In this document: in pieces, positions 1 to 64,000 of the stretch | How positions within the stretch are numbered: position 1 is the stretch's first letter | Layout of the letters: each line of letters opens with the position of its first letter | Virus record (IMG/VR): IMGVR_UViG_3300029913_000003 | Span: 128,001 to 192,000 of that record | Strand: one strand, 5' to 3' | Length of the DNA: 64,000 nt | From: a virus | Made by a program: the position numbers and the translations under genes | The notes under the pieces: generated by a model | Database searches by the model: none | Told to the model about the DNA's origin: nothing | Seen by the model: only the letters and a program-made list of their open reading frames with translations

Positions 1-2
1 AT

Positions 3-242
3 TTATATCAAGGTGCTTATGCTATAGTTAGTATATTTGGGAAAACATATAAAATTTGGAGTATGGAAAGTTCTGGATTAGAAGATGAATTATATATTGA
101 AGGATTTCCAATTAACAATTTAGATGAAAATTCTAATCCTGGATATGTTGGTGACACAGAAAATATAGCAGAATTATTAAATAGTATTAATGAAGTTGGA
201 GGAATTGAAATATATAAAACAACAAATAAATTTAACATATAA
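3..242 (+). CDS. 3' fragment of a KFN[IL]-terminus family protein (5' end lies outside the window)
   Basis: Frame is open from the window edge and ends ...KTTNKFNI*. The stop overlaps the ATG at 244, the same junction seen in other family members. Confidence 0.35.
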   Translation, partial: LYQGAYAIVSIFGKTYKIWSMESSGLEDELYIEGFPINNLDENSNPGYVGDTENIAELLNSINEVGGIEIYKTTNKFNI

Positions 243-243
243 T

Positions 244-735
244 ATGATAACAAAATTTAATATATTTACTCTAAATGAGACTATGATATCTCATGATACA
301 CGTGAGTTACGCAGTGGTAATTATTTAACATTAGAAAGATTAGAAAATGGGAATCTTAAAATATCATTAACTGAAGAAGGAAAAGAAAAAGTTGAAGAAG
401 ATATTGATATAAAGGAAGCAGATTTTTTTGATTATTTTGAAAATATATCTTCAAACTCTGAATTATTATATATTTATAATATTTCTGATATTGGTATTAT
501 GATGGAAGCTCCTTGTATTACAATAGGATATTATATTGATGATTCTGGTGAATTAACTGACGAAGGTAATGAAGATTACTCAGAAATTTTTTATTATGCT
601 GATTATGCTATTAAAAATTTCACAGAAGAATTAAAAAATAACGGATTTGTAATATTCCAAACATCTGGTGTATTAACTCCAGAAGAATTTGAAGAATTTA
701 AATTAAATAAATCAGCAAACAAATTTAACATATGA
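244..735 (+). CDS. KFN[IL]-terminus paralog family protein
   Basis: Starts MITKFNIF right after the upstream KFNI stop. The ORF-track start at 190 is probably over-extended. Ends ...ANKFNI* overlapping the next ATG. Confidence 0.5.
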   Translation: MITKFNIFTLNETMISHDTRELRSGNYLTLERLENGNLKISLTEEGKEKVEEDIDIKEADFFDYFENISSNSELLYIYNISDIGIMMEAPCITIGYYIDDSGELTDEGNEDYSEIFYYADYAIKNFTEELKNNGFVIFQTSGVLTPEEFEEFKLNKSANKFNI

Positions 736-1064
736 TAACAAATTTTAAAATATTTGAAGAAAATGACGATATATATTTTTCAGTAGGTGATGAAGTAATA
801 TGCATTCACGGTGAAAAAAGGAAAAATTATAATAGTACTGAACCAAAAGAAGGTAAAAAATATTTAGTATTAAAAATATATGAGGAAAATTTTGATGATG
901 AAGGAAATCCATTTATAATTGATCATCAATATGTAACAGAAAAATATAAAGGGGATTGGTGGATTGACGTTAAAGACATAAAACATAATATAATTTTAAA
1001 TCAATGCTTAGCTAATGATTTTAAATCAGAAATTATATTAGCATCAAACAAATTTAATTTATAA
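732..1064 (+). CDS. small protein with a GDxhhC N-motif and a KFNL terminus
   Basis: Starts MITNFKIFE, contains FSVGDEVICIHGEK resembling the GDKLLCKK family, and ends NKFNL. Confidence 0.5.
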   Translation: MITNFKIFEENDDIYFSVGDEVICIHGEKRKNYNSTEPKEGKKYLVLKIYEENFDDEGNPFIIDHQYVTEKYKGDWWIDVKDIKHNIILNQCLANDFKSEIILASNKFNL

Positions 1065-1066
1065 AA

Positions 1067-1092
1067 AAAGCTACTAAATTTTTAGTAGCTTT
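1067..1092. terminator. perfect AT-rich hairpin between convergent genes, a bidirectional terminator candidate
   Basis: aaagctactaaa-tt-tttagtagcttt gives a 12-bp stem. Confidence 0.5.
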
Positions 1093-1138
1093 TTAATTAA
1101 TCTAATTTTTTACTTAGTAATAGTTGTATATATTACAA

Positions 1139-1690
1139 TTATACAGCTTTCACAGGTACTGTTGTAGTATCTGTTACAGTTTCTACTACTTTAACAGGTA
1201 CTGTTGTAGCATCTGTTATTAAAGCGTCTACTACTTTAACAGGCTCTTCTGTTGTAGTTTTTTCTGCATCTGATTTAACATCAGATATAATTTTTTCAAT
1301 ATTAGCAACAAAAGTTTTAACGTCATCAACGGTAGTAACAATTGAATTTTTTGATTTTTCTTTAAAATCTAAAATAATTTTCTCAATTTTAGAAACAATA
1401 TCTTCAACATTAGCAACTTCTGTGACAAATGTCTTTTTAACATTATCAACATCTGTTACAATTGAATCTTTAATTTCATCAACTTTAGTAACAATTGAAT
1501 CTTTTACATCAATAACATCTTTAACGATATCATCGACTTTAGTAACAACTGAATCTTTTACATTATCAACGTCTTTTACGACATTATCTGCATTAGTAAT
1601 AATTGTTTTAGAATTATTTTTATACCAACCAATTCCAAAAATAAGTGCTAACACACCAAAAACAATAGTCAAAATTTGAAATATTCCCAT
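1139..1690 (-). CDS. membrane-anchored protein with tandem ~11-aa acidic/Val repeats
   Basis: N-terminal hydrophobic segment ILTIVFGVLALIFGIGW followed by repeated VTKVDDIVKDV-like units. Confidence 0.55.
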   Translation of the reverse strand: MGIFQILTIVFGVLALIFGIGWYKNNSKTIITNADNVVKDVDNVKDSVVTKVDDIVKDVIDVKDSIVTKVDEIKDSIVTDVDNVKKTFVTEVANVEDIVSKIEKIILDFKEKSKNSIVTTVDDVKTFVANIEKIISDVKSDAEKTTTEEPVKVVDALITDATTVPVKVVETVTDTTTVPVKAV

Positions 1691-1756
1691 AATCTTTTTT
1701 CTTTTTTATATTATAATAATTTGAATAAGTTTAAAATTTAATCAAAATAATTATAT

Positions 1757-2353
1757 TTATTTCCAAATATATAATCCTTTATTATCTATAAATCCTTTAC
1801 AATAGTCAATTTTTATATTATAATTAGGAAAAACATAAATCATAAATTTTTTATATAATAATATCTTTTTTTCTAAAAAAGTATTACCTATTATAAATAT
1901 TTTATCAACTGTAAAATTATTTAATATATCACTAATTCTAAGCAGAACTTCTTTTTCTTCATTTAATCCAGTTAATTCTTCATAATTTATATCATCAATA
2001 TCATATTTACTTAATGTAAAAGATATATACCAAACAAAATCTGATGATATATCTTTATTGTAATTTTTTATAGGAATTAAATCTATTCTATATTCAGTGT
2101 TAGAATTTGTTAAAAAATATATTTTATATCCATTAGAAGGTATATAATTTGTATATTGTTTATCAAATTTAAACTTTTCAACTCTATATTTAGTATTTGT
2201 ATATAATTTATCAAATGATTCAATTATAATATTTTCATTAAATTTTTCAAATGTATAAATTTTCAAAAACCTATCTATTCTATCAGTATTATATTTACTG
2301 ATATATTTTTTATATGTTTCATTAGTTACTATTATGCTCTTAGTTTTTATCAT
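1757..2353 (-). CDS. hypothetical protein
   Basis: 198-aa ORF with dense packing and a 1-nt gap to the upstream ORF. Confidence 0.45.
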   Translation of the reverse strand: MIKTKSIIVTNETYKKYISKYNTDRIDRFLKIYTFEKFNENIIIESFDKLYTNTKYRVEKFKFDKQYTNYIPSNGYKIYFLTNSNTEYRIDLIPIKNYNKDISSDFVWYISFTLSKYDIDDINYEELTGLNEEKEVLLRISDILNNFTVDKIFIIGNTFLEKKILLYKKFMIYVFPNYNIKIDYCKGFIDNKGLYIWK

Positions 2354-3688
2354 TTAAAATTTACCTTTTTTTATATCAAAAGGTTTACCTCCTTTTAATT
2401 CTTCTTTAGGATTTTCTTTCTTTTTTTCTCCACCTGAAGGTATTTCTGCTCCTAATTTTTTTACGTCAGGATAAATATTTTTTTCTGAATCAGTATTAAA
2501 ATTAACATTAAAATAATCTTTAAAATTCAATAAATCATTATTTCTCAATAAATATTCACGATTCACTTTCAGCATATTATCCAAATAAATAGAAATTTTA
2601 TCTACTTCTCTATTAAACATTTCTAAAGTTTTTTCGTTAAAAATGCCAATAGGCTTCTTTAATTTTTTATTAAATGAACTCAATATAAGTTTAAAAATAT
2701 ACTCAATTTTATCATCAGATTTTATATAATCAATTGTTTTATCATTCTTCAATAAAAATGTATTGATTTTAAATTTATCCTCTGAAAAAAATGTAGGTAT
2801 TGATAAATTCCAATCTTTTATTTCTTTAGTAATATTCTCAACATAATCATTAAATATTGCTGAAATTAATTCAATATATAATTCTTCTTTTGTAATCTCT
2901 TTTAGTTTTATTTTATCAAAACTAATAAGTTGTAAAAATTCTAAGAAATTTAATAATATTAACGAATAATTCTCTAAATAATCTGTTCTACTATCAAGAT
3001 TCATTTTTTCATACGACGGATTTAATATCTCAAATGAAAATTCATCATCTCCGTTTATTCTAACTATTATCTTTTCTAAATTATCATTGAAACTATCCAT
3101 TAAAAATGAATTGTTTAATTGAGGATTTAATATCTTATAAAAAAAATATGCAAAATTAGATTCTCCATATACATAATCTAAATCTTCTTTTGATGTATGT
3201 AAGAACAAGTTAATTACCTCTAACTGCTTATCATTCAATTTACCTTTAAATATCACTGGTAATGCATCTACGTTGAATAATTTAGCATATTCTAATATCT
3301 CATTGTAATTATATTTATATTTTGTACCTTTAACTATACACGTTAATATTAAATTATTCTTCGGAATTTTCTTATATTCAATATTACCTGGCTGATTATC
3401 TGGAAAATATTCAAAACAAAACCACCAAGTTTTTGATAATAAATTAGTTACAAAATCCGGTAATGTGTAAAAATATTGAAATACGAAATTATAATATTTT
3501 TGTATAGCTAAATCTACAAAATTTAGATCTGTATTATTAATTGATTTTGGTCTTATTGAGAATTTATTTCCGTCCCATTGTACAAATACTTGAGATCCTT
3601 GAATATCTTCATATATTAATAATTCTTTATCTTTTAATTGACTTATTAAGTCATCAGGTTGGTTGTTTAATTTGATTATTTGTGTCAT
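2354..3688 (-). CDS. hypothetical protein
   Basis: 444-aa ORF with a Lys/Gly-rich C-terminus. Confidence 0.55.
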   Translation of the reverse strand: MTQIIKLNNQPDDLISQLKDKELLIYEDIQGSQVFVQWDGNKFSIRPKSINNTDLNFVDLAIQKYYNFVFQYFYTLPDFVTNLLSKTWWFCFEYFPDNQPGNIEYKKIPKNNLILTCIVKGTKYKYNYNEILEYAKLFNVDALPVIFKGKLNDKQLEVINLFLHTSKEDLDYVYGESNFAYFFYKILNPQLNNSFLMDSFNDNLEKIIVRINGDDEFSFEILNPSYEKMNLDSRTDYLENYSLILLNFLEFLQLISFDKIKLKEITKEELYIELISAIFNDYVENITKEIKDWNLSIPTFFSEDKFKINTFLLKNDKTIDYIKSDDKIEYIFKLILSSFNKKLKKPIGIFNEKTLEMFNREVDKISIYLDNMLKVNREYLLRNNDLLNFKDYFNVNFNTDSEKNIYPDVKKLGAEIPSGGEKKKENPKEELKGGKPFDIKKGKF

Positions 3689-3744
3689 AATAATTCTTTT
3701 GTTTTTTGAATTTTTATTTATATAGTTATTTATAAAGGTTCATT

Positions 3745-4494
3745 TTAAAATAAATCAGGAGTCCAGTTGAACAATTCAGGTTTAAATATAAGTTTTTTTG
3801 TACCTAATTCATTTTCAAAGAAATCTATTTCAATTAAATTTCCATTAACAGATATCACATCTCCTCTACCAAATTTTTTATGATTAAGAATATCACCAAC
3901 TTGAACAAATGATTGTTCATCTGATTTTATATCATTAAGTTTTGATATTGGTCTACCATATGAATCAGTTGAATCATCTACTGGTATATTTTTTATTTCT
4001 ATATCACTAGAACTTGGTCTTCCTATTCTTCTACCTGGATTCATTTCTTTTGCCTTTCTTTTAGATTCTCTTCTTTTAAGAACTTCTTTTCTTTGATTTT
4101 CTGCTTGTGATACATTCTTAAATATTTGAGATTCAGTTGTATTATCTATAATATTCTCTACAACTTCTCTTAATTCTGGTTCAGAAAAACTATCGTATTC
4201 ATTTATAACTTTCACATGTAATTTTGAAAATCTAGATAATCCTTCTGGTTCTTCATTATATTTTAATCCTAATGCATATCTTATGTTCAATGCTTCCATT
4301 TTTAATGATGATTCATTTGAACCAATATATTCATTTACAAATTTTTCAATTTTATCATCTTTAATACCAAGTTTACTAAATCCAAATTTTTCATAATATA
4401 ATGCTATAATTACATCATTTTCTGTCCATCTGGTTTTTATTTTTTCACCTGTGGCATATTCAAACATTTTTTGAAAACTTATCAAGTTTCTCAT
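3745..4494 (-). CDS. paralog A of a 250-aa family with a UvrD-C/Tudor-like C-terminal motif
   Basis: Shares the N-terminus KIKTRWTENDVIIALYY, a central KMEALNIRYAL, and the C-terminus VGDILNHKKFGRGDV...I.F with 6991..7749. Confidence 0.6.
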   Translation of the reverse strand: MRNLISFQKMFEYATGEKIKTRWTENDVIIALYYEKFGFSKLGIKDDKIEKFVNEYIGSNESSLKMEALNIRYALGLKYNEEPEGLSRFSKLHVKVINEYDSFSEPELREVVENIIDNTTESQIFKNVSQAENQRKEVLKRRESKRKAKEMNPGRRIGRPSSSDIEIKNIPVDDSTDSYGRPISKLNDIKSDEQSFVQVGDILNHKKFGRGDVISVNGNLIEIDFFENELGTKKLIFKPELFNWTPDLF

Positions 4495-4564
4495 ATTTAA
4501 CTATTATTTTTTAGTATATATATTTTTTTGAAAACATAATAAATATTTTATACTAATATAAAAA

Positions 4565-4852
4565 ATGGAATACGACGAAAAAGAAACTGAGCTTGCTAAA
4601 TATCTTAAAAATAGCACAGCATTAAGAAATTTATATAGACAATGTATATCTTACGGACTTAATAATTCAGGTGAAGAATGGACAGATTGGATAAATGCAG
4701 GTGATGAATTTGCAAAAATTTCATTTGATATTTATCACCACGGATTTAAATTTAAACAAGAAACTTTAACTAAATTATATAATATGAAATTACCAAATAA
4801 TATAATAGTCGTAAATAGAGTACTAAAATTAATAAAACTTGATAATGAGTAA
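4565..4852 (+). CDS. hypothetical protein
   Basis: 95-aa ORF. Confidence 0.4.
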   Translation: MEYDEKETELAKYLKNSTALRNLYRQCISYGLNNSGEEWTDWINAGDEFAKISFDIYHHGFKFKQETLTKLYNMKLPNNIIVVNRVLKLIKLDNE

Positions 4853-5606
4853 AAAAGAAATTAAAAATAAATATTTTGAATTTACTCCAGAGTGGAGTGG
4901 ATTTAGTATACAATATCATTTAGCAGGATATTATGATACAAAGCCAATACTTCAAATATATTTTATTTGGGGTAAATTATTTTTATATTTACCTTGGAAG
5001 CATTATAAAAAAGTTGAAGTTGAAAAAAATATTAAAGAAAAAAGAAAAGATAAAATTTCTATTTTATCTAATAAAAATATAAAAATAAAGAAAAAATTTG
5101 ATAAGGTTCTTTACGATCAATGTACTGCGCCAACATATGGAGTATATATTCTTGAAAGAAAAATATGGTTTAGTTGTGGAATGAAACACAAAGTTTTTTA
5201 TTTACCTTGGAATTGGGAATGGATAAGAACAAGTTGCCTTGCTAAAAATGATACTTGGATTAATGAAACAAAGAAAAATAGAAATATGGAGTTTTGGAAT
5301 AAAAACAAATGGAAAGATATTATTTTTTCAGAAACATATCCGTATACATATAACACAAAATATGATGATGAACAAAATTGTTTAGCAACAATTAGAGTAC
5401 AAGAACGTGAATGGAGATGGAAATGGTTCACTTGGTTGAAGTTTCCTAGATTAATAAGTAAAGACATTGAAATAGAATTTAGTGATGATATAGGTGAAAG
5501 GAAAGGTACCTGGAAAGGTGGTACAACTGGCTGTAATTATAAAATGAAAAAAGGTGAAACTCCATATGATACTTTAAAAAGAATGGAACGTGAAAGAAAA
5601 TTTTAA
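4839..5606 (+). CDS. hypothetical Trp-rich protein
   Basis: 255-aa ORF that overlaps the upstream ORF by 14 nt. Confidence 0.45.
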   Translation: MIMSKKEIKNKYFEFTPEWSGFSIQYHLAGYYDTKPILQIYFIWGKLFLYLPWKHYKKVEVEKNIKEKRKDKISILSNKNIKIKKKFDKVLYDQCTAPTYGVYILERKIWFSCGMKHKVFYLPWNWEWIRTSCLAKNDTWINETKKNRNMEFWNKNKWKDIIFSETYPYTYNTKYDDEQNCLATIRVQEREWRWKWFTWLKFPRLISKDIEIEFSDDIGERKGTWKGGTTGCNYKMKKGETPYDTLKRMERERKF

Positions 5607-5608
5607 AT

Positions 5609-5863
5609 ATGAATGATAATTGTTTAAATTGCATGTATTCAAAATACTCAGAAACATCAATATTTCTTGATGATATATTAAAAGAATGTAATCAACAAGA
5701 TAATCAGCATACAACATGTGATAATATAAATAGTCCATATTTTAATGAAATTGTTGACTATAATAATTCTTGTAGATTATTTGTAGATGAATATAATTAT
5801 TTCTTATTAAAAGATAGAAAAGACAAAATAGATAAATTAAATTCAAATGATTTAGATTATTAA
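5609..5863 (+). CDS. hypothetical Cys-containing small protein
   Basis: 84-aa ORF starting 3 nt after the previous stop. Confidence 0.4.
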   Translation: MNDNCLNCMYSKYSETSIFLDDILKECNQQDNQHTTCDNINSPYFNEIVDYNNSCRLFVDEYNYFLLKDRKDKIDKLNSNDLDY

Positions 5864-6102
5864 ATTTTATTTATAACATCTTTAATCAATTTCATTCTTT
5901 CTTCTTCAGTCATATCAATCCATTTAGTTTGATTAATAAGATGATATTTAGTACAATATTTAGATTCTGAATTTTTACACAATTTAATTTCATCTGAATC
6001 TTTTCCATATTTACCTAAATATGCTAAATATGTCGGACAATATTCATATTGATCACATTCAATGTGAATAGGTTTTTTCTTAAACCAATTAAATAATTTC
6101 AT
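5860..6102 (-). CDS. hypothetical Cys-rich small protein
   Basis: 80-aa ORF with seven Cys. Confidence 0.4.
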   Translation of the reverse strand: MKLFNWFKKKPIHIECDQYEYCPTYLAYLGKYGKDSDEIKLCKNSESKYCTKYHLINQTKWIDMTEEERMKLIKDVINKI

Positions 6103-6146
6103 ATATTTGATTTTTTACAGTATATATAAAAAAACTATAATAATGA

Positions 6147-6515
6147 TTATTCTACTTTTTCAATTTCAATTAATTTTTTCTTACGTGATATTATTGTTAT
6201 ATATTCATCAATGCACCCATTGTACCAATTTAATATATAAATTAACATCATATCAAAATTTGAAAATTTACTACCATAATTATCATATTCAGACACAAAT
6301 TTAATATCATAATATATACGTTTATTATTTATACACGAACGTCCACAACAAGTTTCAATTACTACAGAATTTATGATATCACGATAAATTCTCCAATCAA
6401 TCAATTCTGTTTTATTTTTATTTCTAGTTGTGAATGCTGATATTCTACCATATTTTAATCGTTTAACAAGATCATATATTTCTTTCTCATCTTTATTTAA
6501 ATTTTTTTTCAACAC
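6147..6515 (-). CDS. hypothetical protein
   Basis: 122-aa ORF containing a TCCGRSC motif. Confidence 0.4.
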   Translation of the reverse strand: MLKKNLNKDEKEIYDLVKRLKYGRISAFTTRNKNKTELIDWRIYRDIINSVVIETCCGRSCINNKRIYYDIKFVSEYDNYGSKFSNFDMMLIYILNWYNGCIDEYITIISRKKKLIEIEKVE

Positions 6516-6530
6516 TTTTTTAATATCATA

Positions 6531-6884
6531 TTAATATATTTCAGTATTTATAAATCTATTAGTTTCATTATCTGTATTTTTTTCGACATCAGTTACATCT
6601 TCACCAGTTTTCATATTAAAATATCCTTCAGTATGAGTTTCATCTTTAAATCCATATATATCAACACTATTATAATTTAAAATATAATATCTTATGCTAT
6701 CATTTACTTTTGAATGTTTCACATTTTCATAATTTATTATATTCAAATTACCATTATTATACTCATTAATTTGAGATTTTAGAGAAACTATAATAGATTT
6801 TTCTATTTTATTTTTATCATTCTTACATAAGCATAGCATAAATATTACACACACAGAAATAAAAATCATATACATTTTTTTCAT
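6531..6884 (-). CDS. putative secreted small protein
   Basis: N-terminal signal-like segment MKKMYMIFISVCVIFMLCLC. Confidence 0.45.
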   Translation of the reverse strand: MKKMYMIFISVCVIFMLCLCKNDKNKIEKSIIVSLKSQINEYNNGNLNIINYENVKHSKVNDSIRYYILNYNSVDIYGFKDETHTEGYFNMKTGEDVTDVEKNTDNETNRFINTEIY

Positions 6885-6933
6885 ATTATTTATTTATTAT
6901 CTTATAAAGATAATCAAAAAAATTTGTATAACA

Positions 6934-6962
6934 AAAAAGAGAAGAATAAATCTTCTCTTTTT
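6934..6962. terminator. hairpin terminator candidate downstream of 6991..7749
   Basis: aaagagaag-aataaat-cttctcttt. Confidence 0.45.
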
Positions 6963-6990
6963 ATATTAATATAACGATTATAAATAATAA

Positions 6991-7749
6991 TTATTCTGAA
7001 AAAATAAAAAACTTTTCATCAAATAACATAACCTTACTGCCTATTTTACTATCACGAAAATTTATAGTAAGTCTATTACCATCTATTTCTTTTACTGCGC
7101 CTTTACCATATGCTTTATGATCAAGAACATCTCCGATACTAGCAAATACATTATTAACAACAGTTTGAACATATGCTACTTTTGAAGGATTCATTTGTTT
7201 AAATGTCATTGGTTTACAATCTCCTGATAATTTAGCATATTTTTCTTTCTGAGCTTTCTTAACAAGAGCTTTTCTTTTTTTCTCTTCTTTTTTTGCAAGA
7301 ACTTCTAACCTATGTTTTTCTTTTTCTGCATTAAGTTCTGCATTTATACCTTCTGCAATTGATAAATTAATCTTTTTTTCTTCTTCGGTCATATTATCTA
7401 ATATTAAGTTTACAATTTCTGCTAATTCATTTTCATCACATTTATCATATTCATTTACAACTTCTTCTTGTATTTTTGAATAATGTGCTAATCCTTCTAC
7501 TTTTTCGTTATGTTTTATGCACAATGCATATTTTATATTTAATGCTTCCATTTTTATTGAATTCGCAATTGAACCAATATATTCATTAACAAAACTTTCA
7601 AGTTGAGTATCATCATCAGTTACTCCAACCTTTCTTAATGTAAATTTAGTATATAAAAAAGCTATAATGACATCATTTTTTGTCCATCTAGTTTTAATCT
7701 TTGAACCTGCTACGTGTTCAACTCTTTGTTCAATTTGTGTTTTTTCCAT
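6991..7749 (-). CDS. paralog B of the 250-aa family
   Basis: Shares KIKTRWTKNDVIIAFLY, KMEALNIKYAL and IGDVLDHKAYGKGAV with 3745..4494. Confidence 0.6.
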   Translation of the reverse strand: MEKTQIEQRVEHVAGSKIKTRWTKNDVIIAFLYTKFTLRKVGVTDDDTQLESFVNEYIGSIANSIKMEALNIKYALCIKHNEKVEGLAHYSKIQEEVVNEYDKCDENELAEIVNLILDNMTEEEKKINLSIAEGINAELNAEKEKHRLEVLAKKEEKKRKALVKKAQKEKYAKLSGDCKPMTFKQMNPSKVAYVQTVVNNVFASIGDVLDHKAYGKGAVKEIDGNRLTINFRDSKIGSKVMLFDEKFFIFSE

Positions 7750-7849
7750 GTTTAAATGTTTTTATTAATATTTTTATATGCAAAGATATAAAAAAACATT
7801 TAATTGGACAAATAAAAAATAGATTTTTTTGGTTAATTGTAGTTAATAA

Positions 7850-8101
7850 TTAATTAGAACTCAAGCATTCAATATCATCACTTAGCATGTCATATAAATC
7901 ATTTTCTATATCCATATCTAAGTATTTCAAATCTCCACTATTTAATGATTCTATTAACTTCTTTACTTTATTTTGAATTGAAATTGATTCCGTATCATTT
8001 TCATTTTCATCATAAAAAAAACACCATTTTTTATCATCATTAAAATAATAAACATTTTCACAATATTTTCTTAATTTTTCTTTTGATTCTAATATATTCA
8101 T
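7850..8101 (-). CDS. hypothetical acidic small protein
   Basis: 83-aa ORF. Confidence 0.4.
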   Translation of the reverse strand: MNILESKEKLRKYCENVYYFNDDKKWCFFYDENENDTESISIQNKVKKLIESLNSGDLKYLDMDIENDLYDMLSDDIECLSSN

Positions 8102-8103
8102 AA

Positions 8104-8559
8104 TTATATAGTTGATTTTAATTCTATTGTTTTTATAACATTATTGGTATTAATTCCTGGTAAAATAGTAATTATTTTTATTGTATTATCATTTTTGATT
8201 ACAACAACGGAAAAATTATATTCAGAAAACCATAATGAATATTTACCATTCATCATAGCTCCTATTAAATGTGTAGTATATAATTCTTCTATTCCATCTC
8301 CAATTAATTTATTTAATTCTTTAATACTTTTTAAATTAGTTCTTTTTTCTATTCTACCTTTCAAATCATGTAATAAAGAATCATTCCATAAAATAGATAT
8401 TCTAATTTTTTTATTATTTATTCTTGCTGAAATTGTTTTATATTTTATAAATTCATCAGAATAATCACTTGAATTATTATAGGAAATTTCAGAATCTATA
8501 TTTTTATATACATCTGAAAATCTTGCTTCTTTAAATAATTCATAATTATATATGTACAT
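8104..8559 (-). CDS. hypothetical protein
   Basis: 151-aa ORF with a 2-nt gap to the neighbouring ORF. Confidence 0.45.
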   Translation of the reverse strand: MYIYNYELFKEARFSDVYKNIDSEISYNNSSDYSDEFIKYKTISARINNKKIRISILWNDSLLHDLKGRIEKRTNLKSIKELNKLIGDGIEELYTTHLIGAMMNGKYSLWFSEYNFSVVVIKNDNTIKIITILPGINTNNVIKTIELKSTI

Positions 8560-8660
8560 ATCTAAAATTTATTTATTCATATATATTAATATTTTACTTG
8601 ATTAAAATATTAATTATATATTTAAAGTACAAAGGTACTATAAATTATTTAATTACGCAA

Positions 8661-8687
8661 AAAAAGAAGATATAATCTTCTTTTTTT
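8661..8687. terminator. hairpin terminator candidate downstream of the helicase/cas3 transcription unit
   Basis: aaagaagat-ata-atcttcttt followed by a T-run. Confidence 0.45.
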
Positions 8688-8695
8688 ATAATTTA

Positions 8696-10648
8696 TTAAA
8701 ATTCAAATTCTAATAAATCAATAAATTTTTTACCATTTTTAGTTTTAATATCATTTATTGTTATTTTTGATGATATAAGTTGACAGTAATATGTTAATGC
8801 ATTTTTTACATCAATTAAATTTGCACAAGGAGTTTTAATATCAGAAATAACAACATAATCTTCAATATATGATGCAAGAAAATTTGTTTCTACTTTTGAT
8901 TTTTTAGATAATACTAAATTTTTATCTTTATCTAAATATATTGTTATGATATTATTATTTAATTCTATATAACCTTCATTCGGTGTATTATGTACAATTT
9001 TTAATGAAAAATCATTTGTATGTGATGAATCATTTTGATCACTATATGATGAAGCTTGTTCTTTTATACCATTTTTAAAATTAAATTTATTTTTCTTAAT
9101 TACATGTTTACATGGAGGAACATTATATTTATTTTTTAAATATGAAAGATGAAGTTTGATGTGTTTTATTTCTGTATAAATTATAAAATTATAATTATGA
9201 TATCCACATGATCTACCTGCAAAACTTTGAACAATAAAACTTGTTCTATATGTAGAATCATTAACTGTAGTTCTATCAAATAACATTACAATATTTTCTT
9301 TCTCTAATTGATATGATTGCTTCATTTTCTCCTTAATAAATATTATGGTAGGAGCATCTGGTGCATTTTTTAATACATCATTAATAACTTCTTTATCTTT
9401 CTCATAATATGTCAAAGTTTTAAATCCATCAGGTATTAGATTATTTGTATTTGTATTTTTATTTATTCTAACAATATAATATCCTATTTTATTATTAAAG
9501 CTTTCTGCTTCATTTATAAAATGTTTTTCACCTTCTGTTGTTGATAAATCAAATGATTCTCTTAAAAAATTATTTTTTAAAAAATATTCTAAGCCTTTGT
9601 AATTAGGTCCGTGAGATAATTCAATAGTGTTCTTTCTTTTATATAAAATATTACCAACATGTTCTTCATACGGAGTTGCTGATATAGAAAATAAGAAAAT
9701 ATTTTTTTTTGATAAATCAGTTGAACCATTTAAATTTATACCATTTTTTTGAAGATAACTATTCATAGCACTATCAACATTTGATGCTAAATGAGCTTCA
9801 TCAATAAATATAATACAATTATTTAAATCACCTACTTTATTTTTTCTTGACCAACGAATTAAATCTGGATTATGCATAATACCATTCCTCTTTAATATTT
9901 TTTGATCATCTTGCCGACACTCTCCATGAGATATGTCAGTTTTTAATTGTTCTTTATTTGAATTATCACACATTGGAGTTATTAATACACTACTTCTAAA
10001 TTTCAAATTTAGATATTCTCTTAATTCTTGATAAGTTTCTAATAAATATATTATATTACGTACAACACCAGTTTTACCTGCTTGAGTTTCTGCAGTTAAC
10101 ATATTATACCTACTATGTTTTGAATTAAGTTTTGATGATAACATATTATATATGCAACTTAATGATGCAAAAATCTGATCATCAAATACGTGTGATTTAT
10201 CATTAATATTATCAGTTCTATTTAATTTTTCTAATTTGATGCCAGTTAGACGATATATTTCAGAAATCAATTTATTAATACGAAATTTTATACTATGAGC
10301 TAAATTAGTATTTGCTGGAATAGTTGTGGTGGTGGTAGTTGTTTTACTATTACTATTAGCAGATTTTATTAATTGGTGTTTTTTATTATATACAATATCT
10401 TTTAGATTTTCAATATCATATTTAGTACATTTATCATTTTTAATTCTAATATCTATTAATTTATTAATTGCAATAAGTGCTTTTTTTCGATTAGTATTCC
10501 ATTTCTTACTATATAAAGCATCAACTAATTGATCATTGCTATAACGACTAAAATCAAATTTTCTTACGTATGGTTTATTATTTTTAGTAAGTTGACCATT
10601 AATTAAATTTCTTTTAGCTTTAACACTAATAATGTTATTATTTACCAT
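8696..10648 (-). CDS. SF2 DEAH-box helicase downstream of cas3, possibly a CRISPR accessory
   Basis: Motif I TAETQAGKTGVV, motif II IIFIDEAH, motif III FSISAT, and a motif VI-like QSFAGRSCG. There is also a poly-Thr linker. Confidence 0.55.
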   Translation of the reverse strand: MVNNNIISVKAKRNLINGQLTKNNKPYVRKFDFSRYSNDQLVDALYSKKWNTNRKKALIAINKLIDIRIKNDKCTKYDIENLKDIVYNKKHQLIKSANSNSKTTTTTTTIPANTNLAHSIKFRINKLISEIYRLTGIKLEKLNRTDNINDKSHVFDDQIFASLSCIYNMLSSKLNSKHSRYNMLTAETQAGKTGVVRNIIYLLETYQELREYLNLKFRSSVLITPMCDNSNKEQLKTDISHGECRQDDQKILKRNGIMHNPDLIRWSRKNKVGDLNNCIIFIDEAHLASNVDSAMNSYLQKNGINLNGSTDLSKKNIFLFSISATPYEEHVGNILYKRKNTIELSHGPNYKGLEYFLKNNFLRESFDLSTTEGEKHFINEAESFNNKIGYYIVRINKNTNTNNLIPDGFKTLTYYEKDKEVINDVLKNAPDAPTIIFIKEKMKQSYQLEKENIVMLFDRTTVNDSTYRTSFIVQSFAGRSCGYHNYNFIIYTEIKHIKLHLSYLKNKYNVPPCKHVIKKNKFNFKNGIKEQASSYSDQNDSSHTNDFSLKIVHNTPNEGYIELNNNIITIYLDKDKNLVLSKKSKVETNFLASYIEDYVVISDIKTPCANLIDVKNALTYYCQLISSKITINDIKTKNGKKFIDLLEFEF

Positions 10649-10740
10649 GGTTATATATTTTAATTACAGACAAATATAAGGATAATATTTGAAACAAACA
10701 AAAAAAGAAAGTATTTTTAACCTTCTTTTTTAAAATTTAA

Positions 10741-13038
10741 TTATATTAAATTATCGTAAATATCATTTTTTACTAATCCTAATTTTTCACAATAAACTTT
10801 ATCAAATGCAATATATGGGGTTTCTTTTTTCCTGGCATAATCTTTAAGTATAGGTAAAGTATATTGATTATTTTTAAATAACGAATATTTATTATAAAAA
10901 AATCTATCATCCTTAATTTTTATAATATTCTTTATTATTCTCTTAATTTTACTATCTAAACCTGTTATTGGTTCAGATTTTTTAATATCTCGATTAAAAT
11001 CTACACTAAATGAGTCCGTCATTTGTCTTTTTTTTGCATATTTATATATACAATATATATCTCCTCCACTTCTTAATTTAGTATTATTATTTTTAATTGT
11101 ATTGTTTTTAGATTTCTCCATCATCTTATACGGTTCAATTTTACATAAATTTAATAAACTTGTTTTTAGTTTAGATGTGATAAACTTTTTTAAATTTTCA
11201 TTATTTTCATTATTAAACATATTATAATATTCATATAATTCATTTATTGAATATAAATTTCCGTTAATAATATGTTTTTTAATAAATGAAATCCATAATT
11301 TATTTAATTCTAAATCATATTGATTTGATATACTAGTGTTTTCTGAGTTTCTAAATTCACTTTTATTTTCATTAAAAAATAAATTTATTTTTGGAGTTTT
11401 ATTTTTTTTATAATAAAAATGTCCCCACCTATCACATCGACCTATTCTTTGTAAAGTAGTTTCTGGAGACATCACACTATCTGTTAAATTTAAAAATGAT
11501 ATATCCATAGATGCTTGTAAAATAGGTGCTGATATAATACTATCTTTATTCAAAATATTTTTATTTTCTTTGCCATATAAATGAATAATTTTATTCATTA
11601 TTTTTTCTTTATCAGAATCTATATATCTACTATGTATTAAAATATCGCCTTTTTTATAACAATATAATCTTTGAGAATTTGAAATAGAATTCATAATAAC
11701 AACTGAATCTTTTTCATTAGTTATTGTATCAATATCATCAATATAATTAATCAAATATTTACCATTATGTGCAGATGTATAATGAGAATTTTTATTTGGT
11801 AAAATTTTAGTTTTTTTATCTATATTTGTTCCATCCCATAAATATTCCATTATAGTTTGTGTAGCACTTAATAATAATGTGTGACTATTTGTTAACATAT
11901 GTCTAGATTTCATGATATTAATAAAACATGCAAATAGTGCATCATCTTTAATTAATTCATGATATTCATCAAAAATCACATCACAATAATTAATAACAAA
12001 TAATCTATTTCTAATAGAATTATTCACATTAGGAGATAAATAATTATCTATATTAGTTATTATAATATCAGATGTAAATTCTTTAGTGTTTTCATTATTT
12101 GTTTTCTGTCTATTACCTGTTAAATATAACTCAACTGATAATTCAACTGATATATTTTTTAATTCTTGTAAAACAGAATTATATACATTTTCAGCAATAA
12201 TATTTCTAGGGCATACCCATATTAATTTTTTATTAGATTTTAATGACCATAATAACCCCAATAATGTTTTACCAAAACCGGCTGGGGCTTTCATTATTGT
12301 AGTTCGATTATTTAATGATTGATTTGCGTAATCAACTTGAGAATCAAAACGAATAGAATCATAATTAATAGGTTTGCTATATACTTTAGTATCTTTATAT
12401 GATAAATTGTTTATTAATTCTTCACAATAATCATCATCATACAATATTTTTTCTTGATCTGATGCTGATACAAGTCTATCAGCAGTTATAACACAAGATC
12501 TTACTAATGAATTTTTAGAATTTGTTAAACTATTTGGTTCATTTAAATAATATAATGGAGTATTGATAGATTTTTCAAAATTTATATCTTCAAATAATAT
12601 ATTTTCATTCATTAAAAAATTATACATTGATAAAATATTTTTTTTATCATCATCACACATATCACTTAAAATTAATGATATATTATCATTACTTATATAA
12701 TTTATTTTTGGTTTAGAATGATGCCAATATATTGAATCTAAAGAATATCTATATTCATCATTATTTAAAATACATGACACAAATGCCCAACTTATTTCAT
12801 GATGAAATATTGGAGAATTAATAAAAGAAATTGTTTTACTTTTTGATTTTATATAATTTTGAAAATCTAAATTACATTTACCTAAATCATGCAATAAACA
12901 AGCTATTGAAATTTGTTTTTCAAGGTCTTCATTTAATGATAACTTTTTTGATAACATCATTCCTATTTTTTTAACTGCTTTTGAATGAGTTATTAATGAT
13001 ATTCCACTACTATTTGATACAATTTCTTCTAATTTCAT
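10741..13038 (-). CDS. cas3: Cas3 with an HD nuclease fused to an SF2 helicase
   Basis: HD motif LLHDLGK near the N-terminus, with further His-containing segments (FHHEISW, WHHSKP) and ITADRLVSASD. Walker A APAGFGKT, DExH VIFDEYHE, SAT LLSAT, and motif VI QRIGRCDR. It sits beside the CRISPR array. Confidence 0.8.
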   Translation of the reverse strand: MKLEEIVSNSSGISLITHSKAVKKIGMMLSKKLSLNEDLEKQISIACLLHDLGKCNLDFQNYIKSKSKTISFINSPIFHHEISWAFVSCILNNDEYRYSLDSIYWHHSKPKINYISNDNISLILSDMCDDDKKNILSMYNFLMNENILFEDINFEKSINTPLYYLNEPNSLTNSKNSLVRSCVITADRLVSASDQEKILYDDDYCEELINNLSYKDTKVYSKPINYDSIRFDSQVDYANQSLNNRTTIMKAPAGFGKTLLGLLWSLKSNKKLIWVCPRNIIAENVYNSVLQELKNISVELSVELYLTGNRQKTNNENTKEFTSDIIITNIDNYLSPNVNNSIRNRLFVINYCDVIFDEYHELIKDDALFACFINIMKSRHMLTNSHTLLLSATQTIMEYLWDGTNIDKKTKILPNKNSHYTSAHNGKYLINYIDDIDTITNEKDSVVIMNSISNSQRLYCYKKGDILIHSRYIDSDKEKIMNKIIHLYGKENKNILNKDSIISAPILQASMDISFLNLTDSVMSPETTLQRIGRCDRWGHFYYKKNKTPKINLFFNENKSEFRNSENTSISNQYDLELNKLWISFIKKHIINGNLYSINELYEYYNMFNNENNENLKKFITSKLKTSLLNLCKIEPYKMMEKSKNNTIKNNNTKLRSGGDIYCIYKYAKKRQMTDSFSVDFNRDIKKSEPITGLDSKIKRIIKNIIKIKDDRFFYNKYSLFKNNQYTLPILKDYARKKETPYIAFDKVYCEKLGLVKNDIYDNLI

Positions 13039-13157
13039 ATTTTTTATTTTAATTGTGAATAAAAATAATTTTTTAATTATTTATAATATAAATCATAAAT
13101 TTAATTACTGATTTATATAAATATAATAAACACATATTTAAATAGTGTCACTATTTT

Positions 13158-15565
13158 GTTGAGATTCCCTTACGGATTTATATAAATAATATCGAATTCG
13201 ACTTCTGTGCGACCTTGTTCGTCGTTGAGACTCCCTTACGGATTTATATAAATAATATCTTCACTTAATGTAATAAATTCTAAATCATGTTGAGACTCCC
13301 TTACGGATTTATATAAATAATATCTTATCATTTTTTTCAAAAATAGAAAGAGAAGTTGAGATTCCCTTACGGATTTATATAAATAATATCTTATCATTCA
13401 GAATTATTTTTTCTTCTTTAGTTGAGACTCCCTTACGGATTTATATAAATAATATCAACTATAGAAACAATAGAAAGAGATTTATTGTTGAGACTCCCTT
13501 ACAGATTTATATAAATAATATCAATATTTGTCATTTGTTTTTCTTCTATATATGTTGAGACTCCATTACGGATTTATATAAATAATATCTAAACTGTCAT
13601 CTAAATGATCATTTGATTTGTTGAGACTCCCTTACGGATTTATATAAATAATATCATTATCTGAATATGCTGCAAATCATAAACTGTTAAGACTCCTTTA
13701 CGGATTTATATAAATAATATCTGCATACAGAATTCACCGTTGTAATTCATTGTTGAGACTCCATTACGGATTTATATAAATAATATCTTTAACAAGTGTC
13801 TTCCCTCCTTTTCTATAGTTGAGATTCCCTTACGGATTTATATAAATAATATCTAAATACTCTGAATATTCAACTGGTAAGAAGTTGAGATTCCCTTACG
13901 GATTTATATAAATAATATCAAAATCATCTGTGAAAATTGGAGTTACACCGTTGAGACTCCCTTACGGATTTATATAAATAATATCAAATTATTTTATAAC
14001 TGAATATCAATCAATGTTGAGACTCCCTTACGGATTTATATAAATAATATCTGTTGTACCTAAAACTAAAACTGTTTCTCTGTTGAGACTCCCTTACGGA
14101 TTTATATAAATAATATCTAATTCTAATTCTAAATCTGTATAATCACCGTTGAGACTCCCTTACGGATTTATATAAATAATATCTTATTTGAAAATCTTTA
14201 CAAGAAAATCAGGGTTGAGACTCCCTTACGGATTTATATAAATAATATCTTACCAATTAAGAAAAAGAATTGATACCTTGTTAAGACTCCCTTACGGATT
14301 TATATAAATAATATCTTATTAATAGATGTGCTGGCACCACCTTCGTTGAGACTCCCTTACGGATTTATATAAATAATATCTTTTGTATTTGAAATAATAT
14401 CACTTCCTTTGTTGAGACTCCCTTACGGATTTATATAAATAATATCTTATATTACTATATTTATTAAATATGATAAGTTGAGACTCCCTTACGGATTTAT
14501 ATAAATAATATCTGAATCACTTTTTGTTTTACGTAGTAATTCGTTGAGACTCCCTTACGGATTTATATAAATAATATCATCAAGAACTTCGGTTGCCTTT
14601 AATTCATTGTTGAGACTCCCTTACGGATTTATATAAATAATATCCTATAACCTCCCTATTTTTTTCATCAACTGTTGAGACTCCCTTACGGATTTATATA
14701 AATAATATCATATAATCACTTCTTTTCCTGCTCTGCTTTGTTGAGACTCCCTTACGGATTTATATAAATAATATCATTGCACTAAAAATGTCATTAATAG
14801 GGTTCGTTGAGACTCCCTTACGGATTTATATAAATAATATCGCACTTTTCCCATTTTTTCTGGCTACACTTGTTGAGACTCCCTTACGGATTTATATAAA
14901 TAATATCATTTCTTCTTTGAATGATTTGTAGAAATATGTTGAGACTCCCTTACGGATTTATATAAATAATATCTAGCGTATTTGATTCTAATAAGCAATA
15001 TGTGTTGAGACTCCCTTACGGATTTATATAAATAATATCACCGATTAACTCTTTTCTTAATTGACTATAGTTGAGACTCCCTTACGGATTTATATAAATA
15101 ATATCTAGCGTATTTAATGTAAATAAGCAATATGTGTTGAGACTCCCTTACGGATTTATATAAATAATATCAAAAGCGAATTCAACATTGACTGACGCTC
15201 GTTGAGACTCCCTTACGGATTTATATAAATAATATCGACAAATTAAATACATATATATAACATATGTTGAGACTCCCTTACGGATTTATATAAATAATAT
15301 CTGATATAATTGAAAGTCAATCATTTTATTTGTTGAGACTCCCTTACGGATTTATATAAATAATATCCTGTTATGTTAGAATAAGTAATTGCACTATGTT
15401 GAGACTCCCTTACGGATTTATATAAATAATATCAAATCTATTTAAAGAGATTGAACAGCTAGAGTTGAGACTCCCTTACGGATTTATATAAATAATATCT
15501 AGCAGAACAGGATAGACATCAATTCATTGGTTGAGACTCCCTTACGGATTTATATAAATAATATC
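13158..15565 (-). CRISPR. CRISPR array with 37 copies of a 36-bp repeat and 36 spacers of 29-31 bp
   Basis: Repeat GTTGAGACTCCCTTACGGATTTATATAAATAATATC with a 66-bp period. A few variants occur, such as GATTCCC, CCATTACGG and GTTAAGACTCCTTTACGG. The strand is inferred from the flanking cas genes and from the variant terminal repeat lying at the 13158 end. Confidence 0.97.
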
Positions 15566-15666
15566 AGGATATTTATAATTAATTGATATTGAGTTATTTA
15601 TAGTATATATTAATAAATAAAAATGAGTTATTAATATACGTATATCATTATATTTATTCATTTTTA
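15566..15666 (-). promoter_or_regulatory. putative CRISPR leader
   Basis: AT-rich 101-bp gap between the cas6 stop and the consensus terminal repeat at 15530. The first repeat at 13158 is a variant, so the leader is placed at this end. Confidence 0.4.
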
Positions 15667-16371
15667 TCATACTAATTTATATTTATCTTTATTTTCTGTT
15701 TTATAAATTGTACCAAATCCAGAACCAGTTGATTGTCCTATACCTAAATTATAAATTTTTTCTGCCACATCAGATGAACAAAATATACTAATGTGACATT
15801 GATTAGCTTCATTTTTGACATTTTTAACCATTATTTTCTTTACTTTATGTGAAGGATGATTTATTATTTTAACATCAAAATCTTTTAAATTAATACCGTT
15901 ATAAATTTTACTCAATTTTTTTATAATATGGTTTTTTACAATATATACGAAATCAGAATCATTTAAAGTTGAATAAGTATATTTCTTTTTATTAATATGC
16001 TTTCTAATAATAAATGGAGATAATGTTGCGAAATGATTCCATCCATTTATAAATTTTTCAAAGATAAAATTAATTTTATTAAATTTCATTCCCCAATTTA
16101 AATCTTGATTAGACATCACTCCACTTATTAAATCATTCAAAAATTCTTCATTTTTTGAAGTTACTACAATAATTCCTCCATTCTTAAATGATAAATGTAA
16201 CTTATCTTCAGTTAGGTTTCCACCATATAAAGATGATATAGAGTAATCATTTTTAGAATCATGATATTTATTATTAACTCCAAGACATTTGTGTATATAA
16301 TAATTAATATATGATTGATTCTTAATCGGTACCAATGTTTTATTTTCTGTAAATTCAATTTTTATTCTCAT
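15667..16371 (-). CDS. cas6: Cas6 crRNA endoribonuclease
   Basis: N-terminus MRIKIEF and the C-terminal glycine-rich loop LGIGQSTGSGFGTIY typical of Cas6. It is immediately adjacent to the array. Confidence 0.65.
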   Translation of the reverse strand: MRIKIEFTENKTLVPIKNQSYINYYIHKCLGVNNKYHDSKNDYSISSLYGGNLTEDKLHLSFKNGGIIVVTSKNEEFLNDLISGVMSNQDLNWGMKFNKINFIFEKFINGWNHFATLSPFIIRKHINKKKYTYSTLNDSDFVYIVKNHIIKKLSKIYNGINLKDFDVKIINHPSHKVKKIMVKNVKNEANQCHISIFCSSDVAEKIYNLGIGQSTGSGFGTIYKTENKDKYKLV

Positions 16372-17254
16372 ATTCTTCTAATTTATTAATATTAATATAA
16401 CTATCTAAATCATTTTCAATCATTTCATCTTCATTTATCAAATCTTCTATCCAAACAAATCCTCCATCTAATAACGTTGCACAACCTTTTGAATTTTTAA
16501 TTTTGTCAACATATTCTGATGTTAAAGGAATTATTATAGAACCACTAATTTTTGTAATATTATCAATTCCTCTAATATTTGTTAATGTAGTTTTTGGATT
16601 TTGACCAATTGTTATTGCTGATTGATTTACAATACCAATAAGAAGATTTGCAATTGGAGTTTTATTATTTTTAACTAATTTTTTACAAAAAATTGTAAAA
16701 TCAGAATTATCATTATATTGTTTAATGAAATTTGCAAATTTTATTTTGCTATTATTTTTTATTTCATTATTAATATCTATAACTAATTTAGAACTACTAT
16801 AATATGTAATAATCTCTTTTATTATATACATTGCAGGTTTTGATTTAACATCATAACCTAATATATTATTAAATAAATTAATCATTTCTATAAATAGATC
16901 AGTAGTTAAATAACATTCTAGATTTTCCCAATAAATAAAACTTCTTTTTTTATCTCTATAGCTATCATAAGCAAATTTATTTGTTTGTATAAACTCATTC
17001 ATATAACACATTTTACCACTAGATTTATTTAAAAATCTTGTTGTATCTATTTTTATATAAGCTAAATTAGCTATATTAAATATATCTGATATAGGTTTAA
17101 TTAATGTATCTCTATATGTTGGACTTGGACGTTCACCCATTAAAACATGCAGCATGTTACTTATTTGATGAACACTTATACTAGGTTTTTGATTATTAGT
17201 TGCTTTTTCAAAAAATCCAGCATCTTTAAATGACAATTTTAAAAAATATTCCAT
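16355..17254 (-). CDS. putative Cascade subunit, Cas5- or Cas8-like; no family motif seen
   Basis: Sits between the Cas7-like and cas6 genes and overlaps cas6 by 17 nt. The call rests on position and size only. Confidence 0.3.
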   Translation of the reverse strand: MEYFLKLSFKDAGFFEKATNNQKPSISVHQISNMLHVLMGERPSPTYRDTLIKPISDIFNIANLAYIKIDTTRFLNKSSGKMCYMNEFIQTNKFAYDSYRDKKRSFIYWENLECYLTTDLFIEMINLFNNILGYDVKSKPAMYIIKEIITYYSSSKLVIDINNEIKNNSKIKFANFIKQYNDNSDFTIFCKKLVKNNKTPIANLLIGIVNQSAITIGQNPKTTLTNIRGIDNITKISGSIIIPLTSEYVDKIKNSKGCATLLDGGFVWIEDLINEDEMIENDLDSYININKLEEYENKN

Positions 17255-17264
17255 ATTATTAGAA

Positions 17265-18338
17265 TTATTTAGCTTCTTTTTGAGATTTTAATTTAGCTTC
17301 TTTTTTTTCTTTTTTATCATCTTTAGCTTTCAATTTAGCATCTATTCTTTTTTTAATTATAATAGATCTCTTATCTGACAATTCTATATCTAAAGTTTTT
17401 GCATTTTCAAAATCATATTCAGTATAAAAATTTTCATTTTCAAAATTTAAATTATCTATAACATCTTTTGTTAATTCAATCCATCCATCAGAATTATTTT
17501 TTTTATCATTAAATACGTCATATACTAATTTAATTTTAAGTTTAGACGTAACAACACTAGATCCAGATTTATAAATATTCATTTTTAGCATTTTATATAA
17601 TAGATTTTTTGTTAGTTCAACAACATCTGTATTGGATAATAAAAAACCATATTCTGGTAATTCAACAACACTATTTGTAATCCTATAATATTTTAATTCC
17701 GAATTAAATGATGGTAATCTTTTTTTCAATAATTCTGAATATAAAGGAAATAAATCTGGATTGAATGCTAATCGATCTAAATTTTTAGAACAACTAATAA
17801 ATTGCATTTGCATTAAATCAATATTACCATCAGTCTCATATGTTATATCTCCTACAGTTTCTTTGTTAAATAATGAAGTATCACTTATTTTTTCACCACT
17901 AACTGTCATAAGTTCTATTTTTGATTTACAATTATTTGTTTGTTCAGCGTCAATTATACATAAAACACTTTTTCTTCTAATTGTTTTATCAATCTCATCT
18001 TCATTCAATGCAAATAAATGACCTCTATTTATAATTGCAGGAGAAGCCAACATTGACACAAGTAAATAATTATTATGCAATATATTTGGAGATTGAAATG
18101 GAATATCATCAATAAAAATATTATGTCTTAAACAATTACTAGAAATTTTTATTTTATAATCATATTCACCATTACTTTTCTGATATATATTTTTTTTTGC
18201 AAATATTAAATTATTATCAGTTTCATACTTTCCACCACTAATTTCATTCCATATCCATTTTTGTCCATTACTATCACAGTTAACAACACCATTACCTTCT
18301 AATTCCATTTTAAATAAAATGTTCTTTACTTTTTTCAT
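17265..18338 (-). CDS. putative Cas7-like backbone subunit with a Lys-rich C-terminal tail
   Basis: N-terminus FKMELEGNGVVNCDSNG loosely resembles the N-terminal Asn/Gly-rich segment seen in Cas7-family proteins. Position in the operon fits. The tail KAKDDKKEKKEAKLKSQKEAK is atypical. Confidence 0.35.
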   Translation of the reverse strand: MKKVKNILFKMELEGNGVVNCDSNGQKWIWNEISGGKYETDNNLIFAKKNIYQKSNGEYDYKIKISSNCLRHNIFIDDIPFQSPNILHNNYLLVSMLASPAIINRGHLFALNEDEIDKTIRRKSVLCIIDAEQTNNCKSKIELMTVSGEKISDTSLFNKETVGDITYETDGNIDLMQMQFISCSKNLDRLAFNPDLFPLYSELLKKRLPSFNSELKYYRITNSVVELPEYGFLLSNTDVVELTKNLLYKMLKMNIYKSGSSVVTSKLKIKLVYDVFNDKKNNSDGWIELTKDVIDNLNFENENFYTEYDFENAKTLDIELSDKRSIIIKKRIDAKLKAKDDKKEKKEAKLKSQKEAK

Positions 18339-18403
18339 ATTAAATAATTTTAAATTGTTTTTATAAAGTACAAAAGTAAAGTAAATATTTGGTATAACCT
18401 AAT

Positions 18404-18667
18404 TTAATTAAAAATATTATTCAATTTTTTCAATTTAATTTTTCTAATCTCATTTTTTCTATAAAAATAAGTATATAAATATTCTTCATCACGTTTAAAA
18501 GATGAATAAGCATTTTTATCATCAGATATCAAATACTGATAATCATCATCATAATTAATAATAAAATGAACAATATAATATCTATCTTTATGATATATTG
18601 AATATGATGTTGTTAAATCTTTTTTACATAATAACTTATCTCCTACATTAAGATTCTGATTCTTCAT
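18404..18667 (-). CDS. GDKLLCKK/RKIKLEKL family member 1, the one proximal to the cas genes
   Basis: MKNQNLNVGDKLLCKK...YFYRKNEIRKIKLKKL. Confidence 0.55.
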   Translation of the reverse strand: MKNQNLNVGDKLLCKKDLTTSYSIYHKDRYYIVHFIINYDDDYQYLISDDKNAYSSFKRDEEYLYTYFYRKNEIRKIKLKKLNNIFN

Positions 18668-18914
18668 AAATTTTTTCTAATTTAATTTTTCTTTCTTCTT
18701 GTTTAGTATAAAAATGTTCAGACATCTCTTTTATGCTAAATGAAAATGGTAATATTCTATCATTTTCATCATTAAAATAATAACAATATTCATAAGGACC
18801 GTATACTACCATAACAATATAATAATTATCAACATATAAATATTTATTTGCTCCAACTAGAAGATTTTTTTTACATAATAATTTATCTTCATCATTAATA
18901 TCCTGTTTCTTCAT
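18648..18914 (-). CDS. GDKLLCKK/RKIKLEKL family member 2
   Basis: MKKQDINDEDKLLCKK...FYTKQEERKIKLEKIYEESES. Confidence 0.55.
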   Translation of the reverse strand: MKKQDINDEDKLLCKKNLLVGANKYLYVDNYYIVMVVYGPYEYCYYFNDENDRILPFSFSIKEMSEHFYTKQEERKIKLEKIYEESES

Positions 18915-19167
18915 AAAGTTTTTCTAATTTTATTTTTCTCTCCTCTTGTTTAGTATAAAAATGTTCATAAAAAAATCTAACGCTATATCTAAAAGAATAA
19001 TATTTTTTTTTATCAAATTCTATATAATAACAATAATCAGTATTATTGTCAAATAATTTAATATCATAAACAATATAATATTTATTTTTATTAAAACTTG
19101 CATATAATTCATTTAAATTTTTTTTACACAATAACTTATCACCTACATTAAGATTCTGATTCTTCAT
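18895..19167 (-). CDS. GDKLLCKK/RKIKLEKL family member 3
   Basis: Conserved termini with a variable core. Confidence 0.55.
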   Translation of the reverse strand: MKNQNLNVGDKLLCKKNLNELYASFNKNKYYIVYDIKLFDNNTDYCYYIEFDKKKYYSFRYSVRFFYEHFYTKQEERKIKLEKLYEETGY

Positions 19168-19414
19168 AAAGTTTTTCTAATTTAATTTTTCTCTCTTCTT
19201 GTTTAGTATAAAAATGATTTAGTAATTCATTTTTATTTAAAAAATATGGATATATTCCATTAGATTCATTAAATATACAGCAGGCAAAACCTTTAAATGA
19301 ATCATTCAGAATTTTATGATAAATATAATATTTACATTCTATAAAATGTGTACTATAATTAGCTATTAAATCTTTTTTACATAATATTTTATCACCTTCA
19401 TTAAAATTATTCAT
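19148..19414 (-). CDS. GDKLLCKK/RKIKLEKL family member 4
   Basis: MNNFNEGDKILCKK...FYTKQEERKIKLEKLYEESES. Confidence 0.55.
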   Translation of the reverse strand: MNNFNEGDKILCKKDLIANYSTHFIECKYYIYHKILNDSFKGFACCIFNESNGIYPYFLNKNELLNHFYTKQEERKIKLEKLYEESES

Positions 19415-19658
19415 AAAGTTTTTCTAATTTGATTTTTCTTTCTTCTTGTTTAGTATAAAAATACTGATGTAAATATGATTCACTAAAAAATGGTAATATT
19501 GTATTGAATTCTGATCTTAAATCATAAAAATATTCACTATAATCAGTTGAAAAATTTTTAATATCATCTACATAATAATATTTATCTTTAATAAATATTT
19601 TATCAATCTCCTCTTTACATAATAATCTATCTCCTACATTAATATTCTGTTTCTTCAT
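19407..19658 (-). CDS. GDKLLCKK/RKIKLEKL family member 5
   Basis: Conserved termini. Confidence 0.55.
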   Translation of the reverse strand: MKKQNINVGDRLLCKEEIDKIFIKDKYYYVDDIKNFSTDYSEYFYDLRSEFNTILPFFSESYLHQYFYTKQEERKIKLEKLYE

Positions 19659-19905
19659 AAAGTTTTTCTAATTTTAATTTTCTAATCTCATTTTTCATAA
19701 AAAAATGACCAACTAAATCATGTTCAGTTAAATAATATGAAAATATATTATTAGATTCACTTATATAACAGCAGTAAAAATCATTAAAAATACCACTAAA
19801 CATATTATCATGAAAAATATAATAATCACCTTCTATAATATGGTTACCATAATAAGTTAAATCCTTTTTACATAATATTTTATCACCATCATTAAAATTA
19901 TTCAT
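19639..19905 (-). CDS. GDKLLCKK/RKIKLEKL family member 6
   Basis: Conserved termini, with the variant FFMKNEIRKLKLEKLYEETEY. Confidence 0.55.
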   Translation of the reverse strand: MNNFNDGDKILCKKDLTYYGNHIIEGDYYIFHDNMFSGIFNDFYCCYISESNNIFSYYLTEHDLVGHFFMKNEIRKLKLEKLYEETEY

Positions 19906-20173
19906 AATTTTCTATTTTATCTAATTTTCTTTTTCTTTCTTCTTGTTTAGTATAAAAATATTCATATAAATCTTCTTCACCACAAAATAATATTAAATTA
20001 TCATCATCATCAAATAAATAATAATAATAAAAATCCACACCGCTTATAGTATTAGAAATAATATAAATTGATATCATAGCATAATATTTGTCTATTTTGA
20101 AATTTTTATTTATATTAATTATATTATATTTACATAATAAATTATCTCCTACTTTAAGATTTTGATTCTTCAT
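19898..20173 (-). CDS. GDKLLCKK/RKIKLEKL family member 7
   Basis: MKNQNLKVGDNLLCK...FYTKQEERKRKLDKIENYE. Confidence 0.55.
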   Translation of the reverse strand: MKNQNLKVGDNLLCKYNIININKNFKIDKYYAMISIYIISNTISGVDFYYYYLFDDDDNLILFCGEEDLYEYFYTKQEERKRKLDKIENYE

Positions 20174-20429
20174 AAAGTTTTTCTAATTTGATTTTTCTTT
20201 CTTCTTGTTTAGTATAAAAATATTCACAAAATTCTCCGTAATATCTAAAATTAACAGGTTGATATTGTTCACATATAAGCATATAAATATAATCAGTATA
20301 ATTATTATTAGTTGGAGTAATTTCACAAACATAATAATATTCAAATTCAATAAGATATGTACTTTCTGAATTAAAAAGATTTTTTTTGCATAATAATTTA
20401 TCTCCTACATTAATATTCTGCTTCTTCAT
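20154..20429 (-). CDS. GDKLLCKK/RKIKLEKL family member 8
   Basis: Conserved termini. Confidence 0.55.
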   Translation of the reverse strand: MKKQNINVGDKLLCKKNLFNSESTYLIEFEYYYVCEITPTNNNYTDYIYMLICEQYQPVNFRYYGEFCEYFYTKQEERKIKLEKLYEESKS

Positions 20430-20679
20430 AAAGTTTTTCTAATTTAATTTTTCTTTCTTCTTGTTTAGTATAAAAATATTTACAAAATTCTTTTTCATCA
20501 CAACATACCAATGATTCGAAATCGTCTAAATAATAGAAATAATAATCTTTACGAGCTACATTAATAATATCAATATATTTAATATAATAATATTTACCTT
20601 TTATAATATATGTAGAATTTGATAAAAAACTAATCTTACATAATAACTTATCTCCAATATTAATATTCTGCTTCTTCAT
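20410..20679 (-). CDS. GDKLLCKK/RKIKLEKL family member 9
   Basis: Conserved termini. Confidence 0.55.
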   Translation of the reverse strand: MKKQNINIGDKLLCKISFLSNSTYIIKGKYYYIKYIDIINVARKDYYFYYLDDFESLVCCDEKEFCKYFYTKQEERKIKLEKLYEEAEY

Positions 20680-20944
20680 TTTTTAATTTTTCTAATTTAA
20701 TTTTTCGTACTTCATTTTTAGTATAAAAATAATCATCAAATTCTTCTATATAATAGAAATCTTTATTGGTATCATCTATTATATTATATTTATAATAAAG
20801 TACATCAATGTCAGCACTCAAAAGTACATCAAAGTCAGCACTCAAAATTATATATTCTACACCTTTCGTTAATGTCAGATATGATTTATTAACATCAATT
20901 TTACACAATAATTTATCTCCTATATTAAAATTTTGATTCTTCAT
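20660..20944 (-). CDS. GDKLLCKK/RKIKLEKL family member 10
   Basis: Start moved to the internal MKNQNFNIGDKLLCK at 20944 to match the family and the 20-nt overlap rule. The ORF-track start at 21022 is probably over-extended. The core carries a 24-bp tandem duplication. Confidence 0.5.
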   Translation of the reverse strand: MKNQNFNIGDKLLCKIDVNKSYLTLTKGVEYIILSADFDVLLSADIDVLYYKYNIIDDTNKDFYYIEEFDDYFYTKNEVRKIKLEKLKNEEAEY

Positions 20945-21212
20945 GAAGTTTTTGTAATTTAATTTTTCTAGTTTCGTTTTTTGTGTAAAAATAAGTATAA
21001 ATATCTTCATATGAACAAACAATATTCATTTTTTCATTTCCTATGGTCATATAATAATATGCATTATCAATATTAAAAAATTTATTATCAATATTAAAAA
21101 ATTTAATATCATAAACAGTATAACATGAATTTAGTATATAATATTCAAAATTTGGATGAAATATACGTTTACATATTAATTCATCTCCTATATTAAGATT
21201 CTGTTCCTTCAT
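20925..21212 (-). CDS. GDKLLCKK/RKIKLEKL family member 11
   Basis: MKEQNLNIGDELICKR...FYTKNETRKIKLQKLHEESKF, with an internal 21-bp tandem duplication. Confidence 0.55.
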   Translation of the reverse strand: MKEQNLNIGDELICKRIFHPNFEYYILNSCYTVYDIKFFNIDNKFFNIDNAYYYMTIGNEKMNIVCSYEDIYTYFYTKNETRKIKLQKLHEESKF

Positions 21213-21462
21213 TACCCAACTTTTTTAATTTAATATTCCTAACTTCCTTCTCAGTGTAAAAAAATTCATAAATATCTTTTTCATACTGAACTTCTACCTT
21301 TACATTATTATCATCAATTATATAAATAAAAGTATAATATTCAGTCTCAAATAAACTATCACTTATAATATATTCGTTCCCTTTATGAATAGATATCTTA
21401 TGATGAATATAATCTTTTTTGCATAATAATTTATCTCCTACTTTAAAATTATGATCCTTCAT
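21193..21462 (-). CDS. GDKLLCKK/RKIKLEKL family member 12
   Basis: Conserved termini. Confidence 0.55.
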   Translation of the reverse strand: MKDHNFKVGDKLLCKKDYIHHKISIHKGNEYIISDSLFETEYYTFIYIIDDNNVKVEVQYEKDIYEFFYTEKEVRNIKLKKLGNEGTES

Positions 21463-21742
21463 TTATTTCATTTAATTTCATGCTTCTAATTTCATTTTTA
21501 GTATAAAAATAAGTATATAAATATCTTTCCATCCAAAATGAATATCGTTCATTATTATCATCAATTATATAATAAAAATATTCATTATAATCCACAAAAA
21601 TATCATTAATTAATCTAATTTCATCAACAACATAATATTTACCTTTTTTAAAAAATAATAATGAAGTATTATTAGATACCAATGATTTTAAATCATTTTT
21701 GCATAATAATTTATCTCCAATATTAAGATTCTGTTTATCCAT
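21449..21742 (-). CDS. GDKLLCKK/RKIKLEKL family member 13
   Basis: Conserved termini. Confidence 0.55.
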   Translation of the reverse strand: MDKQNLNIGDKLLCKNDLKSLVSNNTSLLFFKKGKYYVVDEIRLINDIFVDYNEYFYYIIDDNNERYSFWMERYLYTYFYTKNEIRSMKLNEINEGS

Positions 21743-22058
21743 TTATTTTCTGCAATTTCTTATTTCTTAATTCTTTTTTTTCATAAAAATAATCATGAAA
21801 AAAACTTTCAGACCAAAATGAACATGATTTATTCATTTCTCCATTTATATAATAAATATAATCATCTTGTCCAAATATATGATCACATGTATTCTTATAA
21901 GCATATTTATCATCTATTATTTTTATATCAACAATAGAATAATATTTATCTTTTATAAAATGAGAAAATATTATTAATTTATCATCACTAATTAAATTTT
22001 GAAATAAATCTTTTTTACATAATAACTTATCTCCTAAATTAATATTCTTTTTCGTCAT
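21735..22058 (-). CDS. GDKLLCKK/RKIKLEKL family member 14
   Basis: Conserved termini. Confidence 0.55.
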   Translation of the reverse strand: MTKKNINLGDKLLCKKDLFQNLISDDKLIIFSHFIKDKYYSIVDIKIIDDKYAYKNTCDHIFGQDDYIYYINGEMNKSCSFWSESFFHDYFYEKKELRNKKLQKING

Positions 22059-22305
22059 TTTTTAATTTGTTTAATTTTATTTTTCTTTCTTCTTGTTTAG
22101 TATAAAAAACATCATAAAAATCAACTTTACGTAGATATAATAAATTTTTGCTATTTTTTTCTTTTAATGAATAAAAATTACTACTATAAAATATGTTAGT
22201 ATTAACTATTTCATATTCTCTATCTTTATAAAAAACTTCAGTATAATTATAATAACTATTTTTGCATAATAATTTATCTCCAATATTAATATTCTGTTTA
22301 TCCAT
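22039..22305 (-). CDS. GDKLLCKK/RKIKLEKL family member 15, the most distal
   Basis: MDKQNINIGDKLLCKN...FYTKQEERKIKLNKLKNDEKEY. Confidence 0.55.
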   Translation of the reverse strand: MDKQNINIGDKLLCKNSYYNYTEVFYKDREYEIVNTNIFYSSNFYSLKEKNSKNLLYLRKVDFYDVFYTKQEERKIKLNKLKNDEKEY

Positions 22306-22488
22306 AAAGTGGTTCTAATTTTATTTTTCTATCATGAACTGTTGCTAATGTAAAGTAATTCTAAACTAATTTCATTGTTTTTCACCGAAATTAGAAACTC
22401 TGACTCCAACTGTATTCAATTTTCCATTCAATATCAAATATAATCATTTTATTCCGTATTATATGTATTTTTTAAATTTTTCTTTCAT

Positions 22489-22617
22489 CTATTCATATTT
22501 TAATCTGTAACATTTACCACCACTCTTAAATTCTATAACATCAAATCCAATATAAGTCCTTTCATTCACTGGAATAACCTTCTTTTTAGATCTTTTAATA
22601 GTCTTAATATCCTTCAT
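22489..22617 (-). CDS. 42-aa basic mini-ORF coupled to the RHH gene
   Basis: MKDIKTIKRSKKKVIPVNERTYIGFDVIEFKSGGKCYRLKYE. Its ATG overlaps the RHH stop as TAATG. It is below the ORF-track threshold. Confidence 0.25.
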   Translation of the reverse strand: MKDIKTIKRSKKKVIPVNERTYIGFDVIEFKSGGKCYRLKYE

Positions 22618-22775
22618 TAAATTTTTAATTTTTCAATTATTATCTTCTCAATATATCCAGAATAATTCTCAATCTCATTCTGCTCACAATATCTAACAAA
22701 CATATCATAAACCCTTGGATCTATCGAAAATGAAATCTTCTTCCTTTTTTGATCATCAGGTATCTTTTTCCGCAT
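22617..22775 (-). CDS. 52-aa ribbon-helix-helix (CopG/Arc-like) DNA-binding protein
   Basis: Hand translation gives MRKKIPDDQKRKKISFSIDPRVYDMFVRYCEQNEIENYSGYIEKIIIEKLKI, a beta-strand then helix-helix pattern typical of RHH. It is below the ORF-track threshold. Confidence 0.4.
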   Translation of the reverse strand: MRKKIPDDQKRKKISFSIDPRVYDMFVRYCEQNEIENYSGYIEKIIIEKLKI

Positions 22776-22909
22776 AATATAATTTTTATCTATTATATGA
22801 AAAATAATTTAAAAAGTTATTTTAAATTTTATATAGTAAGATTTTAGTAAAAATATAGCAATTTACGACCTTAAGTTATTTATATATAGAAGAAAAATAA
22901 CTAAAATAT

Positions 22910-23092
22910 ATGAAATCACCAAAGAAAAATAGAAAATTGTCGATATCTATATCACTAGACGTTAATATTATTAAACAAATAGATGATAATTTTACAAATA
23001 AATCAAAATTTTTAGAATATAGCATAATAGAAGAACTCTGTAAAGATCTAAAATTTAAAGATGAACTAAAAAATAAACATATTATACTATGA
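22910..23092 (+). CDS. RHH-like small DNA-binding protein divergent from 22617..22775
   Basis: KKNRKLSISISLDVNIIKQIDD...SKFLEYSIIEEL, and a 4-nt ATGA overlap with the downstream GIY-YIG gene. Confidence 0.4.
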   Translation: MKSPKKNRKLSISISLDVNIIKQIDDNFTNKSKFLEYSIIEELCKDLKFKDELKNKHIIL

Positions 23093-23739
23093 AATTAAAA
23101 TGGACTTATGAAAAATGTAAAGAAGAAGCTTTGAAATATAATACAAGAGGTAGCTTTAGTTTAAATTCTGGCTCTGCGTATTTCGCATCTGCAAAAAATA
23201 AATGGTTAGACGATATTTGTTCACATATGATTAAATTAAAACATCATGAAGATTATTGGACAAAAGAAATATGTTTAGAACTAGCATTAAAATGTAAAAA
23301 TAGAAAAGAATTTGGTGAAAAATATTATGCTGCTCATAACGTTTCTATAAAAAATAACTGGATAGATGAAATTTGTTCTCATATGATACAACCTAACGAT
23401 TTTTTAAGATGTATATATTCTTATGAATTTAGTGATAAGAATGTATATGTTGGCTTGACATATAATTTAAAAAATAGAAATAGTAGACATTTCAATGAAT
23501 ATAATAATAGTATTGTATATAAATATTTTAAAGAATTTAAATTAAATCCAACACTTATTCAATTAACAGATTATTTAAATATTAGTGATGCAAAAATTAT
23601 GGAAGAAACACATTTAGAAATATATAAAAAAAAATGGTTGGATTATTTTAAATACAGCGAAAACAGGAAGTTTAGGAGGAATTACTTTAATATGGACAAA
23701 AGAAAAATGTCAAGAAGTTGCATTACAATGCAAAACTAA
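23089..23739 (+). CDS. GIY-YIG homing-endonuclease-like protein with N-terminal WT(K/Y)EKC...(N/W)LD(D/E)ICSHM repeats; this is the frame-1 part
   Basis: GIY-YIG-like core CIYSYEF...NVYVGLTYNLKNRNSRH and two N-terminal ~45-aa repeats. The frame ends shortly after the A9 tract at 23626-23634. Confidence 0.6.
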   Translation: MKLKWTYEKCKEEALKYNTRGSFSLNSGSAYFASAKNKWLDDICSHMIKLKHHEDYWTKEICLELALKCKNRKEFGEKYYAAHNVSIKNNWIDEICSHMIQPNDFLRCIYSYEFSDKNVYVGLTYNLKNRNSRHFNEYNNSIVYKYFKEFKLNPTLIQLTDYLNISDAKIMEETHLEIYKKKWLDYFKYSENRKFRRNYFNMDKRKMSRSCITMQN

Positions 23740-23990
23740 AAGTGAATTTTACTTAAAATATGCAAGTGCTGCTGGATCAGCATTAAAAAATGGTTGGATT
23801 GATGATATATGTTCACACATGGAAAATAAAACAAAACCTAAAGGTTATTGGAATTATGAAAATTGTTTGAATGAAACAATAAAAATAAATAATAAAAAAT
23901 TATTAAATAGTTCTGGCGCTTATAAATCAATGATTAGAAATAATTGGAAAGATAAGATTTATGATTATATGAATTGGAATAAACAATAAT
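23618..23990 (+). pseudogene. +1-frame continuation of the GIY-YIG gene carrying two further repeats; a frameshift at A9, whether slippage, sequencing error or decay
   Basis: Frame 2 is open from 23618 and reads ...KNGWIILN...WTKEKCQEVALQCKTKSEFYLKYASAAGSALKNGWIDDICSHM...IRNNWKDKIYDYM. This continues the same repeat type as the N-terminus. Confidence 0.5.
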
Positions 23991-24026
23991 AATATTTTTA
24001 TATACAATAAATAAAATTACAATTAA

Positions 24027-25661
24027 ATGATTCAAATAGACGACAAAAAAATATTTTTTCCTCTCAAATACGAACCAAAATCTTACCAAATTGATGGACT
24101 AAATTTTATTAAAAATAGTATATTGACAGGTAAACGTTTTATTTTAGAAAATTTGCCGACTGGGGTTGGTAAGTCATTCATGGTCATAATGCTAGCCAAT
24201 TGGTATAAAGGATTCGTGAATCCAGATGCCAAATTTGATATTCTTACAGCATCGAAGGTACTTCAAGGCCAGTATATCAGAGATTTTCCGTTCATAAATG
24301 ATTATAGAGGCAAATCTAACTATTATTGTAAAGATTTTGATTGTGATTGCGGTACAGCTAAAGAACTCTGTGCTATAATGAAAAAACATTGTGATCAATG
24401 TCCATATGACATTGCTAAAAATTCCTGGATATCTGGAGATATAGGTTTGAGTAATTTTCATCTATTTGATACATTATCATTATTTCAACCTGATATTTTA
24501 AAAAGAAGAGATGGTAATGTACTTATAATTGATGAGTGTCAATCATTCGAAGAAACCTTCTCATCCTATCTTTCCTCAAAATTAAGTTCAAAAACTTTAA
24601 AAAGATGTGGATTTGGATTAAAAGAAATTGAAGAGATTGATAGCAAATATATTTCAAAAATTAAATTTTTAGATAAATATTTAGAATTTTTAGAAAGAAA
24701 GTTAATACCAATGTTAGAGAAAAAAAGAACTCAATTTGAATCTGATATTGCTGGATCATCAAAATCAAAACAAAAAGTAGAGTTATCTAAATATTTACAA
24801 AATATTGATAGTAAACTATTATCGTTTAAACATTTATTTGATTCACATAAAAATGATCCAGATAATGTAGTTCTTGATATCAATAAAAATAAGAGTGAAA
24901 AAAATTATAGTGGGATAGAGTTGGTAACTGAACATATTTTCGTTTATGAGTACCTAAATCAATATGTATGGTCTAAATACGATCATATAATTTTTATGTC
25001 TGCTTCTGTACTCGATTCTAAAATGTTTAGTTTCATTAATGGATTAGATGAAGAATTAACAAGTTATCATGAAATGGATTCTCCTTTTGAATTAAAAAAT
25101 CATCCTATATTTTATATGAAACTTGGTAAAATGTCTTTTTATAGTAAAGAAGAGACTTTTAAGAATCAGATACCTTGGATAAAAAAAATATTAGCTAAAT
25201 ATAAAAACAAAAAAGGAATAATTCACACATCAAATTATGAAATAACAGAATGGTTAAAAGAAAATATTATGGATGAAAGGTTATTATTTCACACTACTGA
25301 AGATAGAAATGAAATTCTTGAAAAACATTTAACAAGTACAGCTCCAACAGTTTTAGTAAGTCCATCTATGATGGAAGGAATTTCTTTAGATGATGAATTA
25401 GCTCGTTTTCAAATAGTGTTAAAAATATCATTCGCAAATTTGGGTAGTAAAAAAATTAAAGCAAGACAAAAAATGATGCCTGAATGGTATAGCTGGAATG
25501 CATGTGTTCAAACAATACAAGAAGTAGGTAGAGGAATTCGTAGTGAAACAGATTACTGCGATACGTTTATATTAGACTCAAACTTTTCAGATTTATTAAA
25601 ATATAATTCTAATATATTACCTAAGCACTTTACAGATTCTATAAAAGTTTTAAAAACATAA
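24027..25661 (+). CDS. DinG/XPD(Rad3)-family SF2 helicase with an FeS-cluster cysteine motif
   Basis: Walker A LPTGVGKS, DExQ LIIDECQ, a four-Cys insert CKDFDCDCGTAKELCAIMKKHCDQC between motifs I and II, and motif VI QEVGRGIRSETDYCDTFILD. Confidence 0.65.
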   Translation: MIQIDDKKIFFPLKYEPKSYQIDGLNFIKNSILTGKRFILENLPTGVGKSFMVIMLANWYKGFVNPDAKFDILTASKVLQGQYIRDFPFINDYRGKSNYYCKDFDCDCGTAKELCAIMKKHCDQCPYDIAKNSWISGDIGLSNFHLFDTLSLFQPDILKRRDGNVLIIDECQSFEETFSSYLSSKLSSKTLKRCGFGLKEIEEIDSKYISKIKFLDKYLEFLERKLIPMLEKKRTQFESDIAGSSKSKQKVELSKYLQNIDSKLLSFKHLFDSHKNDPDNVVLDINKNKSEKNYSGIELVTEHIFVYEYLNQYVWSKYDHIIFMSASVLDSKMFSFINGLDEELTSYHEMDSPFELKNHPIFYMKLGKMSFYSKEETFKNQIPWIKKILAKYKNKKGIIHTSNYEITEWLKENIMDERLLFHTTEDRNEILEKHLTSTAPTVLVSPSMMEGISLDDELARFQIVLKISFANLGSKKIKARQKMMPEWYSWNACVQTIQEVGRGIRSETDYCDTFILDSNFSDLLKYNSNILPKHFTDSIKVLKT

Positions 25662-25710
25662 TTAATAATAATGAATAATAGTTCATTATTTTTCATTATC
25701 TTTATATAAT

Positions 25711-26034
25711 ATGAAAGAGATAGAAGAATGGTTTTATGATTGTAAATTTATTTATTTTAGTTTCAATTTAGATATTGAGCCTACAAATAAAATAAATGAA
25801 TTTAGAATAATAGCAGAATCTGAAATACCTAAGATACCAAATAAATATATATCTGGATTTTATGGATATGTAGAAAAAGGAATATCATATTGTTGGTTAG
25901 ATTTAATAAATTGTAACATTATCATGACTGATTATGATCATAGTATTATACCATCTGTATTTGAGTTTAATAGAACTGATTGGATTAAGAATAAAAGAAA
26001 GAAAAAATTAGAAAATATAATTAATAATGTATAA
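25711..26034 (+). CDS. hypothetical protein
   Basis: 107-aa ORF. Confidence 0.4.
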   Translation: MKEIEEWFYDCKFIYFSFNLDIEPTNKINEFRIIAESEIPKIPNKYISGFYGYVEKGISYCWLDLINCNIIMTDYDHSIIPSVFEFNRTDWIKNKRKKKLENIINNV

Positions 26035-26311
26035 AGTTGGCGATAAAGTTTTTTGCATAAAGGACTGTTACAGAGAGTTTGATAAACTATTGATTTTTAA
26101 AAAAAATTATTCATATTTTATTTACGAGAAAAAAGATTATAATAATATTATTGTAATAAAATACACTAATGATGGTTATGGTTGTGATGGTGATGGTTGG
26201 TATTCATTTTGGTTCACCCCAAGAATGGAAGATTATGATTTTGATACATATTTTTGTGATTTAAAAGAATTTAGAAAAAATAAATTAGAAAAAATAATTA
26301 AAGAATGTTAG
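26027..26311 (+). CDS. dispersed member of the GDK...C / RKxKLxKL small-protein superfamily
   Basis: MYKVGDKVFCIKD...FRKNKLEKIIKEC. Confidence 0.5.
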   Translation: MYKVGDKVFCIKDCYREFDKLLIFKKNYSYFIYEKKDYNNIIVIKYTNDGYGCDGDGWYSFWFTPRMEDYDFDTYFCDLKEFRKNKLEKIIKEC

Positions 26312-26385
26312 TAATTACAAAAGAAGAGATAAAGTTTACTGTAAGAAAAATACAGAAAAAAAAAAATAAAAAAAAATATTAGAAC

Positions 26386-26685
26386 ATGAAAAATAAAGAA
26401 GAAATATTAATTTGTAGTTGTCATTCAACTGATCATCAACTTATATTTTTATATGAAGAAGATATAACAGAATCAGGTAAAATTGATCCTATATGTTATG
26501 CTCATGTATTATTAAATAGAAGATCATTTTGGAATAGATTAAAATATGGTATTAAATATATTTTTGGTTATAGATGTAGGTATGGCGCATTTGATGAATT
26601 TATTTTTAAACCTGAAGATGCTTATAAAATTCAAAGATTAGCTAATTATTTAAAAAGTGAGTTAGAAAATGCGTCCAAAGATTAA
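26386..26685 (+). CDS. hypothetical Cys/His-containing small protein
   Basis: CSCHSTDHQ...CYAH. Confidence 0.4.
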   Translation: MKNKEEILICSCHSTDHQLIFLYEEDITESGKIDPICYAHVLLNRRSFWNRLKYGIKYIFGYRCRYGAFDEFIFKPEDAYKIQRLANYLKSELENASKD

Positions 26686-26923
26686 TGAATATTATTATTG
26701 CAAGAAAGCAATGAAATTTTTATTTAATAATGACTATTTTGAAAAAGGAAAACATTATAAAGTTTCAGATCGTCATCATGGTGACGTAGTTATAATTTCT
26801 AATATTGGTGAAATGGTGTTCTCATTAGAGAATCATATGAGTTATTTGTATTTTTATGAATATTTTGGAACTATTAAAGAAGAAAGAAAAGAAAAATTAA
26901 ATAAGTTATTAAATGCATCCTAA
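26669..26923 (+). CDS. RKxKLxKL superfamily small protein
   Basis: ...YFGTIKEERKEKLNKLLNAS, paralogous to 26913..27191. Confidence 0.5.
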   Translation: MRPKINEYYYCKKAMKFLFNNDYFEKGKHYKVSDRHHGDVVIISNIGEMVFSLENHMSYLYFYEYFGTIKEERKEKLNKLLNAS

Positions 26924-27191
26924 GATTAATGAATTATATTTTTGTAAAAAGACATTAAATACAACTCTTAATAATTTTCCTGAATTAGAAAAAGGAAAAT
27001 ATTATAAATTAACTCATATATATGATAGTGTTATTACAATTATACTTAATGATAAAATTAGTGAAATATCATTTTCATTAGATGATGAATATGATGAATA
27101 TAGTGTTTATTTTTATTTTTATGAATATTTTGGAGATAATCAAGATGCAAGAAAATATAAATTAAATAAGTTATTAAATGATAATGTATAA
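26913..27191 (+). CDS. RKxKLxKL superfamily small protein
   Basis: MHPKINELYFCKK...ARKYKLNKLLNDNV. Confidence 0.5.
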   Translation: MHPKINELYFCKKTLNTTLNNFPELEKGKYYKLTHIYDSVITIILNDKISEISFSLDDEYDEYSVYFYFYEYFGDNQDARKYKLNKLLNDNV

Positions 27192-27717
27192 ATTTTTAGA
27201 TGTTGAATGTAAGATTGATTTTGATTCTTTTTTATCTATAGATTCCGTAACAGGTAGATTATATAAAAAAGATTTTGAGTCATTTTATTCTTTATATGAG
27301 TACATTGAATTCAATTTGAAGGATATTACTCATATATTATTTGATGACTATGAGTACTACTTAAATCATGGTAAACTTCATAATTTGTATGGTCCTGCTA
27401 TGATAAAATATAATGTTACTAGTGAATTTAGTCCAACTCAATTTAATATTAATAAATTTTATATTGATGGTAAATTAGTAGTTGATGATATAATGAGTAC
27501 AAAAGGTTGTCGTAAATTAGAATTCTTTAAGTCAAGAGAAATTTTTTTCTATAAAGAGTTAACAAATAAAAAATCAGGACGAGATGAACTAACTGGAATT
27601 TTTTACAGAAGAAAAGAAGGAATTGATTATGAAAAAACTATCATAAATCTTAATGATAGAATTAGAATTGATCAAAGAAAATTAAAATTAATATCATTAA
27701 AAAATGTCAATATTTAA
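27178..27717 (+). CDS. hypothetical protein
   Basis: 179-aa ORF. Confidence 0.45.
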   Translation: MIMYKFLDVECKIDFDSFLSIDSVTGRLYKKDFESFYSLYEYIEFNLKDITHILFDDYEYYLNHGKLHNLYGPAMIKYNVTSEFSPTQFNINKFYIDGKLVVDDIMSTKGCRKLEFFKSREIFFYKELTNKKSGRDELTGIFYRRKEGIDYEKTIINLNDRIRIDQRKLKLISLKNVNI

Positions 27718-27775
27718 TTTAAATAAATTATTAGACTTTCCAGATAATCCTATTGAAGTGTATTTATGATATAAA

Positions 27776-27834
27776 CAAAAAAGTCAGTTTAAAAACTGAC
27801 TTTTTTAATATTTTGTCAGTTTGTAAACTGACTT
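27776..27834. terminator. two consecutive hairpins between convergent genes
   Basis: aaaagtcagttt-aa-aaactgactttt followed by gtcagttt-gt-aaactgac. Confidence 0.5.
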
Positions 27835-27840
27835 TTTATA

Positions 27841-28137
27841 TTATAAACTATCTTTTTTATTTTTAACAATAGGTACAAAAAACTTATGATGCTTTACAGG
27901 TCTTATAGTATCATATACAGGAATTGTATCATAAATTATCTGTTTAACAATTGGAATTACAGGTTTTTCTGCTGCTTCTTTTGCTTCAACTTCTGCTTTA
28001 TGTTTATCTTCAATTTTATTATAAGAAAATATAACAAAAGATATAATAATAACAGCAGCAAAAAATACAACTGCAGAATAAAAAATTAATCCTATATAAT
28101 ATAAAGATTTGAATTTATTTTTATTAATTTTTTTCAT
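27841..28137 (-). CDS. small single-pass membrane protein
   Basis: One TM helix LYYIGLIFYSAVVFFAAVIIISFVIF followed by a charged tail. Confidence 0.5.
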   Translation of the reverse strand: MKKINKNKFKSLYYIGLIFYSAVVFFAAVIIISFVIFSYNKIEDKHKAEVEAKEAAEKPVIPIVKQIIYDTIPVYDTIRPVKHHKFFVPIVKNKKDSL

Positions 28138-28140
28138 TTT

Positions 28141-28659
28141 TTAGTTATTTTTGATGTTATTAATTTCATTATTTTTTCTTTCTTGTTCGATTAAATCAGT
28201 TTGAACGATATTAGCATAAATCATTTTGAATGAATTTTTAACTTTATTATCAATTTCTTTTTCTTTTTCATTTTCAATTTCTTCTTTTTTAATATCAAAT
28301 ATTTCAAGAAGATATAAATATTTTTTATCTGAAATAATAATTGGTGGATATGCAGTTTCTTTATGGTAAACAAGAACTTGCATATTTCTAATAATAATAT
28401 ATGTTCCAGTTATTTTATTGTCTATAATTCTTTTAAGTGTTTTTGAAGTCATTGATAATACTGAATCATTATCTCTAATAAGTCGTCTACATAGACTTAC
28501 TACTTCATTTTCACTATTATTTACTTTATTAATCTTATTATCACTAATTGTAAAAAACCTAATAAGTTTAATTGCAAATTTTTGTGTGTCACGACGAAAT
28601 TTTTGTTTCTTGACTTTAAAATAAGATTTCTTAATTTCAATTCTTTCTGTTAATTTCAT
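28141..28659 (-). CDS. hypothetical protein
   Basis: 172-aa ORF with a 3-nt gap to the neighbour. Confidence 0.45.
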   Translation of the reverse strand: MKLTERIEIKKSYFKVKKQKFRRDTQKFAIKLIRFFTISDNKINKVNNSENEVVSLCRRLIRDNDSVLSMTSKTLKRIIDNKITGTYIIIRNMQVLVYHKETAYPPIIISDKKYLYLLEIFDIKKEEIENEKEKEIDNKVKNSFKMIYANIVQTDLIEQERKNNEINNIKNN

Positions 28660-28891
28660 ATTAATGTTTTTTTAATGAATAATTTTTACACTACAAAGAT
28701 ATATATAATAACTGATATAAAAAAGTTAATAATAATTAATCAACTATATTTAGTTTTTTATGATTACAAAAGTAGATATTTTTATTTTAATAAAAAAATT
28801 ATTTAATATTTTTTATAAATTATAAACAGTTATAGCATAATATATCAAAACAAATCATAACAATAATAATATATAATTACAAATATAATGA

Positions 28892-29197
28892 TTGAATATG
28901 ATTGATTTTAAATATAGAGAATATTATGATGAAAAATGCATAAAATTAATTGAATCTATAGGCTATAAAAATAAAACAAATAATTTCATGCTATTTGAAC
29001 AAGATGGCTATATTAATATAAATTTTTATATAATAAATGATTGGGATAAAATAATTTCATTTAATAGGTACTACCAAATAACAAATGAAATTAAAGTCTA
29101 TACAAAAGAATTTTTTAATTTTGAAGATTTTAAAAAATTTATAATTGAATATCATATAAAAATATTTAGAAAATTAAAATTAAAAAATTTGATATGA
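28892..29197 (+). CDS. hypothetical protein
   Basis: 101-aa ORF. Confidence 0.4.
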   Translation: MNMIDFKYREYYDEKCIKLIESIGYKNKTNNFMLFEQDGYININFYIINDWDKIISFNRYYQITNEIKVYTKEFFNFEDFKKFIIEYHIKIFRKLKLKNLI

Positions 29198-29341
29198 ATG
29201 ATCATTTAGAAAAAGATTATATAGATGATGATTTTAAAAATAAATATAATAGAGAAATAATAAAATCAAAAATATTAAATAATATATTTAAACAAGAAAT
29301 TAATCAAGATATAATTTAAAAAATATTTAATATATACAGAT

Positions 29342-29707
29342 ATGAAGCACTTAAAATTTTTTGAATTAGATCAATACACAGAGAAAGAAATTAAGCAGTA
29401 TAAAATGTCATATTCTCAAGCAGGTAAAGCTTGGAAATCTTTATGGTATGATTGTTATTCTTGGAAATCTTTATGGTATGAACATAATTTTTTTCATCCA
29501 GCTCAAAAATTTTTTAAAATAAAAATATCATTGAATTATGATAAAGATGAAGATCTTGGATATTTTGAAATTTTAAAATATAGTAAAGAAAATAAATCAT
29601 ATACTAATCTTGGAGGTAAATTTTTTAGAGGTACACCTGAAGATAGAATGAATTTTATAAAATGGTTAGATGAACTTAATTTAATAAATAAAAATAGAGA
29701 TATTTAA
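29342..29707 (+). CDS. hypothetical protein containing a 21-bp direct repeat (WKSLWY x2)
   Basis: The repeat ttggaaatctttatggtatga occurs at 29431 and again at 29461. Confidence 0.4.
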   Translation: MKHLKFFELDQYTEKEIKQYKMSYSQAGKAWKSLWYDCYSWKSLWYEHNFFHPAQKFFKIKISLNYDKDEDLGYFEILKYSKENKSYTNLGGKFFRGTPEDRMNFIKWLDELNLINKNRDI

Positions 29708-29719
29708 ATCTCTCTATTT
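29692..29719. terminator. hairpin between convergent genes
   Basis: aaatagaga-(loop)-tctctattt. Confidence 0.4.
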
Positions 29720-29728
29720 TTAATATTC

Positions 29729-30244
29729 TTAACTAAAACAAACAAGTCCATTATCTGATGCTACTCTAAATGCTTCTTTAAATTTAGAATAAATATCATA
29801 AAAATAATCTCCTTGACTAATTGCTACTTTATCAAATTCAACAAAATCTTCATATAGTTTTTTTGATATTTCAGGTCCTATAACGCCTTCACAATCACTG
29901 AATATTATAATTTCATAAAAAGATTTAGCTACATATTTTTCTCCTGAATTAATTTCATCTAATTTAATTTTTCTAATATTTGTATCAAAATCATTAAATA
30001 CATCTTGCATACTAATATATCCTAGCATTTCTAATAAATTCTTTCTCCAAACACCATAACCTGAACATGATCCAACATGAAAAGAGTCACTTTCAGATTC
30101 ATCTGTTTCATGATAACATTGACCATTTTTTAATGAACCTAATTGATATATGAAATATTTATGATTTTCAATATAATTATCGTCATCATCGTCATTACTT
30201 TCTGATATTTTAATTTTACTATAATATGATATATCTAAACCCAT
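29729..30244 (-). CDS. hypothetical acidic protein
   Basis: 171-aa ORF containing a DDDDD run. Confidence 0.45.
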   Translation of the reverse strand: MGLDISYYSKIKISESNDDDDDNYIENHKYFIYQLGSLKNGQCYHETDESESDSFHVGSCSGYGVWRKNLLEMLGYISMQDVFNDFDTNIRKIKLDEINSGEKYVAKSFYEIIIFSDCEGVIGPEISKKLYEDFVEFDKVAISQGDYFYDIYSKFKEAFRVASDNGLVCFS

Positions 30245-30249
30245 TTTTA

Positions 30250-30477
30250 TTATTTTTTAATATTTTTTAATTTTTCTTTTCTAACTAATTTAATTGGTAA
30301 ACAATTATTATATTTCAACATATCAGCTTCTTTTTTTCTTATTATTTCATCTTTTTCATACTTCAAAATAAGTTTTTTGTATTTATATAATACTTCACGT
30401 GATGGAGAATCGTTTCTCCAATCAATTGTATTACCATTATGAAATGAGGTAACTAAAATATAGTAATTTGTAGTATT
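30250..30477 (-). pseudogene. orphaned 3' fragment of a 32514..32960-family gene, cut off by the TnpB-like insertion
   Basis: Hand translation gives TSFHNGNTIDWRNDSPSREVLYKYKKLILKYEKDEIIRKKEADMLKYNNCLPIKLVRKEKLKNIKK*. This aligns to the C-terminus of the 148-aa protein, ...KFSNGRIMKW...EVYYKYKKLILNHEK...CLPIKLLRKQKLKNIKK*. There is no start codon. Confidence 0.6.
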
Positions 30478-32256
30478 TTATTAGATTTGTTGGGTAACAA
30501 TTCTAACTTTACTTTTACAATTTCCTAAGTGATAGTCTATTAACACATCATCTTTTAATAACATGTTCCGATACTTCAGTTGGTTGGTCTTTCTATATAA
30601 TTGAATCCAATTATCCTGTGTTGTGTTGATATTCTCACCAAGTAGATAAAACAATTTCTCTTGATTTATTAAATTCATACACGGGTATATAGAACTACCT
30701 TTTTTAAATTTATTCATCCCTCTACTGCCAATTTCAATGCTAGATGAAATTGGGTCAAAGAAGGTATGTATCATATTTCCGATAAAACTACTATAAGCAG
30801 CGTTTACCTCTATTTTATTTAAGCCATTTTCATTACAATATTTAGTAATCAAGTTGGTCGTTAAAGTTCGATGCCATAGATTTTTAGTTTGTTTATTTAA
30901 CTCTTTACCTACTGTATCTTTTGATTGTTTATCTTTAAAATCAAGATCTTCCATCACAAAATTATACACTCTGAAGTGCTTACACATCATGAATATTTGT
31001 TTCCAGACTTCTTTTATTTCATGTTTTCTTTTATCATTTTGTTTAACTTGTTTCTTGTCTGAAGAGCTTAAACTTAATTTCGTACTTAACTCAGATAAAA
31101 TAAAGCACTGAACATGAATTAATTTCTGCTCATCATTAATGTCATCAAATATACTTAAACCGATAAACTTTGGATTTAAATCAACCGCCATGTAACGATT
31201 TGATAGCTTACCTACTTTTTTTCTATCATTTTGTTCATTCTTATGCTTTATATAAATTTCCTTTTTACTTTCTTTGCTTAACGCAAGTAACTGTTCTTTC
31301 TTGCAGTCCAATTGATTGAATTCATAACCATTTAATAACTCTTCGTCATAAGATAAATGAATATATTCGTTTGATAATCTTATGGTCACTGGCATTAAAT
31401 TCAGGTTAGACATTTCTTGAATTTTAATTAATTTATTTTTTTGTTTTTTGCCGTTAGTTTTAAAAGTGATATCAATTTTAAAATCTCTTGATGGTTTGAA
31501 AGTGATTTTATTATTAATTAGATCGAAATCAATTTTTCTGTTACCTTTTTCACAGGCACGTCCGATTAAATAAATTCCTAATTTACGTTTTGATGTGAAC
31601 TCTAATTTCTTGAGCCCTAACCTTTCTATTAATTCTTTCTTATATTCAAGAAATTTCTTGTAATCTGTTGATTTAATATCAATCTTTGTTAGCTGTAGCT
31701 CAGTTTTATAAATATTTAAATGTAATTTCGTGATTTCACGTTGTAGTGCTTTACCACCAAATGTAATATTATTGTTTATATTTCGTTTAATTCTTGCTAG
31801 ATTATTTATTAAATTATATTTTTTACGTTTTTCCTTTTTTGTTTTGAATTCGTTATTATCAAGACATTTCTGAATATCAATTATCTTTTTTGATTTCTTT
31901 TCTTTGGTTGCTTCGTGCTGTTTAAGTTTTGTTTTCACATCAGAAATACAACAATCAAACATGGATTTGTCTAACACAGAATTATTTAATAGTGATTTTA
32001 TATAATCATCATCAATTAAATCAAAATGATTATAAAGAGTATAAAACAAACCAGTGTAGTCAGAACAATATTGATCTATTATCTCTGCTTGTAAGCACTC
32101 TTTTATTTTTAATTTAATAGTTAACATTTATTTAAATCGTTTATTTGGTAGAATCAAAATTTAATAGTATATTTGTACTATATAATAAAATTATTATATC
32201 AGTTTTTATCATAAAAGTTTATATATTATATTAAAACTGATAGCTATTAACTATGA
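30478..32256 (-). mobile_element. inserted element of about 1.8 kb carrying the TnpB-like gene, splitting a small paralog into 32251..32514 and 30250..30477
   Basis: Flanking ORF fragments align end to end with the intact neighbour 32514..32960. Boundaries are inferred from where that homology stops. Confidence 0.5.
30481..32127 (-). CDS. TnpB/Fanzor-like (OrfB_IS605 superfamily) RuvC-fold protein, possibly degenerate
   Basis: N-terminus MLTIKLKIKECLQ...LFYTLYN, RuvC-I-like RYMAVDLNPKFIGLSIFDD, RuvC-II-like FVMEDLDFKDKQ, and a VxPxYTS-like segment KIEVNAAYSSFIG. No CxxC zinc finger and no canonical RuvC-III were seen. Confidence 0.4.
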   Translation of the reverse strand: MLTIKLKIKECLQAEIIDQYCSDYTGLFYTLYNHFDLIDDDYIKSLLNNSVLDKSMFDCCISDVKTKLKQHEATKEKKSKKIIDIQKCLDNNEFKTKKEKRKKYNLINNLARIKRNINNNITFGGKALQREITKLHLNIYKTELQLTKIDIKSTDYKKFLEYKKELIERLGLKKLEFTSKRKLGIYLIGRACEKGNRKIDFDLINNKITFKPSRDFKIDITFKTNGKKQKNKLIKIQEMSNLNLMPVTIRLSNEYIHLSYDEELLNGYEFNQLDCKKEQLLALSKESKKEIYIKHKNEQNDRKKVGKLSNRYMAVDLNPKFIGLSIFDDINDEQKLIHVQCFILSELSTKLSLSSSDKKQVKQNDKRKHEIKEVWKQIFMMCKHFRVYNFVMEDLDFKDKQSKDTVGKELNKQTKNLWHRTLTTNLITKYCNENGLNKIEVNAAYSSFIGNMIHTFFDPISSSIEIGSRGMNKFKKGSSIYPCMNLINQEKLFYLLGENINTTQDNWIQLYRKTNQLKYRNMLLKDDVLIDYHLGNCKSKVRIVTQQI

Positions 32257-32514
32257 CATTTCACCTTTGCTCATCCATATATACCATCTATTATAATCTT
32301 TAACAGTAAAATGAATATTATCATCACAAATCAAAAATTTTAATATTGAATTATCATAAAATAATATTGTAGCATAATAATTATCTACATTAATAGATGA
32401 AATTTTAACATTTTCTAAATATACAAGTAAAATATCTAACAAAGGATAATAATCATATTTTATATGATTATGCCATAAAAACCCGTAATATATTTTTTTT
32501 AATAACTTATTCAT
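32251..32514 (-). pseudogene. N-terminal fragment of the gene disrupted by the insertion
   Basis: LDILLVYLENVKISSINVD...NRWYIWMSKGEMS aligns to LDILVVYLENVKIINIEII...SRWNAWMAYGTM of 32514..32960 and then stops. Confidence 0.5.
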
Positions 32515-32960
32515 TATTTTTTAATATTTTTTAATTTTTGTTTTCTAAGTAATTTAATAGGTAAGCAATCAGAAAAATCTTCAATTTCTACATTATCTAT
32601 TTTATGATTTTTAGATTTTTCATGATTTAGAATTAATTTTTTATATTTATAATAAACTTCACAAGATGGTTGTTTTTTATTCCATTTCATTATTCTTCCA
32701 TTACTAAATTTCATTGTTCCATAAGCCATCCAAGCATTCCATCTAGAATTCCAAAAAGTTAATACTGAATTATCAGAGAAAGTTATTACACAATTACCTA
32801 TTATAATTTCAATATTAATAATTTTAACATTTTCTAAATATACAACTAAAATATCTAATGCATGATAGGTATCATACAATTTCATAGGAGTATATAAAAA
32901 GTAATAAAAATTCTTAAATATTTTTAAAATATTTTTTATTATTTTATTTAACATATTCAT
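32514..32960 (-). CDS. intact member of the small family disrupted at 30250..32514
   Basis: 148-aa ORF. Its N and C halves match the two fragments flanking the TnpB-like element. Confidence 0.5.
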   Translation of the reverse strand: MNMLNKIIKNILKIFKNFYYFLYTPMKLYDTYHALDILVVYLENVKIINIEIIIGNCVITFSDNSVLTFWNSRWNAWMAYGTMKFSNGRIMKWNKKQPSCEVYYKYKKLILNHEKSKNHKIDNVEIEDFSDCLPIKLLRKQKLKNIKK

Positions 32961-32966
32961 ATATAA

Positions 32967-33248
32967 TTATTTAAGAAATAACCAGACAAACAGATAAAAA
33001 ACTCCAATAATAACAACCCACCTAAGAATAATTGAAAATAATGCTGAAAGAGGATCAGCAAACCAATAAAGTATTTTAATTACGCCATAAACAATCAATG
33101 GTAGAAATAACTTTAAAGGATTATAATCACTACCTTTTCCTATCCAAGATAGAATACCAATAGCATTAATATTAAAATACCATAAAAACACAAACAAAAT
33201 TTGAACGACAATTAATGTCATGTAAAAATACCTAGTTATCTCTTTCAT
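32967..33248 (-). CDS. small polytopic membrane protein
   Basis: Three or four hydrophobic helices. Confidence 0.5.
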   Translation of the reverse strand: MKEITRYFYMTLIVVQILFVFLWYFNINAIGILSWIGKGSDYNPLKLFLPLIVYGVIKILYWFADPLSALFSIILRWVVIIGVFYLFVWLFLK

Positions 33249-33260
33249 GATTTTATAATT

Positions 33261-33692
33261 TTAAATTGTATCACAACATATTAAATTTTCAAATAGTACA
33301 TCATCAAAAAAAGAATCATCAGTTTTTATATGACAAATACCAGAATTATTAATCAATTCTCTTGTATTATTTATTTGTTTTTCTACTTTTTCTTTTAAAT
33401 TACATATTTTATTAGCATCTTCAATAATTTCATTTAATTGCATAATAAATTCTTCAATAACCAAATTAAATTGACACAAATCAAAACATTTATCTATAGA
33501 TAAATTAATCCAACAGTTTGAAATTGAAACACCATCTTCTATTTGAATATAAAGAGTAGTCTTTCTTAATGCTATTTCAAATAATCCGCATTCATAACTA
33601 AATTTAAGTTTTCTTAAAGTTAACTCATGACTAATTAAATTAATTTCAGTTATCATTTTTAATTTTAATGCTCTTTCTTCTTTATTTTTCAT
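33261..33692 (-). CDS. hypothetical protein
   Basis: 143-aa ORF. Confidence 0.45.
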   Translation of the reverse strand: MKNKEERALKLKMITEINLISHELTLRKLKFSYECGLFEIALRKTTLYIQIEDGVSISNCWINLSIDKCFDLCQFNLVIEEFIMQLNEIIEDANKICNLKEKVEKQINNTRELINNSGICHIKTDDSFFDDVLFENLICCDTI

Positions 33693-33790
33693 AAGTTATT
33701 GAATATTCAAGTTTTTAATTAATACAAAGATAATAATAATTTTTGTATAACAAAAATTCATCACTAAATAATGATGAATTTTATGCTTTT

Positions 33791-34981
33791 TTATTTAAAG
33801 AAGAAGAAATCACAACGTCTATTAATTCTATACATCATTTTTGGAGTATCAATTTTACCTAATCCATTTATGATAATATGATCCTCTGAAATTTTATATG
33901 TATTTACTAATTCATTTTTAACCATATTAACTCTATTCATGCTTAATTTATCATTATAAGGTACATTACCAATATAATCACAATATCCTCTTATTTCAAC
34001 ATTATAATCTGGATATTTTCTCATTATAAACGCAACATGTTTAATAATATTTAATGCAGTATTATCTAAATTATATTTATCGAAATCAAAATAAATACTT
34101 GGAATTTTATTAACAAATTCATCATTTATACCATTATTATTTGCATATGTAGTACTATCATTACAAGTTTTACACCCATTATAAATAGTATTTGTATTTG
34201 TATTATAATTATTAGTTATATTAACTGTTGTACCACAACAAGGTTTATCATAATCTGAATACTTTTCTAATTTTTTATTAATTTCTATAGATTTAGATTC
34301 TTTTGATTTAAATTTATAACGAGCATAGAGTGTAAATACATCAATATTATCATTAGAATTGCTATCATATCCACCACTACTATAATGTTTTACTCCTTCA
34401 GGTGTACTAAAAGCTAAAACTATACCTTCTAAATTATCTTTATTATTAGTTCTATAATGTATTTTTCCTCCTATACTTATATTATTATATAAACTATATT
34501 CAGCATAAAATGTAATAGGAATAGTGAATGCATTACCATAATCAGGAATTGCTTTAGATGTAACATCAGGCTTTATGATATTTTGATTAAATGTATAATT
34601 TGCATAACCAATTCCAATTGATCCATTAAAAGAAAATTTAGAATTTGACATTGGAAAAATCATTTTTGTAAAATTAATAGTGGCATTAAAATCACCTGTA
34701 TTATAATTAGTTTCAAATGATGCATAATGATTTTCACCTTTTAACGGTAAATGATAATAATTAACTGATAATCCCCAAATTGGAGTGAGAGTATACTCAA
34801 TAAGACCTCCAACTGTTATTTGTCTTACTGATCCAGGAAAAATACTTGTGATATCTTGAGTTACATCACCATCGAAATAATTTACTCCAATTTCACCTAC
34901 AATTGAAAATTTATGATTATCATTTTCTGAAAATATAGAAAAAGAAATCATCAAAAAAATAAATAATAATAGTTTTTTCAT
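33791..34981 (-). CDS. OmpA-family outer-membrane protein with a signal peptide, a beta-barrel-like N-domain and an OmpA-like C-domain
   Basis: Signal MKKLLLFIFLMISFSIFS. Alternating beta-strand-like N-terminal domain. C-terminal VEIRGYCDYIGNVPYNDKLSMNRVNMVKNELV...INGLGK matches the OmpA/MotB peptidoglycan-binding signature. Confidence 0.5.
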   Translation of the reverse strand: MKKLLLFIFLMISFSIFSENDNHKFSIVGEIGVNYFDGDVTQDITSIFPGSVRQITVGGLIEYTLTPIWGLSVNYYHLPLKGENHYASFETNYNTGDFNATINFTKMIFPMSNSKFSFNGSIGIGYANYTFNQNIIKPDVTSKAIPDYGNAFTIPITFYAEYSLYNNISIGGKIHYRTNNKDNLEGIVLAFSTPEGVKHYSSGGYDSNSNDNIDVFTLYARYKFKSKESKSIEINKKLEKYSDYDKPCCGTTVNITNNYNTNTNTIYNGCKTCNDSTTYANNNGINDEFVNKIPSIYFDFDKYNLDNTALNIIKHVAFIMRKYPDYNVEIRGYCDYIGNVPYNDKLSMNRVNMVKNELVNTYKISEDHIIINGLGKIDTPKMMYRINRRCDFFFFK

Positions 34982-35724
34982 AATAATTCTTTTAAATGTT
35001 TTAGTTTTTTATGTTTAAGATATAATACATATATAAATATAAGAGAAAATAACTCTAATATAGGTATATCACCAACTGGAACAGAAGATGGAGGACATGG
35101 TTCAGATACCCATTCATCATAAGGAGGAATCCATACTTCATGCCAACCACATTTATCATATTCCCATTCGTAATATCCATCATGATGTACCCAATGTCCA
35201 CAACCAGTTGGCGGAGTAGTACATTTTTGTGATGAACTACCACTATTTGATAAACTACTATTTGATGAACTACTATTTGACAAATCAGTAGTAGTAGCTA
35301 TTGCTGTTAAATTATTATCTAATTTAGAACTTGATGCTTTTTTAGAATTATATAAATCAAATGATGGAATTAATATATCTGAATGATCATTCATATTATT
35401 ATGAGAATATAATACATCATTATAATCAGAAGAACTCAATGATGACGGATTATCATTATTTACTGATATAACCTTATATGATTCATCAGATGGTATACTG
35501 ATGTTAGGTTCATCACTTTCATCAGAAATATTATTATCTGTACTACTTGATAAAATATTAAGTTTTTTATCACTATACGAAGATGATTTATCAATTTCAC
35601 TAAAATTGTAATCTGATGTAGAAATGTTAGAATATAATTTAGTATATGGTTTAACATTTATATAGATTAAAAATATAATAACTGAAATCGAAATTACTAA
35701 AAATAATATTTCTTTATTTTTCAT
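34978..35724 (-). CDS. secreted or membrane Ser-rich protein with a Cys/Trp-rich C-domain and a C-terminal anchor
   Basis: N-terminal TM or signal segment, a low-complexity Ser/Asn/Asp region, CTTPPTGCGHWVHHDGYYEWEYDKCGWHEVW, and a hydrophobic C-terminus. There is a 4-nt ATGA overlap with the OmpA-like gene. Confidence 0.45.
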   Translation of the reverse strand: MKNKEILFLVISISVIIFLIYINVKPYTKLYSNISTSDYNFSEIDKSSSYSDKKLNILSSSTDNNISDESDEPNISIPSDESYKVISVNNDNPSSLSSSDYNDVLYSHNNMNDHSDILIPSFDLYNSKKASSSKLDNNLTAIATTTDLSNSSSSNSSLSNSGSSSQKCTTPPTGCGHWVHHDGYYEWEYDKCGWHEVWIPPYDEWVSEPCPPSSVPVGDIPILELFSLIFIYVLYLKHKKLKHLKELL

Positions 35725-35788
35725 ACTTATACAATTTTAATATTTATGTGCAAAGATAATATATTTATTGTTATTTACCAAATTTATT

Positions 35789-36727
35789 TTAAAATTTTAA
35801 TAATTTATCAAATTCAGCATATTTTTTATTCATTATCATAATATAATTATGTTCCTTTTTAGAATATTCTTCCTTTGCTTTGCATTGTTCTAAATGCACA
35901 TTATACCAATATGACGATTTTATTTCAATTATTAAATCATAATCAGGTAAATAAAAATCAGAATGATATATTCTTGTTTGACCTAAATAATTATATTTTA
36001 AAGATAATCCATTCTCTATTTTAATTATATCTTTGTATTTTAATACAAAATCATTTTCATAAGAACCTTGACAAAATAAATCATCAAAATAAGTTAACTT
36101 AAATCCATTATTTTTATGTTTATTAAAATAATCTTGATTTTGAGAAGGATAATCAAAACCATAATTTTTAAAATTTGTTTTTCTTATTTTATCTTTAACT
36201 GATTCACATTGAGTAGGATATTCTACTCCTAAATTTTTTAAATTCGTTTCTCTTATTTTATCTTTAATTTCTTCATTTTGAAAAACATTTTTACATCCAT
36301 ATCTTATTAAATTAGTATTATCTACTTTGATTTTAATTTCTTCATTTTGATGTGGATTTTCAACTCCATATCTTTCTAAATTTGTATTTTTCATTTTTTC
36401 TTTTATATCTTCTAATTGAAATACATTATCTACTCCATATTTTTCTTGTGTAGCCAACAATCTTTTTTGTTTCATGCACTTAACATCATTACAACATGTT
36501 GTCGATTTTCCATTTTTTGTTTTATTATTATAATTATTATAATTATTATAGTTAATTTTAAATATTTTACCACAATAATCACATTTAACATCTATAATAG
36601 CATGACTGCCTAATGTTAAGTTTTTTACTGGATAATTTATTATATCACCTATTTTGCATTTAGTATCACTATAAATTCTTAAATTATTTTTTGTTATTTT
36701 AATTTCAACATATTTTGATATTATCAT
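35789..36727 (-). CDS. homing-endonuclease-like protein with an N-terminal Cys cluster, tandem ~30-aa YGVxNPxQ repeats and a C-terminal PD-(D/E)xK-like motif
   Basis: Starts MIISK. Contains CDYCG and the repeats TNLERYGVENPHQNEEIK, TNLIRYGCKNVFQNEEIK and TNLKNLGVEYPTQCESVK. Ends with PDYDLIIEIK. It is paralogous in layout to 58266..59234. Confidence 0.4.
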   Translation of the reverse strand: MIISKYVEIKITKNNLRIYSDTKCKIGDIINYPVKNLTLGSHAIIDVKCDYCGKIFKINYNNYNNYNNKTKNGKSTTCCNDVKCMKQKRLLATQEKYGVDNVFQLEDIKEKMKNTNLERYGVENPHQNEEIKIKVDNTNLIRYGCKNVFQNEEIKDKIRETNLKNLGVEYPTQCESVKDKIRKTNFKNYGFDYPSQNQDYFNKHKNNGFKLTYFDDLFCQGSYENDFVLKYKDIIKIENGLSLKYNYLGQTRIYHSDFYLPDYDLIIEIKSSYWYNVHLEQCKAKEEYSKKEHNYIMIMNKKYAEFDKLLKF

Positions 36728-37010
36728 TCATTTTAATTATTTTTAGTCGGACTTTATTTTATTTATATATAAAAATAAAAAGGTCATAAATGGAAAAAAA
36801 AGTAAAAATATTAACAGTTAAACATTATTTTAATTTAAGCACAGAAATTAGTTATAAATTTGAAAAATATATTAAAGATAATGTTATAAGTAAACCTAAA
36901 TTACTAGAAAAATTAGTAATTAATTATCTTAAAGAGAATAATATTATAGAATAATTTAAATAAACTATTACTCAATTAAATTATATAAAAACATAAAAAC
37001 AATCAATTAA

Positions 37011-38228
37011 ATGAACAAATTTAAAGTTTTAGTTCTTGACTCAGACTGTGATGGTGTTGGATACGCAAGATTGCTTTCACCATATTCATGTTTTAATGAT
37101 CCTGATATTCAAGTAGATATAAGATTATTTATGGATAGTACATTACCATTATTTAATGAAAATTTTCTAAGTCAATATAAAATAATAGTATTTAATAAAC
37201 CAATTCCTTTTCCTGAACCAAAAGCTAAAGAAGTTTTTGATGCAATTATAAAAAAGCATAATATAAAAAAAGTTTTTGATCTAGATGATTATTGGATTTT
37301 ATCCAATGATCATCCGAATTACAGAATGTGGAAACAAAATAATTCTCAATCAATAATTGAGAATCAAATTCGTGAAGCAGATGCAATAACTACAACAACA
37401 GAATTATTAGCAGATAAAATTATAGAATTTAACACTAATATATTAATTGCTCCAAATTCAGTAAATTTAAAAGAACACCAATGGTGTTCAAATAAAAAAC
37501 CTTCAGATAAAATTAGATTTTTATGGGGTGGTGGAATAACTCACTTGGTAGATTTAAGATTATTAAAAACATCATTTGAAAAATTAGATAAATATTTTTT
37601 ACAAAAAGCTCAAATGGTAATGTGCGGATTCGATTTACGAATGGCTACTCCGAATGGTATAATTAAAGATAATATAAATAGAAGTCCTTGGACATTTTTT
37701 GAATCAATTTTTACAAATAATTTCAGATATATTTTAAACGGTAAATATAATGCTTGGCTTAGACAAGGTGATGATAAAGGTCGAGATAATTACGGAGTAA
37801 ATGAAGAATTTAAAGATGAATTTTATCAGAGAAGGTGGACAAAACCAATATTGCTTTTTGGTACTATGTATAATGAAGCAGATGTAGTATTAGCACCTTT
37901 AAAGTCTCACAATTCTTTTAATATGGTAAAGAGTCAATTAAAAGTAATTGAGGCTGGAGCGCATCATTGCCCGATTATATGTAGTAATTATGGACCTTAT
38001 ACTATAGATGATATTGAAGGTAAGATTGATGGTAAACAAAAAGGTTTTTTAGTTGATGAAGATACTGATAGTTCATTACGTTGGAAAGAAATTATGCAAT
38101 ATTATGTTGAAAATCCTGATAAAGTTAAAGAGCATGGTGAAAATTTATTTGAATATGTAAGAGATAATTATGAAATTGGTATTACAAATCAAAAAAGATC
38201 TGAATTATTTAAAAAATTAATAGAATAA
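37011..38228 (+). CDS. hypothetical protein, possibly a GT-B-like glycosyltransferase
   Basis: 405-aa ORF. The C-terminal segment KSQLKVIEAGAHHCPIICS weakly resembles a GT1 nucleotide-sugar-binding motif. Confidence 0.3.
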   Translation: MNKFKVLVLDSDCDGVGYARLLSPYSCFNDPDIQVDIRLFMDSTLPLFNENFLSQYKIIVFNKPIPFPEPKAKEVFDAIIKKHNIKKVFDLDDYWILSNDHPNYRMWKQNNSQSIIENQIREADAITTTTELLADKIIEFNTNILIAPNSVNLKEHQWCSNKKPSDKIRFLWGGGITHLVDLRLLKTSFEKLDKYFLQKAQMVMCGFDLRMATPNGIIKDNINRSPWTFFESIFTNNFRYILNGKYNAWLRQGDDKGRDNYGVNEEFKDEFYQRRWTKPILLFGTMYNEADVVLAPLKSHNSFNMVKSQLKVIEAGAHHCPIICSNYGPYTIDDIEGKIDGKQKGFLVDEDTDSSLRWKEIMQYYVENPDKVKEHGENLFEYVRDNYEIGITNQKRSELFKKLIE

Positions 38229-38230
38229 TT

Positions 38231-38422
38231 ATGATAAAAGCAATATTTGTAAGAGGAGATTATGGAAAACAAAGTGATCTGGAAGAATTAAATAGAGAGT
38301 TAAAAGAATGCAAATCTATAATTAAAGAAATGTCAACTGGATATGGAACAGTTTTAATAGTTGATATTTTTTCAAGAAAAGAAAAATTAGAAAAATTAAA
38401 TGAAATATCAAATAAAAAATAA
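38231..38422 (+). CDS. small protein with an RKEKLEKL terminus, tandem paralog 1
   Basis: ...IVDIFSRKEKLEKLNEISNKK. Confidence 0.45.
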   Translation: MIKAIFVRGDYGKQSDLEELNRELKECKSIIKEMSTGYGTVLIVDIFSRKEKLEKLNEISNKK

Positions 38423-38431
38423 TTAAAAAAT

Positions 38432-38620
38432 ATGTTAAAAGCAATTTATATAGGATATGATGCTAAGCAAAAAATTAATGATATAAATAGAGAATTAAAA
38501 GATTGTAAATCTATAATAGAAAAGATTTCGACTGGAGATGGTCAAACTATTTTAATTGTTGATACGGTCACAAGAAAAGATAAATTAGAAAAATTAAATG
38601 AAATATCGAATGAAAAATGA
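38432..38620 (+). CDS. small protein with an RKDKLEKL terminus, tandem paralog 2
   Basis: ...IVDTVTRKDKLEKLNEISNEK, about 60% identical to 38231..38422. Confidence 0.45.
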   Translation: MLKAIYIGYDAKQKINDINRELKDCKSIIEKISTGDGQTILIVDTVTRKDKLEKLNEISNEK

Positions 38621-38960
38621 ACTAATAATAATAGTATATAAAATAAATATATCAGGGTTAACAAGACAGCAAGCAGAAGAGATGATAATGAGTTATATTG
38701 AATCTGGTAATTTATCATCAGATGAAGAATTAAAAGAAAATTATACTATACGTGAACTGTATTTACCGATACAAACAGGAGATAATAATATTGAAGTTAT
38801 TTATCCAATAGCTGGAAATACATATTCTAATAATTTTTATGATATAGTAAATGATATTAATAAAATAATAAAAGATATACACTATGATGACGTTAAACCA
38901 TATTGGAATAAATTATTAAGGGAATTAAAAATAAGAATATTAGAAGATAAAGATGAATAA
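38598..38960 (+). CDS. hypothetical protein
   Basis: 120-aa ORF. Confidence 0.4.
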   Translation: MKYRMKNELIIIVYKINISGLTRQQAEEMIMSYIESGNLSSDEELKENYTIRELYLPIQTGDNNIEVIYPIAGNTYSNNFYDIVNDINKIIKDIHYDDVKPYWNKLLRELKIRILEDKDE

Positions 38961-38984
38961 ACAGATAATATAAAAAATATTAAA

Positions 38985-39806
38985 ATGAGCAAATTAATGA
39001 AATGGTCAGGATCGAAAGATTCCCAAGCAAAAAATATAATAAATTATTTTCCTAAAAAAATAGACACATACAGAGAGCCATTTTTAGGAGGAGGATCTGT
39101 ATTTTTAAAATTATTAGAAAGTGATATTGAGGTCAATAGTTACTATTTATCTGATATTAATAAGGAATTAATAGGTATTTATCAATTAATAATGAATGAT
39201 CCTGATTTACTTATAGATACATATAATAATCATTATAAGGAATTTAATATAGATGATGATATACAGCATAGAAAAGAATATTTTAATGAAATAAGAAATA
39301 ATTTTAATGAAAATAAAAAGTCAGAAGATTTCTATTTTATTATGAGGACTGTAACTTCTGGATTACCAAGATGGAATCAAAGTGGTAAGTTTAATTCCAG
39401 TTGTCATTTCACAAGAAGTGGAATGATGCCAGAATCTGTTGATAAAATTATAAAAAAATATAACAAATTATTCAATTCTAAAAATATTATATTTTCACAA
39501 GAAAGTTATGAAAATATAAAATCAAATGAAAATGATATAATTTATATGGATCCGCCTTATCAAAATACCAAAGGTATGTATTATGGTGGATTTAATTCTG
39601 AAAAATTTATAAATTGGTTAGATTTATTATCATCCAAATGGATTTTATCATATAATGGAAAAATAAATGATGATAAAATAGAACATTTTGGACCAAATAA
39701 TTATAAACGGCATGAATATTTAATATCTGGAAATTCTTCATTTAGAAGAATAAAAGAAGCAAGTAATGATACAATAATTAGTGAATCTCTTTATTTAAAT
39801 TTTTAA
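38985..39806 (+). CDS. dam: Dam-family N6-adenine DNA methyltransferase
   Basis: AdoMet motif EPFLGGGSVFL and the catalytic DPPY in IYMDPPYQNTKG. Confidence 0.8.
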   Translation: MSKLMKWSGSKDSQAKNIINYFPKKIDTYREPFLGGGSVFLKLLESDIEVNSYYLSDINKELIGIYQLIMNDPDLLIDTYNNHYKEFNIDDDIQHRKEYFNEIRNNFNENKKSEDFYFIMRTVTSGLPRWNQSGKFNSSCHFTRSGMMPESVDKIIKKYNKLFNSKNIIFSQESYENIKSNENDIIYMDPPYQNTKGMYYGGFNSEKFINWLDLLSSKWILSYNGKINDDKIEHFGPNNYKRHEYLISGNSSFRRIKEASNDTIISESLYLNF

Positions 39807-39960
39807 AAAATAATAAATAATATGAAAACAAATGAAAGAGTAGAACCAAAAAAATTAACTGATAATGAAATTGATGATTTAAATAATTATTCTACTTATC
39901 AAATAAGTGAAATATCATTATTTATATATGAAGAATATCTTAAAGAAAATTTAAAAAATA

Positions 39961-40803
39961 ATGAAAATGAAAATGAATAAAGCAGATAAATATTACATTG
40001 AAAATTTAAACAGAATAAAAAATGAAGGTTCTTTTGATGAAAATCCAAGGCCAAGATATAAAGATGGTACTGAGGCATATACAAAATTTATAACTCAAGT
40101 ATTTGAAGAATATGACATTTCAAAAGGTGAGTTTCCAATTCCAACACTGAGAAATACAGCTATAAAAACTGGAATAAAAGAGATTTTCTGGATATATCAA
40201 AAACAAACAAATTCATTAGATGTGGCACATGAGCTTGGAGTCACTTGGTGGGATGAATGGAATGTCGGTGATTTAACAATTGGATCCAGGTACGGTTATA
40301 CTATTAAGAAATATAATTTAATGAATAAATTATTAGATGGATTAAAAAATGATCCATTTGGTAGGCGTCATATAATTAACATGTATCAATATGAAGATTT
40401 TGATGAACCAAAAGGATTATATCCTTGTGCATATGAAACATTGTGGTCAGTTAGAAAAGTAAACAATGAATATTATTTAGATATGACATTAACGCAAAGA
40501 TCAAATGATTATTTAACTTCAGGATTTATTAACAAAATTCAGTATGTGGCATTTCAAATGATGATTGCTGGACATCTTGGATATAAAGTTGGTAAGTTTT
40601 GCCATTTAATGCAAAACTTACATGTTTATGATAGGCATTTTGATGCTTTAGAAGAATTATTACAAAGAACTCCATTAGATACACAGTCAAAATTAATATT
40701 AAAAGAGAATAAAAACTTTTATGATTATAATATTAATGATTTTGAAATTACTGGAATAGAAGGAATTGAAAAAATTAAATCTCCTTTGGAATTAGCGATT
40801 TAA
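39961..40803 (+). CDS. thymidylate synthase / deoxypyrimidine hydroxymethylase superfamily protein
   Basis: ThyA-fold motifs are present: FPIPTLRNTAIKTGIKEIFWIYQ, GVTWWDEW, RRHIINMYQ, an active-site PC in LYPCAYE where the His of the ThyA PCH is replaced by Ala, TQRSNDY, FINKIQY with the Asn retained, and LHVYDRHF. Confidence 0.7.
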   Translation: MKMKMNKADKYYIENLNRIKNEGSFDENPRPRYKDGTEAYTKFITQVFEEYDISKGEFPIPTLRNTAIKTGIKEIFWIYQKQTNSLDVAHELGVTWWDEWNVGDLTIGSRYGYTIKKYNLMNKLLDGLKNDPFGRRHIINMYQYEDFDEPKGLYPCAYETLWSVRKVNNEYYLDMTLTQRSNDYLTSGFINKIQYVAFQMMIAGHLGYKVGKFCHLMQNLHVYDRHFDALEELLQRTPLDTQSKLILKENKNFYDYNINDFEITGIEGIEKIKSPLELAI

Positions 40804-40821
40804 AAATTATAAATATAAAAT

Positions 40822-41517
40822 ATGATAGAAACATATAATGAATATGTAGAACTAATAAAAGAAGGACTAATTAGAACTCATAATATAATAACATATGAAG
40901 GTAGTTTAGAAAGAGAGTTATATTTAATTGGGATTAAATTTGAAATAAAAATTTACAATAAATTAAAATTTGATCTATCATTATATAAAACTAATATTAT
41001 TGATAATGATTATCTTGAATATATTGTTAATTATATTGAAAAACAATTAGGATATTATCCTTCATATATAACAGTTGAAAATAATATTGGTAAAAATGGG
41101 TTTAAATTTGATAAAAAGTATTTATCAAATAAATATAAATCAATTAAGATAAATTTTGAAGCTAAGTACGATGATGGATTTTATAAAAATATTATAAAAG
41201 TTCCTAAAATTGCATATCACTTATCACCAGTTGATAATGAAGATAAAATAAATAAAAATGGATTATGCGTAAAGGCATATAATAGAAAAGGTGAACATCC
41301 TGAAAGAATATATTTATTTGCTGATATTAATGAATATGATGATTTATTAAATTCGCTTAAAATTGATGATAAATTAAAAGGTATAAATAAAAATTATAAT
41401 TTATATGAGGTTGAAATGAGTGATAAAAATATTATACATACTGATCCTAATTACAGTAACGGTTTTTATACCTATGATAGTTTTAATCCAAAATTTTTAA
41501 AAATAATAAAAACATAA
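40822..41517 (+). CDS. hypothetical protein, tandem paralog 1 of 2
   Basis: About 65% identical to 41528..42229, for example MIETYNEYVELIKEGLIRTHNII and the C-terminal NGFYTYDSFNPKFLKIIK. Confidence 0.55.
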   Translation: MIETYNEYVELIKEGLIRTHNIITYEGSLERELYLIGIKFEIKIYNKLKFDLSLYKTNIIDNDYLEYIVNYIEKQLGYYPSYITVENNIGKNGFKFDKKYLSNKYKSIKINFEAKYDDGFYKNIIKVPKIAYHLSPVDNEDKINKNGLCVKAYNRKGEHPERIYLFADINEYDDLLNSLKIDDKLKGINKNYNLYEVEMSDKNIIHTDPNYSNGFYTYDSFNPKFLKIIKT

Positions 41518-41527
41518 TATTTAATTA

Positions 41528-42229
41528 ATGATAGATAATTATAAAGAATATGTAGAATTAATCAAAGAAGGATTAATCAGAACTCATAATATAATTAATT
41601 GTGAAAGTAGTTTAGAAAGAGAATTATATTTAATTGGATTTAAATTTAAAATAAAAATTTATAGTAAATTAAAATTTGATCTTACATTATTAAATACTAA
41701 TAATTTTGATTTCGTTGATTTTGAATATATTATTGATTATATTGAAGATCAATTAGGTTATTTTTCATCATATATAACAGTTGAAAATAATATTGGTAAA
41801 AATGGGTTTAAATTTGATAAAAAGTATTTATCAAATAAATATAAATCAATTAAAATTATATTTGAAGCTAAATATGATGATGGTTTTTATAAAAATGATA
41901 TAAAGGTTCCTAATGTTGCATATCATTTATCTCCAGTTAATAATGAAGATAAAATAAATAGAATTGGATTATTAGTAAAAACTCATAATAGAAAAGGTGA
42001 ATATCCTGAAAGAATATATTTATTTAGAAATATTAATGATTGCGATAAATTATTAAAATCATTAAAATACGATGATAAGTTAAAAGATATAAATAGAAAT
42101 TATAATTTATATGAGGTAGAAATGAGTGATAAAAATATTATTCATACTGATCCTAATTATAGTAACGGTTTTTATACCTATGATAGTTTTAATCCAAAAT
42201 TTTTAAAAATAATAAAACATAATATTTAA
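41528..42229 (+). CDS. hypothetical protein, tandem paralog 2 of 2
   Basis: See 40822..41517. Confidence 0.55.
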   Translation: MIDNYKEYVELIKEGLIRTHNIINCESSLERELYLIGFKFKIKIYSKLKFDLTLLNTNNFDFVDFEYIIDYIEDQLGYFSSYITVENNIGKNGFKFDKKYLSNKYKSIKIIFEAKYDDGFYKNDIKVPNVAYHLSPVNNEDKINRIGLLVKTHNRKGEYPERIYLFRNINDCDKLLKSLKYDDKLKDINRNYNLYEVEMSDKNIIHTDPNYSNGFYTYDSFNPKFLKIIKHNI

Positions 42230-42232
42230 ATA

Positions 42233-42258
42233 AAAAGTTCAGATTTTTCTGAACTTTT
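42233..42258. terminator. hairpin between convergent genes
   Basis: aaaagttcaga-tttt-tctgaactttt. Confidence 0.5.
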
Positions 42259-42702
42259 TTATAAATTAAATTTTGCTGATGCTCTAATAGAACTCAAATC
42301 ACCTAGTGCTTTTGGATCATATTTCATATTATTTATATATTCTAACGAATTTTTTGAAAATTCTGTTTTAAATTTAGCAATAAAAGGTTCAGGATTTTCC
42401 ATATAATAAATATCATTTGATCCTTTATTTTCAAGTACTGCTTGATAATAATTATGAGTATCATTTTTATCATTTCCAATTCTAAATTTAATAATATATA
42501 TAGGATAACCATATCTACTAACTGATATATCAAACCACTCATCATTTAATACATCATTTACATTTTCATTCCAGTATATAACAGTTGGATGACTTACATA
42601 ACCTTCAGCTATATTAAAATTTTCATTTATAAAATCTAAATATTTGTTTAACATAAAAAATTGATATTCTTTTTTTAATATATATAAAAAAATGAAATTC
42701 AA
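42259..42702 (-). CDS. hypothetical protein
   Basis: 147-aa ORF. Confidence 0.45.
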   Translation of the reverse strand: MNFIFLYILKKEYQFFMLNKYLDFINENFNIAEGYVSHPTVIYWNENVNDVLNDEWFDISVSRYGYPIYIIKFRIGNDKNDTHNYYQAVLENKGSNDIYYMENPEPFIAKFKTEFSKNSLEYINNMKYDPKALGDLSSIRASAKFNL

Positions 42703-42707
42703 ATTTA

Positions 42708-43463
42708 ATGGAAAATAATAAAGAAAAAGAAGAATTCAAAATGCCTCAAATTAAATCAGAATCTGATTTAAATAAAGTATTTGATGCTATATATGATCAA
42801 GGATTTGGATATATAAGTAGAAGAGATGATTATCACCAAAATAAAATTCAAAAAATTGTACAAAAATACAATACATTAAAATTAGATATACCTGATAATT
42901 TTTATCGTAATCTTTATGATATAAAAAATTATTCAGAAGTTGAAAAAGAAGTGATGAATCATTTTTCTAAATTTAATCCTGATGATAAAATTAATGAATT
43001 TATAAAAAATATTTTTTCATTAAAATATGATGATAGAGGTAAACCTCCTGAAAATAACTGTGAAAGTATAAATACTGTCATTGATTGGTTCAAATTCAAA
43101 AATAAATATAATCTTATTGATAAAGATTTCAAATTCAATAAAAATTATCTAAATGTAGATGTTTATAATTTAGATAAAAACTCAATAAAAATAAATTTTA
43201 AAGATGATTATGATAATTTTGAAAGTTTTTACGAATTAATATTTAATGAAAAATGTATTGAGATAAAACATAGAACTGGCGATTGGCAGAATATTGGTAA
43301 AATAGAAATAAAATTATTTCTAAATAATACAGCTAGTATTAGAGGAGATTTAACTAAAATTAAAGACTATTATTATAAAGATTTAATGAAAAATTTTTAT
43401 TTTAATAATGCATATATTATATACTATAAAAATAAAATTGAAAAAATAAATCCAAAAGTGTAG
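42708..43463 (+). CDS. hypothetical protein
   Basis: 251-aa ORF. Confidence 0.45.
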   Translation: MENNKEKEEFKMPQIKSESDLNKVFDAIYDQGFGYISRRDDYHQNKIQKIVQKYNTLKLDIPDNFYRNLYDIKNYSEVEKEVMNHFSKFNPDDKINEFIKNIFSLKYDDRGKPPENNCESINTVIDWFKFKNKYNLIDKDFKFNKNYLNVDVYNLDKNSIKINFKDDYDNFESFYELIFNEKCIEIKHRTGDWQNIGKIEIKLFLNNTASIRGDLTKIKDYYYKDLMKNFYFNNAYIIYYKNKIEKINPKV

Positions 43464-43479
43464 AAATTTCTACACTTTT
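43455..43479. terminator. hairpin between convergent genes
   Basis: aaagtgtagaaa-t-ttctacacttt. Confidence 0.5.
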
Positions 43480-44597
43480 TTATTTTTATAATAACTTATA
43501 ATATTATTATCAATATCATTTAATAATTTTTCAAGATTCTTAATAATTTCTTTATGTTTTTCTGCAGCAGAAATAATATCAAAATTTAAAAATTTTTTAT
43601 AAATTAATATATCATTTTTATATTCTGAATATAGATTTCTATTACAAATTTTAACTCCTAATTTAAATATTTTTTCTTCAATTTTGCTTGTTAGATTAAT
43701 TATGTCTTTACTATTAGATTTAATATAATTATTACTATTATTATAATCTTTTAATAAATTTATTACGCAATTAAATGATTTATTTAATAAAGACATACAT
43801 GTTACATAATTACCATAATATAATATAGCATTATCAAAATCTTCATCATTTAATAATTTTAAACTACTATTCAAATCATTTTTCATTTTATCAGCATAAT
43901 AATCAAGATTTATATTACTAAGATTATGATATCTATTACCAACTTTAGCATGTTCTAATATTTTTTTATCATTATAGCATATGATATCTATTTTCGTTAA
44001 TTCATCAATTTTTTTATTAATGTTTTGATAATCTATAACAATATTATTAATTTTAACAATTTTAGTTAAAGATTTATTCAATTTATTATCTAATAAGTTT
44101 TTTTCTTTAATTAACTTCTTCATTCTATTAATTGTATACTCATTATCATTCATATTAATATCTACGGTAAGATTATTTAATTCAGATTTGATATATTTTT
44201 CACAATTTGGATAATTAGTTTGCATATAAATTTCAATATCAGATTTACTTTTTGATATTAAATATATTGAATCATCTATACTATTAACAATTTGTTTATA
44301 TTCAATTAATGATTTATACATATTTTTCAATTTGATATAAACATTTATATTCACATCAATCTTAGTTATTTTATCATAGATTGAATCATTATATTTTATT
44401 AATAATTCATCAGGTAATTCATTTATTTTATTTTTTAATTTTTTTATTCTTTTATTTAATATTACAATATTTTTTTTTAGAATTATAAAATTCCTTCTTT
44501 TTATATATTCAAAATATACTATATTTATTAAAAAATATAATAATGATATTATAAATAAAAAAGAAATTAGCAATGATAGCACAATTAAAATTTTCAT
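43470..44597 (-). CDS. membrane-anchored coiled-coil protein
   Basis: N-terminal TM segment ILIVLSLLISFLFIISLLYFLINIVYF followed by long helix-prone Lys/Asn/Ile-rich sequence. Confidence 0.5.
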   Translation of the reverse strand: MKILIVLSLLISFLFIISLLYFLINIVYFEYIKRRNFIILKKNIVILNKRIKKLKNKINELPDELLIKYNDSIYDKITKIDVNINVYIKLKNMYKSLIEYKQIVNSIDDSIYLISKSKSDIEIYMQTNYPNCEKYIKSELNNLTVDINMNDNEYTINRMKKLIKEKNLLDNKLNKSLTKIVKINNIVIDYQNINKKIDELTKIDIICYNDKKILEHAKVGNRYHNLSNINLDYYADKMKNDLNSSLKLLNDEDFDNAILYYGNYVTCMSLLNKSFNCVINLLKDYNNSNNYIKSNSKDIINLTSKIEEKIFKLGVKICNRNLYSEYKNDILIYKKFLNFDIISAAEKHKEIIKNLEKLLNDIDNNIISYYKNKKV

Positions 44598-44687
44598 ATT
44601 TTCATATAACGTTATTTTATTAGATGTTCTATTATAAAAATAGTTTTAAGTTTTTTTTTATTTATATATAAAGAAAAAACATCTATT

Positions 44688-45047
44688 ATGATAGATACAA
44701 GAAATGAAGATTTAGTAAAAAAATATTTTGATTTAGTTCAAGAAGAAATCAAAAGATTAATTTCTCAAGATAAAGAAATAAAGAAAAGTGATGTGCAAAC
44801 ATTTAATGATGAAATTTTCAATCAATCTGATGAAATTAAAAGTGAGATAAGTAATTACATCGATCAAGCAACAATGAATGATTTAGATATTAATAAAATT
44901 GCTAAAATTCTTTATGATAAATTTAAAGTTCAAACTAAAAATAATGTATTCAATCAAACGGATTCACAGAATGTGCCTAATACTTTAATGGGCGAGAATA
45001 AACACATAAAAACATTTGAACAATTTAATTATGATAACAAATTTTAA
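44688..45047 (+). CDS. hypothetical protein
   Basis: 119-aa ORF. Confidence 0.4.
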   Translation: MIDTRNEDLVKKYFDLVQEEIKRLISQDKEIKKSDVQTFNDEIFNQSDEIKSEISNYIDQATMNDLDINKIAKILYDKFKVQTKNNVFNQTDSQNVPNTLMGENKHIKTFEQFNYDNKF

Positions 45048-45729
45048 AAAATATACATTAAATGAAACATATGAATTATCTGGAAAGAATTCATTTTTAA
45101 CTTATTTGCAGATAGTTTCAAATCATGATTATCATTTTATTTCGAATGATACATATAGAAAATTATACAAATATCATGTATTTTTTTCAACTGAAACTAT
45201 AACAGGAATAGAAGATTATGTAGATATTTTTAAATATAAACACTCATTAGCATCAGCATATGAAATATTATTACAAATAAAAGATAATAAATTAGCATTC
45301 TTTTTTGGTATAAAAGAAAATTCTACATTAAGATATGGATTTTTAGATTTAGATACACAAAGGAGTTATGTTGTTGGAGAATTTATATTTACTAAAGAAT
45401 TTTTTGGATCAATATCTAAATATAAATCTATGCAGTTTGTTAATAAAATAATACAGAATACTGATGCTAAAAAATTACCAATACTATCAAAGATAAAACA
45501 AGATTGTGAACAATTTTACAAAGGTAAGAAGAAAACAAAAGTAGAAATATCAGACAATAAAGTGATTATTTATATAACAAGAGATCAATTCACTGATGAT
45601 GATATAAATATGAATCGTCCATTCAGATCATTAGATAATTGGGCTTCTAAAAAAATGTGGAGAAACAAAGTTGAATGTAGCGTTGATGATGAAGGCGATC
45701 CAATAAAATTTATATTGATAGTGAAATGA
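45016..45729 (+). CDS. hypothetical protein
   Basis: 237-aa ORF with a 4-nt overlap with the next gene. Confidence 0.45.
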   Translation: MNNLIMITNFKKYTLNETYELSGKNSFLTYLQIVSNHDYHFISNDTYRKLYKYHVFFSTETITGIEDYVDIFKYKHSLASAYEILLQIKDNKLAFFFGIKENSTLRYGFLDLDTQRSYVVGEFIFTKEFFGSISKYKSMQFVNKIIQNTDAKKLPILSKIKQDCEQFYKGKKKTKVEISDNKVIIYITRDQFTDDDINMNRPFRSLDNWASKKMWRNKVECSVDDEGDPIKFILIVK

Positions 45730-45989
45730 AATACTTAAAAAGATTTGAAAATAAGGAAAAAGAATATAATATTGATGATTATATAATTGTTCATAATAAT
45801 ATATATGTAGGAACTAGTAAAATATTTAAAATTGTTGATATTGTAAAAAATGCATATTATCCATATAACGTTATTGGAGTAAATGGAGATATTCATTTTT
45901 TAGAATATAAGGACATAAAAAGAAAATTATCTAAAAAAGAAATTGAAAAATATGAATTAGATAATATATCAAATAAATTTAACATATGA
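45726..45989 (+). CDS. MKYLKRFEN...KFNI family member
   Basis: N-terminus MKYLKRFENKE, C-terminus ISNKFNI*, with ATGA overlaps on both sides. Confidence 0.55.
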   Translation: MKYLKRFENKEKEYNIDDYIIVHNNIYVGTSKIFKIVDIVKNAYYPYNVIGVNGDIHFLEYKDIKRKLSKKEIEKYELDNISNKFNI

Positions 45990-46324
45990 AATATTTAAAA
46001 AGATTTGAAAATATTAATAATAATCCTGAAATTGGGGATTATATTATTATAGATAAACTTAATAATATACTAGGTCCAAGTTATGATGATATTTTTTATT
46101 TTTTGAATAATAATATTGGCAAAGTTGTTGGATTTGGAAATGTATATAACGGAAAAGGTATTAAAATCAAATTTTTTAATATACCAAAGAATCTAAATAC
46201 TCATTTTAATCCTGATCATATAAAGATTTTTCCAATGAATTCTATTTTAGCATTTGGTAAAAACAAAGAAACTGTGAAAGAAGAAGCTGAAATACAACGT
46301 AATATAAAGAAATTTAACTTATGA
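45986..46324 (+). CDS. MKYLKRFEN...KFNL family member
   Basis: MKYLKRFENINN...IKKFNL*. Confidence 0.55.
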   Translation: MKYLKRFENINNNPEIGDYIIIDKLNNILGPSYDDIFYFLNNNIGKVVGFGNVYNGKGIKIKFFNIPKNLNTHFNPDHIKIFPMNSILAFGKNKETVKEEAEIQRNIKKFNL

Positions 46325-46668
46325 AATATATTAAAACATTTGAATCAATATCAAAAGGAATCAATAATATAACTACTATTGATTGCTCTGGAGATAATTT
46401 AACTGAATTACCTGAATTACCAGATAGTTTAATTACTTTATATTGTAATAATAATTTTTTAACTAAAATTAAAAAATTACCTCCTAATTTGAAACATTTA
46501 AAATGTTCTCATAATCATAATTTATCTGAGTTACCTATATTACCAGAAACTATGACTGAATTACGTTGCTATAACACTAAATTACCTTATAATAATCTAA
46601 TTGAATATAAAAAATGGTTAGATAAAGAGCATCCTGAAATATCAAAATCTAAACAATTTAATTTATGA
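46321..46668 (+). CDS. MKYIKTFE...QFNL family member with leucine-rich-repeat-like units
   Basis: LTELPELPDSLITLYCNNNFLTKIKKLPPNLKHLKCSHNHNLSELPILPETMTELRCYN. Confidence 0.55.
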   Translation: MKYIKTFESISKGINNITTIDCSGDNLTELPELPDSLITLYCNNNFLTKIKKLPPNLKHLKCSHNHNLSELPILPETMTELRCYNTKLPYNNLIEYKKWLDKEHPEISKSKQFNL

Positions 46669-47447
46669 AATACTTAAAATATTTTGAAACAAAATTAGAA
46701 GTTGAATATCATTGTCTTGAATGTGGATGGATAGGCTGGTTACCTATGACCAAAATAGTTAAATGTCCAAATTGTGGAAATATTAATGATATATGGAAAG
46801 AAGGCGAATCAATACCTGAAAGACATAAAAAAATGAATTATTTATCTGAAAATATTAATATTATTAAACAACAACCTTTTTATTTAAGTGGAGATATATT
46901 ATACATATCAGATGATATGGCAAAATTAATGACTCCAACATATGCAAAATTAAATAAACTTTATAAAAATAAAGGAGTTCGTGATTATATCAATCAAGAA
47001 CAAATTGATTTTTATAATAATGAAAAAGATGATAAAGGTTATTATAAATCTAGAAATATTAATACTAATATAACTGTAAGATATGAAAGGATGTATGCTA
47101 TGACAATACTTATAAAAAGACTTGGTGGAGTTCTTGAAAATAAATATGGAGAATTTCAATATTTTATAGGAGGAACATCAGGAGATCACGATATGCATGG
47201 TAAAAACATGGTGAGAGATACAAAAGAATGTAATTATAATCTAATGATAAAATATTATCCTATTATTGAACATATAAAAAATTTTTACAAAAGATTAAAA
47301 TCTAAAGACGAAGGATTTTTTGATATAATTAAAGATTCATTAGATAAAGATATAATGTTAGCTCAATACGGGGTACCAAAAGAACTAAAAAAATATTTCA
47401 AAAATGCTGAAGATGTGGCAATAAATGTTAATAAATTTAATATATAA
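46665..47447 (+). CDS. MKYLKYFE...KFNI family member with a CxxC...CxxC zinc-ribbon-like N-terminus
   Basis: YHCLECGWIGWLPMTKIVKCPNCG, and a C-terminus NVNKFNI*. Confidence 0.5.
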   Translation: MKYLKYFETKLEVEYHCLECGWIGWLPMTKIVKCPNCGNINDIWKEGESIPERHKKMNYLSENINIIKQQPFYLSGDILYISDDMAKLMTPTYAKLNKLYKNKGVRDYINQEQIDFYNNEKDDKGYYKSRNINTNITVRYERMYAMTILIKRLGGVLENKYGEFQYFIGGTSGDHDMHGKNMVRDTKECNYNLMIKYYPIIEHIKNFYKRLKSKDEGFFDIIKDSLDKDIMLAQYGVPKELKKYFKNAEDVAINVNKFNI

Positions 47448-47540
47448 TATTATATATAGTATATATCATGATCTTGCATGAATTTTATTTCGAATGAAAT
47501 AGATTTTTTTTATATATAGATAAAAATTAAATTATTAAAC

Positions 47541-50500
47541 ATGATAAATCAACAAAATAGTTTTGTATCATTAGCTGAACAACTAGCTGTATTAAATAAA
47601 AATTCTACGGAAGTTATGACAAAATTAAATGATGTCGTAACTAGTAGAAATTCTGTTATTAACGTTAACTTAATGAATTCTGATGGTACAACATCATCAT
47701 ATCAATTTCCAACTGTTGGACAATTGAAAAATGAATTAGATATTGCGAATAGAAATATTCAAAAATTAGCAGGATTAGCTGATAGTACAGCCTATGTATC
47801 TGATGGTACAACAATGAGAAGAATATATGTTGATGATTTAAATAGTGAACCTAGTCCTATTGATAGTTTAGATACAATTAATAATTTTACTTCTATAAAT
47901 AATTCTTTTTTTGAATCATTATGTGATCCTATATTAGCTATTGAACTTGATTTAACTGATAAAATAGATCAAAAAGTAAAAAAAGTATTATCACGTAGAT
48001 ATATTATTGAATTTCAGAAAGATCAATATGGAAATTTAACATCTGATGGAGCAAATTCTAAATCTGATTTTGAAAATAATTTCTTAAATAGAAATGATAT
48101 TTTTATTGATGATTTAACTGCATGGTATACAAACACTAAAAATAACGGAGTTTTTCAGAGAAATGAACCATATGATGAACAAATATTTGATTTGGATTAT
48201 GATAGCCTTCAATACTATGGTATATTTGATGTTGTTGGTATTGATAATGATACAATAAATAATAAAATGTGGTATGTATTAGGTTCAATTACATATTACG
48301 ATTATACTGGGAATACCAAACAATTATCAGTTGGAGATGAATTGATAATAAATAAAAAAGATTCATCAACATTATGGACAATTAACGAAGTTAGTACTGC
48401 TAAAAGTAATTATAGAGTTATTTTAGAGAGGGTGGAAGGCTTAGATCCTGTGCCTATACTATCACAAGGATTAAAGATTTATAGTCCTGTATTACCAGCG
48501 AGAACAATAAAAATATCTATTGGTTATGACGAGTATAATGTTATATTTATTAAACCGATTAATACTGATTCAAATGTAATTTCGTCAACATGGTCTTATG
48601 GTACATCTTTCTATACCAACAATTTAGTATTGGATACTAATAGTACTGTCTCTATGACAAGATATTATAGTGATAATGTATTTGATTATGGCGCTATATT
48701 AAAAGATTTGATTGCTAAAAATATACCTAGTCAATTTGGAGTTATTCCAAATGTACCAAATTTAACAGCTACTAATTTTAAAGTTTTACAAACAAATACT
48801 CATTTAACAAATACTGCGGATTCCGCAAAAATTCAAAGTTTAAATGTACAAAAAGTATCTATAAATTCTCAATTAGAACAATTAAATGATGCTATTATTG
48901 AACAAAATAAAGAACTTAGTACTAAACAATATAAATCAACATCTGATAAACAAGCTAGTCAAACAACATTAAATAATTTAATAAATCAACAATCTTCTTT
49001 GACTAAATCTTATACATCAATAGTTAATCAAATAACAGCACAAAATACTGGAGCAATTTCAGATGTTGAGGCAGAATTTAGTGTAAGAGGATTTTGGAGT
49101 GTTCCAGAACCTATTATAATAAATACAGTAGGAGAAAATCAAAAGCAAGAGGTTGTTCAATTTATTGTTCAATATAGATATAGTGCAACAGGTGGATCTG
49201 CTCCGACTACTGTTGGATTTGATCTAAATTTAACTGAAAATATATATACTAACTATATTTCAACTGGTGATATTGTAGATCAAACAAAAGCATATCAAAA
49301 TCCAAGTGTATCAACTCAAAGTGTAACAGAAACTGGATATTTTTCAAATTGGTATCAATTTACAACAGATGCTAGAACAAGAACTTATAATTCAGCATTA
49401 AATGTATGGACATGGGATATTGAAGATGTTACTGATGCAAATATAAAAAAAGTAAATCAATTGGATATTCCATTACATCCTAACGAAACAGTTGATATTA
49501 GAATTAAATCAATATCAGAAGTTGGATATCCTGATGCACTTATTACATCTGATTGGAGTAATATTATGACTATTGATTTTCCAGATGATCTTGCACAAGT
49601 AGGTAATGAAAATGCTACAATTTTACAATCTGCTCAAAATGATCAAATATATAATCAAATAGAAAGTGATTTTAATTCAAAAGGACTAACTGCACATTTA
49701 CAACAATCATATTATGTTAACGATTTATATGTTGCTCATACAGATATAAACTTAGGTACATCTTTTAAAGATAGTTCAGGCAATATGATTATGTTGAGTG
49801 ATTATCTAACATCATTAACTAATAGAATTTTAGCACTTGAACAAATTGTTTCTAATGCTAAAGGTGAACTTTCAATTAGTTTATATCAAAATACTAATAG
49901 TGTTATTATACAAAATGGCGCATCTATAACACAAAAAATAGTATGTGAAAAATATGCTGAATTGTCTGGTACAACTACAAGAACGTATTATAATAGTACA
50001 TATTCAACTAATGATTATTATTTAGAATTTGATAATTTATCTCAATCTTCACAATTAGGCTTACTTTCATATAGAAAATATGTACCTACTATTTCTGGTG
50101 ATAATAGATTTTATAATCCAATATATTCAAATGGATCATTAGCAACATATGTAGATTCAAATGATAATTTACAAACACAAGTTGATAATCAATTTGTTTG
50201 GATTTCTGATACATCAGGAAATAATGCTATATATAATTCAGGAGTAACATATGATGCTAATGGATTAGGACAGGTATTATATTCTAAAAATTGGAATATT
50301 GGATTAACTGGTACAACAGTACCAAATTCTGGCGGTACATATTCAACACCAATCAATATTTTTAATGATATTAACTGGACTGGAGGTACTTGGATAGCAG
50401 ATAATAATTATGAAACAGATTTTCCTGTTACTATTCATCCATATATTGATAATATTAACGATTATGTTTATGCTGATAAAAGTGGAGTTGAATTAATTAA

Positions 50501-50726
50501 CGCAAATAGTAAATTTATATTACCTATTAAAATATTTTTTAAATTATCTGGTGGAACAAATGATTCTATAACATTTCCAACTAATTTATCTACATCTCCA
50601 TATGTAATAAGGAAATTAAGAATATTTATTGAATCTGAAAGCTTAACTAGACCATTTGAATTCGAAATTATATTTAAAATATTTAGAAATAATACATCAT
50701 CAAATAGAAGTAGTACAGCATCTTAA
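47541..50726 (+). CDS. large Asn/Ser/Thr/Tyr-rich protein, a putative structural, fiber or surface protein
   Basis: 1061-aa ORF with low-charge, beta-prone composition. It is adjacent to a second ~1,100-aa protein. Confidence 0.5.
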   Translation: MINQQNSFVSLAEQLAVLNKNSTEVMTKLNDVVTSRNSVINVNLMNSDGTTSSYQFPTVGQLKNELDIANRNIQKLAGLADSTAYVSDGTTMRRIYVDDLNSEPSPIDSLDTINNFTSINNSFFESLCDPILAIELDLTDKIDQKVKKVLSRRYIIEFQKDQYGNLTSDGANSKSDFENNFLNRNDIFIDDLTAWYTNTKNNGVFQRNEPYDEQIFDLDYDSLQYYGIFDVVGIDNDTINNKMWYVLGSITYYDYTGNTKQLSVGDELIINKKDSSTLWTINEVSTAKSNYRVILERVEGLDPVPILSQGLKIYSPVLPARTIKISIGYDEYNVIFIKPINTDSNVISSTWSYGTSFYTNNLVLDTNSTVSMTRYYSDNVFDYGAILKDLIAKNIPSQFGVIPNVPNLTATNFKVLQTNTHLTNTADSAKIQSLNVQKVSINSQLEQLNDAIIEQNKELSTKQYKSTSDKQASQTTLNNLINQQSSLTKSYTSIVNQITAQNTGAISDVEAEFSVRGFWSVPEPIIINTVGENQKQEVVQFIVQYRYSATGGSAPTTVGFDLNLTENIYTNYISTGDIVDQTKAYQNPSVSTQSVTETGYFSNWYQFTTDARTRTYNSALNVWTWDIEDVTDANIKKVNQLDIPLHPNETVDIRIKSISEVGYPDALITSDWSNIMTIDFPDDLAQVGNENATILQSAQNDQIYNQIESDFNSKGLTAHLQQSYYVNDLYVAHTDINLGTSFKDSSGNMIMLSDYLTSLTNRILALEQIVSNAKGELSISLYQNTNSVIIQNGASITQKIVCEKYAELSGTTTRTYYNSTYSTNDYYLEFDNLSQSSQLGLLSYRKYVPTISGDNRFYNPIYSNGSLATYVDSNDNLQTQVDNQFVWISDTSGNNAIYNSGVTYDANGLGQVLYSKNWNIGLTGTTVPNSGGTYSTPINIFNDINWTGGTWIADNNYETDFPVTIHPYIDNINDYVYADKSGVELINANSKFILPIKIFFKLSGGTNDSITFPTNLSTSPYVIRKLRIFIESESLTRPFEFEIIFKIFRNNTSSNRSSTAS

Positions 50727-50746
50727 ATATAAAATATTAAAAAATT

Positions 50747-53700
50747 ATGATAAATAATAGCTTTCAATTATTAAGAACAAATCCAGCACTAACAACTAAT
50801 GTTAAATTAGTTGTTAGTTCTGATTATAAGTTCTATTTAGAATCATTTGATACAAATTCTCAATTATCTAATCAAAAATATAAACATTTTTCAATATCAA
50901 AAAATAATTTATATGAAAATCAAATTGTTAAATTTTATGATGGACTATCATCACAATTGGCATTTGATGTTAAATATGATTCTGATGATTCTACTGTATT
51001 TTCTAAATACGAACAACAATTTGATGATATTTATTGGAGTGGTGCTAAATCAGTTGAAGATACATGGTATAATGAAACATATGAATATTTTGCGCCATTA
51101 TTTATAAGAAAAAATAATATACCAGATGGATTTGTTATATTAAGAGTAGATGATTCCGCTCCTTATGATATCCAAGATGATGATTTAGGTGCTGGTAAAA
51201 TTACAAAAGATAATTTTAATTCTCAAATTGTTAATAATTGGAAATGCGTATCTTTTGTTGATATGAGATATAATACAGATTTAGGATTATTTTTAAATAC
51301 AAATATTACAAATAATACATCATATCCAGAAAGATCATTTGATTTGGATTTTAGATCATATGAATATTCTAAATTTTACGGAATAGATTATAATAATGGA
51401 GGATATGTTAATATTTCTAATTTTTTACAATCAACATTGCAATATGAACAACCACATTTTAAACTTGAATCTGATATTATAGAGTCATTTAAAACAAATA
51501 ATTTAATATATCCTCATATTTTAAATTTTAAATTTTTATTTAATGATGTACCAGCAGATCCTGTTAATATACATAATTATTCATTAAATAGATATTATGG
51601 TTTTTATGCTGATAAATTAGAATTGATTACTAATTTAACTTCATATATAACTCCAGAATTGATAAGTGGATTTACATTGAAGAATAATATATTTGGCTAT
51701 ATGTCAGGAAGTACTTTCATACCAACTAATGAATCTCCATTTGTAGAAGGTTTCTTTTTAGATAAAACTTATTGGATACAACTTACGTCATCTGAGACTG
51801 ATAATGAATTTTATCAAGTAGTACTAGTGTATAATAACGGTGTTAATACATATAGAGTTATTAGTGATTTTGATATGAGTGGTTCTACTTTTAATGTTTC
51901 AAATGATAGAACGTGCTTTATTAATTATACTGATGGCTATATTTATAATTGTCAAACTATTAATAATCCATCAGGTATTACTAATTATATATCTGGATAT
52001 ACTTCTAACTTTAATATTGATCCATATTACTCAGGAAATACTATTAAATCAATGTATGGTGATTTATATTTAATACTAATTGATGGTATATATCATGTAC
52101 TAAAATGTAAAAATGATAGCTATTTTATACAAAGTGATTACGCAATAAATTCTTACACAACAGGACTAGAATATTGGAAAGGTGGTAAAAATAGTAATTA
52201 TTATACTACAAAACAAATTTATACATATGGAAATAAACCATTAATCTATCCTGTGTATAGAATAAAATTTAATGATATTAAAGATTTTGATTTTAATAGA
52301 GTAAATACACATTTTGCTGATTTTGACTATGAAAAAGATATTTATACTGCAACTGATGAACAAAAATTATATGCTATAGATTATACTGATACTTCAGTAT
52401 TAAGTCAAAATTATATGACATATCCAAGAGGTGAAGATGGACAATATCAAATAATGAATGTATCTTCTGAATATATCGCAGATGACGAACTTTATGAAAT
52501 ATCATTTAACGATTTAACAGAAATATGGAGAAAAAATCCATCAGTTGTAAAATGGGGGTTCGCTGGCTCAAATTCTAATTGCGATTATCCATATAAATTA
52601 AATAATTCAATTAGTATAGGAGACGTATTTAATGCAACTGCAGATGTATTTAGCTTGCTACCAACAGAAGTAGAAAAAAATTTAGATTACTGCTACAGAA
52701 TAGGTAATTTTTTCTCAGGTAATACAAATAATATTATTAAATATTTAAATCAAACTACTAACATAGAAGTAGATTTTATGGAAAATTATAGTAAAAAATT
52801 TAATTTAGATTTATATCTAAATTCAAATGTTGATTATTTTGATTATTTTTTTAAAAATAAAACATATTTTACTATAGATGATATTAATTATACAAAACAA
52901 ACATTAAAATATTCAACTTTTCAAGCAGGCGATATATATACAGCATCTAGTACATTATTTAAAGGTTTAAATATTAACGCATTAAATGTTACAAGTGTAT
53001 CAAGAGATATTAATGGATCAATTACAAGTATAGTTGCTGATAATAGTAAAAATTTTAATGATTATAAATTTGCAATAATTCTTAATGATGTTTATCAATA
53101 TTATACTGGTAATACATATGATTCAACATATGAAGGTGGATTATCAGGAAATACGATAATTGATATATCATCAAATGCAATACACGCATTTTTAAATGAA
53201 GAATTTAAAAATATTTTAGTTGTTGTTAATGTTAAAATACCAATTCAAAAAAATTATATTAGTTTAAATAATGTCGCCTTTTTTGGTGAAAAATTTGGAT
53301 TATATAATTCAAAAACATTAGACGGTAATAGTTTAGTCTATCCAGCAAATGTTAAAGAATTCGATCCATCATTAATAGTTGCATCAAATATATTTAACGC
53401 ATTTTATGATATGAATTCATTATCAGAATTTGATTCTGGTATAACATATTATTATATCAATTCAATTGGACAATCTGGATATACAGCACCTATGAATACA
53501 ACTGGAGGTACCATGGCATTAATACCTGATTGGGTTAAAAATGATACTCCATTTATTTTAAATTTAAATGATCCAGCAGTTTTAACAACTAAACAAAATT
53601 CATATATTAAAACTGCAATAAAAGGACCATTAACTAATATTTATGATAAATATCAAGTGTATTACGATACAAATCAAAAAACTAAATATAATGTTTCTGA

Positions 53701-54181
53701 ACCGTTAGCTAGATCTATGTCATTAAATATACAACAAAATATAATGAATACTTCAAACGGCGTATCATCAGATAATTCTATTTATAGATATAACGGCTCT
53801 TATGAACCAATATTTAATACAATACCAGTATTTAATAATACATTTTTATATGAATCAGGAAATACTATAAGTCAATTTGAATCAAACTATAAATTCGATA
53901 CTTCATTTGAAAACTTCGGTATGATTGAAGAATTAATTTATTCAAAAATTAATCCTGTAATATCTCCATTAAAATTAAGTAATACTAATACTGATGTATC
54001 TGTGTATCCAATAGTTGACGAATTTGGATATCAGTTTTCTTCAAGATTTATATTTAGCTCATCTTGGGATAACGATTTTTATGTAATAACAAATAATACT
54101 CAAAATATGAATAATAATGTCTTTTCAAATTTTTCTAACTATGAATATATAATTGATCCAATAAAAAATATAAATGATTAA
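50747..54181 (+). CDS. large Asn/Ser/Thr/Tyr-rich protein, a putative structural, fiber or surface protein
   Basis: 1144-aa ORF. Its stop overlaps the next gene's start. Confidence 0.5.
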   Translation: MINNSFQLLRTNPALTTNVKLVVSSDYKFYLESFDTNSQLSNQKYKHFSISKNNLYENQIVKFYDGLSSQLAFDVKYDSDDSTVFSKYEQQFDDIYWSGAKSVEDTWYNETYEYFAPLFIRKNNIPDGFVILRVDDSAPYDIQDDDLGAGKITKDNFNSQIVNNWKCVSFVDMRYNTDLGLFLNTNITNNTSYPERSFDLDFRSYEYSKFYGIDYNNGGYVNISNFLQSTLQYEQPHFKLESDIIESFKTNNLIYPHILNFKFLFNDVPADPVNIHNYSLNRYYGFYADKLELITNLTSYITPELISGFTLKNNIFGYMSGSTFIPTNESPFVEGFFLDKTYWIQLTSSETDNEFYQVVLVYNNGVNTYRVISDFDMSGSTFNVSNDRTCFINYTDGYIYNCQTINNPSGITNYISGYTSNFNIDPYYSGNTIKSMYGDLYLILIDGIYHVLKCKNDSYFIQSDYAINSYTTGLEYWKGGKNSNYYTTKQIYTYGNKPLIYPVYRIKFNDIKDFDFNRVNTHFADFDYEKDIYTATDEQKLYAIDYTDTSVLSQNYMTYPRGEDGQYQIMNVSSEYIADDELYEISFNDLTEIWRKNPSVVKWGFAGSNSNCDYPYKLNNSISIGDVFNATADVFSLLPTEVEKNLDYCYRIGNFFSGNTNNIIKYLNQTTNIEVDFMENYSKKFNLDLYLNSNVDYFDYFFKNKTYFTIDDINYTKQTLKYSTFQAGDIYTASSTLFKGLNINALNVTSVSRDINGSITSIVADNSKNFNDYKFAIILNDVYQYYTGNTYDSTYEGGLSGNTIIDISSNAIHAFLNEEFKNILVVVNVKIPIQKNYISLNNVAFFGEKFGLYNSKTLDGNSLVYPANVKEFDPSLIVASNIFNAFYDMNSLSEFDSGITYYYINSIGQSGYTAPMNTTGGTMALIPDWVKNDTPFILNLNDPAVLTTKQNSYIKTAIKGPLTNIYDKYQVYYDTNQKTKYNVSEPLARSMSLNIQQNIMNTSNGVSSDNSIYRYNGSYEPIFNTIPVFNNTFLYESGNTISQFESNYKFDTSFENFGMIEELIYSKINPVISPLKLSNTNTDVSVYPIVDEFGYQFSSRFIFSSSWDNDFYVITNNTQNMNNNVFSNFSNYEYIIDPIKNIND

Positions 54182-54498
54182 TGAAATATATTAAAACTTT
54201 TGAAAATGAATTATATAATGAACCAACATATTGGTTATTGCCGACTGATGATAGATTTGAAAAATCTTTAAAACAAATAAAATGTCCTAATAATAATATT
54301 AAATTTTTTTTAAATAATAATAGAATTAAAAATATTAAATATGTATTCATTTGTTATTCACCATATAATAAACAATGGGAATGGAATTCATATAAAGGTA
54401 AATTACTTGACGATTATCTTGAAGAAAATAATTATAAATTTGGTGGACATATAAATATGAATGAATTAGAATTAATTGCTGATAAATTTAACATATAA
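54181..54498 (+). CDS. MKYIKTFEN...KFNI family member, WLLPTDDRFE subtype
   Basis: YWLLPTDDRFEKSLKQIKCP, paralogous to 54503..54895. Confidence 0.55.
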   Translation: MKYIKTFENELYNEPTYWLLPTDDRFEKSLKQIKCPNNNIKFFLNNNRIKNIKYVFICYSPYNKQWEWNSYKGKLLDDYLEENNYKFGGHINMNELELIADKFNI

Positions 54499-54502
54499 CT
54501 AT

Positions 54503-54895
54503 ATGAAATATATAAAAATGTTTGAAGAAAATATATATGAAAATATATATGAAAATATATATGAAAATATATATGAAAATATATATGATAGTAGATGCTA
54601 TTGGTTATTACCAACTGATGATAGATTTGAAGATTCTTTAAAACAAATAAAATGTCCTGATTTTAAAATAGAACAATTTTTAGGTAATAAAAATATGAGA
54701 CAATATAATTATGTATTTGTTGGATATAATCCAACTAAAACTGTAGATGACGATGTTAGTCTTTGTTGGGGCTGGAACTATAAAGTTAATTGGAATAAAA
54801 ATACTGAAGATTTTTATGAAAAAAAAGGATATAAATTTATGGGAAATATAAATATACCTGATTTCGAATTTGATGTAAATAAATTTAATATATAA
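54503..54895 (+). CDS. MKYIKMFEEN...KFNI family member with an (ENIY)x5 insert
   Basis: Start reset to MKYIKMFEEN at 54503, the family junction right after the upstream KFNI stop. Contains CYWLLPTDDRFEDSLKQIKCP. Confidence 0.5.
   Translation: MKYIKMFEENIYENIYENIYENIYENIYDSRCYWLLPTDDRFEDSLKQIKCPDFKIEQFLGNKNMRQYNYVFVGYNPTKTVDDDVSLCWGWNYKVNWNKNTEDFYEKKGYKFMGNINIPDFEFDVNKFNI
54527..54586 (+). repeat. 12-bp perfect tandem repeat gaaaatatatat x5 within a CDS, encoding ENIY x5
   Basis: Direct reading of the sequence. Confidence 0.9.
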
Positions 54896-54910
54896 AAAAA
54901 ATAATAAATA

Positions 54911-55645
54911 GTGAAAAGTAATTTAATATTAAAAAAATTTTCTGTAAACTCTGTGCCAGGTACAATGAATCAAACAGAATTAAGAACTTTTTTTGGAGGT
55001 AAAATAATATATACCGAAGATGAAATCTATATTAACGACGACGCTATAAAATTTAGTCAAATTGTTAACAATACTATCAATGGTAATAACGGATACCAAT
55101 ACTATGATATAACTACAATACCCGATGATTGGGAAATTACATTCAATGAAAATTTATCAGATTTAAAACAAAATAATCAAGTAATTTCACAATATAGTCA
55201 AACACAATCAGATAAAAATAATAATACCAGATGGCTAATAAATATTAACGGAGCACAAATATTAAAAGATTATTTATTCTTTAAAATTAAAGAACAAAGA
55301 GTATTTAAAATAATAAGACAAAATGATATATATTCTAATGATATTAATAACGCAATATATGAATATATAAATCAGAATATTTTTAATAGATATAAATTAG
55401 ATTCTATACAATTTTATGTAAACTACTATAGCATTACAGATCAAACTATTTATAATAATATTGTTCTACAATATAATCCAATATTTAATCCAGATGTATA
55501 TCAAACAGCAAATTTGACAAATATAAGTATACAAAATTATGATCCTTATAATTTTAATTCTGTGTCAATATTATATAATCAAAGTAAACCATCTAATCAA
55601 TATAATTTTAACTATTATTTTGATATTAATTTTGCAAAAATTTAA
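54911..55645 (+). CDS. hypothetical Asn/Tyr-rich protein
   Basis: 244-aa ORF. Confidence 0.45.
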   Translation: MKSNLILKKFSVNSVPGTMNQTELRTFFGGKIIYTEDEIYINDDAIKFSQIVNNTINGNNGYQYYDITTIPDDWEITFNENLSDLKQNNQVISQYSQTQSDKNNNTRWLININGAQILKDYLFFKIKEQRVFKIIRQNDIYSNDINNAIYEYINQNIFNRYKLDSIQFYVNYYSITDQTIYNNIVLQYNPIFNPDVYQTANLTNISIQNYDPYNFNSVSILYNQSKPSNQYNFNYYFDINFAKI

Positions 55646-55692
55646 ACTAACTTCTATTTATATTATATATAAAATAAACTCATTCTACAACT

Positions 55693-56151
55693 ATGTCAGA
55701 AAACATTGAACTAGACTCAAGACAAAAATTTCAAAAAAAAATGATAGAATCTACAAAACAATGGATCGCTATTGTTAATAAATTAACTAATAGATTAATT
55801 AACGACGATCTAAAAAATATTGCAGATATTCAGGCAGAAGCTATAAGTCAACGACAAATTGTAGTCGAAGAAATTAAAAATTATAGCGTTAAAATACATA
55901 AACTGGTTCAAAAAACAAAAGTTCTAACAAAAGAAAGATTTGAATTCTATGCAACATCATATCAAGTTAAAACGTCTGGAACAGAAAAATTAAGACTTAT
56001 CGAAGCAGATTTATCAGAACATCAATGCTTTATAAATGAACTAGATGAACATGTAAATTTTTTAAGAGATACTTCTAAAAATCTAGAATCTATAAACTAT
56101 TCAGTTAAATCTAAAATTGAACTGGCTAATATATTAGGAGGTTACAAATAA
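55693..56151 (+). CDS. hypothetical helical protein
   Basis: 152-aa ORF. Confidence 0.45.
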   Translation: MSENIELDSRQKFQKKMIESTKQWIAIVNKLTNRLINDDLKNIADIQAEAISQRQIVVEEIKNYSVKIHKLVQKTKVLTKERFEFYATSYQVKTSGTEKLRLIEADLSEHQCFINELDEHVNFLRDTSKNLESINYSVKSKIELANILGGYK

Positions 56152-56384
56152 TGATAACTAATAATTATATTAAAAAATTTGAAATAAAATCAGATTTTAT
56201 AATAGCAGAAGGAATGAATAGCCCAAAAATTACAATAATACATTTCGATGACTCAAAATATATTTATAATTCTGACAAACTATCATTTGATTTATTAGAT
56301 AATACTATTAAAAACCATATAAATATTGTTTGTTTAAAACAAATTAGAAAAAAGAAATTATTTTTATTAAATGAAATTAGATGA
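56151..56384 (+). CDS. hypothetical small protein
   Basis: 77-aa ORF with an ATGA overlap. Confidence 0.4.
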   Translation: MITNNYIKKFEIKSDFIIAEGMNSPKITIIHFDDSKYIYNSDKLSFDLLDNTIKNHINIVCLKQIRKKKLFLLNEIR

Positions 56385-56553
56385 TTTGGCATATAAATTA
56401 TTTATAGAAAAATTTGGATTTATTTCAATTCAGGATTTTAAAATTAATATTTTTATGAAAAATAAAAATAGATATAAATCATATTACGATAAAGCAAATA
56501 AAATTCTAAGAAAAGAAAAATTAAAGACATTAAAATCATATGGAACTAAATAA
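56371..56553 (+). CDS. small protein with an RKEKLKTL terminus, tandem paralog 1
   Basis: ...YKSYYDKANKILRKEKLKTLKSYGTK. Confidence 0.4.
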   Translation: MKLDDLAYKLFIEKFGFISIQDFKINIFMKNKNRYKSYYDKANKILRKEKLKTLKSYGTK

Positions 56554-56713
56554 TTTAGCATATAAATTATTAATAAACTACTTAGGATTTACTCCAAAGT
56601 ATTATTGTAAAAAAGATTTTTTTATTAAAAATAAAAATAATTTTAAATCATATTACGATAAAGCAAATAAAATTTTAAGAAAAGAAAAATTAAAGGCATT
56701 ACATGAAATTTAA
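56540..56713 (+). CDS. small protein with an RKEKLKAL terminus, tandem paralog 2; below the ORF-track threshold
   Basis: Hand translation gives MELNNLAYKLLINYLGFTPKYYCKKDFFIKNKNNFKSYYDKANKILRKEKLKALHEI. It overlaps the helicase start. Confidence 0.35.
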   Translation: MELNNLAYKLLINYLGFTPKYYCKKDFFIKNKNNFKSYYDKANKILRKEKLKALHEI

Positions 56714-58265
56714 ATTAAATAAAGACAATTCAAAGTTAATTTTAACAGAATCAACCAAAGGAGAATATAACCAACTTAAACTATATCTAACCAGAAAAGT
56801 TCATAACTACCGTTTTATGAAAAGGTTCAAGCTTGGTGTATGGGATGGAAGTATAAGTTATTTTGGAAATCCAGGTGGATCAATTGACTTTGGATTATGG
56901 CAAGAAATATATAAATGTTGTAAAGAGTATGGTTATAAATTTATAATTGAAAATCAAGAACAATTTCCACGTAATAAAGATATATTAAGAGAAAATGTAC
57001 AAGATTTTGTGACTGAATTTTATAAAGATCATAAAACTCCTGATGGTAAACCTTTTATGCCATATGAACATCAAGTAGATGCAATATTTCAATTATTAAA
57101 ACATCAATATGGATTAATTGAAATTGCTACTGCTGGAGGTAAATCATTGGTATTTGGCACATTACTATTTTATTATTTAAAAAATATAAATACAAATGCT
57201 AAATTTTTATTGATTGTCCCAAGTATAAGTTTAGTTACTCAATTTTATAATGATCTTAATGATTATAATTACGGTTTTAATAATGATAATAAAAACCCTA
57301 TTGATATTAGAATTGATGAAGTTATGAGTGATAAACCAAGAAAATATAGAGATGGTGAAAAAATACCAAATATATACATTGGAACTTATCAATCATTAGA
57401 AAAATATCCTAAAACATTTTTTGACCAATTTGAAGTTGTAGCATGTGATGAAGCACATACTGCAAAAGCTATTACCATTCAAACTATTTTAACAAAAACG
57501 TTTGGAGTTGCAAAATTACGATTCGGAATGAGTGGATCTTATCCTTCGGATTCTTCAATAGAAATATTAACAATTCAATCTTTAATGGGTCCTAAATTAA
57601 TAAATATTAGTGCTAGAAAATTAATAGATAAAGGATTAATATCAGATCTTAAAATAAAAGTTATCATGTTACATCATGATAATCATAAATTTGCAGAAGG
57701 AGTTAATAATATAAAAAAAACTGACGGTCAACGTGCATGGATTTTAGAACGTGAATACGTACATAATTCAGCAAAAAGAAAAACATTTATTAAAAATTTA
57801 ACAGATAAATTTAAATCTAATTCTCTTATATTATTTCATACTATTACTTATGGAACAGAATTATATAATTATATCAAAGATAATTGCATTGGTAAAGATG
57901 TGTTCTATATTGACGGTACAACATCTACAGAAAAAAGAGAATATATCAAGAAAAAATTAGAAGATACTTCAGGTAATCCTAAAATACTTTTAGCATCTTT
58001 CGGAGTATTTTCTGTCGGCGTAAGTGTTAAAGCAATAACAAATATTATCTTTGCGGATTCTTATAAAGAGCCTAAAATAATAAGGCAAGCAATAGGGAGA
58101 GGTCTAAGATTACACAAAGAAAAAACAAAATTAATCGTATTTGATTTGGTAGACATTTTTCATCCTGACTATAAAACAATATTATGGAAACAATATGAAT
58201 CTAGAAGAGATGAAGTATATAAAAAACAACAATATCCTTATGATGAATTAAAGGTCAAATTATAA
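56703..58265 (+). CDS. SF2 DEAH-box helicase, resembling phage or viral replication/transcription helicases
   Basis: Motif I ATAGGKS, motif II VVACDEAH, and motif VI RQAIGRGLR. Confidence 0.6.
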   Translation: MKFKLNKDNSKLILTESTKGEYNQLKLYLTRKVHNYRFMKRFKLGVWDGSISYFGNPGGSIDFGLWQEIYKCCKEYGYKFIIENQEQFPRNKDILRENVQDFVTEFYKDHKTPDGKPFMPYEHQVDAIFQLLKHQYGLIEIATAGGKSLVFGTLLFYYLKNINTNAKFLLIVPSISLVTQFYNDLNDYNYGFNNDNKNPIDIRIDEVMSDKPRKYRDGEKIPNIYIGTYQSLEKYPKTFFDQFEVVACDEAHTAKAITIQTILTKTFGVAKLRFGMSGSYPSDSSIEILTIQSLMGPKLINISARKLIDKGLISDLKIKVIMLHHDNHKFAEGVNNIKKTDGQRAWILEREYVHNSAKRKTFIKNLTDKFKSNSLILFHTITYGTELYNYIKDNCIGKDVFYIDGTTSTEKREYIKKKLEDTSGNPKILLASFGVFSVGVSVKAITNIIFADSYKEPKIIRQAIGRGLRLHKEKTKLIVFDLVDIFHPDYKTILWKQYESRRDEVYKKQQYPYDELKVKL

Positions 58266-59234
58266 TTAATCTTTAATTCTTATAAATTTGCAATTTAAAA
58301 AATTTTCAATTTCTTTTTGCCTATCAAGATCTTTTTGTCTTAATTCACCTTTTATAAAATGATGTTTTTCGTCATACTCATATACTACATTATTTATAGC
58401 ATCATATCCATCTATCCAATAACCAAGTTCTTCAATATGATATTCTCCCTCATTCATTGCATGTTGAATATGAATATTTTCATTCTTTGATATTTCATCA
58501 AAAATATCACAACCTTTTTTATTATATGATGGAAATACTTGATTTCCATCAAATTTATCATCACTTAATCTTTTTAATCTTTTTAATCTTTTACTTGTAT
58601 TACTACATTTTTGACAACCACACAATAATAAATGATGAGATGAAGTTTGTTTAAAATCGCCATGTATAGGACAACTAATTACTAGCTTCGTGCTTGAGTC
58701 AATATAATTAGAATCTGAATAATTTGGATAAGTATATTTATTGTTGTGTAATATTTTTGCTTCAGAAACGAATTTTTTATATCTTTTTTCTATTCTTTTT
58801 TCTTTATTACATTTTATGCAGCCTCTTCCGTCAATTAAATCTTTCGGTAACATTTTAAATTCTCCGTGTTTTTCGCATTCTACAATAACACAAGTATGAT
58901 TATTAACATATACACTCTTTGAAAAATCAAGATTATTTTTATATACTTCATTTAATTGTGCAATAAATGTTTCCTGACTTTTAGCGAAATACAATTTTGC
59001 AGCGCATTTATAACTACATGAAAATATAGATTTTCTCATATAAACATCATATCTAATTTGAGTTTTTCTATGACAAACATCGCATTCTACATCAATAATA
59101 ACTTTTGAATTCGGTTTTAAATGACAAACGTTAACTTCAATATATTCATTTAATTTTACTTTATATCCTAATTTTTCAAAATGATCTTTGTTGCTTGTAC
59201 TAATTCTAATATTAACAGTTTTACTTATTATCAT
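58266..59234 (-). CDS. homing-endonuclease-like protein, a MIISK paralog of 35789..36727
   Basis: Starts MIISKTVNIRIS, has multiple CxxC and HxxC pairs (CDVCH, CIKCN, CGCQKC), and a C-terminal DGYDAINNVVYEYDEKHH that is PD-(D/E)xK-like. Confidence 0.4.
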   Translation of the reverse strand: MIISKTVNIRISTSNKDHFEKLGYKVKLNEYIEVNVCHLKPNSKVIIDVECDVCHRKTQIRYDVYMRKSIFSCSYKCAAKLYFAKSQETFIAQLNEVYKNNLDFSKSVYVNNHTCVIVECEKHGEFKMLPKDLIDGRGCIKCNKEKRIEKRYKKFVSEAKILHNNKYTYPNYSDSNYIDSSTKLVISCPIHGDFKQTSSHHLLLCGCQKCSNTSKRLKRLKRLSDDKFDGNQVFPSYNKKGCDIFDEISKNENIHIQHAMNEGEYHIEELGYWIDGYDAINNVVYEYDEKHHFIKGELRQKDLDRQKEIENFLNCKFIRIKD

Positions 59235-59335
59235 TTATTATTTTATTTTATTATCATATATTTATATAAAAATAATTAAGTTTTGTTTATTTTAATTATA
59301 ATCACTAATATTTAATATATAAATAAAAAATTAAA

Positions 59336-59647
59336 ATGGAAATAAATAAATTTAATGAATTTATTAATAATGATTTATTAGTTATAGAAAAATTAATTGA
59401 TGATTTAGAAAATCAAAAAGGTAATTGTTCAGTATTAGAAAAAATATATTCTCATCCATCATATATTAAAATTATAGAATATGGTGAAAAATCAATACCT
59501 TCATTATTAAATAGAATAGATGAGAGTATGTTTTGGTTTGAAGCATTACGTAGAATAACTGGGGACGAGCCTGACAAAGAATCAATTAAATCAATTGATA
59601 TTATGAATTCTTGGAAAAAATGGGGTATAGAAAATGGATATAAATAA
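59336..59647 (+). CDS. hypothetical protein
   Basis: 103-aa ORF. Confidence 0.4.
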   Translation: MEINKFNEFINNDLLVIEKLIDDLENQKGNCSVLEKIYSHPSYIKIIEYGEKSIPSLLNRIDESMFWFEALRRITGDEPDKESIKSIDIMNSWKKWGIENGYK

Positions 59648-60080
59648 TATTGAAATTTGGCATCCTAAATTGATAGGTAAAAATTATAAAATTATAAATA
59701 TAAATTATAATTTAATTGTTTTTAATTGTTTTGCATATAGTTTAGATATATTTGATGAATGGTGTGGCGCATCAGAAAAATCTTGGCCTTATAATATATT
59801 ACCGCGTAGTTCAAAATTAAATAATTATATTAAATATTATAATTTATATGGATATAATATATGTGATAATGATGAGTATGAATTTGAATATGAAAAAGTA
59901 GCACTTTATGTTGATAATTCTAATAATGTAAATCATGCATCTAAACAGTATGAAAATATATGGAGAAGTAAATTAGGAAAATATGTTATAATTGAGCATG
60001 AATTAGAATGGTTAACTGGATTTGATGCTGAAAATTATGGTAATATTGGTGTGATTTTAAAAAGAAAGAGAAAGGCATAA
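59634..60080 (+). CDS. hypothetical protein
   Basis: 148-aa ORF with a 14-nt overlap. Confidence 0.4.
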   Translation: MDINNIEIWHPKLIGKNYKIININYNLIVFNCFAYSLDIFDEWCGASEKSWPYNILPRSSKLNNYIKYYNLYGYNICDNDEYEFEYEKVALYVDNSNNVNHASKQYENIWRSKLGKYVIIEHELEWLTGFDAENYGNIGVILKRKRKA

Positions 60081-60120
60081 AAACTTTTTATATTTTTTTA
60101 TATATAATAAAAAAGAAAAT

Positions 60121-60537
60121 ATGAAACTTGGAAAATATTTTAGTTTATCGGAATTAACTGTAACTTCAACAGGATTAAATAATTTACCAATGAAGCCAGA
60201 GCAAGATAATTTAGTATTATTAGTTAAGAATATACTTGATCCATTAAGGGAATTATATGGTAATCAAATTCATATAAATAGTGGATATCGTTCTCCGATA
60301 GTTAATAGAGAAATTAAAGGGTTCATCAATAGTCAGCATGTATTTGGTCAAGCAGCAGATATTACAGGTGGTAGTCCAGAAGAAAATGAAAAACTTTTTA
60401 ATTTAATAGTTAGCAATTTCAAATTTGATCAGATTATAAATGAAAAAAATTTCGAATGGGTACATGTTAGTTACTCAAATGTTAAAAATAGAAATGAAAA
60501 ATTAAAATTTACTGGTAAAGGTTATATAAAAATATAA
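60121..60537 (+). CDS. peptidase M15 family (YcbK/phage-type D-Ala-D-Ala carboxypeptidase-like) cell-wall hydrolase
   Basis: SGYRSPIVNREIKG...SQHVFGQAADI matches the M15 Zn-ligand pattern SxHxxGxAxD. Confidence 0.65.
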   Translation: MKLGKYFSLSELTVTSTGLNNLPMKPEQDNLVLLVKNILDPLRELYGNQIHINSGYRSPIVNREIKGFINSQHVFGQAADITGGSPEENEKLFNLIVSNFKFDQIINEKNFEWVHVSYSNVKNRNEKLKFTGKGYIKI

Positions 60538-60567
60538 AAAAAGACTGTCATAATGACAGTCTTTTTA
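60537..60567. terminator. hairpin between convergent genes
   Basis: aaaagactgtcat-a-atgacagtctttt. Confidence 0.5.
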
Positions 60568-60568
60568 A

Positions 60569-61279
60569 TTATATATTGAAATTATTTGACTTTAATATGT
60601 AGTCATATTCTATTCTTATATTATCATCTAATATTTCATCAGGAATATTATTAATTAGAAATGAATTATTCTTTAAATATTGTTTTTGAAAATTATATGT
60701 CATAAAAATATTTATAATATTTTTTGCTGAAATTTTATTTGAAACATCTATATCTTTTGATGGAGTCCACTTTTTAGTATTTAAATCTAATTTATATCCA
60801 TTATAATAAAATATCATTTTATCTAAAAATAATATATTACTTAATGATGGTAATTTATTTTTAAAATTATCATTTATAAATTTAATTGTATATTTTGCAT
60901 AATCTGTATCCCAATTTAACCAAAAATTAGTAGATAAAGAATATATAGAATTTATTATTAATAAATCTTCATATGATAAATTAGATTTAATTATTTGTTT
61001 TTTATTTGTCATTATTTGATTAGATTTTGTGATATCACTTGTGATACTATTAACATAATCAATTATATTACCTAAAAGTTTCATTGGATTATTAATTATT
61101 GTGTTACTTTCAAGATAATCTATAATCTCACTATATGCTTCATGCCAATAAAATGAATATAATTCATTATTATGAAGTATATTTAATGTTCCACGTCTAG
61201 GGGAGAAATCAAACCCAAAGGATTTGTTTTTACCTATATCAGATATATTGAATTCATTTAATTTTTTGATGTATTTCAT
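60569..61279 (-). CDS. MKYIKKLNEF...NNFNI family member, long form
   Basis: Family-type N-terminus and C-terminus. Confidence 0.45.
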   Translation of the reverse strand: MKYIKKLNEFNISDIGKNKSFGFDFSPRRGTLNILHNNELYSFYWHEAYSEIIDYLESNTIINNPMKLLGNIIDYVNSITSDITKSNQIMTNKKQIIKSNLSYEDLLIINSIYSLSTNFWLNWDTDYAKYTIKFINDNFKNKLPSLSNILFLDKMIFYYNGYKLDLNTKKWTPSKDIDVSNKISAKNIINIFMTYNFQKQYLKNNSFLINNIPDEILDDNIRIEYDYILKSNNFNI

Positions 61280-61282
61280 AAT

Positions 61283-62104
61283 TTACATATTAAAATTTGC
61301 TGCATCTTTTTCTAAATTAAAAACATTAGATATTTTACAATAATATATAACTGTAAATTTAATACCTACTATTTCTTTATGATCTTTAACTTTTGCTGTC
61401 ATATATATAGTATCACCTTTTTCTACTATTCTACCAATATTATAAGTCATATATCTATTACCTTCTTCATCTATTAATTTACAAGTATATTGAGTGCCAA
61501 ATTCAGTGTTTTGGATTTTAAAATTATAAACATCAGCTTTTATTGTAATTTTACTTCCAATCTCACCAACATATTTACTTATACTTTCTTCTTGATTTTT
61601 TTTGGTTAATGTTTCAAAGAATAGATTTTTATATTTTTCAATTTCATTCGCCATATCTTCATTTCCTTGAAATCCTTTAGATAACCAAACAACATATTGA
61701 GGATCATCTACGAATACTTCACCTATTGTTTCTCCACGATGTTTTCCAAATTTTAATATTTTATTTTTTTCTGCTTGAAATAATCCAGCATATGTACCAA
61801 ATCTATCTATAATAACTGGAATTTGACCAGAAGCTTTAGCAGCTTTTTTAACTGCTGTCGTAAAGTCAGTACTTAAATTACAAATATAATAGCATGATGC
61901 ACTTCTTGGATTCCATCTCCAAAAAGTATAATAAACGGAGTATTTTCCAGATACATCTATATAAAAGCAGCCTACATCTCTAATTGTCAATTTTTTATCT
62001 TTTCCTTCTTCTAATATTTTTTCAGCTTCTAAAACATCTTCATCACTTGGTTGTATGAGTTGATTCATTTTAGCTTCTTTGATATATTGCAAGTATGTTT
62101 TCAT
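61283..62104 (-). CDS. hypothetical protein
   Basis: 273-aa ORF. Confidence 0.45.
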   Translation of the reverse strand: MKTYLQYIKEAKMNQLIQPSDEDVLEAEKILEEGKDKKLTIRDVGCFYIDVSGKYSVYYTFWRWNPRSASCYYICNLSTDFTTAVKKAAKASGQIPVIIDRFGTYAGLFQAEKNKILKFGKHRGETIGEVFVDDPQYVVWLSKGFQGNEDMANEIEKYKNLFFETLTKKNQEESISKYVGEIGSKITIKADVYNFKIQNTEFGTQYTCKLIDEEGNRYMTYNIGRIVEKGDTIYMTAKVKDHKEIVGIKFTVIYYCKISNVFNLEKDAANFNM

Positions 62105-62201
62105 ATTATGAATGATTTATTTTTTAATTATATATTAAAAAAAATAAACAAAAAATAATAATTATCATATAACTTAATAATAAAAAAAATATAAATATAA
62201 T

Positions 62202-62687
62202 ATGATAATAACATTAACGATTGATGATATTTTTAGACGTTGCTTATGGAGTGACTACAAAAGATTTGTACTTAAAGATAAAAATGAGCAAGAGATTCAA
62301 GAAATTGTAAAAGAAAATAAGCCAATCGTCATTTCAGAAAATGATGCATATGCAATAGGATTACTAAAAACAATAGAGACAGATAATTTAGTACATAGGT
62401 TTATTGTTCATATGAAAGAGATGATAAGTATAAAATCAAATATTTTTGATAAAAATGTTTATTTATCTGTTAGAATAGTAGAAAATGAATTAGAAAGTTA
62501 TAAGAAAAGATTTCCTGATTATTGGGATTCAGATCCAGTGTTTACTGATGCTATAGTAGATTTGAATAATTTCATTAATAATGCGTTACAGCAAATTAAA
62601 AAATTTGAAGTTTACGAATTTAAAATTAAAGATAAAAAAATTAGATATTATTTATCTAAAGATATTAAAAAAATGATTGAAAATTAA
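62202..62687 (+). CDS. hypothetical protein
   Basis: 161-aa ORF. Confidence 0.45.
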   Translation: MIITLTIDDIFRRCLWSDYKRFVLKDKNEQEIQEIVKENKPIVISENDAYAIGLLKTIETDNLVHRFIVHMKEMISIKSNIFDKNVYLSVRIVENELESYKKRFPDYWDSDPVFTDAIVDLNNFINNALQQIKKFEVYEFKIKDKKIRYYLSKDIKKMIEN

Positions 62688-62718
62688 AAATAATTTTGTA
62701 TCTTTGTAATATAATATT

Positions 62719-62748
62719 AAAAAGAACCTTATATTGAGGTTCTTTTTT
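62719..62748. terminator. hairpin between convergent genes
   Basis: aaaagaacct-tatattg-aggttctttt. Confidence 0.5.
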
Positions 62749-63020
62749 TATAAATTAAATTTAATTGCATTTATATTAGATTCAAATTCATCTATTTCAT
62801 CTGTAGTTAAATATCTAATTATTTTATAAAAAAGAACAGTATCAGTTTTATTATCATCATATAATATTTTATATGATGTTGTAGAGTCAAAGTTATTTTT
62901 TATTATTTTTGATTTTTTATCAACTCTATGATGTGGATCAAAATAAATATTAACTAAAATATATTCACCTTCTTTATAATTTTTATTTTCAATCATTTCA
63001 AATTTCTTAATATATTTCAT
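62748..63020 (-). CDS. MKYIKKFE...KFNL family member
   Basis: Family-type N-terminus and C-terminus. Confidence 0.5.
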   Translation of the reverse strand: MKYIKKFEMIENKNYKEGEYILVNIYFDPHHRVDKKSKIIKNNFDSTTSYKILYDDNKTDTVLFYKIIRYLTTDEIDEFESNINAIKFNL

Positions 63021-63400
63021 AAATTAAATTTGTTTATATCTGTTTCAAGTTTATTAAGTTTATTATAAATATTTTTTATAACAGTTAAATTAGATTTATT
63101 ATCATTTTTATATATATCTAATGAAAATCTAATATTATTTGATGATTCACTATAATTAAAACTTACTTCATATTTATCACCGTTATATTCAAATTTATAA
63201 TCTGGATAATTTCTGGTAAAATGAATTTCATTATTCGTCCTTTGTTTAGAATTTGATGCGCTATGCCAAAAATAACATTTCTTATATTTTTCAGCGCAAT
63301 CTATTGTATATTTAAGTTTTTTTGTCAATTCTGGATCATATAAAAAATCATCTTCTATCTTCTTTTTAGATTCATTTATAAATTCAATAAAATTTTTCAT
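63017..63400 (-). CDS. MKNFIEFINE...KFNL family member
   Basis: Family-type C-terminus and an ATGA overlap. Confidence 0.5.
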   Translation of the reverse strand: MKNFIEFINESKKKIEDDFLYDPELTKKLKYTIDCAEKYKKCYFWHSASNSKQRTNNEIHFTRNYPDYKFEYNGDKYEVSFNYSESSNNIRFSLDIYKNDNKSNLTVIKNIYNKLNKLETDINKFNL

Positions 63401-63846
63401 ATTTTTAATTTTTTTATAAGTATAAAAGATTGATTTTTATTATCATCATAATCTTGATATATTTCAAATCCGCATTTTAAATATAAATTTACTGCTTTAT
63501 AATTATTTTTATAAACAAGTAAAGTAATAATATTAATTTTAAGTTCATTTTTAACATAATTAAATATCTGTTCTAATAGATATTTAGCATACCCTTTTCC
63601 TTGAAAATTTTTAACCGTTTTTAAATCATGAATAGTTACATATTTTTCATTAAACCATTTATCTGGATGTTCTATTCTAAAACTAGATTCAGATACTAAA
63701 ATATCATCTAAAAACAACTTAAATTTATAATTCTTTTTATCAATTACAATTTTTTTTTCTGCTGTTATATACAAAAACAATAAAGTACAATTAAAAAGTA
63801 TACACTTTCCAATGGTTTCTTTTAGTATTTTTGCTAGAACAGTCAA
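63397..63846 (-). CDS. GNAT-family N-acetyltransferase
   Basis: Acetyl-CoA-binding motif NFQGKGYAKYLLEQ and the downstream ...KAVNLYLKCGFE. Confidence 0.65.
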   Translation of the reverse strand: MTVLAKILKETIGKCILFNCTLLFLYITAEKKIVIDKKNYKFKLFLDDILVSESSFRIEHPDKWFNEKYVTIHDLKTVKNFQGKGYAKYLLEQIFNYVKNELKINIITLLVYKNNYKAVNLYLKCGFEIYQDYDDNKNQSFILIKKLKI

Positions 63847-63991
63847 CTGGCTTTATATCGGTTAGCTGCCAACGGTATATAATTCCCGCCTTTTTGAATA
63901 GTTTATAAAGGCTTACCCAGTTTTCACAATCTTTAACAACTGAAACATCAGGAAAAGAATTAATAAATCTTTCAACCACTGTGTTCAGCAT
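63791..63991 (-). CDS. small ORF in a locally GC-richer segment, possibly a transposase or foreign-gene remnant
   Basis: 66-aa ORF. The base composition at 63840-64000 is visibly more GC-rich than the rest of the window. Confidence 0.25.
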   Translation of the reverse strand: MLNTVVERFINSFPDVSVVKDCENWVSLYKLFKKAGIIYRWQLTDIKPVDCSSKNTKRNHWKVYTF

Positions 63992-64000
63992 TGTACTTGT

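Follow-up and report, generated by a model that had tools for sequence, protein, structure and literature searches.

An uncultivated huge phage with ~22% GC and its own CRISPR-Cas locus is the source of the 64-kb stretch of DNA analyzed here (the window), in which four arrays belong to a lineage-specific multigene family whose proteins carry two terminal tags. The best overall explanation, to which we assign a probability of roughly 0.6, is a family of two-tagged cassettes in coupled genes, in which the tags are conserved as amino acids and would serve as address signals. The family is phage-restricted and hugely expanded. All 12 genes singled out in a preliminary description of this DNA proved to be members of one family, and 3–4 extra members were found (Table 1). 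An FN[ILM] C-terminal end closes 13 of the 100 open reading frames (ORFs) of at least 60 aa, against 0.11 expected from the internal tripeptide rate. The arrays adjoin two giant genes, to which translational chaining links them; the PAU homologues of these giant genes neighbor a baseplate gene.

Table 1. Family genes and associated features in the window
Feature	Coordinates	Strand	Details
Family gene	3..242	+	5' end cut by window edge; ends TTNKFNI; TAA, one base, then ATG at 244
Family gene, 163 aa	244..735	+	MIT-type N-tag MITKFNIF; C-tag ANKFNI; ATGA overlap 732-735
Family gene, 110 aa	732..1064	+	MITNFKIFE ... SNKFNL; SH3-like middle (VGDEVIC); operon-last; hairpin-T terminator
Family gene, ~131 aa from ATG	42259..42654	-	Variant N-tag MLNKYLDFINE; C-tag SAKFNL (AKFNL end); operon-last; hairpin-T terminator
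Family-related gene, 119 aa	44688..45047	+	Ends ...HIKTFEQFN-YDNKF (QFN, then 5 extra codons); lacks the usual stop after FN[IL] and extends 17 nt into next gene; same layout in relative L052
Recombinant junction versus L052	45010..45066	+	57 nt
N-tag-only gene, 232 aa	45031..45729	+	MITNFKKYTLNET ... FILIVK; ATGA overlap 45726-45729; anchor conserved in all relatives; 31% identity in 735-kb phage LR756501
Family gene, 87 aa	45726..45989	+	MKYLKRFE ... SNKFNI; SH3-like middle; ATGA overlap 45986-45989
Family gene, 112 aa	45986..46324	+	MKYLKRFE ... KKFNL; SH3-like middle; ATGA overlap 46321-46324
Family gene, 115 aa	46321..46668	+	MKYIKTFE ... KQFNL; leucine-rich-repeat middle, Pfam LRR_4 1.3e-6; ATGA overlap 46665-46668
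Fusion family gene, 260 aa	46665..47447	+	N-tag and zinc-ribbon cassette (residues 1-56), then second cassette; ends VNKFNI
Family gene, 105 aa	54181..54498	+	MKYIKTFE ... WLLPTDDRFE ... DKFNI; ATG overlaps TAA stop of 1144-aa gene (50747-54181)
Family gene, 130 aa	54503..54895	+	Paralogue of 54181..54498; MKYIKMFE ... VNKFNI
Family gene, 236 aa	60569..61279	-	MKYIKKLNEFNI ... SNNFNI; operon-last; hairpin-T terminator
Family gene, 273 aa	61283..62104	-	T4-leader-like N-tag MKTYLQYIKEA; C-tag AANFNM; middle is an ExoX-like_C match (6e-8)
Family gene, 90 aa	62748..63020	-	MKYIKKFE ... AIKFNL; SH3-like middle; operon-last; hairpin-T terminator
Family gene, 127 aa	63017..63400	-	Variant N-tag MKNFIEFINE; C-tag INKFNL; ATGA overlaps at both ends (63017-63020, 63397-63400)
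GNAT acetyltransferase gene	63397..63846	-	Heads array; ATGA-chained to next gene

Family proteins are 62-385 aa long and consist of an N-tag, a variable middle and a C-tag. The N-tag of 8–9 residues reads M-K-[YH]-[IL]-K-x-[FY]-E, with the variants MIT[NK]FK[IL][FY]E, MKIxRFNE and M..Y..FI.E, and Glu is its closing residue in 166 of 186 members (89%). The C-tag is an amphipathic stretch with terminal [ATS]-x-K-[FY]-N-[IL]-COOH; its Lys at –4 is kept in 203 of 208 members, and its Asn at –2 is essentially fixed. Across N-tagged ORFs, K-[FY]-N-[IL] is present in 296 of 337, and the N-tag occurs without the C-tag in 41 genes and also in LR756501. The middles of 208 unique proteins fell into 76 clusters unrelated by BLAST. 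They include SH3-like, ankyrin, leucine-rich-repeat (LRR), zinc-ribbon and methyltransferase types and are mostly orphans. Pfam identified Ank, LRR, Methyltransf_24 and ExoX-like_C in a few members, and most middles had no Pfam match. In relatives, matches to Ank and Ank_2 reached 1e-18 and to LRR_4 5e-13. The early observation that middles differ between conserved ends, carrying LRR-like units, a zinc ribbon or WLLPTDDRFE, was borne out by the LRR_4 match, the zinc-ribbon cassette and a WLLPTDD group.

A history in which a single small ancestor was duplicated in tandem, its middles evolving fast and its ends slowly, with no special role for the ends and no domain capture, would account for sub-groups of plain paralogues (63 SH3-like, 13 WLLPTDD) and for a copy-number change of two versus four, and the second family in the window offers a look-alike with a single fold. 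We nevertheless regard this history as very unlikely. Middles with ankyrin, LRR, SH3-like, class-I methyltransferase and zinc-ribbon folds are non-homologous, and lengths run from 62 to 385 aa; therefore, different domains have been placed between the same ends. As read from the sequences, the tags are kept only at true protein ends: the internalized N-tag in the fused gene (46665..47447) has decayed to MNYLSEN. Orthologues of its second cassette in three relatives (L052, L023 and L053) begin MKYL[RK]YFEN at this point.

The preliminary description held that the genes end in KFNI or KFNL, are immediately followed by a gene starting MKY(L/I)K(R/T/K)FE, and share a nearly invariant junction string. 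The shared ending largely held: 11 of the 12 end in KFN[IL] or QFNL, the exception being 60569-61279 on the minus strand, which ends in NNFNI. The MKY follower was present for only 5 of the 12, namely the genes ending at 45989, 46324, 46668 and 54498 (after a 4-nt gap) and the minus-strand gene at 63017. For the other seven, a MIT[NK]F-type gene follows those ending at 242 and 735, and five are operon-last or precede non-family DNA, three of these with a terminator. Near-invariance failed at the DNA level, as the 26-nt string gave only 3 matches in the window even with 3 mismatches allowed.

Conservation of the junction DNA was evaluated with 108 non-identical ATGA junctions of 44 nt each, taken from the window and from contigs of related phages in metagenomes. 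Expected values were obtained by redrawing codons from family interior usage while keeping the same amino acids and the ATG overlap. Mean pairwise nucleotide identity was 0.792 versus 0.784 ± 0.0035 expected, for phylogenetically non-independent sequences from loci gathered by the junction pattern, which biases both the junction statistics and the family density toward canonical junctions. Some synonymous positions were less conserved than expected (Asn third base 0.50 versus 0.80; Tyr3 third base 0.59 versus 0.85), and synonymous variation in the tag codons for K, F, N, Y and I/L was at or above background. Substitutions in the tags were protein-conservative (F/Y, I/L). The enrichment of AAC at Asn –2 and TAC at Tyr 3 is not accounted for by the model. 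Where the next ATG overlaps it, the last sense codon invariably has A as its final base, a consequence of that ATG, and it is the sole forced codon. It also ends in A in 87 of 105 TAA-ended genes without overlap. The recurrent string is composed of C-tag codons, the 4-nt overlap and N-tag codons in A/T-biased usage (~90% of the phage's codons end in A or T), and it has no extra nucleotide conservation and no separate DNA signal. Since their synonymous sites vary at or above background, both tags are held by selection on amino acids.

These results bear on the earlier proposal that the junction acts at the nucleic-acid level, as a recombination site or termination-reinitiation signal whose peptides are conserved for the sake of the DNA or RNA. 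The junction does repeat hundreds of times, a crossover maps within one copy, coupled junctions are enriched for A at –15 and for C at –3, and the final codon ends in A even in most non-overlapped TAA genes. However, identity matched the level predicted from the amino acids, tag codons varied freely at synonymous sites, and the substitutions preserved the protein. The C-tag is also intact in genes with terminators after them, and a recombination signal would depend on nucleotide identity, which has not been preserved. By the refuting condition set in the preliminary description itself, conservation no higher than the amino acids require, the proposal is largely refuted, and we consider it improbable.

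A limited role of the junction in the mRNA is nonetheless retained, given the stop/start overlaps, the initiation-like C-tag codons and the A at –15. Seven ATGA overlaps and one TAATG occur in the window, with no intergenic DNA at the junctions, and 153 of 264 unique C-tag genes across the collected loci are ATGA-coupled. Hairpin-T terminators lie directly 3' of the stop in four genes (Table 1) and are restricted to operon-last genes. Shine-Dalgarno (SD) sites were found in 2 of 61 genes and the leaders are A-rich, as is typical of SD-less Bacteroidota-type initiation (PMC6847099), strongly indicating a translation system of the host type without SD sites. The TIR score was 3.48 at junctions, against 2.89 for true starts and –3.85 for the sequence upstream of internal ATGs. 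By this measure C-tag codons equal real initiation regions, a strong indication that the end of each gene also serves as a ribosome landing pad for the next. Synonymous A at –15 was present in 90% of coupled junctions, 65% of uncoupled genes and ~50% of gene interiors, and C at –3 was enriched in coupled junctions. As in known ATGA coupling, the stop overlaps the next start by 4 nt; unlike it, there is no upstream SD, and the last six codons of the upstream gene form the A-rich leader.

This arrangement raises the question of whether the C-tag is a by-product of dual coding, with the last six codons serving as an A-rich, SD-less initiation region and KFN[IL] having no function. The absence of SD sites, the scores of the C-tag codons as genuine initiation regions and a synonymous A at –15 that follows coupling all agree with this idea. 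It would not explain the retention of Lys –4 in 203 of 208 members or the fixed Asn –2, positions at which the TIR profile allows A/T changes (A = 57–73% in real TIRs). The tag also stays intact in operon-last genes with no downstream start and where the next ATG is displaced by 1–5 nt, and the KYNL and KFNI alternatives in the wider database keep chemistry, not bases. We consider a pure by-product unlikely.

The junction pattern matched 58 stretches of IMG/VR phage contigs. In 596 Gb of bacterial and archaeal genomes it gave only 3 matches, all by chance in unrelated housekeeping genes, and a family member used as query had no match among 50,697 GenBank phage records. A profile search returned 151 clusters (50% identity) below E = 1e-3, nearly all aligned from residue 1 to the last. 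In one relative, L059, ~40 of 49 genes across 20 kb are members of the tagged family. Gene order was compared with relatives at 80–90% nucleotide identity, and whole-cassette differences were found at three loci. At the first, the 57 nt at 45010..45066 match L052 twice, on either side of a 951-bp segment with three extra cassettes (122, 107 and 105 aa); the crossover behind this three-cassette indel lies inside the 57-nt junction repeat. The 54181/54503 locus has four copies in L053 versus two in the window, and L006 has two other cassettes (137 and 98 aa) in place of the gene at 60569..61279. These differences, together with the crossover inside a junction, support the suggestion that the family expands by cassette shuffling, as judged from sequence comparison. 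Cassettes are gained, lost and swapped between relatives and at least one crossover falls within a repeat at a junction, which strongly indicates that unequal homologous recombination uses the tag-coding repeats as its substrate. PeSL repeats in T4-type hyperplastic regions are likewise crossover points between small non-essential genes, leading to insertion, deletion and replacement (PMC2839356), and the relatives compared here differ by the indel with its crossover in the 57-nt repeat and by cassette turnover at two further loci. PeSL repeats differ in being intergenic, with a promoter and a stem-loop terminator, whereas the repeat described here is coding and conserved at the amino acid level.

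For the tags themselves, we infer a role as protein-level address signals, for which the closest analogue would be the leader of T4 internal proteins. The T4 leader, MKTYQEFIAE, is cleaved (PMC8442874), and it is the sole shared part of Ip1-3, whose genes sit in a hotspot (PMC12373910). Through it the internal proteins enter the capsid, from which they are injected, and its removal is by cleavage after a Glu. T-even internal proteins (Ip1-3 and the larger Ip set) resemble the family in being unrelated small proteins with only a ~10-residue N-terminal leader in common, a leader that ends in Glu, and in coming from a hotspot that varies between related phages. The family correspondingly shares an 8–9-aa N-tag across at least 76 unrelated middle groups, and its variants MKTYQQFNE, MKKYKEFINEA, MKNFIEFINE and MKTYLQYIKEA resemble the T4 leader. 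The main N-tag, MKY[IL]KxFE, has K/T at P3 and departs from the (I/L)-x-E cleavage rule of T4, whereas minority variants such as FINE, YIKE and [IL][FY]E (the MIT and FI.E types among them) follow it. Unlike the T4 system, which has an N-terminal signal only, this family also has a C-tag, its members are one to two orders of magnitude more numerous, and its genes are ATGA-chained. T4 head-gene homologues gave no match in the collected loci, which is uninformative as to the presence of a T4-type prohead protease.

By this analogy, the tags would act as address or docking peptides and so direct many unrelated binding modules and enzymes to the same fate, with the C-tag as a second, lineage-specific signal. 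Our leading guess, because of the analogy with the T4 leader, is that the family might be a library of virion-loaded, co-injected proteins for host manipulation or anti-defense. Dozens to more than 100 different cargo proteins per genome would be beyond any documented case, and this counts against the virion-cargo reading, as do the misfit of the main N-tag to the cleavage rule and the lack of a C-terminal tag in T4. More than 50 proteins can be present in the head of a giant phage, among them a tandem family of 20 paralogues, and in SPN3US this family B comprises 20 mostly tandem head-protein genes, gp138-154 and others (PMC5694885). Compared by description, family B is similarly a large tandem giant-phage family, made up of virion head proteins, with copy number varying from 2 to 20 between relatives. 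It differs in being one homologous family detectable by PSI-BLAST, with no terminal tags framing unrelated domains reported.

Alternatively, the tags could dock a non-capsid partner, such as a C-terminal-peptide binder that recognizes hydrophobic-x-hydrophobic-COOH (PDZ- or protease-type), a chaperone or a compartment importer, or they could react with each other through a Lys-Asn isopeptide and so staple proteins or link them head to tail. Lys-Asn isopeptides have precedent in HK97 or pilins. This alternative, inferred from motif chemistry, gains from motifs placed exactly at free ends, the terminal [FY]-N-[IL]-COOH, and the pairing of Lys, an aromatic and Glu in the N-tag with Lys, an aromatic and the invariant Asn in the C-tag. 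N-tags without a C-tag (41 genes; LR756501) indicate that the tags can act separately. Nevertheless, it seems doubtful at best, as LRR and ankyrin solenoids vary widely in length and their two ends would be hard to bring together, and the AF2 model has a free N-tag. In this predicted LRR structure, the N-tag is a disordered extension (pLDDT 35) and the rest is moderately confident. The two models obtained are both weak (pLDDT 48 and 67), and thus a packed clasp of the N and C termini may exist.

Returning to the two-tagged family, the GNAT gene that heads the array at 63397..63846 has a counterpart in L059 with the N-tag MKYIKKFE. The single-fold family of similar look lies elsewhere in the window, at 18404-22305.

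All 12 genes listed in the preliminary description belong to one family. The feature is genuine, and far larger than that description could show. Of 100 open reading frames (ORFs) of 60 aa or longer in the window, 13 have FN[ILM] as their last residues, against 0.11 expected from the internal tripeptide frequency, and about 15% of the window genes carry the terminal peptide pair. Further members are listed in the table. Two details required correction: immediate succession by a gene starting MKY[IL]K is true for 5 of the 12, and 2 precede a second N-terminal type, MIT[NK]F; the 26-nt boundary string described as nearly invariant has just 3 matches in the window with 3 mismatches allowed. Four family genes (1064, 60569, 62748 and 42259) are directly followed by a hairpin-T terminator.

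Across the window and related loci, both terminal motifs were found in 296 ORFs, the C-terminal motif only in 71 and the N-terminal motif only in 41. The 208 unique two-motif proteins are 62–385 aa long, with a median of 116. Their N-terminal peptide (N-tag) is short, amphipathic and closed by Glu, reading M-K-[YH]-[IL]-K-x-[FY]-E (K5 in 169/186, F/Y7 in 181/186, E8 in 166/186). The C-terminal peptide (C-tag), also amphipathic, closes with [ATS]-x-K-[FY]-N-[IL], and its K is present in 203 of 208. Trimmed of both tags, the middles fall into 76 BLAST clusters, of which 51 are singletons; the larger clusters are an SH3-like "GDYVIC" group (63), ankyrin (18), "WLLPTDDRF" (13) and LRR (7). A Pfam scan of 43 longer representatives recognized only Ank, LRR, Methyltransf_24, ExoX-like_C and two DUFs.

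The two tags can be separated. A conserved 232-aa protein and an acetyltransferase of the GNAT type in L059, a related metagenomic phage stretch, have the N-tag alone, and in phage LR756501 N-termini of the same flavour are paired with other C-termini. The L059 acetyltransferase begins with MKYIKKFE and has a near-miss C-terminal end, KSLNI; the tags are thus placed on enzymes too. At 46665–47447, a zinc-ribbon cassette (one tagged gene) with its own N-tag has been fused to another cassette, and the former N-tag of the latter has decayed. Residues 57–63 of the 260-aa product read MNYLSEN, and its orthologues in the related stretches L052, L023 and L053, which are without the zinc ribbon, start there with MKYL[RK]YFEN. 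This decay of an internalized N-tag, together with conservative replacements (F/Y, I/L, K/R), indicates function at free protein ends.

The preliminary description suggested that the gene boundary also acts at the nucleic acid level. Mean pairwise identity over 44 nt was determined for 108 non-identical junctions with an ATGA stop/start overlap, taken from the window and the related loci, and compared with simulations in which each codon was redrawn for the same amino acid from the interior codon usage of the family, keeping only the ATG overlap. The observed identity was 0.792, versus 0.784 ± 0.0035 expected. Because about 90% of interior codons end in A or T (K AAA 91%, F TTT 88%, N AAT 89%, Y TAT 92%), conserved peptides automatically give a near-constant string. 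Variation at individual synonymous sites, if anything, exceeds the background. Asn(–2) is encoded by AAC in 41% of members and 50% of coupled junctions, where the next ATG overlaps the TGA, compared with 11.5% in gene interiors, and Tyr3 is TAC in 29% of members versus 7.8% in the background. One base is strongly forced, the A ending the last sense codon, which is the A of the overlapping ATG. With identity close to the amino acid expectation and variable synonymous sites, the junction as a DNA signal is refuted. A general terminal codon effect behind the AAC enrichment was considered and rejected, as the ends of non-family genes have only 17–26% AAC and TAC is not enriched there. Fusion of neighbours by –1 frameshifting or readthrough was likewise rejected: the reading frame of AAA-TTT-AAC does not match that of an X XXY YYZ slippery site, and 128 of 208 members genuinely terminate at TGA. 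A striking DNA repeat that is fully explained by peptide conservation and extreme codon bias is a caution for scans of AT-rich genomes.

At the RNA level, a limited role of the junction remains. The TGA is overlapped by the next ATG in 153 of 264 unique C-tag genes, and 142 of these 153 next genes are family members. For 176 non-family genes, the 20 nt before the start were used to build an initiation position-weight matrix, with true starts scored leave-one-out. True starts scored 2.89, regions upstream of internal ATGs scored –3.85, and C-tag codons before coupled starts scored 3.48, so that the end of each gene is an SD-less initiation region for the next. At codon –6 (Ala/Thr/Ser), the form NCA is used by 90% of coupled and 65% of uncoupled genes, against about 50% in gene interiors. 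This choice puts an A at –15, a position at which true leaders are rich in A, and so supports selection for an initiation role. C is in excess at –3 (50% of coupled genes) and at the last base of codon 3, more so than in non-family genes. Initiation alone cannot account for the C-tag, which is conserved much more strictly than the initiation profile needs and persists in operon-last genes.

Relatives differ by whole cassettes at three loci (table). Upstream of the 232-aa gene, three L052 cassettes (951 bp) are absent from the window, and window positions 45010–45066 align to both ends of this L052 segment, the flanks switching partner within a shared ATGATAACAAA stretch. This partner switch is the footprint of unequal homologous recombination between two junctions. 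This footprint and the three loci support cassette shuffling, the other half of the preliminary proposal. The shuffling works on repeats kept for protein reasons. If the tags are sorting signals, the arrays would illustrate in nature how microhomology in coding sequence guides domain shuffling.

Coordinates and composition of the features
Feature	Position	Strand	Details
Further family member	42259–42654	minus	
Further family member	44688–45047		
Further family member	45031–45729	plus	N-terminal motif only
Further family member	61283–62104	minus	
Locus 1, window	between conserved 232-aa gene and 1061-aa gene		members of 87, 112, 115 (LRR) and 260 aa
Locus 1, L052			members of 109, 106, 116 (LRR) and 207 aa
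Locus 1, L023 and L053			members of 109, 106 and 209 aa; without LRR
Locus 1, L012			members of 109, 110 and 149 aa
Locus 2	after 1144-aa gene		WLLPTDD genes: two in window, four in L053
Locus 3	between conserved 161-aa gene and M15 peptidase		window 273 and 236 aa; L006 243, 274, 137 and 98 aa
GNAT acetyltransferase heading one family array	63397–63846		counterpart at L059 2427–2855
Two giant genes (1061 and 1144 aa)	47541–54181		conserved in huge phages, Lak phages and Sphingomonas phage PAU
Cas3-like HD-helicase	10741–13038	minus	
CRISPR array	roughly 13105–15600		~37 repeats of 36 nt (about GTTGAGACTCCCTTACGGATTTATATAAATAATATC), spacers ~30 nt
Cas6	15667–16371	minus	

A degenerate form of the junction string matched 58 stretches of IMG/VR phage contigs, some of them 80–90% identical to parts of the window. 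The same string gave only 3 hits in 596 Gb of bacterial and archaeal genomes, all chance matches in housekeeping genes. A profile built from the window members retrieved 151 clusters at 50% identity (E < 1e-3) among 1.84 billion representatives. Nearly all of these matches align from residue 1 to the last residue, with KYNL as the commonest ending. In L059, about 40 of 49 genes over 20 kb (~80%) are members. A tblastn search of family proteins against 50,697 GenBank phage records found nothing, as did a megablast of the locus, and no relevant description of a family with such termini emerged from literature searches. Pfam and PHROGs scans of members yielded only LRR and weak hits, leaving the family without an entry in either library. 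Within the scope of Pfam, PHROGs, GenBank phage records and the searchable literature, this is apparently an undescribed, phage-restricted family with two terminal tags. In kind, it may be likened to leader-tagged, hotspot-encoded phage accessory proteins. The 735 kb LR756501 (LR756501.1 145413–186045) encodes many related N-termini (MIKKFKLFE, MKIKKFNE, M..Y..FINE) without the KFN[IL] end; several of its proteins contain or end in DPYGEE[DN]W, possibly a different terminal tag.

The window is phage DNA of about 22% GC. Its helicase (24027–25661) and 1061-aa protein (47541–50726) have their best matches, at 35–45% identity, in "uncultured phage" LR756501-4 and LR745206 (635–735 kb), and remoter matches in Lak megaphages, Sphingomonas phage PAU and Tenacibaculum/Chryseobacterium/Flavobacterium phages. 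One window protein has an exact copy on a 346-kb contig and a homologue with 68% identity on a 711-kb contig. Only 2 of 61 window genes are preceded by an SD-like motif; A-richness of the leaders extends from –21 to –9. A-rich SD-less leaders are the Bacteroidota style of translation initiation (PMC6847099), and this near-absence of SD motifs with A-rich leaders points to a Bacteroidota-type host. Across the whole window, no tRNA genes or Rfam matches were found, and a sigma-70 promoter scan (172 sites versus 177 in shuffles) was uninformative in this 78% AT DNA. The PAU counterparts of the 1061- and 1144-aa genes are gp264 and, probably, gp265, with a baseplate gene adjoining; the two giant genes probably encode tail or baseplate proteins. 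Two window arrays lie on either side of them and are translationally chained to them, suggesting late co-expression.

The closest documented parallel is the T-even internal proteins, whose genes occupy a variable hotspot. They are co-injected with the DNA, each blocking a different restriction enzyme (PMC12373910). The T4 leader, MKTYQEFIAE, is cut off after Glu (PMC8442874). The N-tag is like the T-even leaders in its length, amphipathicity and closing Glu, and the minority N-tags MKTYQQFNE, MKKYKEFINEA, MKNFIEFINE and MKTYLQYIKEA are strikingly similar to that of T4. Several features speak against equating the two systems: the main N-tag does not fit the (I/L)-x-E rule, a C-terminal signal is present here but not in T4, and the number of members is very large. 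Heads of giant phages can hold over 50 proteins, among them a tandem paralogue family of 20 members (PMC5694885). The two tags may form a two-ended "cargo code", to which we assign a probability of about 0.25. Any domain between N-tag and C-tag would be sent to one destination, either by loading into the giant capsid and injection, or by covalent or noncovalent docking to the virion or an intracellular hub. Reading the arrays as a packaged, injected effector library is similarly doubtful, or at best slightly less so. No T4-type prohead protease or head genes were found in the related loci searched.

Alternatively, the tags may dock elsewhere, on a binder of C-terminal hydrophobic-x-hydrophobic peptides, or the Lys/Glu-bearing N-tag may react with the Asn-bearing C-tag. 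To look for packing of the N-tag against the C-tag, AlphaFold2 was applied to an SH3-like member, but the model was unusable (pLDDT 48). The sole usable model, a moderate one of an LRR member, places the N-tag as a low-confidence disordered extension outside the fold. N-tag variants co-vary only weakly with C-tag variants, whether compared in the same gene or across a junction (p about 0.004–0.02), and the association is confounded by relatedness.

If the cargo code holds, the tagged binding modules and enzymes of this lineage, tens to hundreds in number, would make up a library shuffled by recombination, a phage counterpart of bacterial secretion-system effector repertoires far larger than the T4 internal-protein set, and the two-ended signal would be one not described before. 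As sorting signals, the tags would provide a rule predicting the delivered effector set of a huge phage purely from its sequence, and the pair could be used as it stands to load foreign proteins. Functionally uncharacterized genes number in the hundreds in huge phages, and a sizeable share here falls under one organizing principle.

The window also holds a phage-borne cas locus (8696–18338) with a Cas3-like HD-helicase, a CRISPR array and Cas6 (table); three unassigned neighbours of the cas genes (299, 357 and 650 aa) may be the other Cascade subunits. Directly beside them, a second tandem family occupies 18404–22305 on the minus strand, with 15 genes in a row of about 88 aa each. A Pfam scan of this family gave no hit. 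Its members have a conserved N-terminal end, MK[NK]QN[LI]N[VI]GDKLLCK, a conserved C-terminal end, FYTKQEERKIKLEKLYEE, and a variable middle, an architecture like that of the tagged family, and neighbours mostly overlap by 20 nt, a few by 8–14 nt. A weak UvsY-like gene is located at 55693–56151. Two adjacent paralogous genes of 57–60 aa (56371–56713), starting MKLDDLAYKLF and MELNNLAYKLL, lie just upstream of a UvsW-like helicase (56703–58265), and both carry the terminal motif KSYYDKANKILRKEKLK followed by a short divergent tail.

Follow-up and report, generated by a model that had tools for sequence, protein, structure and literature searches.

I-F2-like effector genes in a compact, interference-only CRISPR-Cas locus of type I on a probable huge phage

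Introduction

The type I-F2 (I-Fv) CRISPR-Cas systems of Shewanella putrefaciens CN-32 (PDB 5O6U, 5O7H, 9G44) and the Acinetobacter plasmid pANC7924.1 build their Cascade from Cas5, Cas7 and Cas6 only, with neither a large (Cas8) nor a small (Cas11) subunit. Their mechanism without Cas8 has been established experimentally (PMC12956352; PDB 5o6u, 9g44). A helical insertion in Cas5 reads the PAM and loops of Cas7 guide the displaced strand. I-F2 loci, which are carried by bacterial islands and plasmids, encode cas1, a Cas3 fused to Cas2 and a Csy4-type Cas6f, and their arrays combine repeats of 27-28 nt with spacers of 32 nt (PMC12956352).

CRISPR systems without adaptation genes are also encoded by huge phages, as is already published and well documented (PMC7162821; PMC13037316). 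The phages described by Al-Shayeb et al. 2020 (PMC7162821) have genomes of hundreds of kb; their systems lack Cas1, Cas2 and Cas4, and rival phages or host genes are the presumed targets of the arrays. Highlighted in that study is an I-C-like type I variant, which has no Cas6 and carries a helicase in place of Cas3.

Vibrio phage ICP1 has a genome of approximately 125 kb. It encodes a compact I-F-related Cascade and Cas3, lacking Cas11 and used offensively, features that it shares with the locus described here (PMC10161043). Unlike that locus, it also has Csy1 (Cas8f), Cas1, a Cas2/3 fusion and 28-nt I-F repeats, and it acquires its own spacers.

An earlier note had described a CRISPR-Cas locus in a 64-kb stretch of DNA (the window; all coordinates below are window positions). 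Our analysis of the window supports a compact, interference-only type I CRISPR-Cas system on a very large phage. No description of an I-F2-like hybrid of this kind was found in the literature searched, which did not include a 2022 survey in Cell on CRISPR systems encoded by viruses. Since CRISPR systems that lack adaptation genes are well documented in huge phages, current understanding is not overturned.

Results

The earlier note had reported five ORFs, all of which were present on the minus strand at the same coordinates, and the Cas7-like, Cas6 and Cas3 identities it had proposed were upheld by profile searches. The cas7 gene (17265..18338, minus strand) encodes a 357-aa backbone subunit of Cas7fv/Cas7f2-like type, whose C-terminal tail is rich in Lys. 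It matched the NCBIfam model cas_Cas7fv with an E-value of 2.1e-19 and 70 bits, below the equivalog cut-off of 200 bits, as well as PADLOC Cas7fv (4.4e-13) and the PDB entries 5o6u_C and 9g44_F (1e-7). Alignment with an annotated Acinetobacter Cas7fv gave 27% identity over 280 aa (E 4e-15), and homologs of the protein bear PF28157 (Cas7fv-like). Judged by its sequence, the 357-aa protein is clearly homologous to Cas7fv. The adjacent gene (16355..17254, minus strand) encodes a 299-aa protein, the former Cas5/8-like candidate. Its predicted structure has an RRM-type core with a helical domain inserted at approximately residues 109-206, and the closest structural match was Cas5fv of I-F2. The modelled fold, and only the fold, confirmed the protein as a Cas5; at profile level no sequence similarity was detectable between this Cas5 family and Cas5fv.

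The cas6 gene (15667..16371, minus strand) encodes a 234-aa crRNA endoribonuclease of the Cas6/Cas6b family, with matches to PADLOC Cas6b (6.5e-36), TIGR01877 (6.1e-22, above cut-off) and Pfam Cas_Cas6_C (4.8e-12). The glycine-rich loop GIGQSTGSGFG, to which the earlier note had drawn attention, is intact at residues 210-220. No profile match to Cas6f was obtained for this protein, and BLASTP against an annotated Cas6f gave an E-value of 0.11. Its closest known counterparts are the Cas6/Cas6b endoribonucleases of type I-B and type III systems, whereas its partner effector genes are I-F2-like and not of type I-B or III.

Cas3 (765 aa; 10741..13038, minus strand) joins an N-terminal HD nuclease to an SF2 (DExH) helicase, the signature of type I systems, and has no Cas2 domain. 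Its best PADLOC match was Cas3fv (6.5e-66). TIGR01596 cas3_HD was matched above cut-off (7.2e-17), and the Pfam domains were Cas3_HD, DEAD and Cas3-like_C_2. The HD motif LLHDLGK and the motifs GFGKT, DEYH, SAT and QRIGRCDR are all intact. The best plasmid relatives were the 982-aa, Cas2-3-sized Cas3 genes of Acinetobacter plasmids; in the one plasmid inspected, pANC7924.1, the gene sits in an annotated I-F2 locus. The window protein opens directly with its HD domain (residue 16) and aligns with the 982-aa Acinetobacter Cas3 from approximately residue 107 of the latter onwards. The four cas genes total approximately 5 kb. They include the RAMPs of a type I effector, Cas7 (by sequence) and Cas5 (by fold only), beside a 37-repeat array.

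A Pfam scan of 75 window ORFs (E<=1e-4) returned 25 families. Neither Cas1, Cas2 nor Cas4 was among them, nor any Cas8-sized cas protein, in agreement with the earlier note. The three adaptation genes were also absent from the gene tables for the flanks of related loci. Cas8 and Cas11 families appeared neither in the scan nor among the PADLOC matches listed, and the operon contains only three Cascade genes. The absence of Cas8 is explained by the I-F2 (I-Fv)-like subtype.

The subtype had previously been considered unassignable. It can now be narrowed to an I-F2 (I-Fv)-like hybrid variant, although several I-F2 hallmarks are missing. The lack of both Cas8 and Cas11, the homologous Cas7 and the Cas3fv-like Cas3 are shared with I-F2. 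However, the endoribonuclease fits the Cas6b/Cas6 models best and not Cas6f, Cas3 carries no fused Cas2, no cas1 was found, and the array has 36-nt repeats and 30-nt spacers. It is because these four hallmarks fail that we regard the locus as a hybrid and not as an I-F2 member. It also differs from the I-C-like variant of huge phages in having Cas6, a full HD-Cas3 and an I-F2-like effector. Type IV (Csf1, Csf2 and Csf3 with DinG, no Cas3) was considered and rejected: Cas3 is present, and the profile matches of Cas7, which are Cas7fv/Cas7f, include no type IV (Csf) model.

Two helicases were weighed as possible members of the module. The first, a 650-aa SF2 DEAH protein (8696..10648, minus strand), had been placed in the operon by the earlier note. 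Its motifs (AGKT, DEAH, SAT) and its DEAH/RHA-like fold, matching HrpA, Prp43 and DHX helicases, are those of a genuine helicase. Among related loci, the closest relative phage alone showed it, and two homologs examined (61% and approximately 49% identity) had no cas gene within the available sequence. It was rejected as part of the module and is a phage backbone neighbour. The second, a DinG-like helicase at 24027-25661 on the strand opposite to the cas module, matched PADLOC typeIV_DinG (5.8e-52), but phrog_2488, a general phage helicase family, fitted better (2.2e-81). It lies approximately 5.7 kb from the module and is present in the closest relatives only. Given this distance, the opposite strand and the lack of conservation alongside the cas genes, it too was rejected as a component.

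The CRISPR array (13158..15565, minus strand) consists of 37 copies of a 36-nt repeat, with 36 spacers that are all unique and 29-31 nt long, confirming the repeat count and strand given earlier. The repeat, GATATTATTTATATAAATCCGTAAGGGAGTCTCAAC, runs from 15565 down to 13158; 28 of the 37 copies are identical and nine have one or two changes. Beyond them lie an extra spacer (13129-13157) and a decayed terminal (38th) repeat (13093..13128, minus strand) that matches at 23 of 36 positions. A putative AT-rich leader (15566..15666, minus strand) was assigned by its position, which separates the stop of cas6 from the start of the repeats. The repeats adjoining it are all identical, and the variant and decayed ones are at the far end. 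A scan for promoters and terminators gave a result no better than chance. The repeat can form a small hairpin (positions 16-20/26-30), which a single compensatory pair among 13 repeats of the family supports. Rfam returned no CRISPR-DR match for the repeat, and a literature string search with it retrieved primer sequences only. The 36/30 GTTG...CACAAC repeats may resemble type VI-B (Cas13b) repeats, a likeness that carries no weight in our conclusions. Among Bacteroidota, the chromosomal array of a Bernardetiaceae MAG shares the 36/30 layout and an identical 3' 14-mer, AAGGGAATCACAAC. Unlike the window, with its GC content of 22%, this MAG has 53.5% GC, and the cas genes of its array are off the contig.

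Spacers 7 and 9 are identical at 26 of 30 positions, compared with a maximum of 21 in 200 shuffles. They therefore appear to sample one variable target twice, which suggests real acquisition. No self-targets were found in the window, the best spacer match being 16 nt. The 36 window spacers gave no blastn match to phages and plasmids, and 137 spacers of relatives matched neither phages nor the related loci. Exact scans of IMG/VR with the spacer 7/9 consensus and with 22-mers of spacers 1, 19 and 36 returned nothing. As no spacer target was found, no PAM is derivable.

On protein synteny, the replicon is probably a Mahaphage/Lak-like huge phage. Two neighbouring window proteins, each longer than 1000 aa, share synteny with phage LR756501 (735 kb) and are related to Lak phages. 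The window's two largest proteins show synteny with curated phage genomes of 634-735 kb and with Lak phages, and the Mahaphage genomes of PMC7162821 match backbone proteins of the window. This relatedness backs the large virus or jumbo phage that the earlier note had proposed as carrier. In addition, a 346,561-bp contig encodes proteins identical to those of the window. The window's proteins recur on ENA contig ERZ27249201 k141_15744 and on longer JGI/Logan contigs, and identical cas genes are carried by approximately 18 contigs and samples. Source samples are ERZ27249201, SRR8554894 and, for the relatives, JGI samples from bog and peat. Phage-type content includes a UvsW-type helicase, phrog helicases and an HNH endonuclease (58266-59234), the last bearing out the homing endonuclease neighbours noted before. 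The window has homing endonuclease, Acb3 and ThyA content. The Dam-type methylase (38985-39806), the paralog family (a 15-gene array at 18404-22305) and the M15 peptidase match of the earlier note were likewise all found. No tRNA genes were present in the window, none of the 25 Pfam families is a housekeeping family, and the 64 kb yielded no identifiable gene for capsid, terminase or portal. An OmpA-domain protein and a glycosyltransferase are also encoded.

The earlier note had called such systems rare, a view that the metagenomes contradict: they hold 545 clusters of the Cas5-like protein at 50% identity and at least 161 clusters of Cas7. The module was found on many other contigs of up to 711 kb, mostly from the viral catalogue (approximately 20 relatives in IMG/VR) and almost never from bacterial genomes. 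Every related locus examined, representing approximately 17 distinct lineages, had the cas7-cas5-cas6 core beside a 36/30 array, and cas3 occurred in each whose available sequence is long enough. Recurrence in so many lineages, on contigs of this size, implies selection for function. At least three gene orders exist. The commonest, in most relatives, is cas3-cas7-cas5-cas6-array, as in I-F2; the window's own order, with the array between the Cascade genes and cas3 as described before, is another. Repeats of 36 nt and spacers of 30 nt are found in every relative, and spacer content is wholly different from lineage to lineage. The departures from I-F2 are common to the whole family and are therefore no one-off decay.

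A repeat pattern search recovered 18 viral stretches and, from representative genomes of 185,579 species, two contigs. In genome contigs the two-repeat pattern occurred only in a binned phage contig and the truncated Bernardetiaceae array, and the search of these contigs gave no bacterial counterpart with adaptation genes. A metagenome scan with the host-type repeat pattern yielded one chance match, in high-GC non-CRISPR DNA. By tblastn, no Cas7 homolog was present in 50,697 GenBank phage records, Mahaphage genomes included.

Discussion

The best explanation of these results, and one that we hold with good confidence, is an interference-only I-F2-like hybrid on a huge phage that works by the steps below, which we infer together with handle length, stoichiometry, targets and host. 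Minus-strand transcription of the array would start from the leader beside cas6. Cas6 would cleave the 36-nt repeat near the small hairpin towards its 3' end, and a short 5' handle of approximately 8 nt by prediction (GUCUCAAC) would remain ahead of each 30-nt spacer. The crRNA would be held by a minimal Cascade of one Cas5, approximately 5-6 Cas7 and Cas6 only, which, like that of type I-F2, would lack Cas8 and Cas11. The resulting R-loop would recruit the stand-alone HD-helicase Cas3, which would degrade the target DNA. The locus itself would make no new spacers; these may be inherited, or the phage may gain them in trans through host Cas1-Cas2. The system is probably directed at competing phages or other mobile elements with similarly AT-rich DNA, and less likely at host genes.

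The locus could also be an ordinary, though diverged, I-F2 (I-Fv) member after loss of cas1 and of the Cas2 domain. Such a reading would account for the best profile matches of Cas7 and Cas3 being Cas7fv and Cas3fv, for a Cas5 fold nearest to Cas5fv, for the missing Cas8 and Cas11 and for a gene order that in most relatives mirrors I-F2. We nonetheless judge it unlikely. The endoribonuclease falls in the Cas6/Cas6b family and has no sequence relationship to Cas6f, the 36/30 array is set against 27-28/32 in I-F2 (PMC12956352), Cas7 reaches only 70 of the 200 bits of the equivalog cut-off, and the sequence similarity of the Cas5 family to Cas5fv is undetectable. Less probable still is a decaying, non-functional remnant taken from a host. 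The mutated last repeats, the missing adaptation module and the lack of a known target for any spacer might be read in this way, but all four cas ORFs are intact, catalytic motifs included, and 28 of 37 repeats are identical. Moreover the cas7-cas5-cas6 core and array, with cas3 where the sequence suffices, have been kept in approximately 17 divergent lineages whose arrays hold entirely different spacers.

Two further alternatives concern the mode of action and the carrier. The system might mainly bind, silencing host or rival genes, instead of cutting with Cas3, or might use a type IV-like DinG mechanism. A repressive role has been proposed for the CRISPR systems of some huge phages (PMC7162821), and the helicase at 24027-25661 does match typeIV_DinG. 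We find this very unlikely, given that every related locus of sufficient length includes Cas3, that the HD and helicase motifs of the window Cas3 are intact, that Cas7 matches Cas7fv/Cas7f and no Csf model, and that the DinG-like protein is distant, on the other strand, better matched by phrog_2488 and restricted to the closest relatives. Scarcely credible is a segment of a bacterial chromosome or a large plasmid with no phage involved. It would fit the failure to identify capsid, terminase and portal genes in the 64-kb window, the OmpA-domain protein and glycosyltransferase, and the binning of one related contig in a Bacteroidetes MAG. It is opposed by the absence of tRNA genes and housekeeping families, by the synteny of the two largest proteins with curated 634-735 kb phages and Lak phages, by the relatives catalogued as viral, by the 18 viral stretches with the repeat pattern against only two contigs from representative genomes, and by the UvsW-type helicase, homing endonuclease, Acb3 and ThyA.

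A bolder proposal, which we offer tentatively and would sooner bet against, is that the locus represents an undescribed, phage-restricted type I subtype. It would be a chimera of I-F2-like Cas5, Cas7 and Cas3 with a Cas6/Cas6b enzyme and a Bacteroidota-style 36/30 array. Compatibility of its repeat with host arrays would let the phage load spacers in trans via host Cas1-Cas2, and its effector genes would evolve much faster than the phage backbone, driven by an arms race against rival phages. If this were true, approximately 5 kb and four genes would place it among the smallest complete Cascade-Cas3 systems.

For the interference-only I-F2-like hybrid that we favour, the results indicate that the minimal Cascade design without Cas8, familiar from a few islands and plasmids of bacteria, also exists as a large and diverse family that is almost entirely viral and differs by its crRNA-processing enzyme and repeat type. 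The locus offers a concrete case for how phage arrays without Cas1-Cas2 obtain spacers, with 36 spacers, two of them apparent variants of one target, and a repeat type matching that of a Bacteroidota chromosome. The four-gene Cascade-Cas3 set of approximately 5 kb is a possible compact DNA-targeting tool. In comparison with the closest relative phage, Cas5, Cas7 and Cas3 diverge far faster than Cas6 and the backbone, which fits conflict-driven selection on PAM reading and Cas3 docking.

Cas genes and classification

The five ORFs that the earlier note placed on the minus strand of 8696-18338 were all found there, encoding proteins of 357, 299, 234, 765 and 650 aa. Cas7 (357 aa) matches the NCBIfam model cas_Cas7fv (2.1e-19), PADLOC Cas7fv and Cas7f, and the solved I-F2 backbone proteins 5o6u_C and 9g44_F. 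Cas3 (765 aa) combines an N-terminal HD domain with an SF2 helicase carrying the full motif set, and it scores far better with the Cas3fv model (6.5e-66) than with any other (Cas3b, the runner-up, 7.6e-38). Among plasmids, this protein is nearest to the Cas3 genes of Acinetobacter plasmids and of a Legionella longbeachae plasmid. The reference I-F2 locus, on Acinetobacter plasmid pANC7924.1, is annotated with cas1f, cas3 (982 aa, Cas2-3-sized), cas7fv, cas5fv and cas6f. Window Cas7 is 27% identical to the plasmid Cas7fv over 280 residues (E 4e-15). Residue 2 of window Cas3 aligns at about residue 107 of the plasmid Cas3, indicating that the Cas2 module is missing. Cas6 (234 aa) carries the glycine-rich loop noted earlier and matches TIGR01877 (6.1e-22, above the cut-off), PADLOC Cas6b (6.5e-36) and Pfam Cas_Cas6_C.

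The system would work like I-F2 yet lies outside that subtype. Four I-F2 hallmarks are absent from the locus (Cas6f, a Cas2-3 fusion, cas1 and a 28/32 array), and those of Cas7 and Cas5 are only partly present. Its most apt description is that of a huge-phage system pairing an I-F2-like effector with a Cas6/Cas6b-type processing module and a 36/30 array. The earlier judgement that no subtype could be assigned can be narrowed to I-F2-like; the missing Cas8-sized subunit is explained by I-F2 ancestry. The C-terminal ~35 residues of Cas7 (17265-17380) form a lysine-rich tail, KKRIDAKLKAKDDKKEKKEAKLKSQKEAK, with no counterpart in Cas7fv and poor coverage among relatives. Speculatively, this tail may guide a DNA strand in place of Cas11.

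That huge phages carry CRISPR systems without adaptation genes has been documented well (PMC7162821; PMC13037316); the phenomenon is established, and the function of the window locus is a prediction. The literature searched contained no paper tying I-F2/I-Fv to huge, jumbo or mega-phages. Curators have already noticed the Cas7 clade, since a Pfam family named Cas7fv-like exists.

Array, leader and repeats

No genes lie between the 234-aa and 765-aa ORFs; a tandem array of period 66 takes up this interval. The 37 repeats reported earlier were borne out: the minus strand carries 37 copies of the 36-nt repeat GATATTATTTATATAAATCCGTAAGGGAGTCTCAAC, 28 of them identical and nine with one or two changes, separated by 36 spacers of 29-31 nt that are all different. 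Repeats near the 234-aa gene are all perfect and variants build up toward the 765-aa gene, at which end a decayed 38th copy (23/36 matching) follows one further spacer. Repeat polarity together with the orientation of flanking genes suggests that the leader is 15566-15666 and that the array is transcribed on the minus strand. A sigma-70 promoter scan of this DNA, which is 22% GC, gave no signal above chance.

Throughout the family, the repeat has a conserved 3' half (...ATTCCGCAAGGGAATCACAAC). A thermodynamically weak hairpin of 5 bp (positions 16-20/26-30) can form, followed by CACAAC. Among 13 distinct repeats, pairing holds in 86% of cells compared with 14-58% in slid controls, and one pair shows compensatory changes, from C-G to U-A twice and to A-U once. 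This hairpin fits a Cas6 substrate cleaved to leave a short 5' handle, at a cut site that is itself inferred. Among relatives, L037 has additional repeats between cas3 and cas7 (9472-10000), and L007 and L024 have loci in which two variants of the repeat, or additional degenerate copies, occur together.

Genes belonging to the module

Related loci were gathered by exact-protein look-ups and an IMG/VR profile scan, and further ones by repeat-pattern scans of IMG/VR and of GTDB species genomes. Every locus with a homolog of the 299-aa Cas5-like protein has cas7 and cas6, and cas3 is present wherever the available sequence is long enough. An array of 36-nt repeats and 30-nt spacers begins just after cas6 wherever sequence reaches there. 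Across about 17 distinct lineages, the gene order is cas3-cas7-cas5-cas6-array in 11 and that of the window, cas7-cas5-cas6-array-cas3, in five; in one, cas6 comes first (relative L046).

The lack of adaptation genes claimed earlier was upheld, the Cas1, Cas2 and Cas4 families being absent from a Pfam scan of 75 window ORFs. None was found in precomputed Pfam tables within 10 kb on either side in six other lineages, nor among strong PADLOC matches (top 25 families listed) for 136 flank ORFs of eight IMG/VR loci. The 650-aa protein, included in the operon by the earlier note as an extra DEAH helicase, is a real SF2 helicase by its motifs and DEAH/RHA-like fold but is a backbone gene and not part of the module. 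The closest relative phage is the only one in which it and a DinG-like helicase accompany the cas module, and for two homologs of the 650-aa helicase from other contigs the available sequence contains no cas gene. The DinG-like helicase (544 aa; 24027-25661, plus strand) matches PADLOC typeIV_DinG (type IV-A CasDinG; 5.8e-52) and, more strongly, phrog_2488 (2.2e-81). It occurs only in the closest relatives and is unlinked to the module elsewhere; it was ruled out as a cas gene and is likewise backbone. Several related cas loci have TnpB/Cas12f-like (IS605 OrfB) genes and homing endonucleases in their vicinity (flanks of L012-L027 and L010).

Replicon and host

The window has 18-27% GC and no tRNA genes were found in it. 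It encodes a UvsW-type helicase, an HNH homing endonuclease, ThyA (thymidylate synthase, 39961-40803), DUF7487 (35789-36727), an ExoX-like exonuclease motif protein (61283-62104), an OmpA-domain protein (33791-34981) and many ORFans. The Dam-class methylase (D12 class, 38985-39806) and M15 peptidase listed earlier are both encoded.

The two largest genes are adjacent on the plus strand (47541-50726 and 50747-54181; 1061 and 1144 aa). Their products are 36-41% identical to those of adjacent genes in phage genomes of 634-735 kb (LR756501-4, LR745206), and the pair is syntenic with 462908-470178 of LR756501, a 735-kb phage. Remoter kin occur in Lak phages, Sphingomonas phage PAU (gp264, matching the first protein) and Tenacibaculum, Chryseobacterium and Flavobacterium phages. 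Neither protein has a Pfam match or a PDB sequence match; as a pair, the two genes seem to be conserved in huge phages. A contig of 346,561 bp encodes identical Cas proteins, and contigs with relatives reach 711 kb. The relatedness to LR756501-4, LR745206 and Lak phages, together with the 346,561-bp contig, agrees with the earlier suggestion of a large virus or jumbo phage: the replicon is probably a Mahaphage/Lak-like huge phage. By analogy, its host is likely one of the Bacteroidota (PMC7162821).

An anti-defence gene of the window (4839-5606, plus strand) encodes a homolog of Acb3, an inhibitor of CBASS (PF25187, E 3e-46); on contig L033, an Acb3 gene is found two genes away from the helicase homolog. 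Fifteen tandem genes of one family with start/stop overlaps (18404-22305, minus strand) immediately precede cas7 on its strand and encode proteins of 83-120 aa, typically about 88, with a conserved N-terminus (MKxQNLNVGDKLLCKK), a hypervariable middle and a conserved C-terminus (YFYTKQEERKIKLEKLYEE). The closest relative phage (L004/L011) has 12 copies at the same position; the family is absent from other cas loci. One copy (18404-18667) gave no Pfam, NCBIfam or PADLOC match.

Distribution in viral and bacterial sequences

A two-repeat pattern was found in IMG/VR in 18 stretches on 13 contigs of up to 597 kb, and in GTDB genomes (one per species, 185,579 species) on only two contigs. The first is phage-like, binned into a Bacteroidetes MAG and identical with a 44,475-bp JGI metagenome contig (L009). 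The second is truly chromosomal (L031; Bernardetiaceae MAG, DAISIL010000108.1; 53.5% GC), with a histidine kinase and malic enzyme. At its end lies a truncated array (19-230; repeat GTTGTCAAATCCCTAAATTTGCAAGGGAATCACAAC) with the 36/30 architecture and the identical repeat 3' 14-mer of the phage family. Bacteroidota chromosomes thus contain this type of repeat. That contig carries none of the four cas genes, the array's own cas genes lying off it. The repeat of this array may resemble those of Bacteroidota type VI-B.

The Cas5-like family comprises 545 representatives at 50% identity. For Cas7, clustering at 90% identity gives at least 161 groups, each labelled PF28157 "Cas7fv-like" and all unnamed, and tblastn with window Cas7 returned zero homologs across 50,697 GenBank phage records.

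Divergence from the closest relative phage

Protein identities between the window (10741-18338) and L004 (8904-17584), the closest relative phage, were 88% for the DinG-like helicase, 86% for Cas6, 76% for a 252-aa protein and 70% for the 650-aa helicase, compared with 53% for Cas7, 44% for Cas3 and 41% for the Cas5-like protein. The repeats differ at 10/36 positions. Given the gap between these three proteins and Cas6 and the backbone (70-88%), either the parts that would read the PAM and dock Cas3 are diverging much more rapidly than the backbone, or the effector genes may have been exchanged as a cassette. The pattern is compatible with conflict-driven evolution but is no proof of it.

Proposed mechanism and targets

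In I-F2, the helical domain of Cas5 is the PAM reader, the non-target strand is guided by Cas7 loops, and Cas5 and Cas7 provide the docking site for Cas3 in the absence of Cas8 (PMC12956352). By analogy, the mechanism of the window locus most likely follows this biochemistry. Cas6 would process the array transcript, and a crRNA with a 30-nt guide would be held by one Cas5, about five or six Cas7 and Cas6. This complex would recruit the stand-alone Cas3, leading to destruction of matching DNA. The system is unable to adapt by itself, and spacers are presumably acquired in trans by host Cas1-Cas2.

Spacers 7 and 9 (region of 15070-15105 and 14938-14973; ACATATTGCTTATT[TACATTA/AGAATCA]AATACGCTA) are identical at 26 of 30 positions, beyond the maximum of 21 in 200 shuffles. 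A single variable target was thus captured on two occasions, the two spacers being variants of one protospacer, and such double capture argues for real acquisition events. Searches for spacer targets, including in the window, phages, plasmids and exact scans of IMG/VR, all failed. Mean spacer GC (26%) is near that of the phage (22%), which fits targets in phages competing for the same host or in that host itself, in line with publications on other huge phages (PMC7162821; PMC13037316).

What the first reader, a model, noticed from the sequence alone, without database searches (positions are those of the whole stretch)
13158..15565. Array architecture, orientation, GC-rich spacers and a near-duplicate spacer pair
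The repeat is 36 bp, GTTGAGACTCCCTTACGGATTTATATAAATAATATC, and spacers are 29-31 bp. The repeat contains a perfect 12-nt AT-only palindrome (ATTTATATAAAT) instead of a GC stem. On the minus strand it ends ...GTCTCAAC, which resembles the AUUGAAAC-type 8-nt handles of Cas6-processed repeats. The distal repeat at 13158 is degenerate (GATTCCC) while the repeat at 15530 next to cas6 is consensus. This supports minus-strand transcription from a leader at 15566-15666. Several spacers are much more GC-rich than this window, for example gaattcgacttctgtgcgaccttgttcgtc at about 50% GC against a window near 22%. That implies the targets belong to a different, less AT-rich replicon. Two spacers at about 14974 and 15106 (tagcgtatttgattctaataagcaatatgt and tagcgtatttaatgtaaataagcaatatgt) differ at only four central positions, as if two alleles of one protospacer were captured.
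Basis: seen in the sequence. Interest (0 to 1): 0.7.

Follow-up and report, generated by a model that had tools for sequence, protein, structure and literature searches.

The report
CRISPR array of a huge phage

Summary
There are 37 copies of a 36-nt repeat and 36 spacers of 29-31 nt at 13158-15565, plus a decayed 38th repeat at 13093-13128. The array lies between cas6 and cas3 of a minimal cas7fv-cas5fv-cas6 + cas3 locus on the minus strand. The 64-kb window has no cas1, cas2 or cas4. Its gene content, and 33 related loci on IMG/VR viral contigs of up to 0.6 Mb, point to a huge phage.

Minus-strand transcription from the cas6-side leader is well supported. All nine variant repeats are in the cas6-distal half, and 14 related arrays have the same polarity. 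Their repeats end ...GGAAUCACAAC, grading to ...AUUGAAA in distant relatives.

The AT palindrome is not conserved. What is conserved is a 3-bp core hairpin (UCC-GUAAG-GGA) with one covarying pair, ending exactly 8 nt before the repeat end.

Spacers are only modestly GC-richer than the window (26.3% against 21.9%, p about 0.002). The same offset occurs across the family, so it is weak evidence for a compositionally different target.

The near-duplicate spacer pair is real and unique among 308 family spacers. No protospacer was found in any collection. This is a variant of a known kind, of moderate interest.

The parts
13158..15565 (-). CRISPR array: 37 repeats of 36 nt and 36 spacers of 29-31 nt. 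On the transcribed (minus) strand the repeat is GATATTATTTATATAAATCCGTAAGGGAGTCTCAAC.
   Evidence: Identical array in ENA contig L001.
13093..13128 (-). Decayed terminal (trailer-end) repeat, in register 65 nt before the repeat at 13158. It is followed by a 29-nt relic spacer at 13129-13157.
   Evidence: family D2; 23/36 identity in this register only.
15566..15666 (-). Leader, 101 nt, between the cas6 stop codon and the first repeat. It contains a 10-nt inverted repeat, ATAAAAATGA / TCATTTTTAT, at 15658-15667 and 15617-15626.
   Evidence: relatives have leaders of 92-107 nt with the same A-run...ATG / CAT...T-run motif just after cas6. Polarity.
15667..16371 (-). cas6 (234 aa), of the Cas6/Cas6b type rather than Cas6f. 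It has the glycine-rich loop GIGQSTGSGFG.
   Evidence: Pfam Cas_Cas6_C, 4.8e-12. (PADLOC Cas6b, 6.5e-36). (Pyrococcus Cas6 structures, 2e-4 to 2e-3).
16355..17254 (-). cas5fv-like gene (299 aa).
17265..18338 (-). cas7fv-like gene (357 aa).
   Evidence: PADLOC Cas7fv, 4.4e-13. (PDB 5o6u_C Cas7fv, 1e-7). (precomputed Pfam PF28157, Cas7fv-like).
10741..13038 (-). cas3 (765 aa): HD nuclease plus DExH helicase, with no Cas2 domain. It lies downstream of the array's trailer end.
   Evidence: HD, Cas3_HD, DEAD, Cas3-like_C_2. (Cas3fv, 6.5e-66, matching only from profile position 320). Motifs LLHDLGK, APAGFGKT and FDEYH read.
14974..15003 (-). Spacer 28 (numbering on the + strand), the older member of the near-duplicate pair.
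15106..15135 (-). Spacer 30, the newer (leader-proximal) member of the near-duplicate pair. It has four differences from spacer 28.
13194..13223 (-). Oldest intact spacer, 50% GC, the only strongly GC-rich one.

Best explanation
The array is the guide-RNA store of a minimal type I-F2-like CRISPR-Cas system carried by a huge, about 22% GC bacteriophage. The system consists of Cas7fv-like, Cas5fv-like, a Cas6 of the Cas6/Cas6b type, and a stand-alone HD-helicase Cas3.

Shown:
- the array architecture;
- the cas gene identities;
- the same-strand cas6-leader-array layout in the window and 14 relatives;
- the decay of repeats away from cas6;
- a conserved short hairpin in the repeat.

Inferred:
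- The array is transcribed on the minus strand from the 101-nt leader at 15566-15666.
- Cas6 binds the small hairpin (UCC-GUAAG-GGA, repeat positions 18-28 on the minus strand) and cuts at its 3' base.
- Each crRNA would then be about 66 nt: an 8-nt 5' handle GUCUCAAC, a 30-nt guide and a 28-nt 3' handle.
- Cas5 caps the 5' handle and Cas7 subunits line the guide. Cas3 is recruited to degrade matching DNA, as in the Shewanella I-Fv system.
- The targets are most likely DNA met inside the same host cells, such as competing phages, other mobile elements or the host itself. Spacer composition follows carrier composition with a small GC excess.
- New spacers must come from adaptation proteins supplied in trans or encoded elsewhere in the phage genome, because the window has no cas1, cas2 or cas4.
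For: Architecture.

cas genes.

Phage carrier:
- UvsW-type helicase.
- Acb3 anti-CBASS, thymidylate synthase, M15 peptidase and D12 methylase.
- 33 related loci on IMG/VR viral contigs of up to 597 kb.
- The same proteins on contigs of 0.2-1 Mb.

Orientation:
- Variant repeats occur only in the cas6-distal half, with a decayed terminal repeat beyond them.
- Every related array lies just downstream of cas6 on the same strand, with degenerate copies at the far end.
- L033 and L035 share older spacers in order, but each has three unique spacers at the cas6 end.
- The leader motif next to cas6 is conserved.

Processing signal:
- The minimum-energy fold of the minus-strand repeat is the 3-bp stem followed by exactly 8 nt.
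- In 14 distinct family repeats, pair 18-28 is invariant U-A. Pair 19-27 is C-G in 10, A-U in 2, U-A in 1 and U-G in 1. Pair 20-26 is C-G in 11 and U-G in 3.
- 87% of cells are paired, against 11-63% when the partner is slid by 1-3 columns.
- The 3' tail grades from CUCAAC and CACAAC to UUGAAA in distant relatives.

No adaptation genes: and the precomputed Pfam annotation of flanks.

No self-targeting.
Against: - No RNA data exist, so transcription, the cleavage site and the handle length are all inferred.
- The hairpin is very weak (-2.7 kcal/mol) and no better than shuffled sequences (z = 0.23).
- Covariation rests on a single pair in 4 of 14 sequences.
- If Cas6 cut at the base of the extended 5-bp stem seen in relatives, the handle would be 6 nt rather than 8.
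- No sigma-70-like promoter was found on the minus strand of the leader, and the TTCTTTGACAT motif of many related leaders is absent here.
- No protospacer was found, so neither target class nor PAM is known.
- Only 64 kb of a genome of at least 346 kb was inspected, so cas1 and cas2 could lie elsewhere.
Confidence: 0.78

Rival explanations
1. The array is an inherited relic. With no adaptation genes the phage cannot add spacers, the guides no longer match anything, and the locus is decaying.
For: No cas1, cas2 or cas4 in the window. No protospacer in any collection searched. The array is identical in the one other contig that could be read.
Against: The 19 leader-proximal repeats are identical. 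All four cas ORFs are intact, with the catalytic motifs present. The array is long for a phage: 37 repeats against a reported median of six (PMC7162821). A related adaptation-less locus shows different leader-end spacers in two samples.
Confidence: 0.12
2. The spacers mainly target the bacterial host chromosome, for host takeover or gene repression, rather than rival phages. This would explain the GC excess.
For: Spacer GC exceeds carrier GC in 18 of 19 arrays, and hosts are often somewhat GC-richer than their phages (general knowledge). Host-targeting spacers are reported in huge phages (PMC7162821). A 22-nt exact match of spacer 1 lies in a Phycisphaerales MAG.
Against: That match extends to only 24/30. 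Its flanks match at chance level (2/8). About 0.07 such hits are expected by chance in 596 Gb, and the MAG is very GC-rich, so it is an implausible host for a 22% GC phage. There are no other genome hits. Most spacers are as AT-rich as the phage itself.
Confidence: 0.2
3. The near-duplicate spacers arose inside the array by duplication of a repeat-spacer unit followed by mutation, not by two acquisitions.
For: The two spacers are only two units apart.
Against: The spacer between them is unrelated, and no neighbouring unit is duplicated. All repeats in this part of the array are identical. The four differences are packed into 6 nt, with 24 nt unchanged. That pattern fits variation in a target better than random drift.
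Confidence: 0.07
4. The array is transcribed on the plus strand: the repeat is GTTGAGAC...AATATC and the leader is on the 13158 side.
For: Many CRISPR repeats begin GTTG (general knowledge). A promoter-like site lies on the + strand at 13014-13043.
Against: The 13158 side carries the decayed repeats and abuts the cas3 start codon. All relatives show the opposite polarity. The conserved hairpin-plus-tail sits at the 3' end only in the minus-strand reading.
Confidence: 0.04
5. The carrier is not a phage but a plasmid or a reduced cellular genome.
For: No capsid or terminase gene was identified in the window. Huge plasmid-like elements with similar gene sets exist (PMC7162821).
Against: The window has Acb3, a UvsW-type helicase, an M15 peptidase, phrog_29329, and HNH and GIY-YIG endonucleases. 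Relatives are IMG/VR viral genomes. No ribosomal or core cellular genes were seen.
Confidence: 0.08

Closest known systems
Type I-F2 (I-Fv) CRISPR-Cas of Shewanella putrefaciens CN-32 (PMC4937334; PDB 5O6U; PMC12956352)
   Same: A Cas7fv-like backbone and a Cas5fv-like cap, with no large (Cas8) or small (Cas11) subunit gene. The gene order is cas7-cas5-cas6-array, and an HD-helicase Cas3 is the nuclease.
   Different: - Cas6 is of the Cas6/Cas6b (PF01881) type, not Cas6f.
- Cas3 has no Cas2 fusion.
- There is no cas1.
- Repeats are 36 nt and spacers 30 nt, against 28 and 32.
- The repeat hairpin has a 3-bp core rather than a stable G:C stem.
- The carrier is a phage, not a bacterial chromosome.
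CRISPR-Cas systems of huge phages (Al-Shayeb et al. 2020, PMC7162821)
   Same: Encoded on a very large phage genome, with no Cas1, Cas2 or Cas4. That work proposes a role against competing phages or the host.
   Different: The array is much longer (37 repeats against a median of six). The type I variant described there is I-C-like, lacks Cas6 and has a different helicase. This one is I-F2-like, with Cas6 and a bona fide Cas3.
Vibrio phage ICP1 type I-F system (PMC10161043)
   Same: A phage-borne type I-F-related interference complex with Cas3-dependent DNA degradation.
   Different: ICP1 keeps Cas1, Cas2/3, Cas8f (Csy1) and Cas6f, with 28-nt repeats. None of these applies here.
Cas6/Cas6b-processed repeats of type I-B and III systems, with the 8-nt 5' handle AUUGAAAC/G (from my own knowledge, not tested here)
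   Same: The Cas6 family, repeats of 36-37 nt with little structure, and a related 3'-terminal octamer. Distant relatives of this Cas7fv family end AUUGAAA.
   Different: The octamer here is GUCUCAAC (AUCACAAC in close relatives), and the effector proteins are I-F2-like, not I-B.

Membership tests
CRISPR array | Regularly spaced, near-identical direct repeats separated by unique spacers of constant length | tested here: met
   37 repeats, spacing of 65-67 nt, and 36 distinct spacers.
CRISPR array | Adjacent cas genes, including a crRNA-processing enzyme | tested here: met
   cas6 lies 101 nt from the first repeat. cas7, cas5 and cas3 flank the array.
CRISPR array | Transcription and processing into crRNAs | not testable with these tools
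   There are no RNA data. Orientation and the cleavage site are inferred.
Type I CRISPR-Cas | Cas3 with an HD nuclease and an SF2 helicase | tested here: met
   Pfam HD, Cas3_HD, DEAD and Cas3-like_C_2. PADLOC Cas3fv at 6.5e-66.
Type I-F2 (I-Fv) | Cas7fv backbone subunit | tested here: met
   PADLOC Cas7fv at 4.4e-13. 5o6u_C at 1e-7. PF28157.
Type I-F2 (I-Fv) | Cas5fv subunit replacing the large subunit | tested here: met
   [not shown]
Type I-F2 (I-Fv) | No cas8 or cas11 gene in the operon | tested here: met
   Only cas7, cas5 and cas6 lie between the upstream paralogue block and the array. The upstream small genes are SH3-like, not Cas11-like.
Type I-F2 (I-Fv) | Cas6f (Csy4-type) endoribonuclease | tested here: not met
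   Best matches are Cas6b and generic Cas6 and Pyrococcus Cas6 structures. There is no Cas6f hit.
Type I-F2 (I-Fv) | Cas2-Cas3 fusion and Cas1 (adaptation module) | tested here: not met
   Cas3 is 765 aa and matches the Cas3fv profile only from position 320. There is no Cas1, Cas2 or Cas4 among the 69 other ORFs of the window. The rest of the genome was not seen.
Type I-F2 (I-Fv) | 28-nt repeat with a stable hairpin and 32-nt spacers | tested here: not met
   The repeat is 36 nt, spacers are 30 nt and the stem has a 3-bp core. GC-rich distant relatives L038, L041 and L043 do have 28-nt repeats.
Phage-encoded, adaptation-less CRISPR-Cas (huge phages) | Located on a phage genome | tested here: met
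   Phage-type genes in the window. 33 related loci on IMG/VR viral contigs. No structural genes were seen in the window itself.
Phage-encoded, adaptation-less CRISPR-Cas (huge phages) | Spacers matching other phages or the host | tested here: inconclusive
   No credible protospacer was found in GenBank phages, PLSDB, IMG/VR, JGI metagenomes or GTDB genomes. The collection scans allow exact matches only, and only six spacers could be scanned.

The most novel reading that the evidence does not exclude
A whole clade of huge phages carries I-F2-like interference modules without any adaptation genes. Yet their arrays are long (up to 37 repeats) and differ at the leader end between samples: L033 and L035 each have three unique leader-proximal spacers. 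The 36-nt repeat was not found in 185,579 reference genomes. These phages may therefore acquire spacers by an unrecognised route. One possibility is a phage-encoded integrase unrelated to Cas1. Another is promiscuous use of a host Cas1-Cas2 with a different repeat. The near-duplicate spacer pair would then be repeated sampling of one variable locus of a rival.
Probability: 0.12. Interest if true: 0.7.

Novelty: new variant of a known kind. Interest (0 to 1): 0.38.

Why it matters
Phage-borne CRISPR systems show viruses using adaptive-immunity hardware against rivals or hosts. This locus belongs to a sizeable family: 161 Cas7fv-like proteins with no functional name from any source (where a source names them at all it is "hypothetical protein"), and 33 viral loci. 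The family combines the most compact type I effector known (I-F2) with a different Cas6 and a different repeat format, and it has no adaptation module.

This locus gives a concrete, testable crRNA model: an 8-nt GUCUCAAC handle, a 30-nt guide and a 28-nt 3' handle. That could be useful for reconstituting a compact Cascade. It also raises the question of how arrays grow without Cas1-Cas2. For the finding as written, the practical value is mainly corrective. The orientation is right, the palindrome idea is wrong, and the GC argument is weak.

Tried and rejected
1. Self-targeting. No spacer matches the window with fewer than 5 mismatches. The one 25/30 match is spacer 3 against 34917-34946, in the N-terminus of an OmpA-family ORF. 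It beat 100 of 100 shuffles, but neither an exact scan nor a search for orthologues produced a protospacer.

2. Protospacer searches, all negative:
- the whole array against GenBank phages (best E 0.8) and PLSDB plasmids (best E 0.06);
- exact scans of IMG/VR for the near-duplicate pattern and for spacers 1, 18, 3 and 36;
- a scan of JGI metagenomes for the near-duplicate pattern.

3. The GTDB scan with the 22-nt core of spacer 1 gave one hit, in a Phycisphaerales MAG. I rejected it as chance: 24/30 overall, flanks matching 2/8, and about 0.07 hits expected.

4. The repeat itself is absent from IMG/VR, JGI contigs and GTDB genomes, so no host array with the same repeat was found. It has no Rfam CRISPR-DR match.

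5. Cross-targeting. 308 spacers from 20 related arrays, searched against all fetched loci and the window, gave no match longer than 18 nt.

6. Strand bias of spacers. Purine content in the crRNA sense was 20 above and 12 below 50%, p = 0.2, which is not significant.

7. Promoter scan of the leader. There is no minus-strand sigma-70-like site, and overall fewer sites than in shuffled sequence.

8. The AT palindrome as a structural element. I rejected it because it is not in the minimum-energy fold and not conserved.

9. The 16 upstream small genes as a Cas11-like small subunit. I rejected this because the model is an SH3/Tudor-like barrel plus a helix.
Full report
**1. What is in the sequence**

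A fuzzy search with the proposed consensus finds 37 copies between 13158 and 15565 and none elsewhere on either strand. The 36 intervening spacers are 29-31 nt long, 30 of them exactly 30 nt (independent repeat finder). The window is 22.1% GC.

Nine repeats carry one or two substitutions. All nine are among the 18 repeats nearest 13158, and the 19 nearest 15565 are identical. Beyond 13158, in register 65 nt upstream, lies a decayed copy at 13093-13128. It has 23/36 identity and its TTACnGATTTATATAAAT core is nearly intact. The array therefore really ends about 55 nt from the cas3 start codon.

ATTTATATAAAT is a perfect palindrome. The rest of the window contains 55 such 12-nt palindromes, and 2.2% of its 36-nt windows hold one.

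Spacers 28 and 30 (14974 and 15106) differ at four positions: 11, 14, 15 and 16.

**2. Surroundings**

All cas genes are on the minus strand.
- 17265-18338 is Cas7fv-like: PADLOC 4.4e-13, PDB 5o6u_C 'Cas7fv' 1e-7 and Pfam PF28157.
- 15667-16371 is a Cas6 of the generic/Cas6b type, not Cas6f.
- 10741-13038, on the other side of the array, is an HD-plus-helicase Cas3 without a Cas2 domain.

None of the 69 other ORFs of the window hits Cas1, Cas2 or Cas4.

**3. The carrier**

The window encodes several phage-type proteins:
- a UvsW-type helicase;
- an Acb3 anti-CBASS protein, thymidylate synthase, an M15 peptidase and a D12 methylase;
- an HNH endonuclease and a phage-only family, phrog_29329.

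The exact Cas6 protein occurs on 20 metagenome contigs, some of 0.2-1 Mb. One of them, L001, is the same sequence as the window: 1 mismatch in 20.7 kb and the same 36 spacers.

The Cas7 has 161 homologues, none carrying a functional name from any source. Several lie on contigs of 300-711 kb. A pattern scan of IMG/VR recovered 33 related loci on viral contigs of up to 597 kb. This is therefore a clade of huge phages. Megablast and tblastn against GenBank phages found nothing.

**4. Orientation**

In every related locus with an array, the array starts about 90-110 nt after cas6 on the cas strand and its degenerate copies are at the far end. This holds for L006, L008, L010, L014, L021, L022, L023, L026, L029, L031, L033, L037 and L039, among others.

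L033 and L035 are two samples of one lineage. They share 11 spacers in the same order, but each has three different spacers at the cas6 end. They also differ in some internal blocks. The L033 locus likewise lacks Cas1, Cas2 and Cas4.

Leaders share an A-run...ATG / CAT...T-run inverted repeat just after the cas6 stop codon. In the window its arms are at 15658-15667 and 15617-15626.

It may therefore be the ancestral state rather than decay. Either way the polarity argument stands. Minus-strand transcription from 15566-15666 is well supported, although no sigma-70-like promoter is detectable there.

**5. Repeat anatomy**

On the minus strand the repeat is GAUAUUAUUUAUAUAAAUCCGUAAGGGAGUCUCAAC. 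Its minimum-energy fold is a 3-bp stem (U18-A28, C19-G27, C20-G26) with a 5-nt loop, followed by exactly 8 nt. The fold is weak and no better than shuffles.

Across 14 distinct family repeats, aligned without gaps:
- Pair 18-28 is always U-A.
- Pair 19-27 is C-G in 10, A-U in 2, U-A in 1 and U-G in 1.
- Pair 20-26 is C-G in 11 and U-G in 3.
- Pair 17-29 is unpaired in 8 of 14.
- 87% of cells pair, against 11-63% when partners are slid by 1-3 columns.

The tail is CACAAC in 13 repeats and CUCAAC here. In GC-rich distant relatives the repeat ends ...GGGAAUUGAAA or ...GAGUUGAAAG.

The 12-nt AT palindrome is not conserved. The longest palindrome in the relatives is 0-8 nt. It is also not part of the predicted fold.

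The likeliest processing model is Cas6 cleavage at the 3' base of the 3-bp core stem. This would give an 8-nt 5' handle, a 30-nt guide and a 28-nt 3' handle. It is an inference: a 6-nt handle, from a cut at the base of the extended 5-bp stem, cannot be excluded.

**6. Spacer composition**

Spacers average 26.3% GC, against 21.9% (sd 8.5 points) for 30-mers of the window. Resampling and Mann-Whitney tests both give p about 0.002.
- Ten spacers have at least 10 G+C, where 12.7% of 30-mers are expected to (p = 0.012).
- Four have at least 12 (p = 0.035).
- One has 15 (p = 0.076).

The excess is real but small, and only spacer 1 is strongly GC-rich. The same offset appears in 18 of 19 related arrays: mean +4.6 points, Wilcoxon p = 2e-4. 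Spacer GC correlates with carrier GC at r = 0.91.

Targets thus resemble the carriers in composition, as expected for elements sharing a host. A family-wide acquisition or retention bias is an equally good explanation of the offset.

There is no coding-strand bias.

**7. Targets**

- No self-match.
- No credible hit in GenBank phages or PLSDB.
- No exact hit for six spacer patterns in IMG/VR, or for the near-duplicate pattern in JGI metagenomes.
- One 22-nt hit of spacer 1 in a GC-rich Phycisphaerales MAG does not extend beyond chance and is numerically unremarkable.
- No cross-targeting among the fetched relatives.

Targets and PAM therefore remain unknown.

**8. The near-duplicate pair**

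Among 308 spacers from 20 arrays, this is the only within-array pair closer than 7 mismatches. The unit between the two spacers is unrelated and the surrounding repeats are identical. The four differences fall within 6 nt, at guide positions 15-20 in the crRNA sense. That is outside the usual seed, so they do not look like typical escape mutations; this point rests on general knowledge of type I seeds.

In one reading frame the two versions differ by one amino acid plus one synonymous change, by my own translation of the sequence. The best readings are two acquisitions from two alleles of one locus, or from two paralogues in one genome. These phages are rich in tandem paralogues. In-array duplication is unlikely.

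**9. Comparison and verdict**

The effector is I-F2-like: Cas7fv and Cas5fv, with no Cas8 or Cas11 (PMC4937334, PMC12956352). It fails four defining features of that subtype: Cas6f, the Cas2-3 fusion, Cas1 and the 28/32-nt array format. It fits the known category of adaptation-less CRISPR-Cas on huge phages (PMC7162821), but with an unusually long array.

I rate it a new variant of a known kind. Interest is moderate.

Noticed in passing
[not shown]
   Followed up: partly
window 24027-25661 (+): A DinG/XPD-like helicase (Helicase_C_2, DEAD_2) lies about 1.7 kb beyond the paralogue block. Two ORFs of the window hit the PADLOC type IV-A DinG model, the best at 5.8e-52, and this ORF is presumably one of them. 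A 544-aa helicase with the same Pfam hit (Helicase_C_2) sits at the corresponding position in L006.
   Followed up: partly
window 8696-10648 (minus strand): A 650-aa ORF lies just downstream of cas3. It has Walker-A-like (AGKTG) and DEAH-like (FIDEAH) motifs but no Pfam, PHROG or PADLOC hit. A 654-aa ORF occupies the same position after cas3 in L006.
   Followed up: no
window, ORF not localised: One of the 69 non-cas ORFs matches the CBASS inhibitor Acb3 (Pfam, 3e-46), a phage anti-defence protein.
   Followed up: no
window 13325-13354 versus 34917-34946: Spacer 3 matches the N-terminal coding region of the phage's own OmpA-family ORF at 25/30. This is better than 100 of 100 shuffles and hints that it was taken from the orthologue in a related phage. 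No exact protospacer or close orthologue was found in IMG/VR.
   Followed up: partly
L033 8726-10450 and L035 (IMG/VR): Two samples of one phage lineage have mosaic arrays. Eleven spacers are shared in order, three are unique at the leader end of each, and several internal blocks are unique. L033 and L031 also carry leader-like inserts with a TTCTTTGACAT/TTCTTTGAAAT motif in mid-array, suggesting tandem sub-arrays with their own promoters.
   Followed up: partly
L010 9437-9802: A related phage has a second, six-repeat array with the same repeat between cas3 and cas7, in addition to the array after cas6.
   Followed up: no
L008 versus L009: The same locus has 10 repeats in an NCBI assembly (GCA_040384425.1) but only the two oldest, degenerate repeats in a Logan assembly. 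This is either real spacer loss or gain, or assembly collapse across identical repeats.
   Followed up: no
window 13123-13151 (minus strand): The best minus-strand promoter-like site of the region (GTGACA, 17 nt, TATTAT; 10/12) lies inside the relic spacer and decayed repeat. It is about 85 nt upstream of the cas3 start codon and could drive cas3 independently of the array.
   Followed up: no
L038 8668-9486; L040 8038-8556: Distant, GC-richer members of the Cas7fv-like family pair the effector with other modules. L038 has a Cas1 and 28-nt repeats. L040 has a Cas6e-type protein and a 32-nt repeat with a strong stem. The Cas6/repeat module therefore appears to have been exchanged within the family.
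   Followed up: partly
L033 2203-2943: A DEDDh (DnaQ-like) exonuclease matching a PADLOC 'CRISPR-associated' model (8.7e-11) lies about 3 kb upstream of cas7 in an adaptation-less relative.
   Followed up: no
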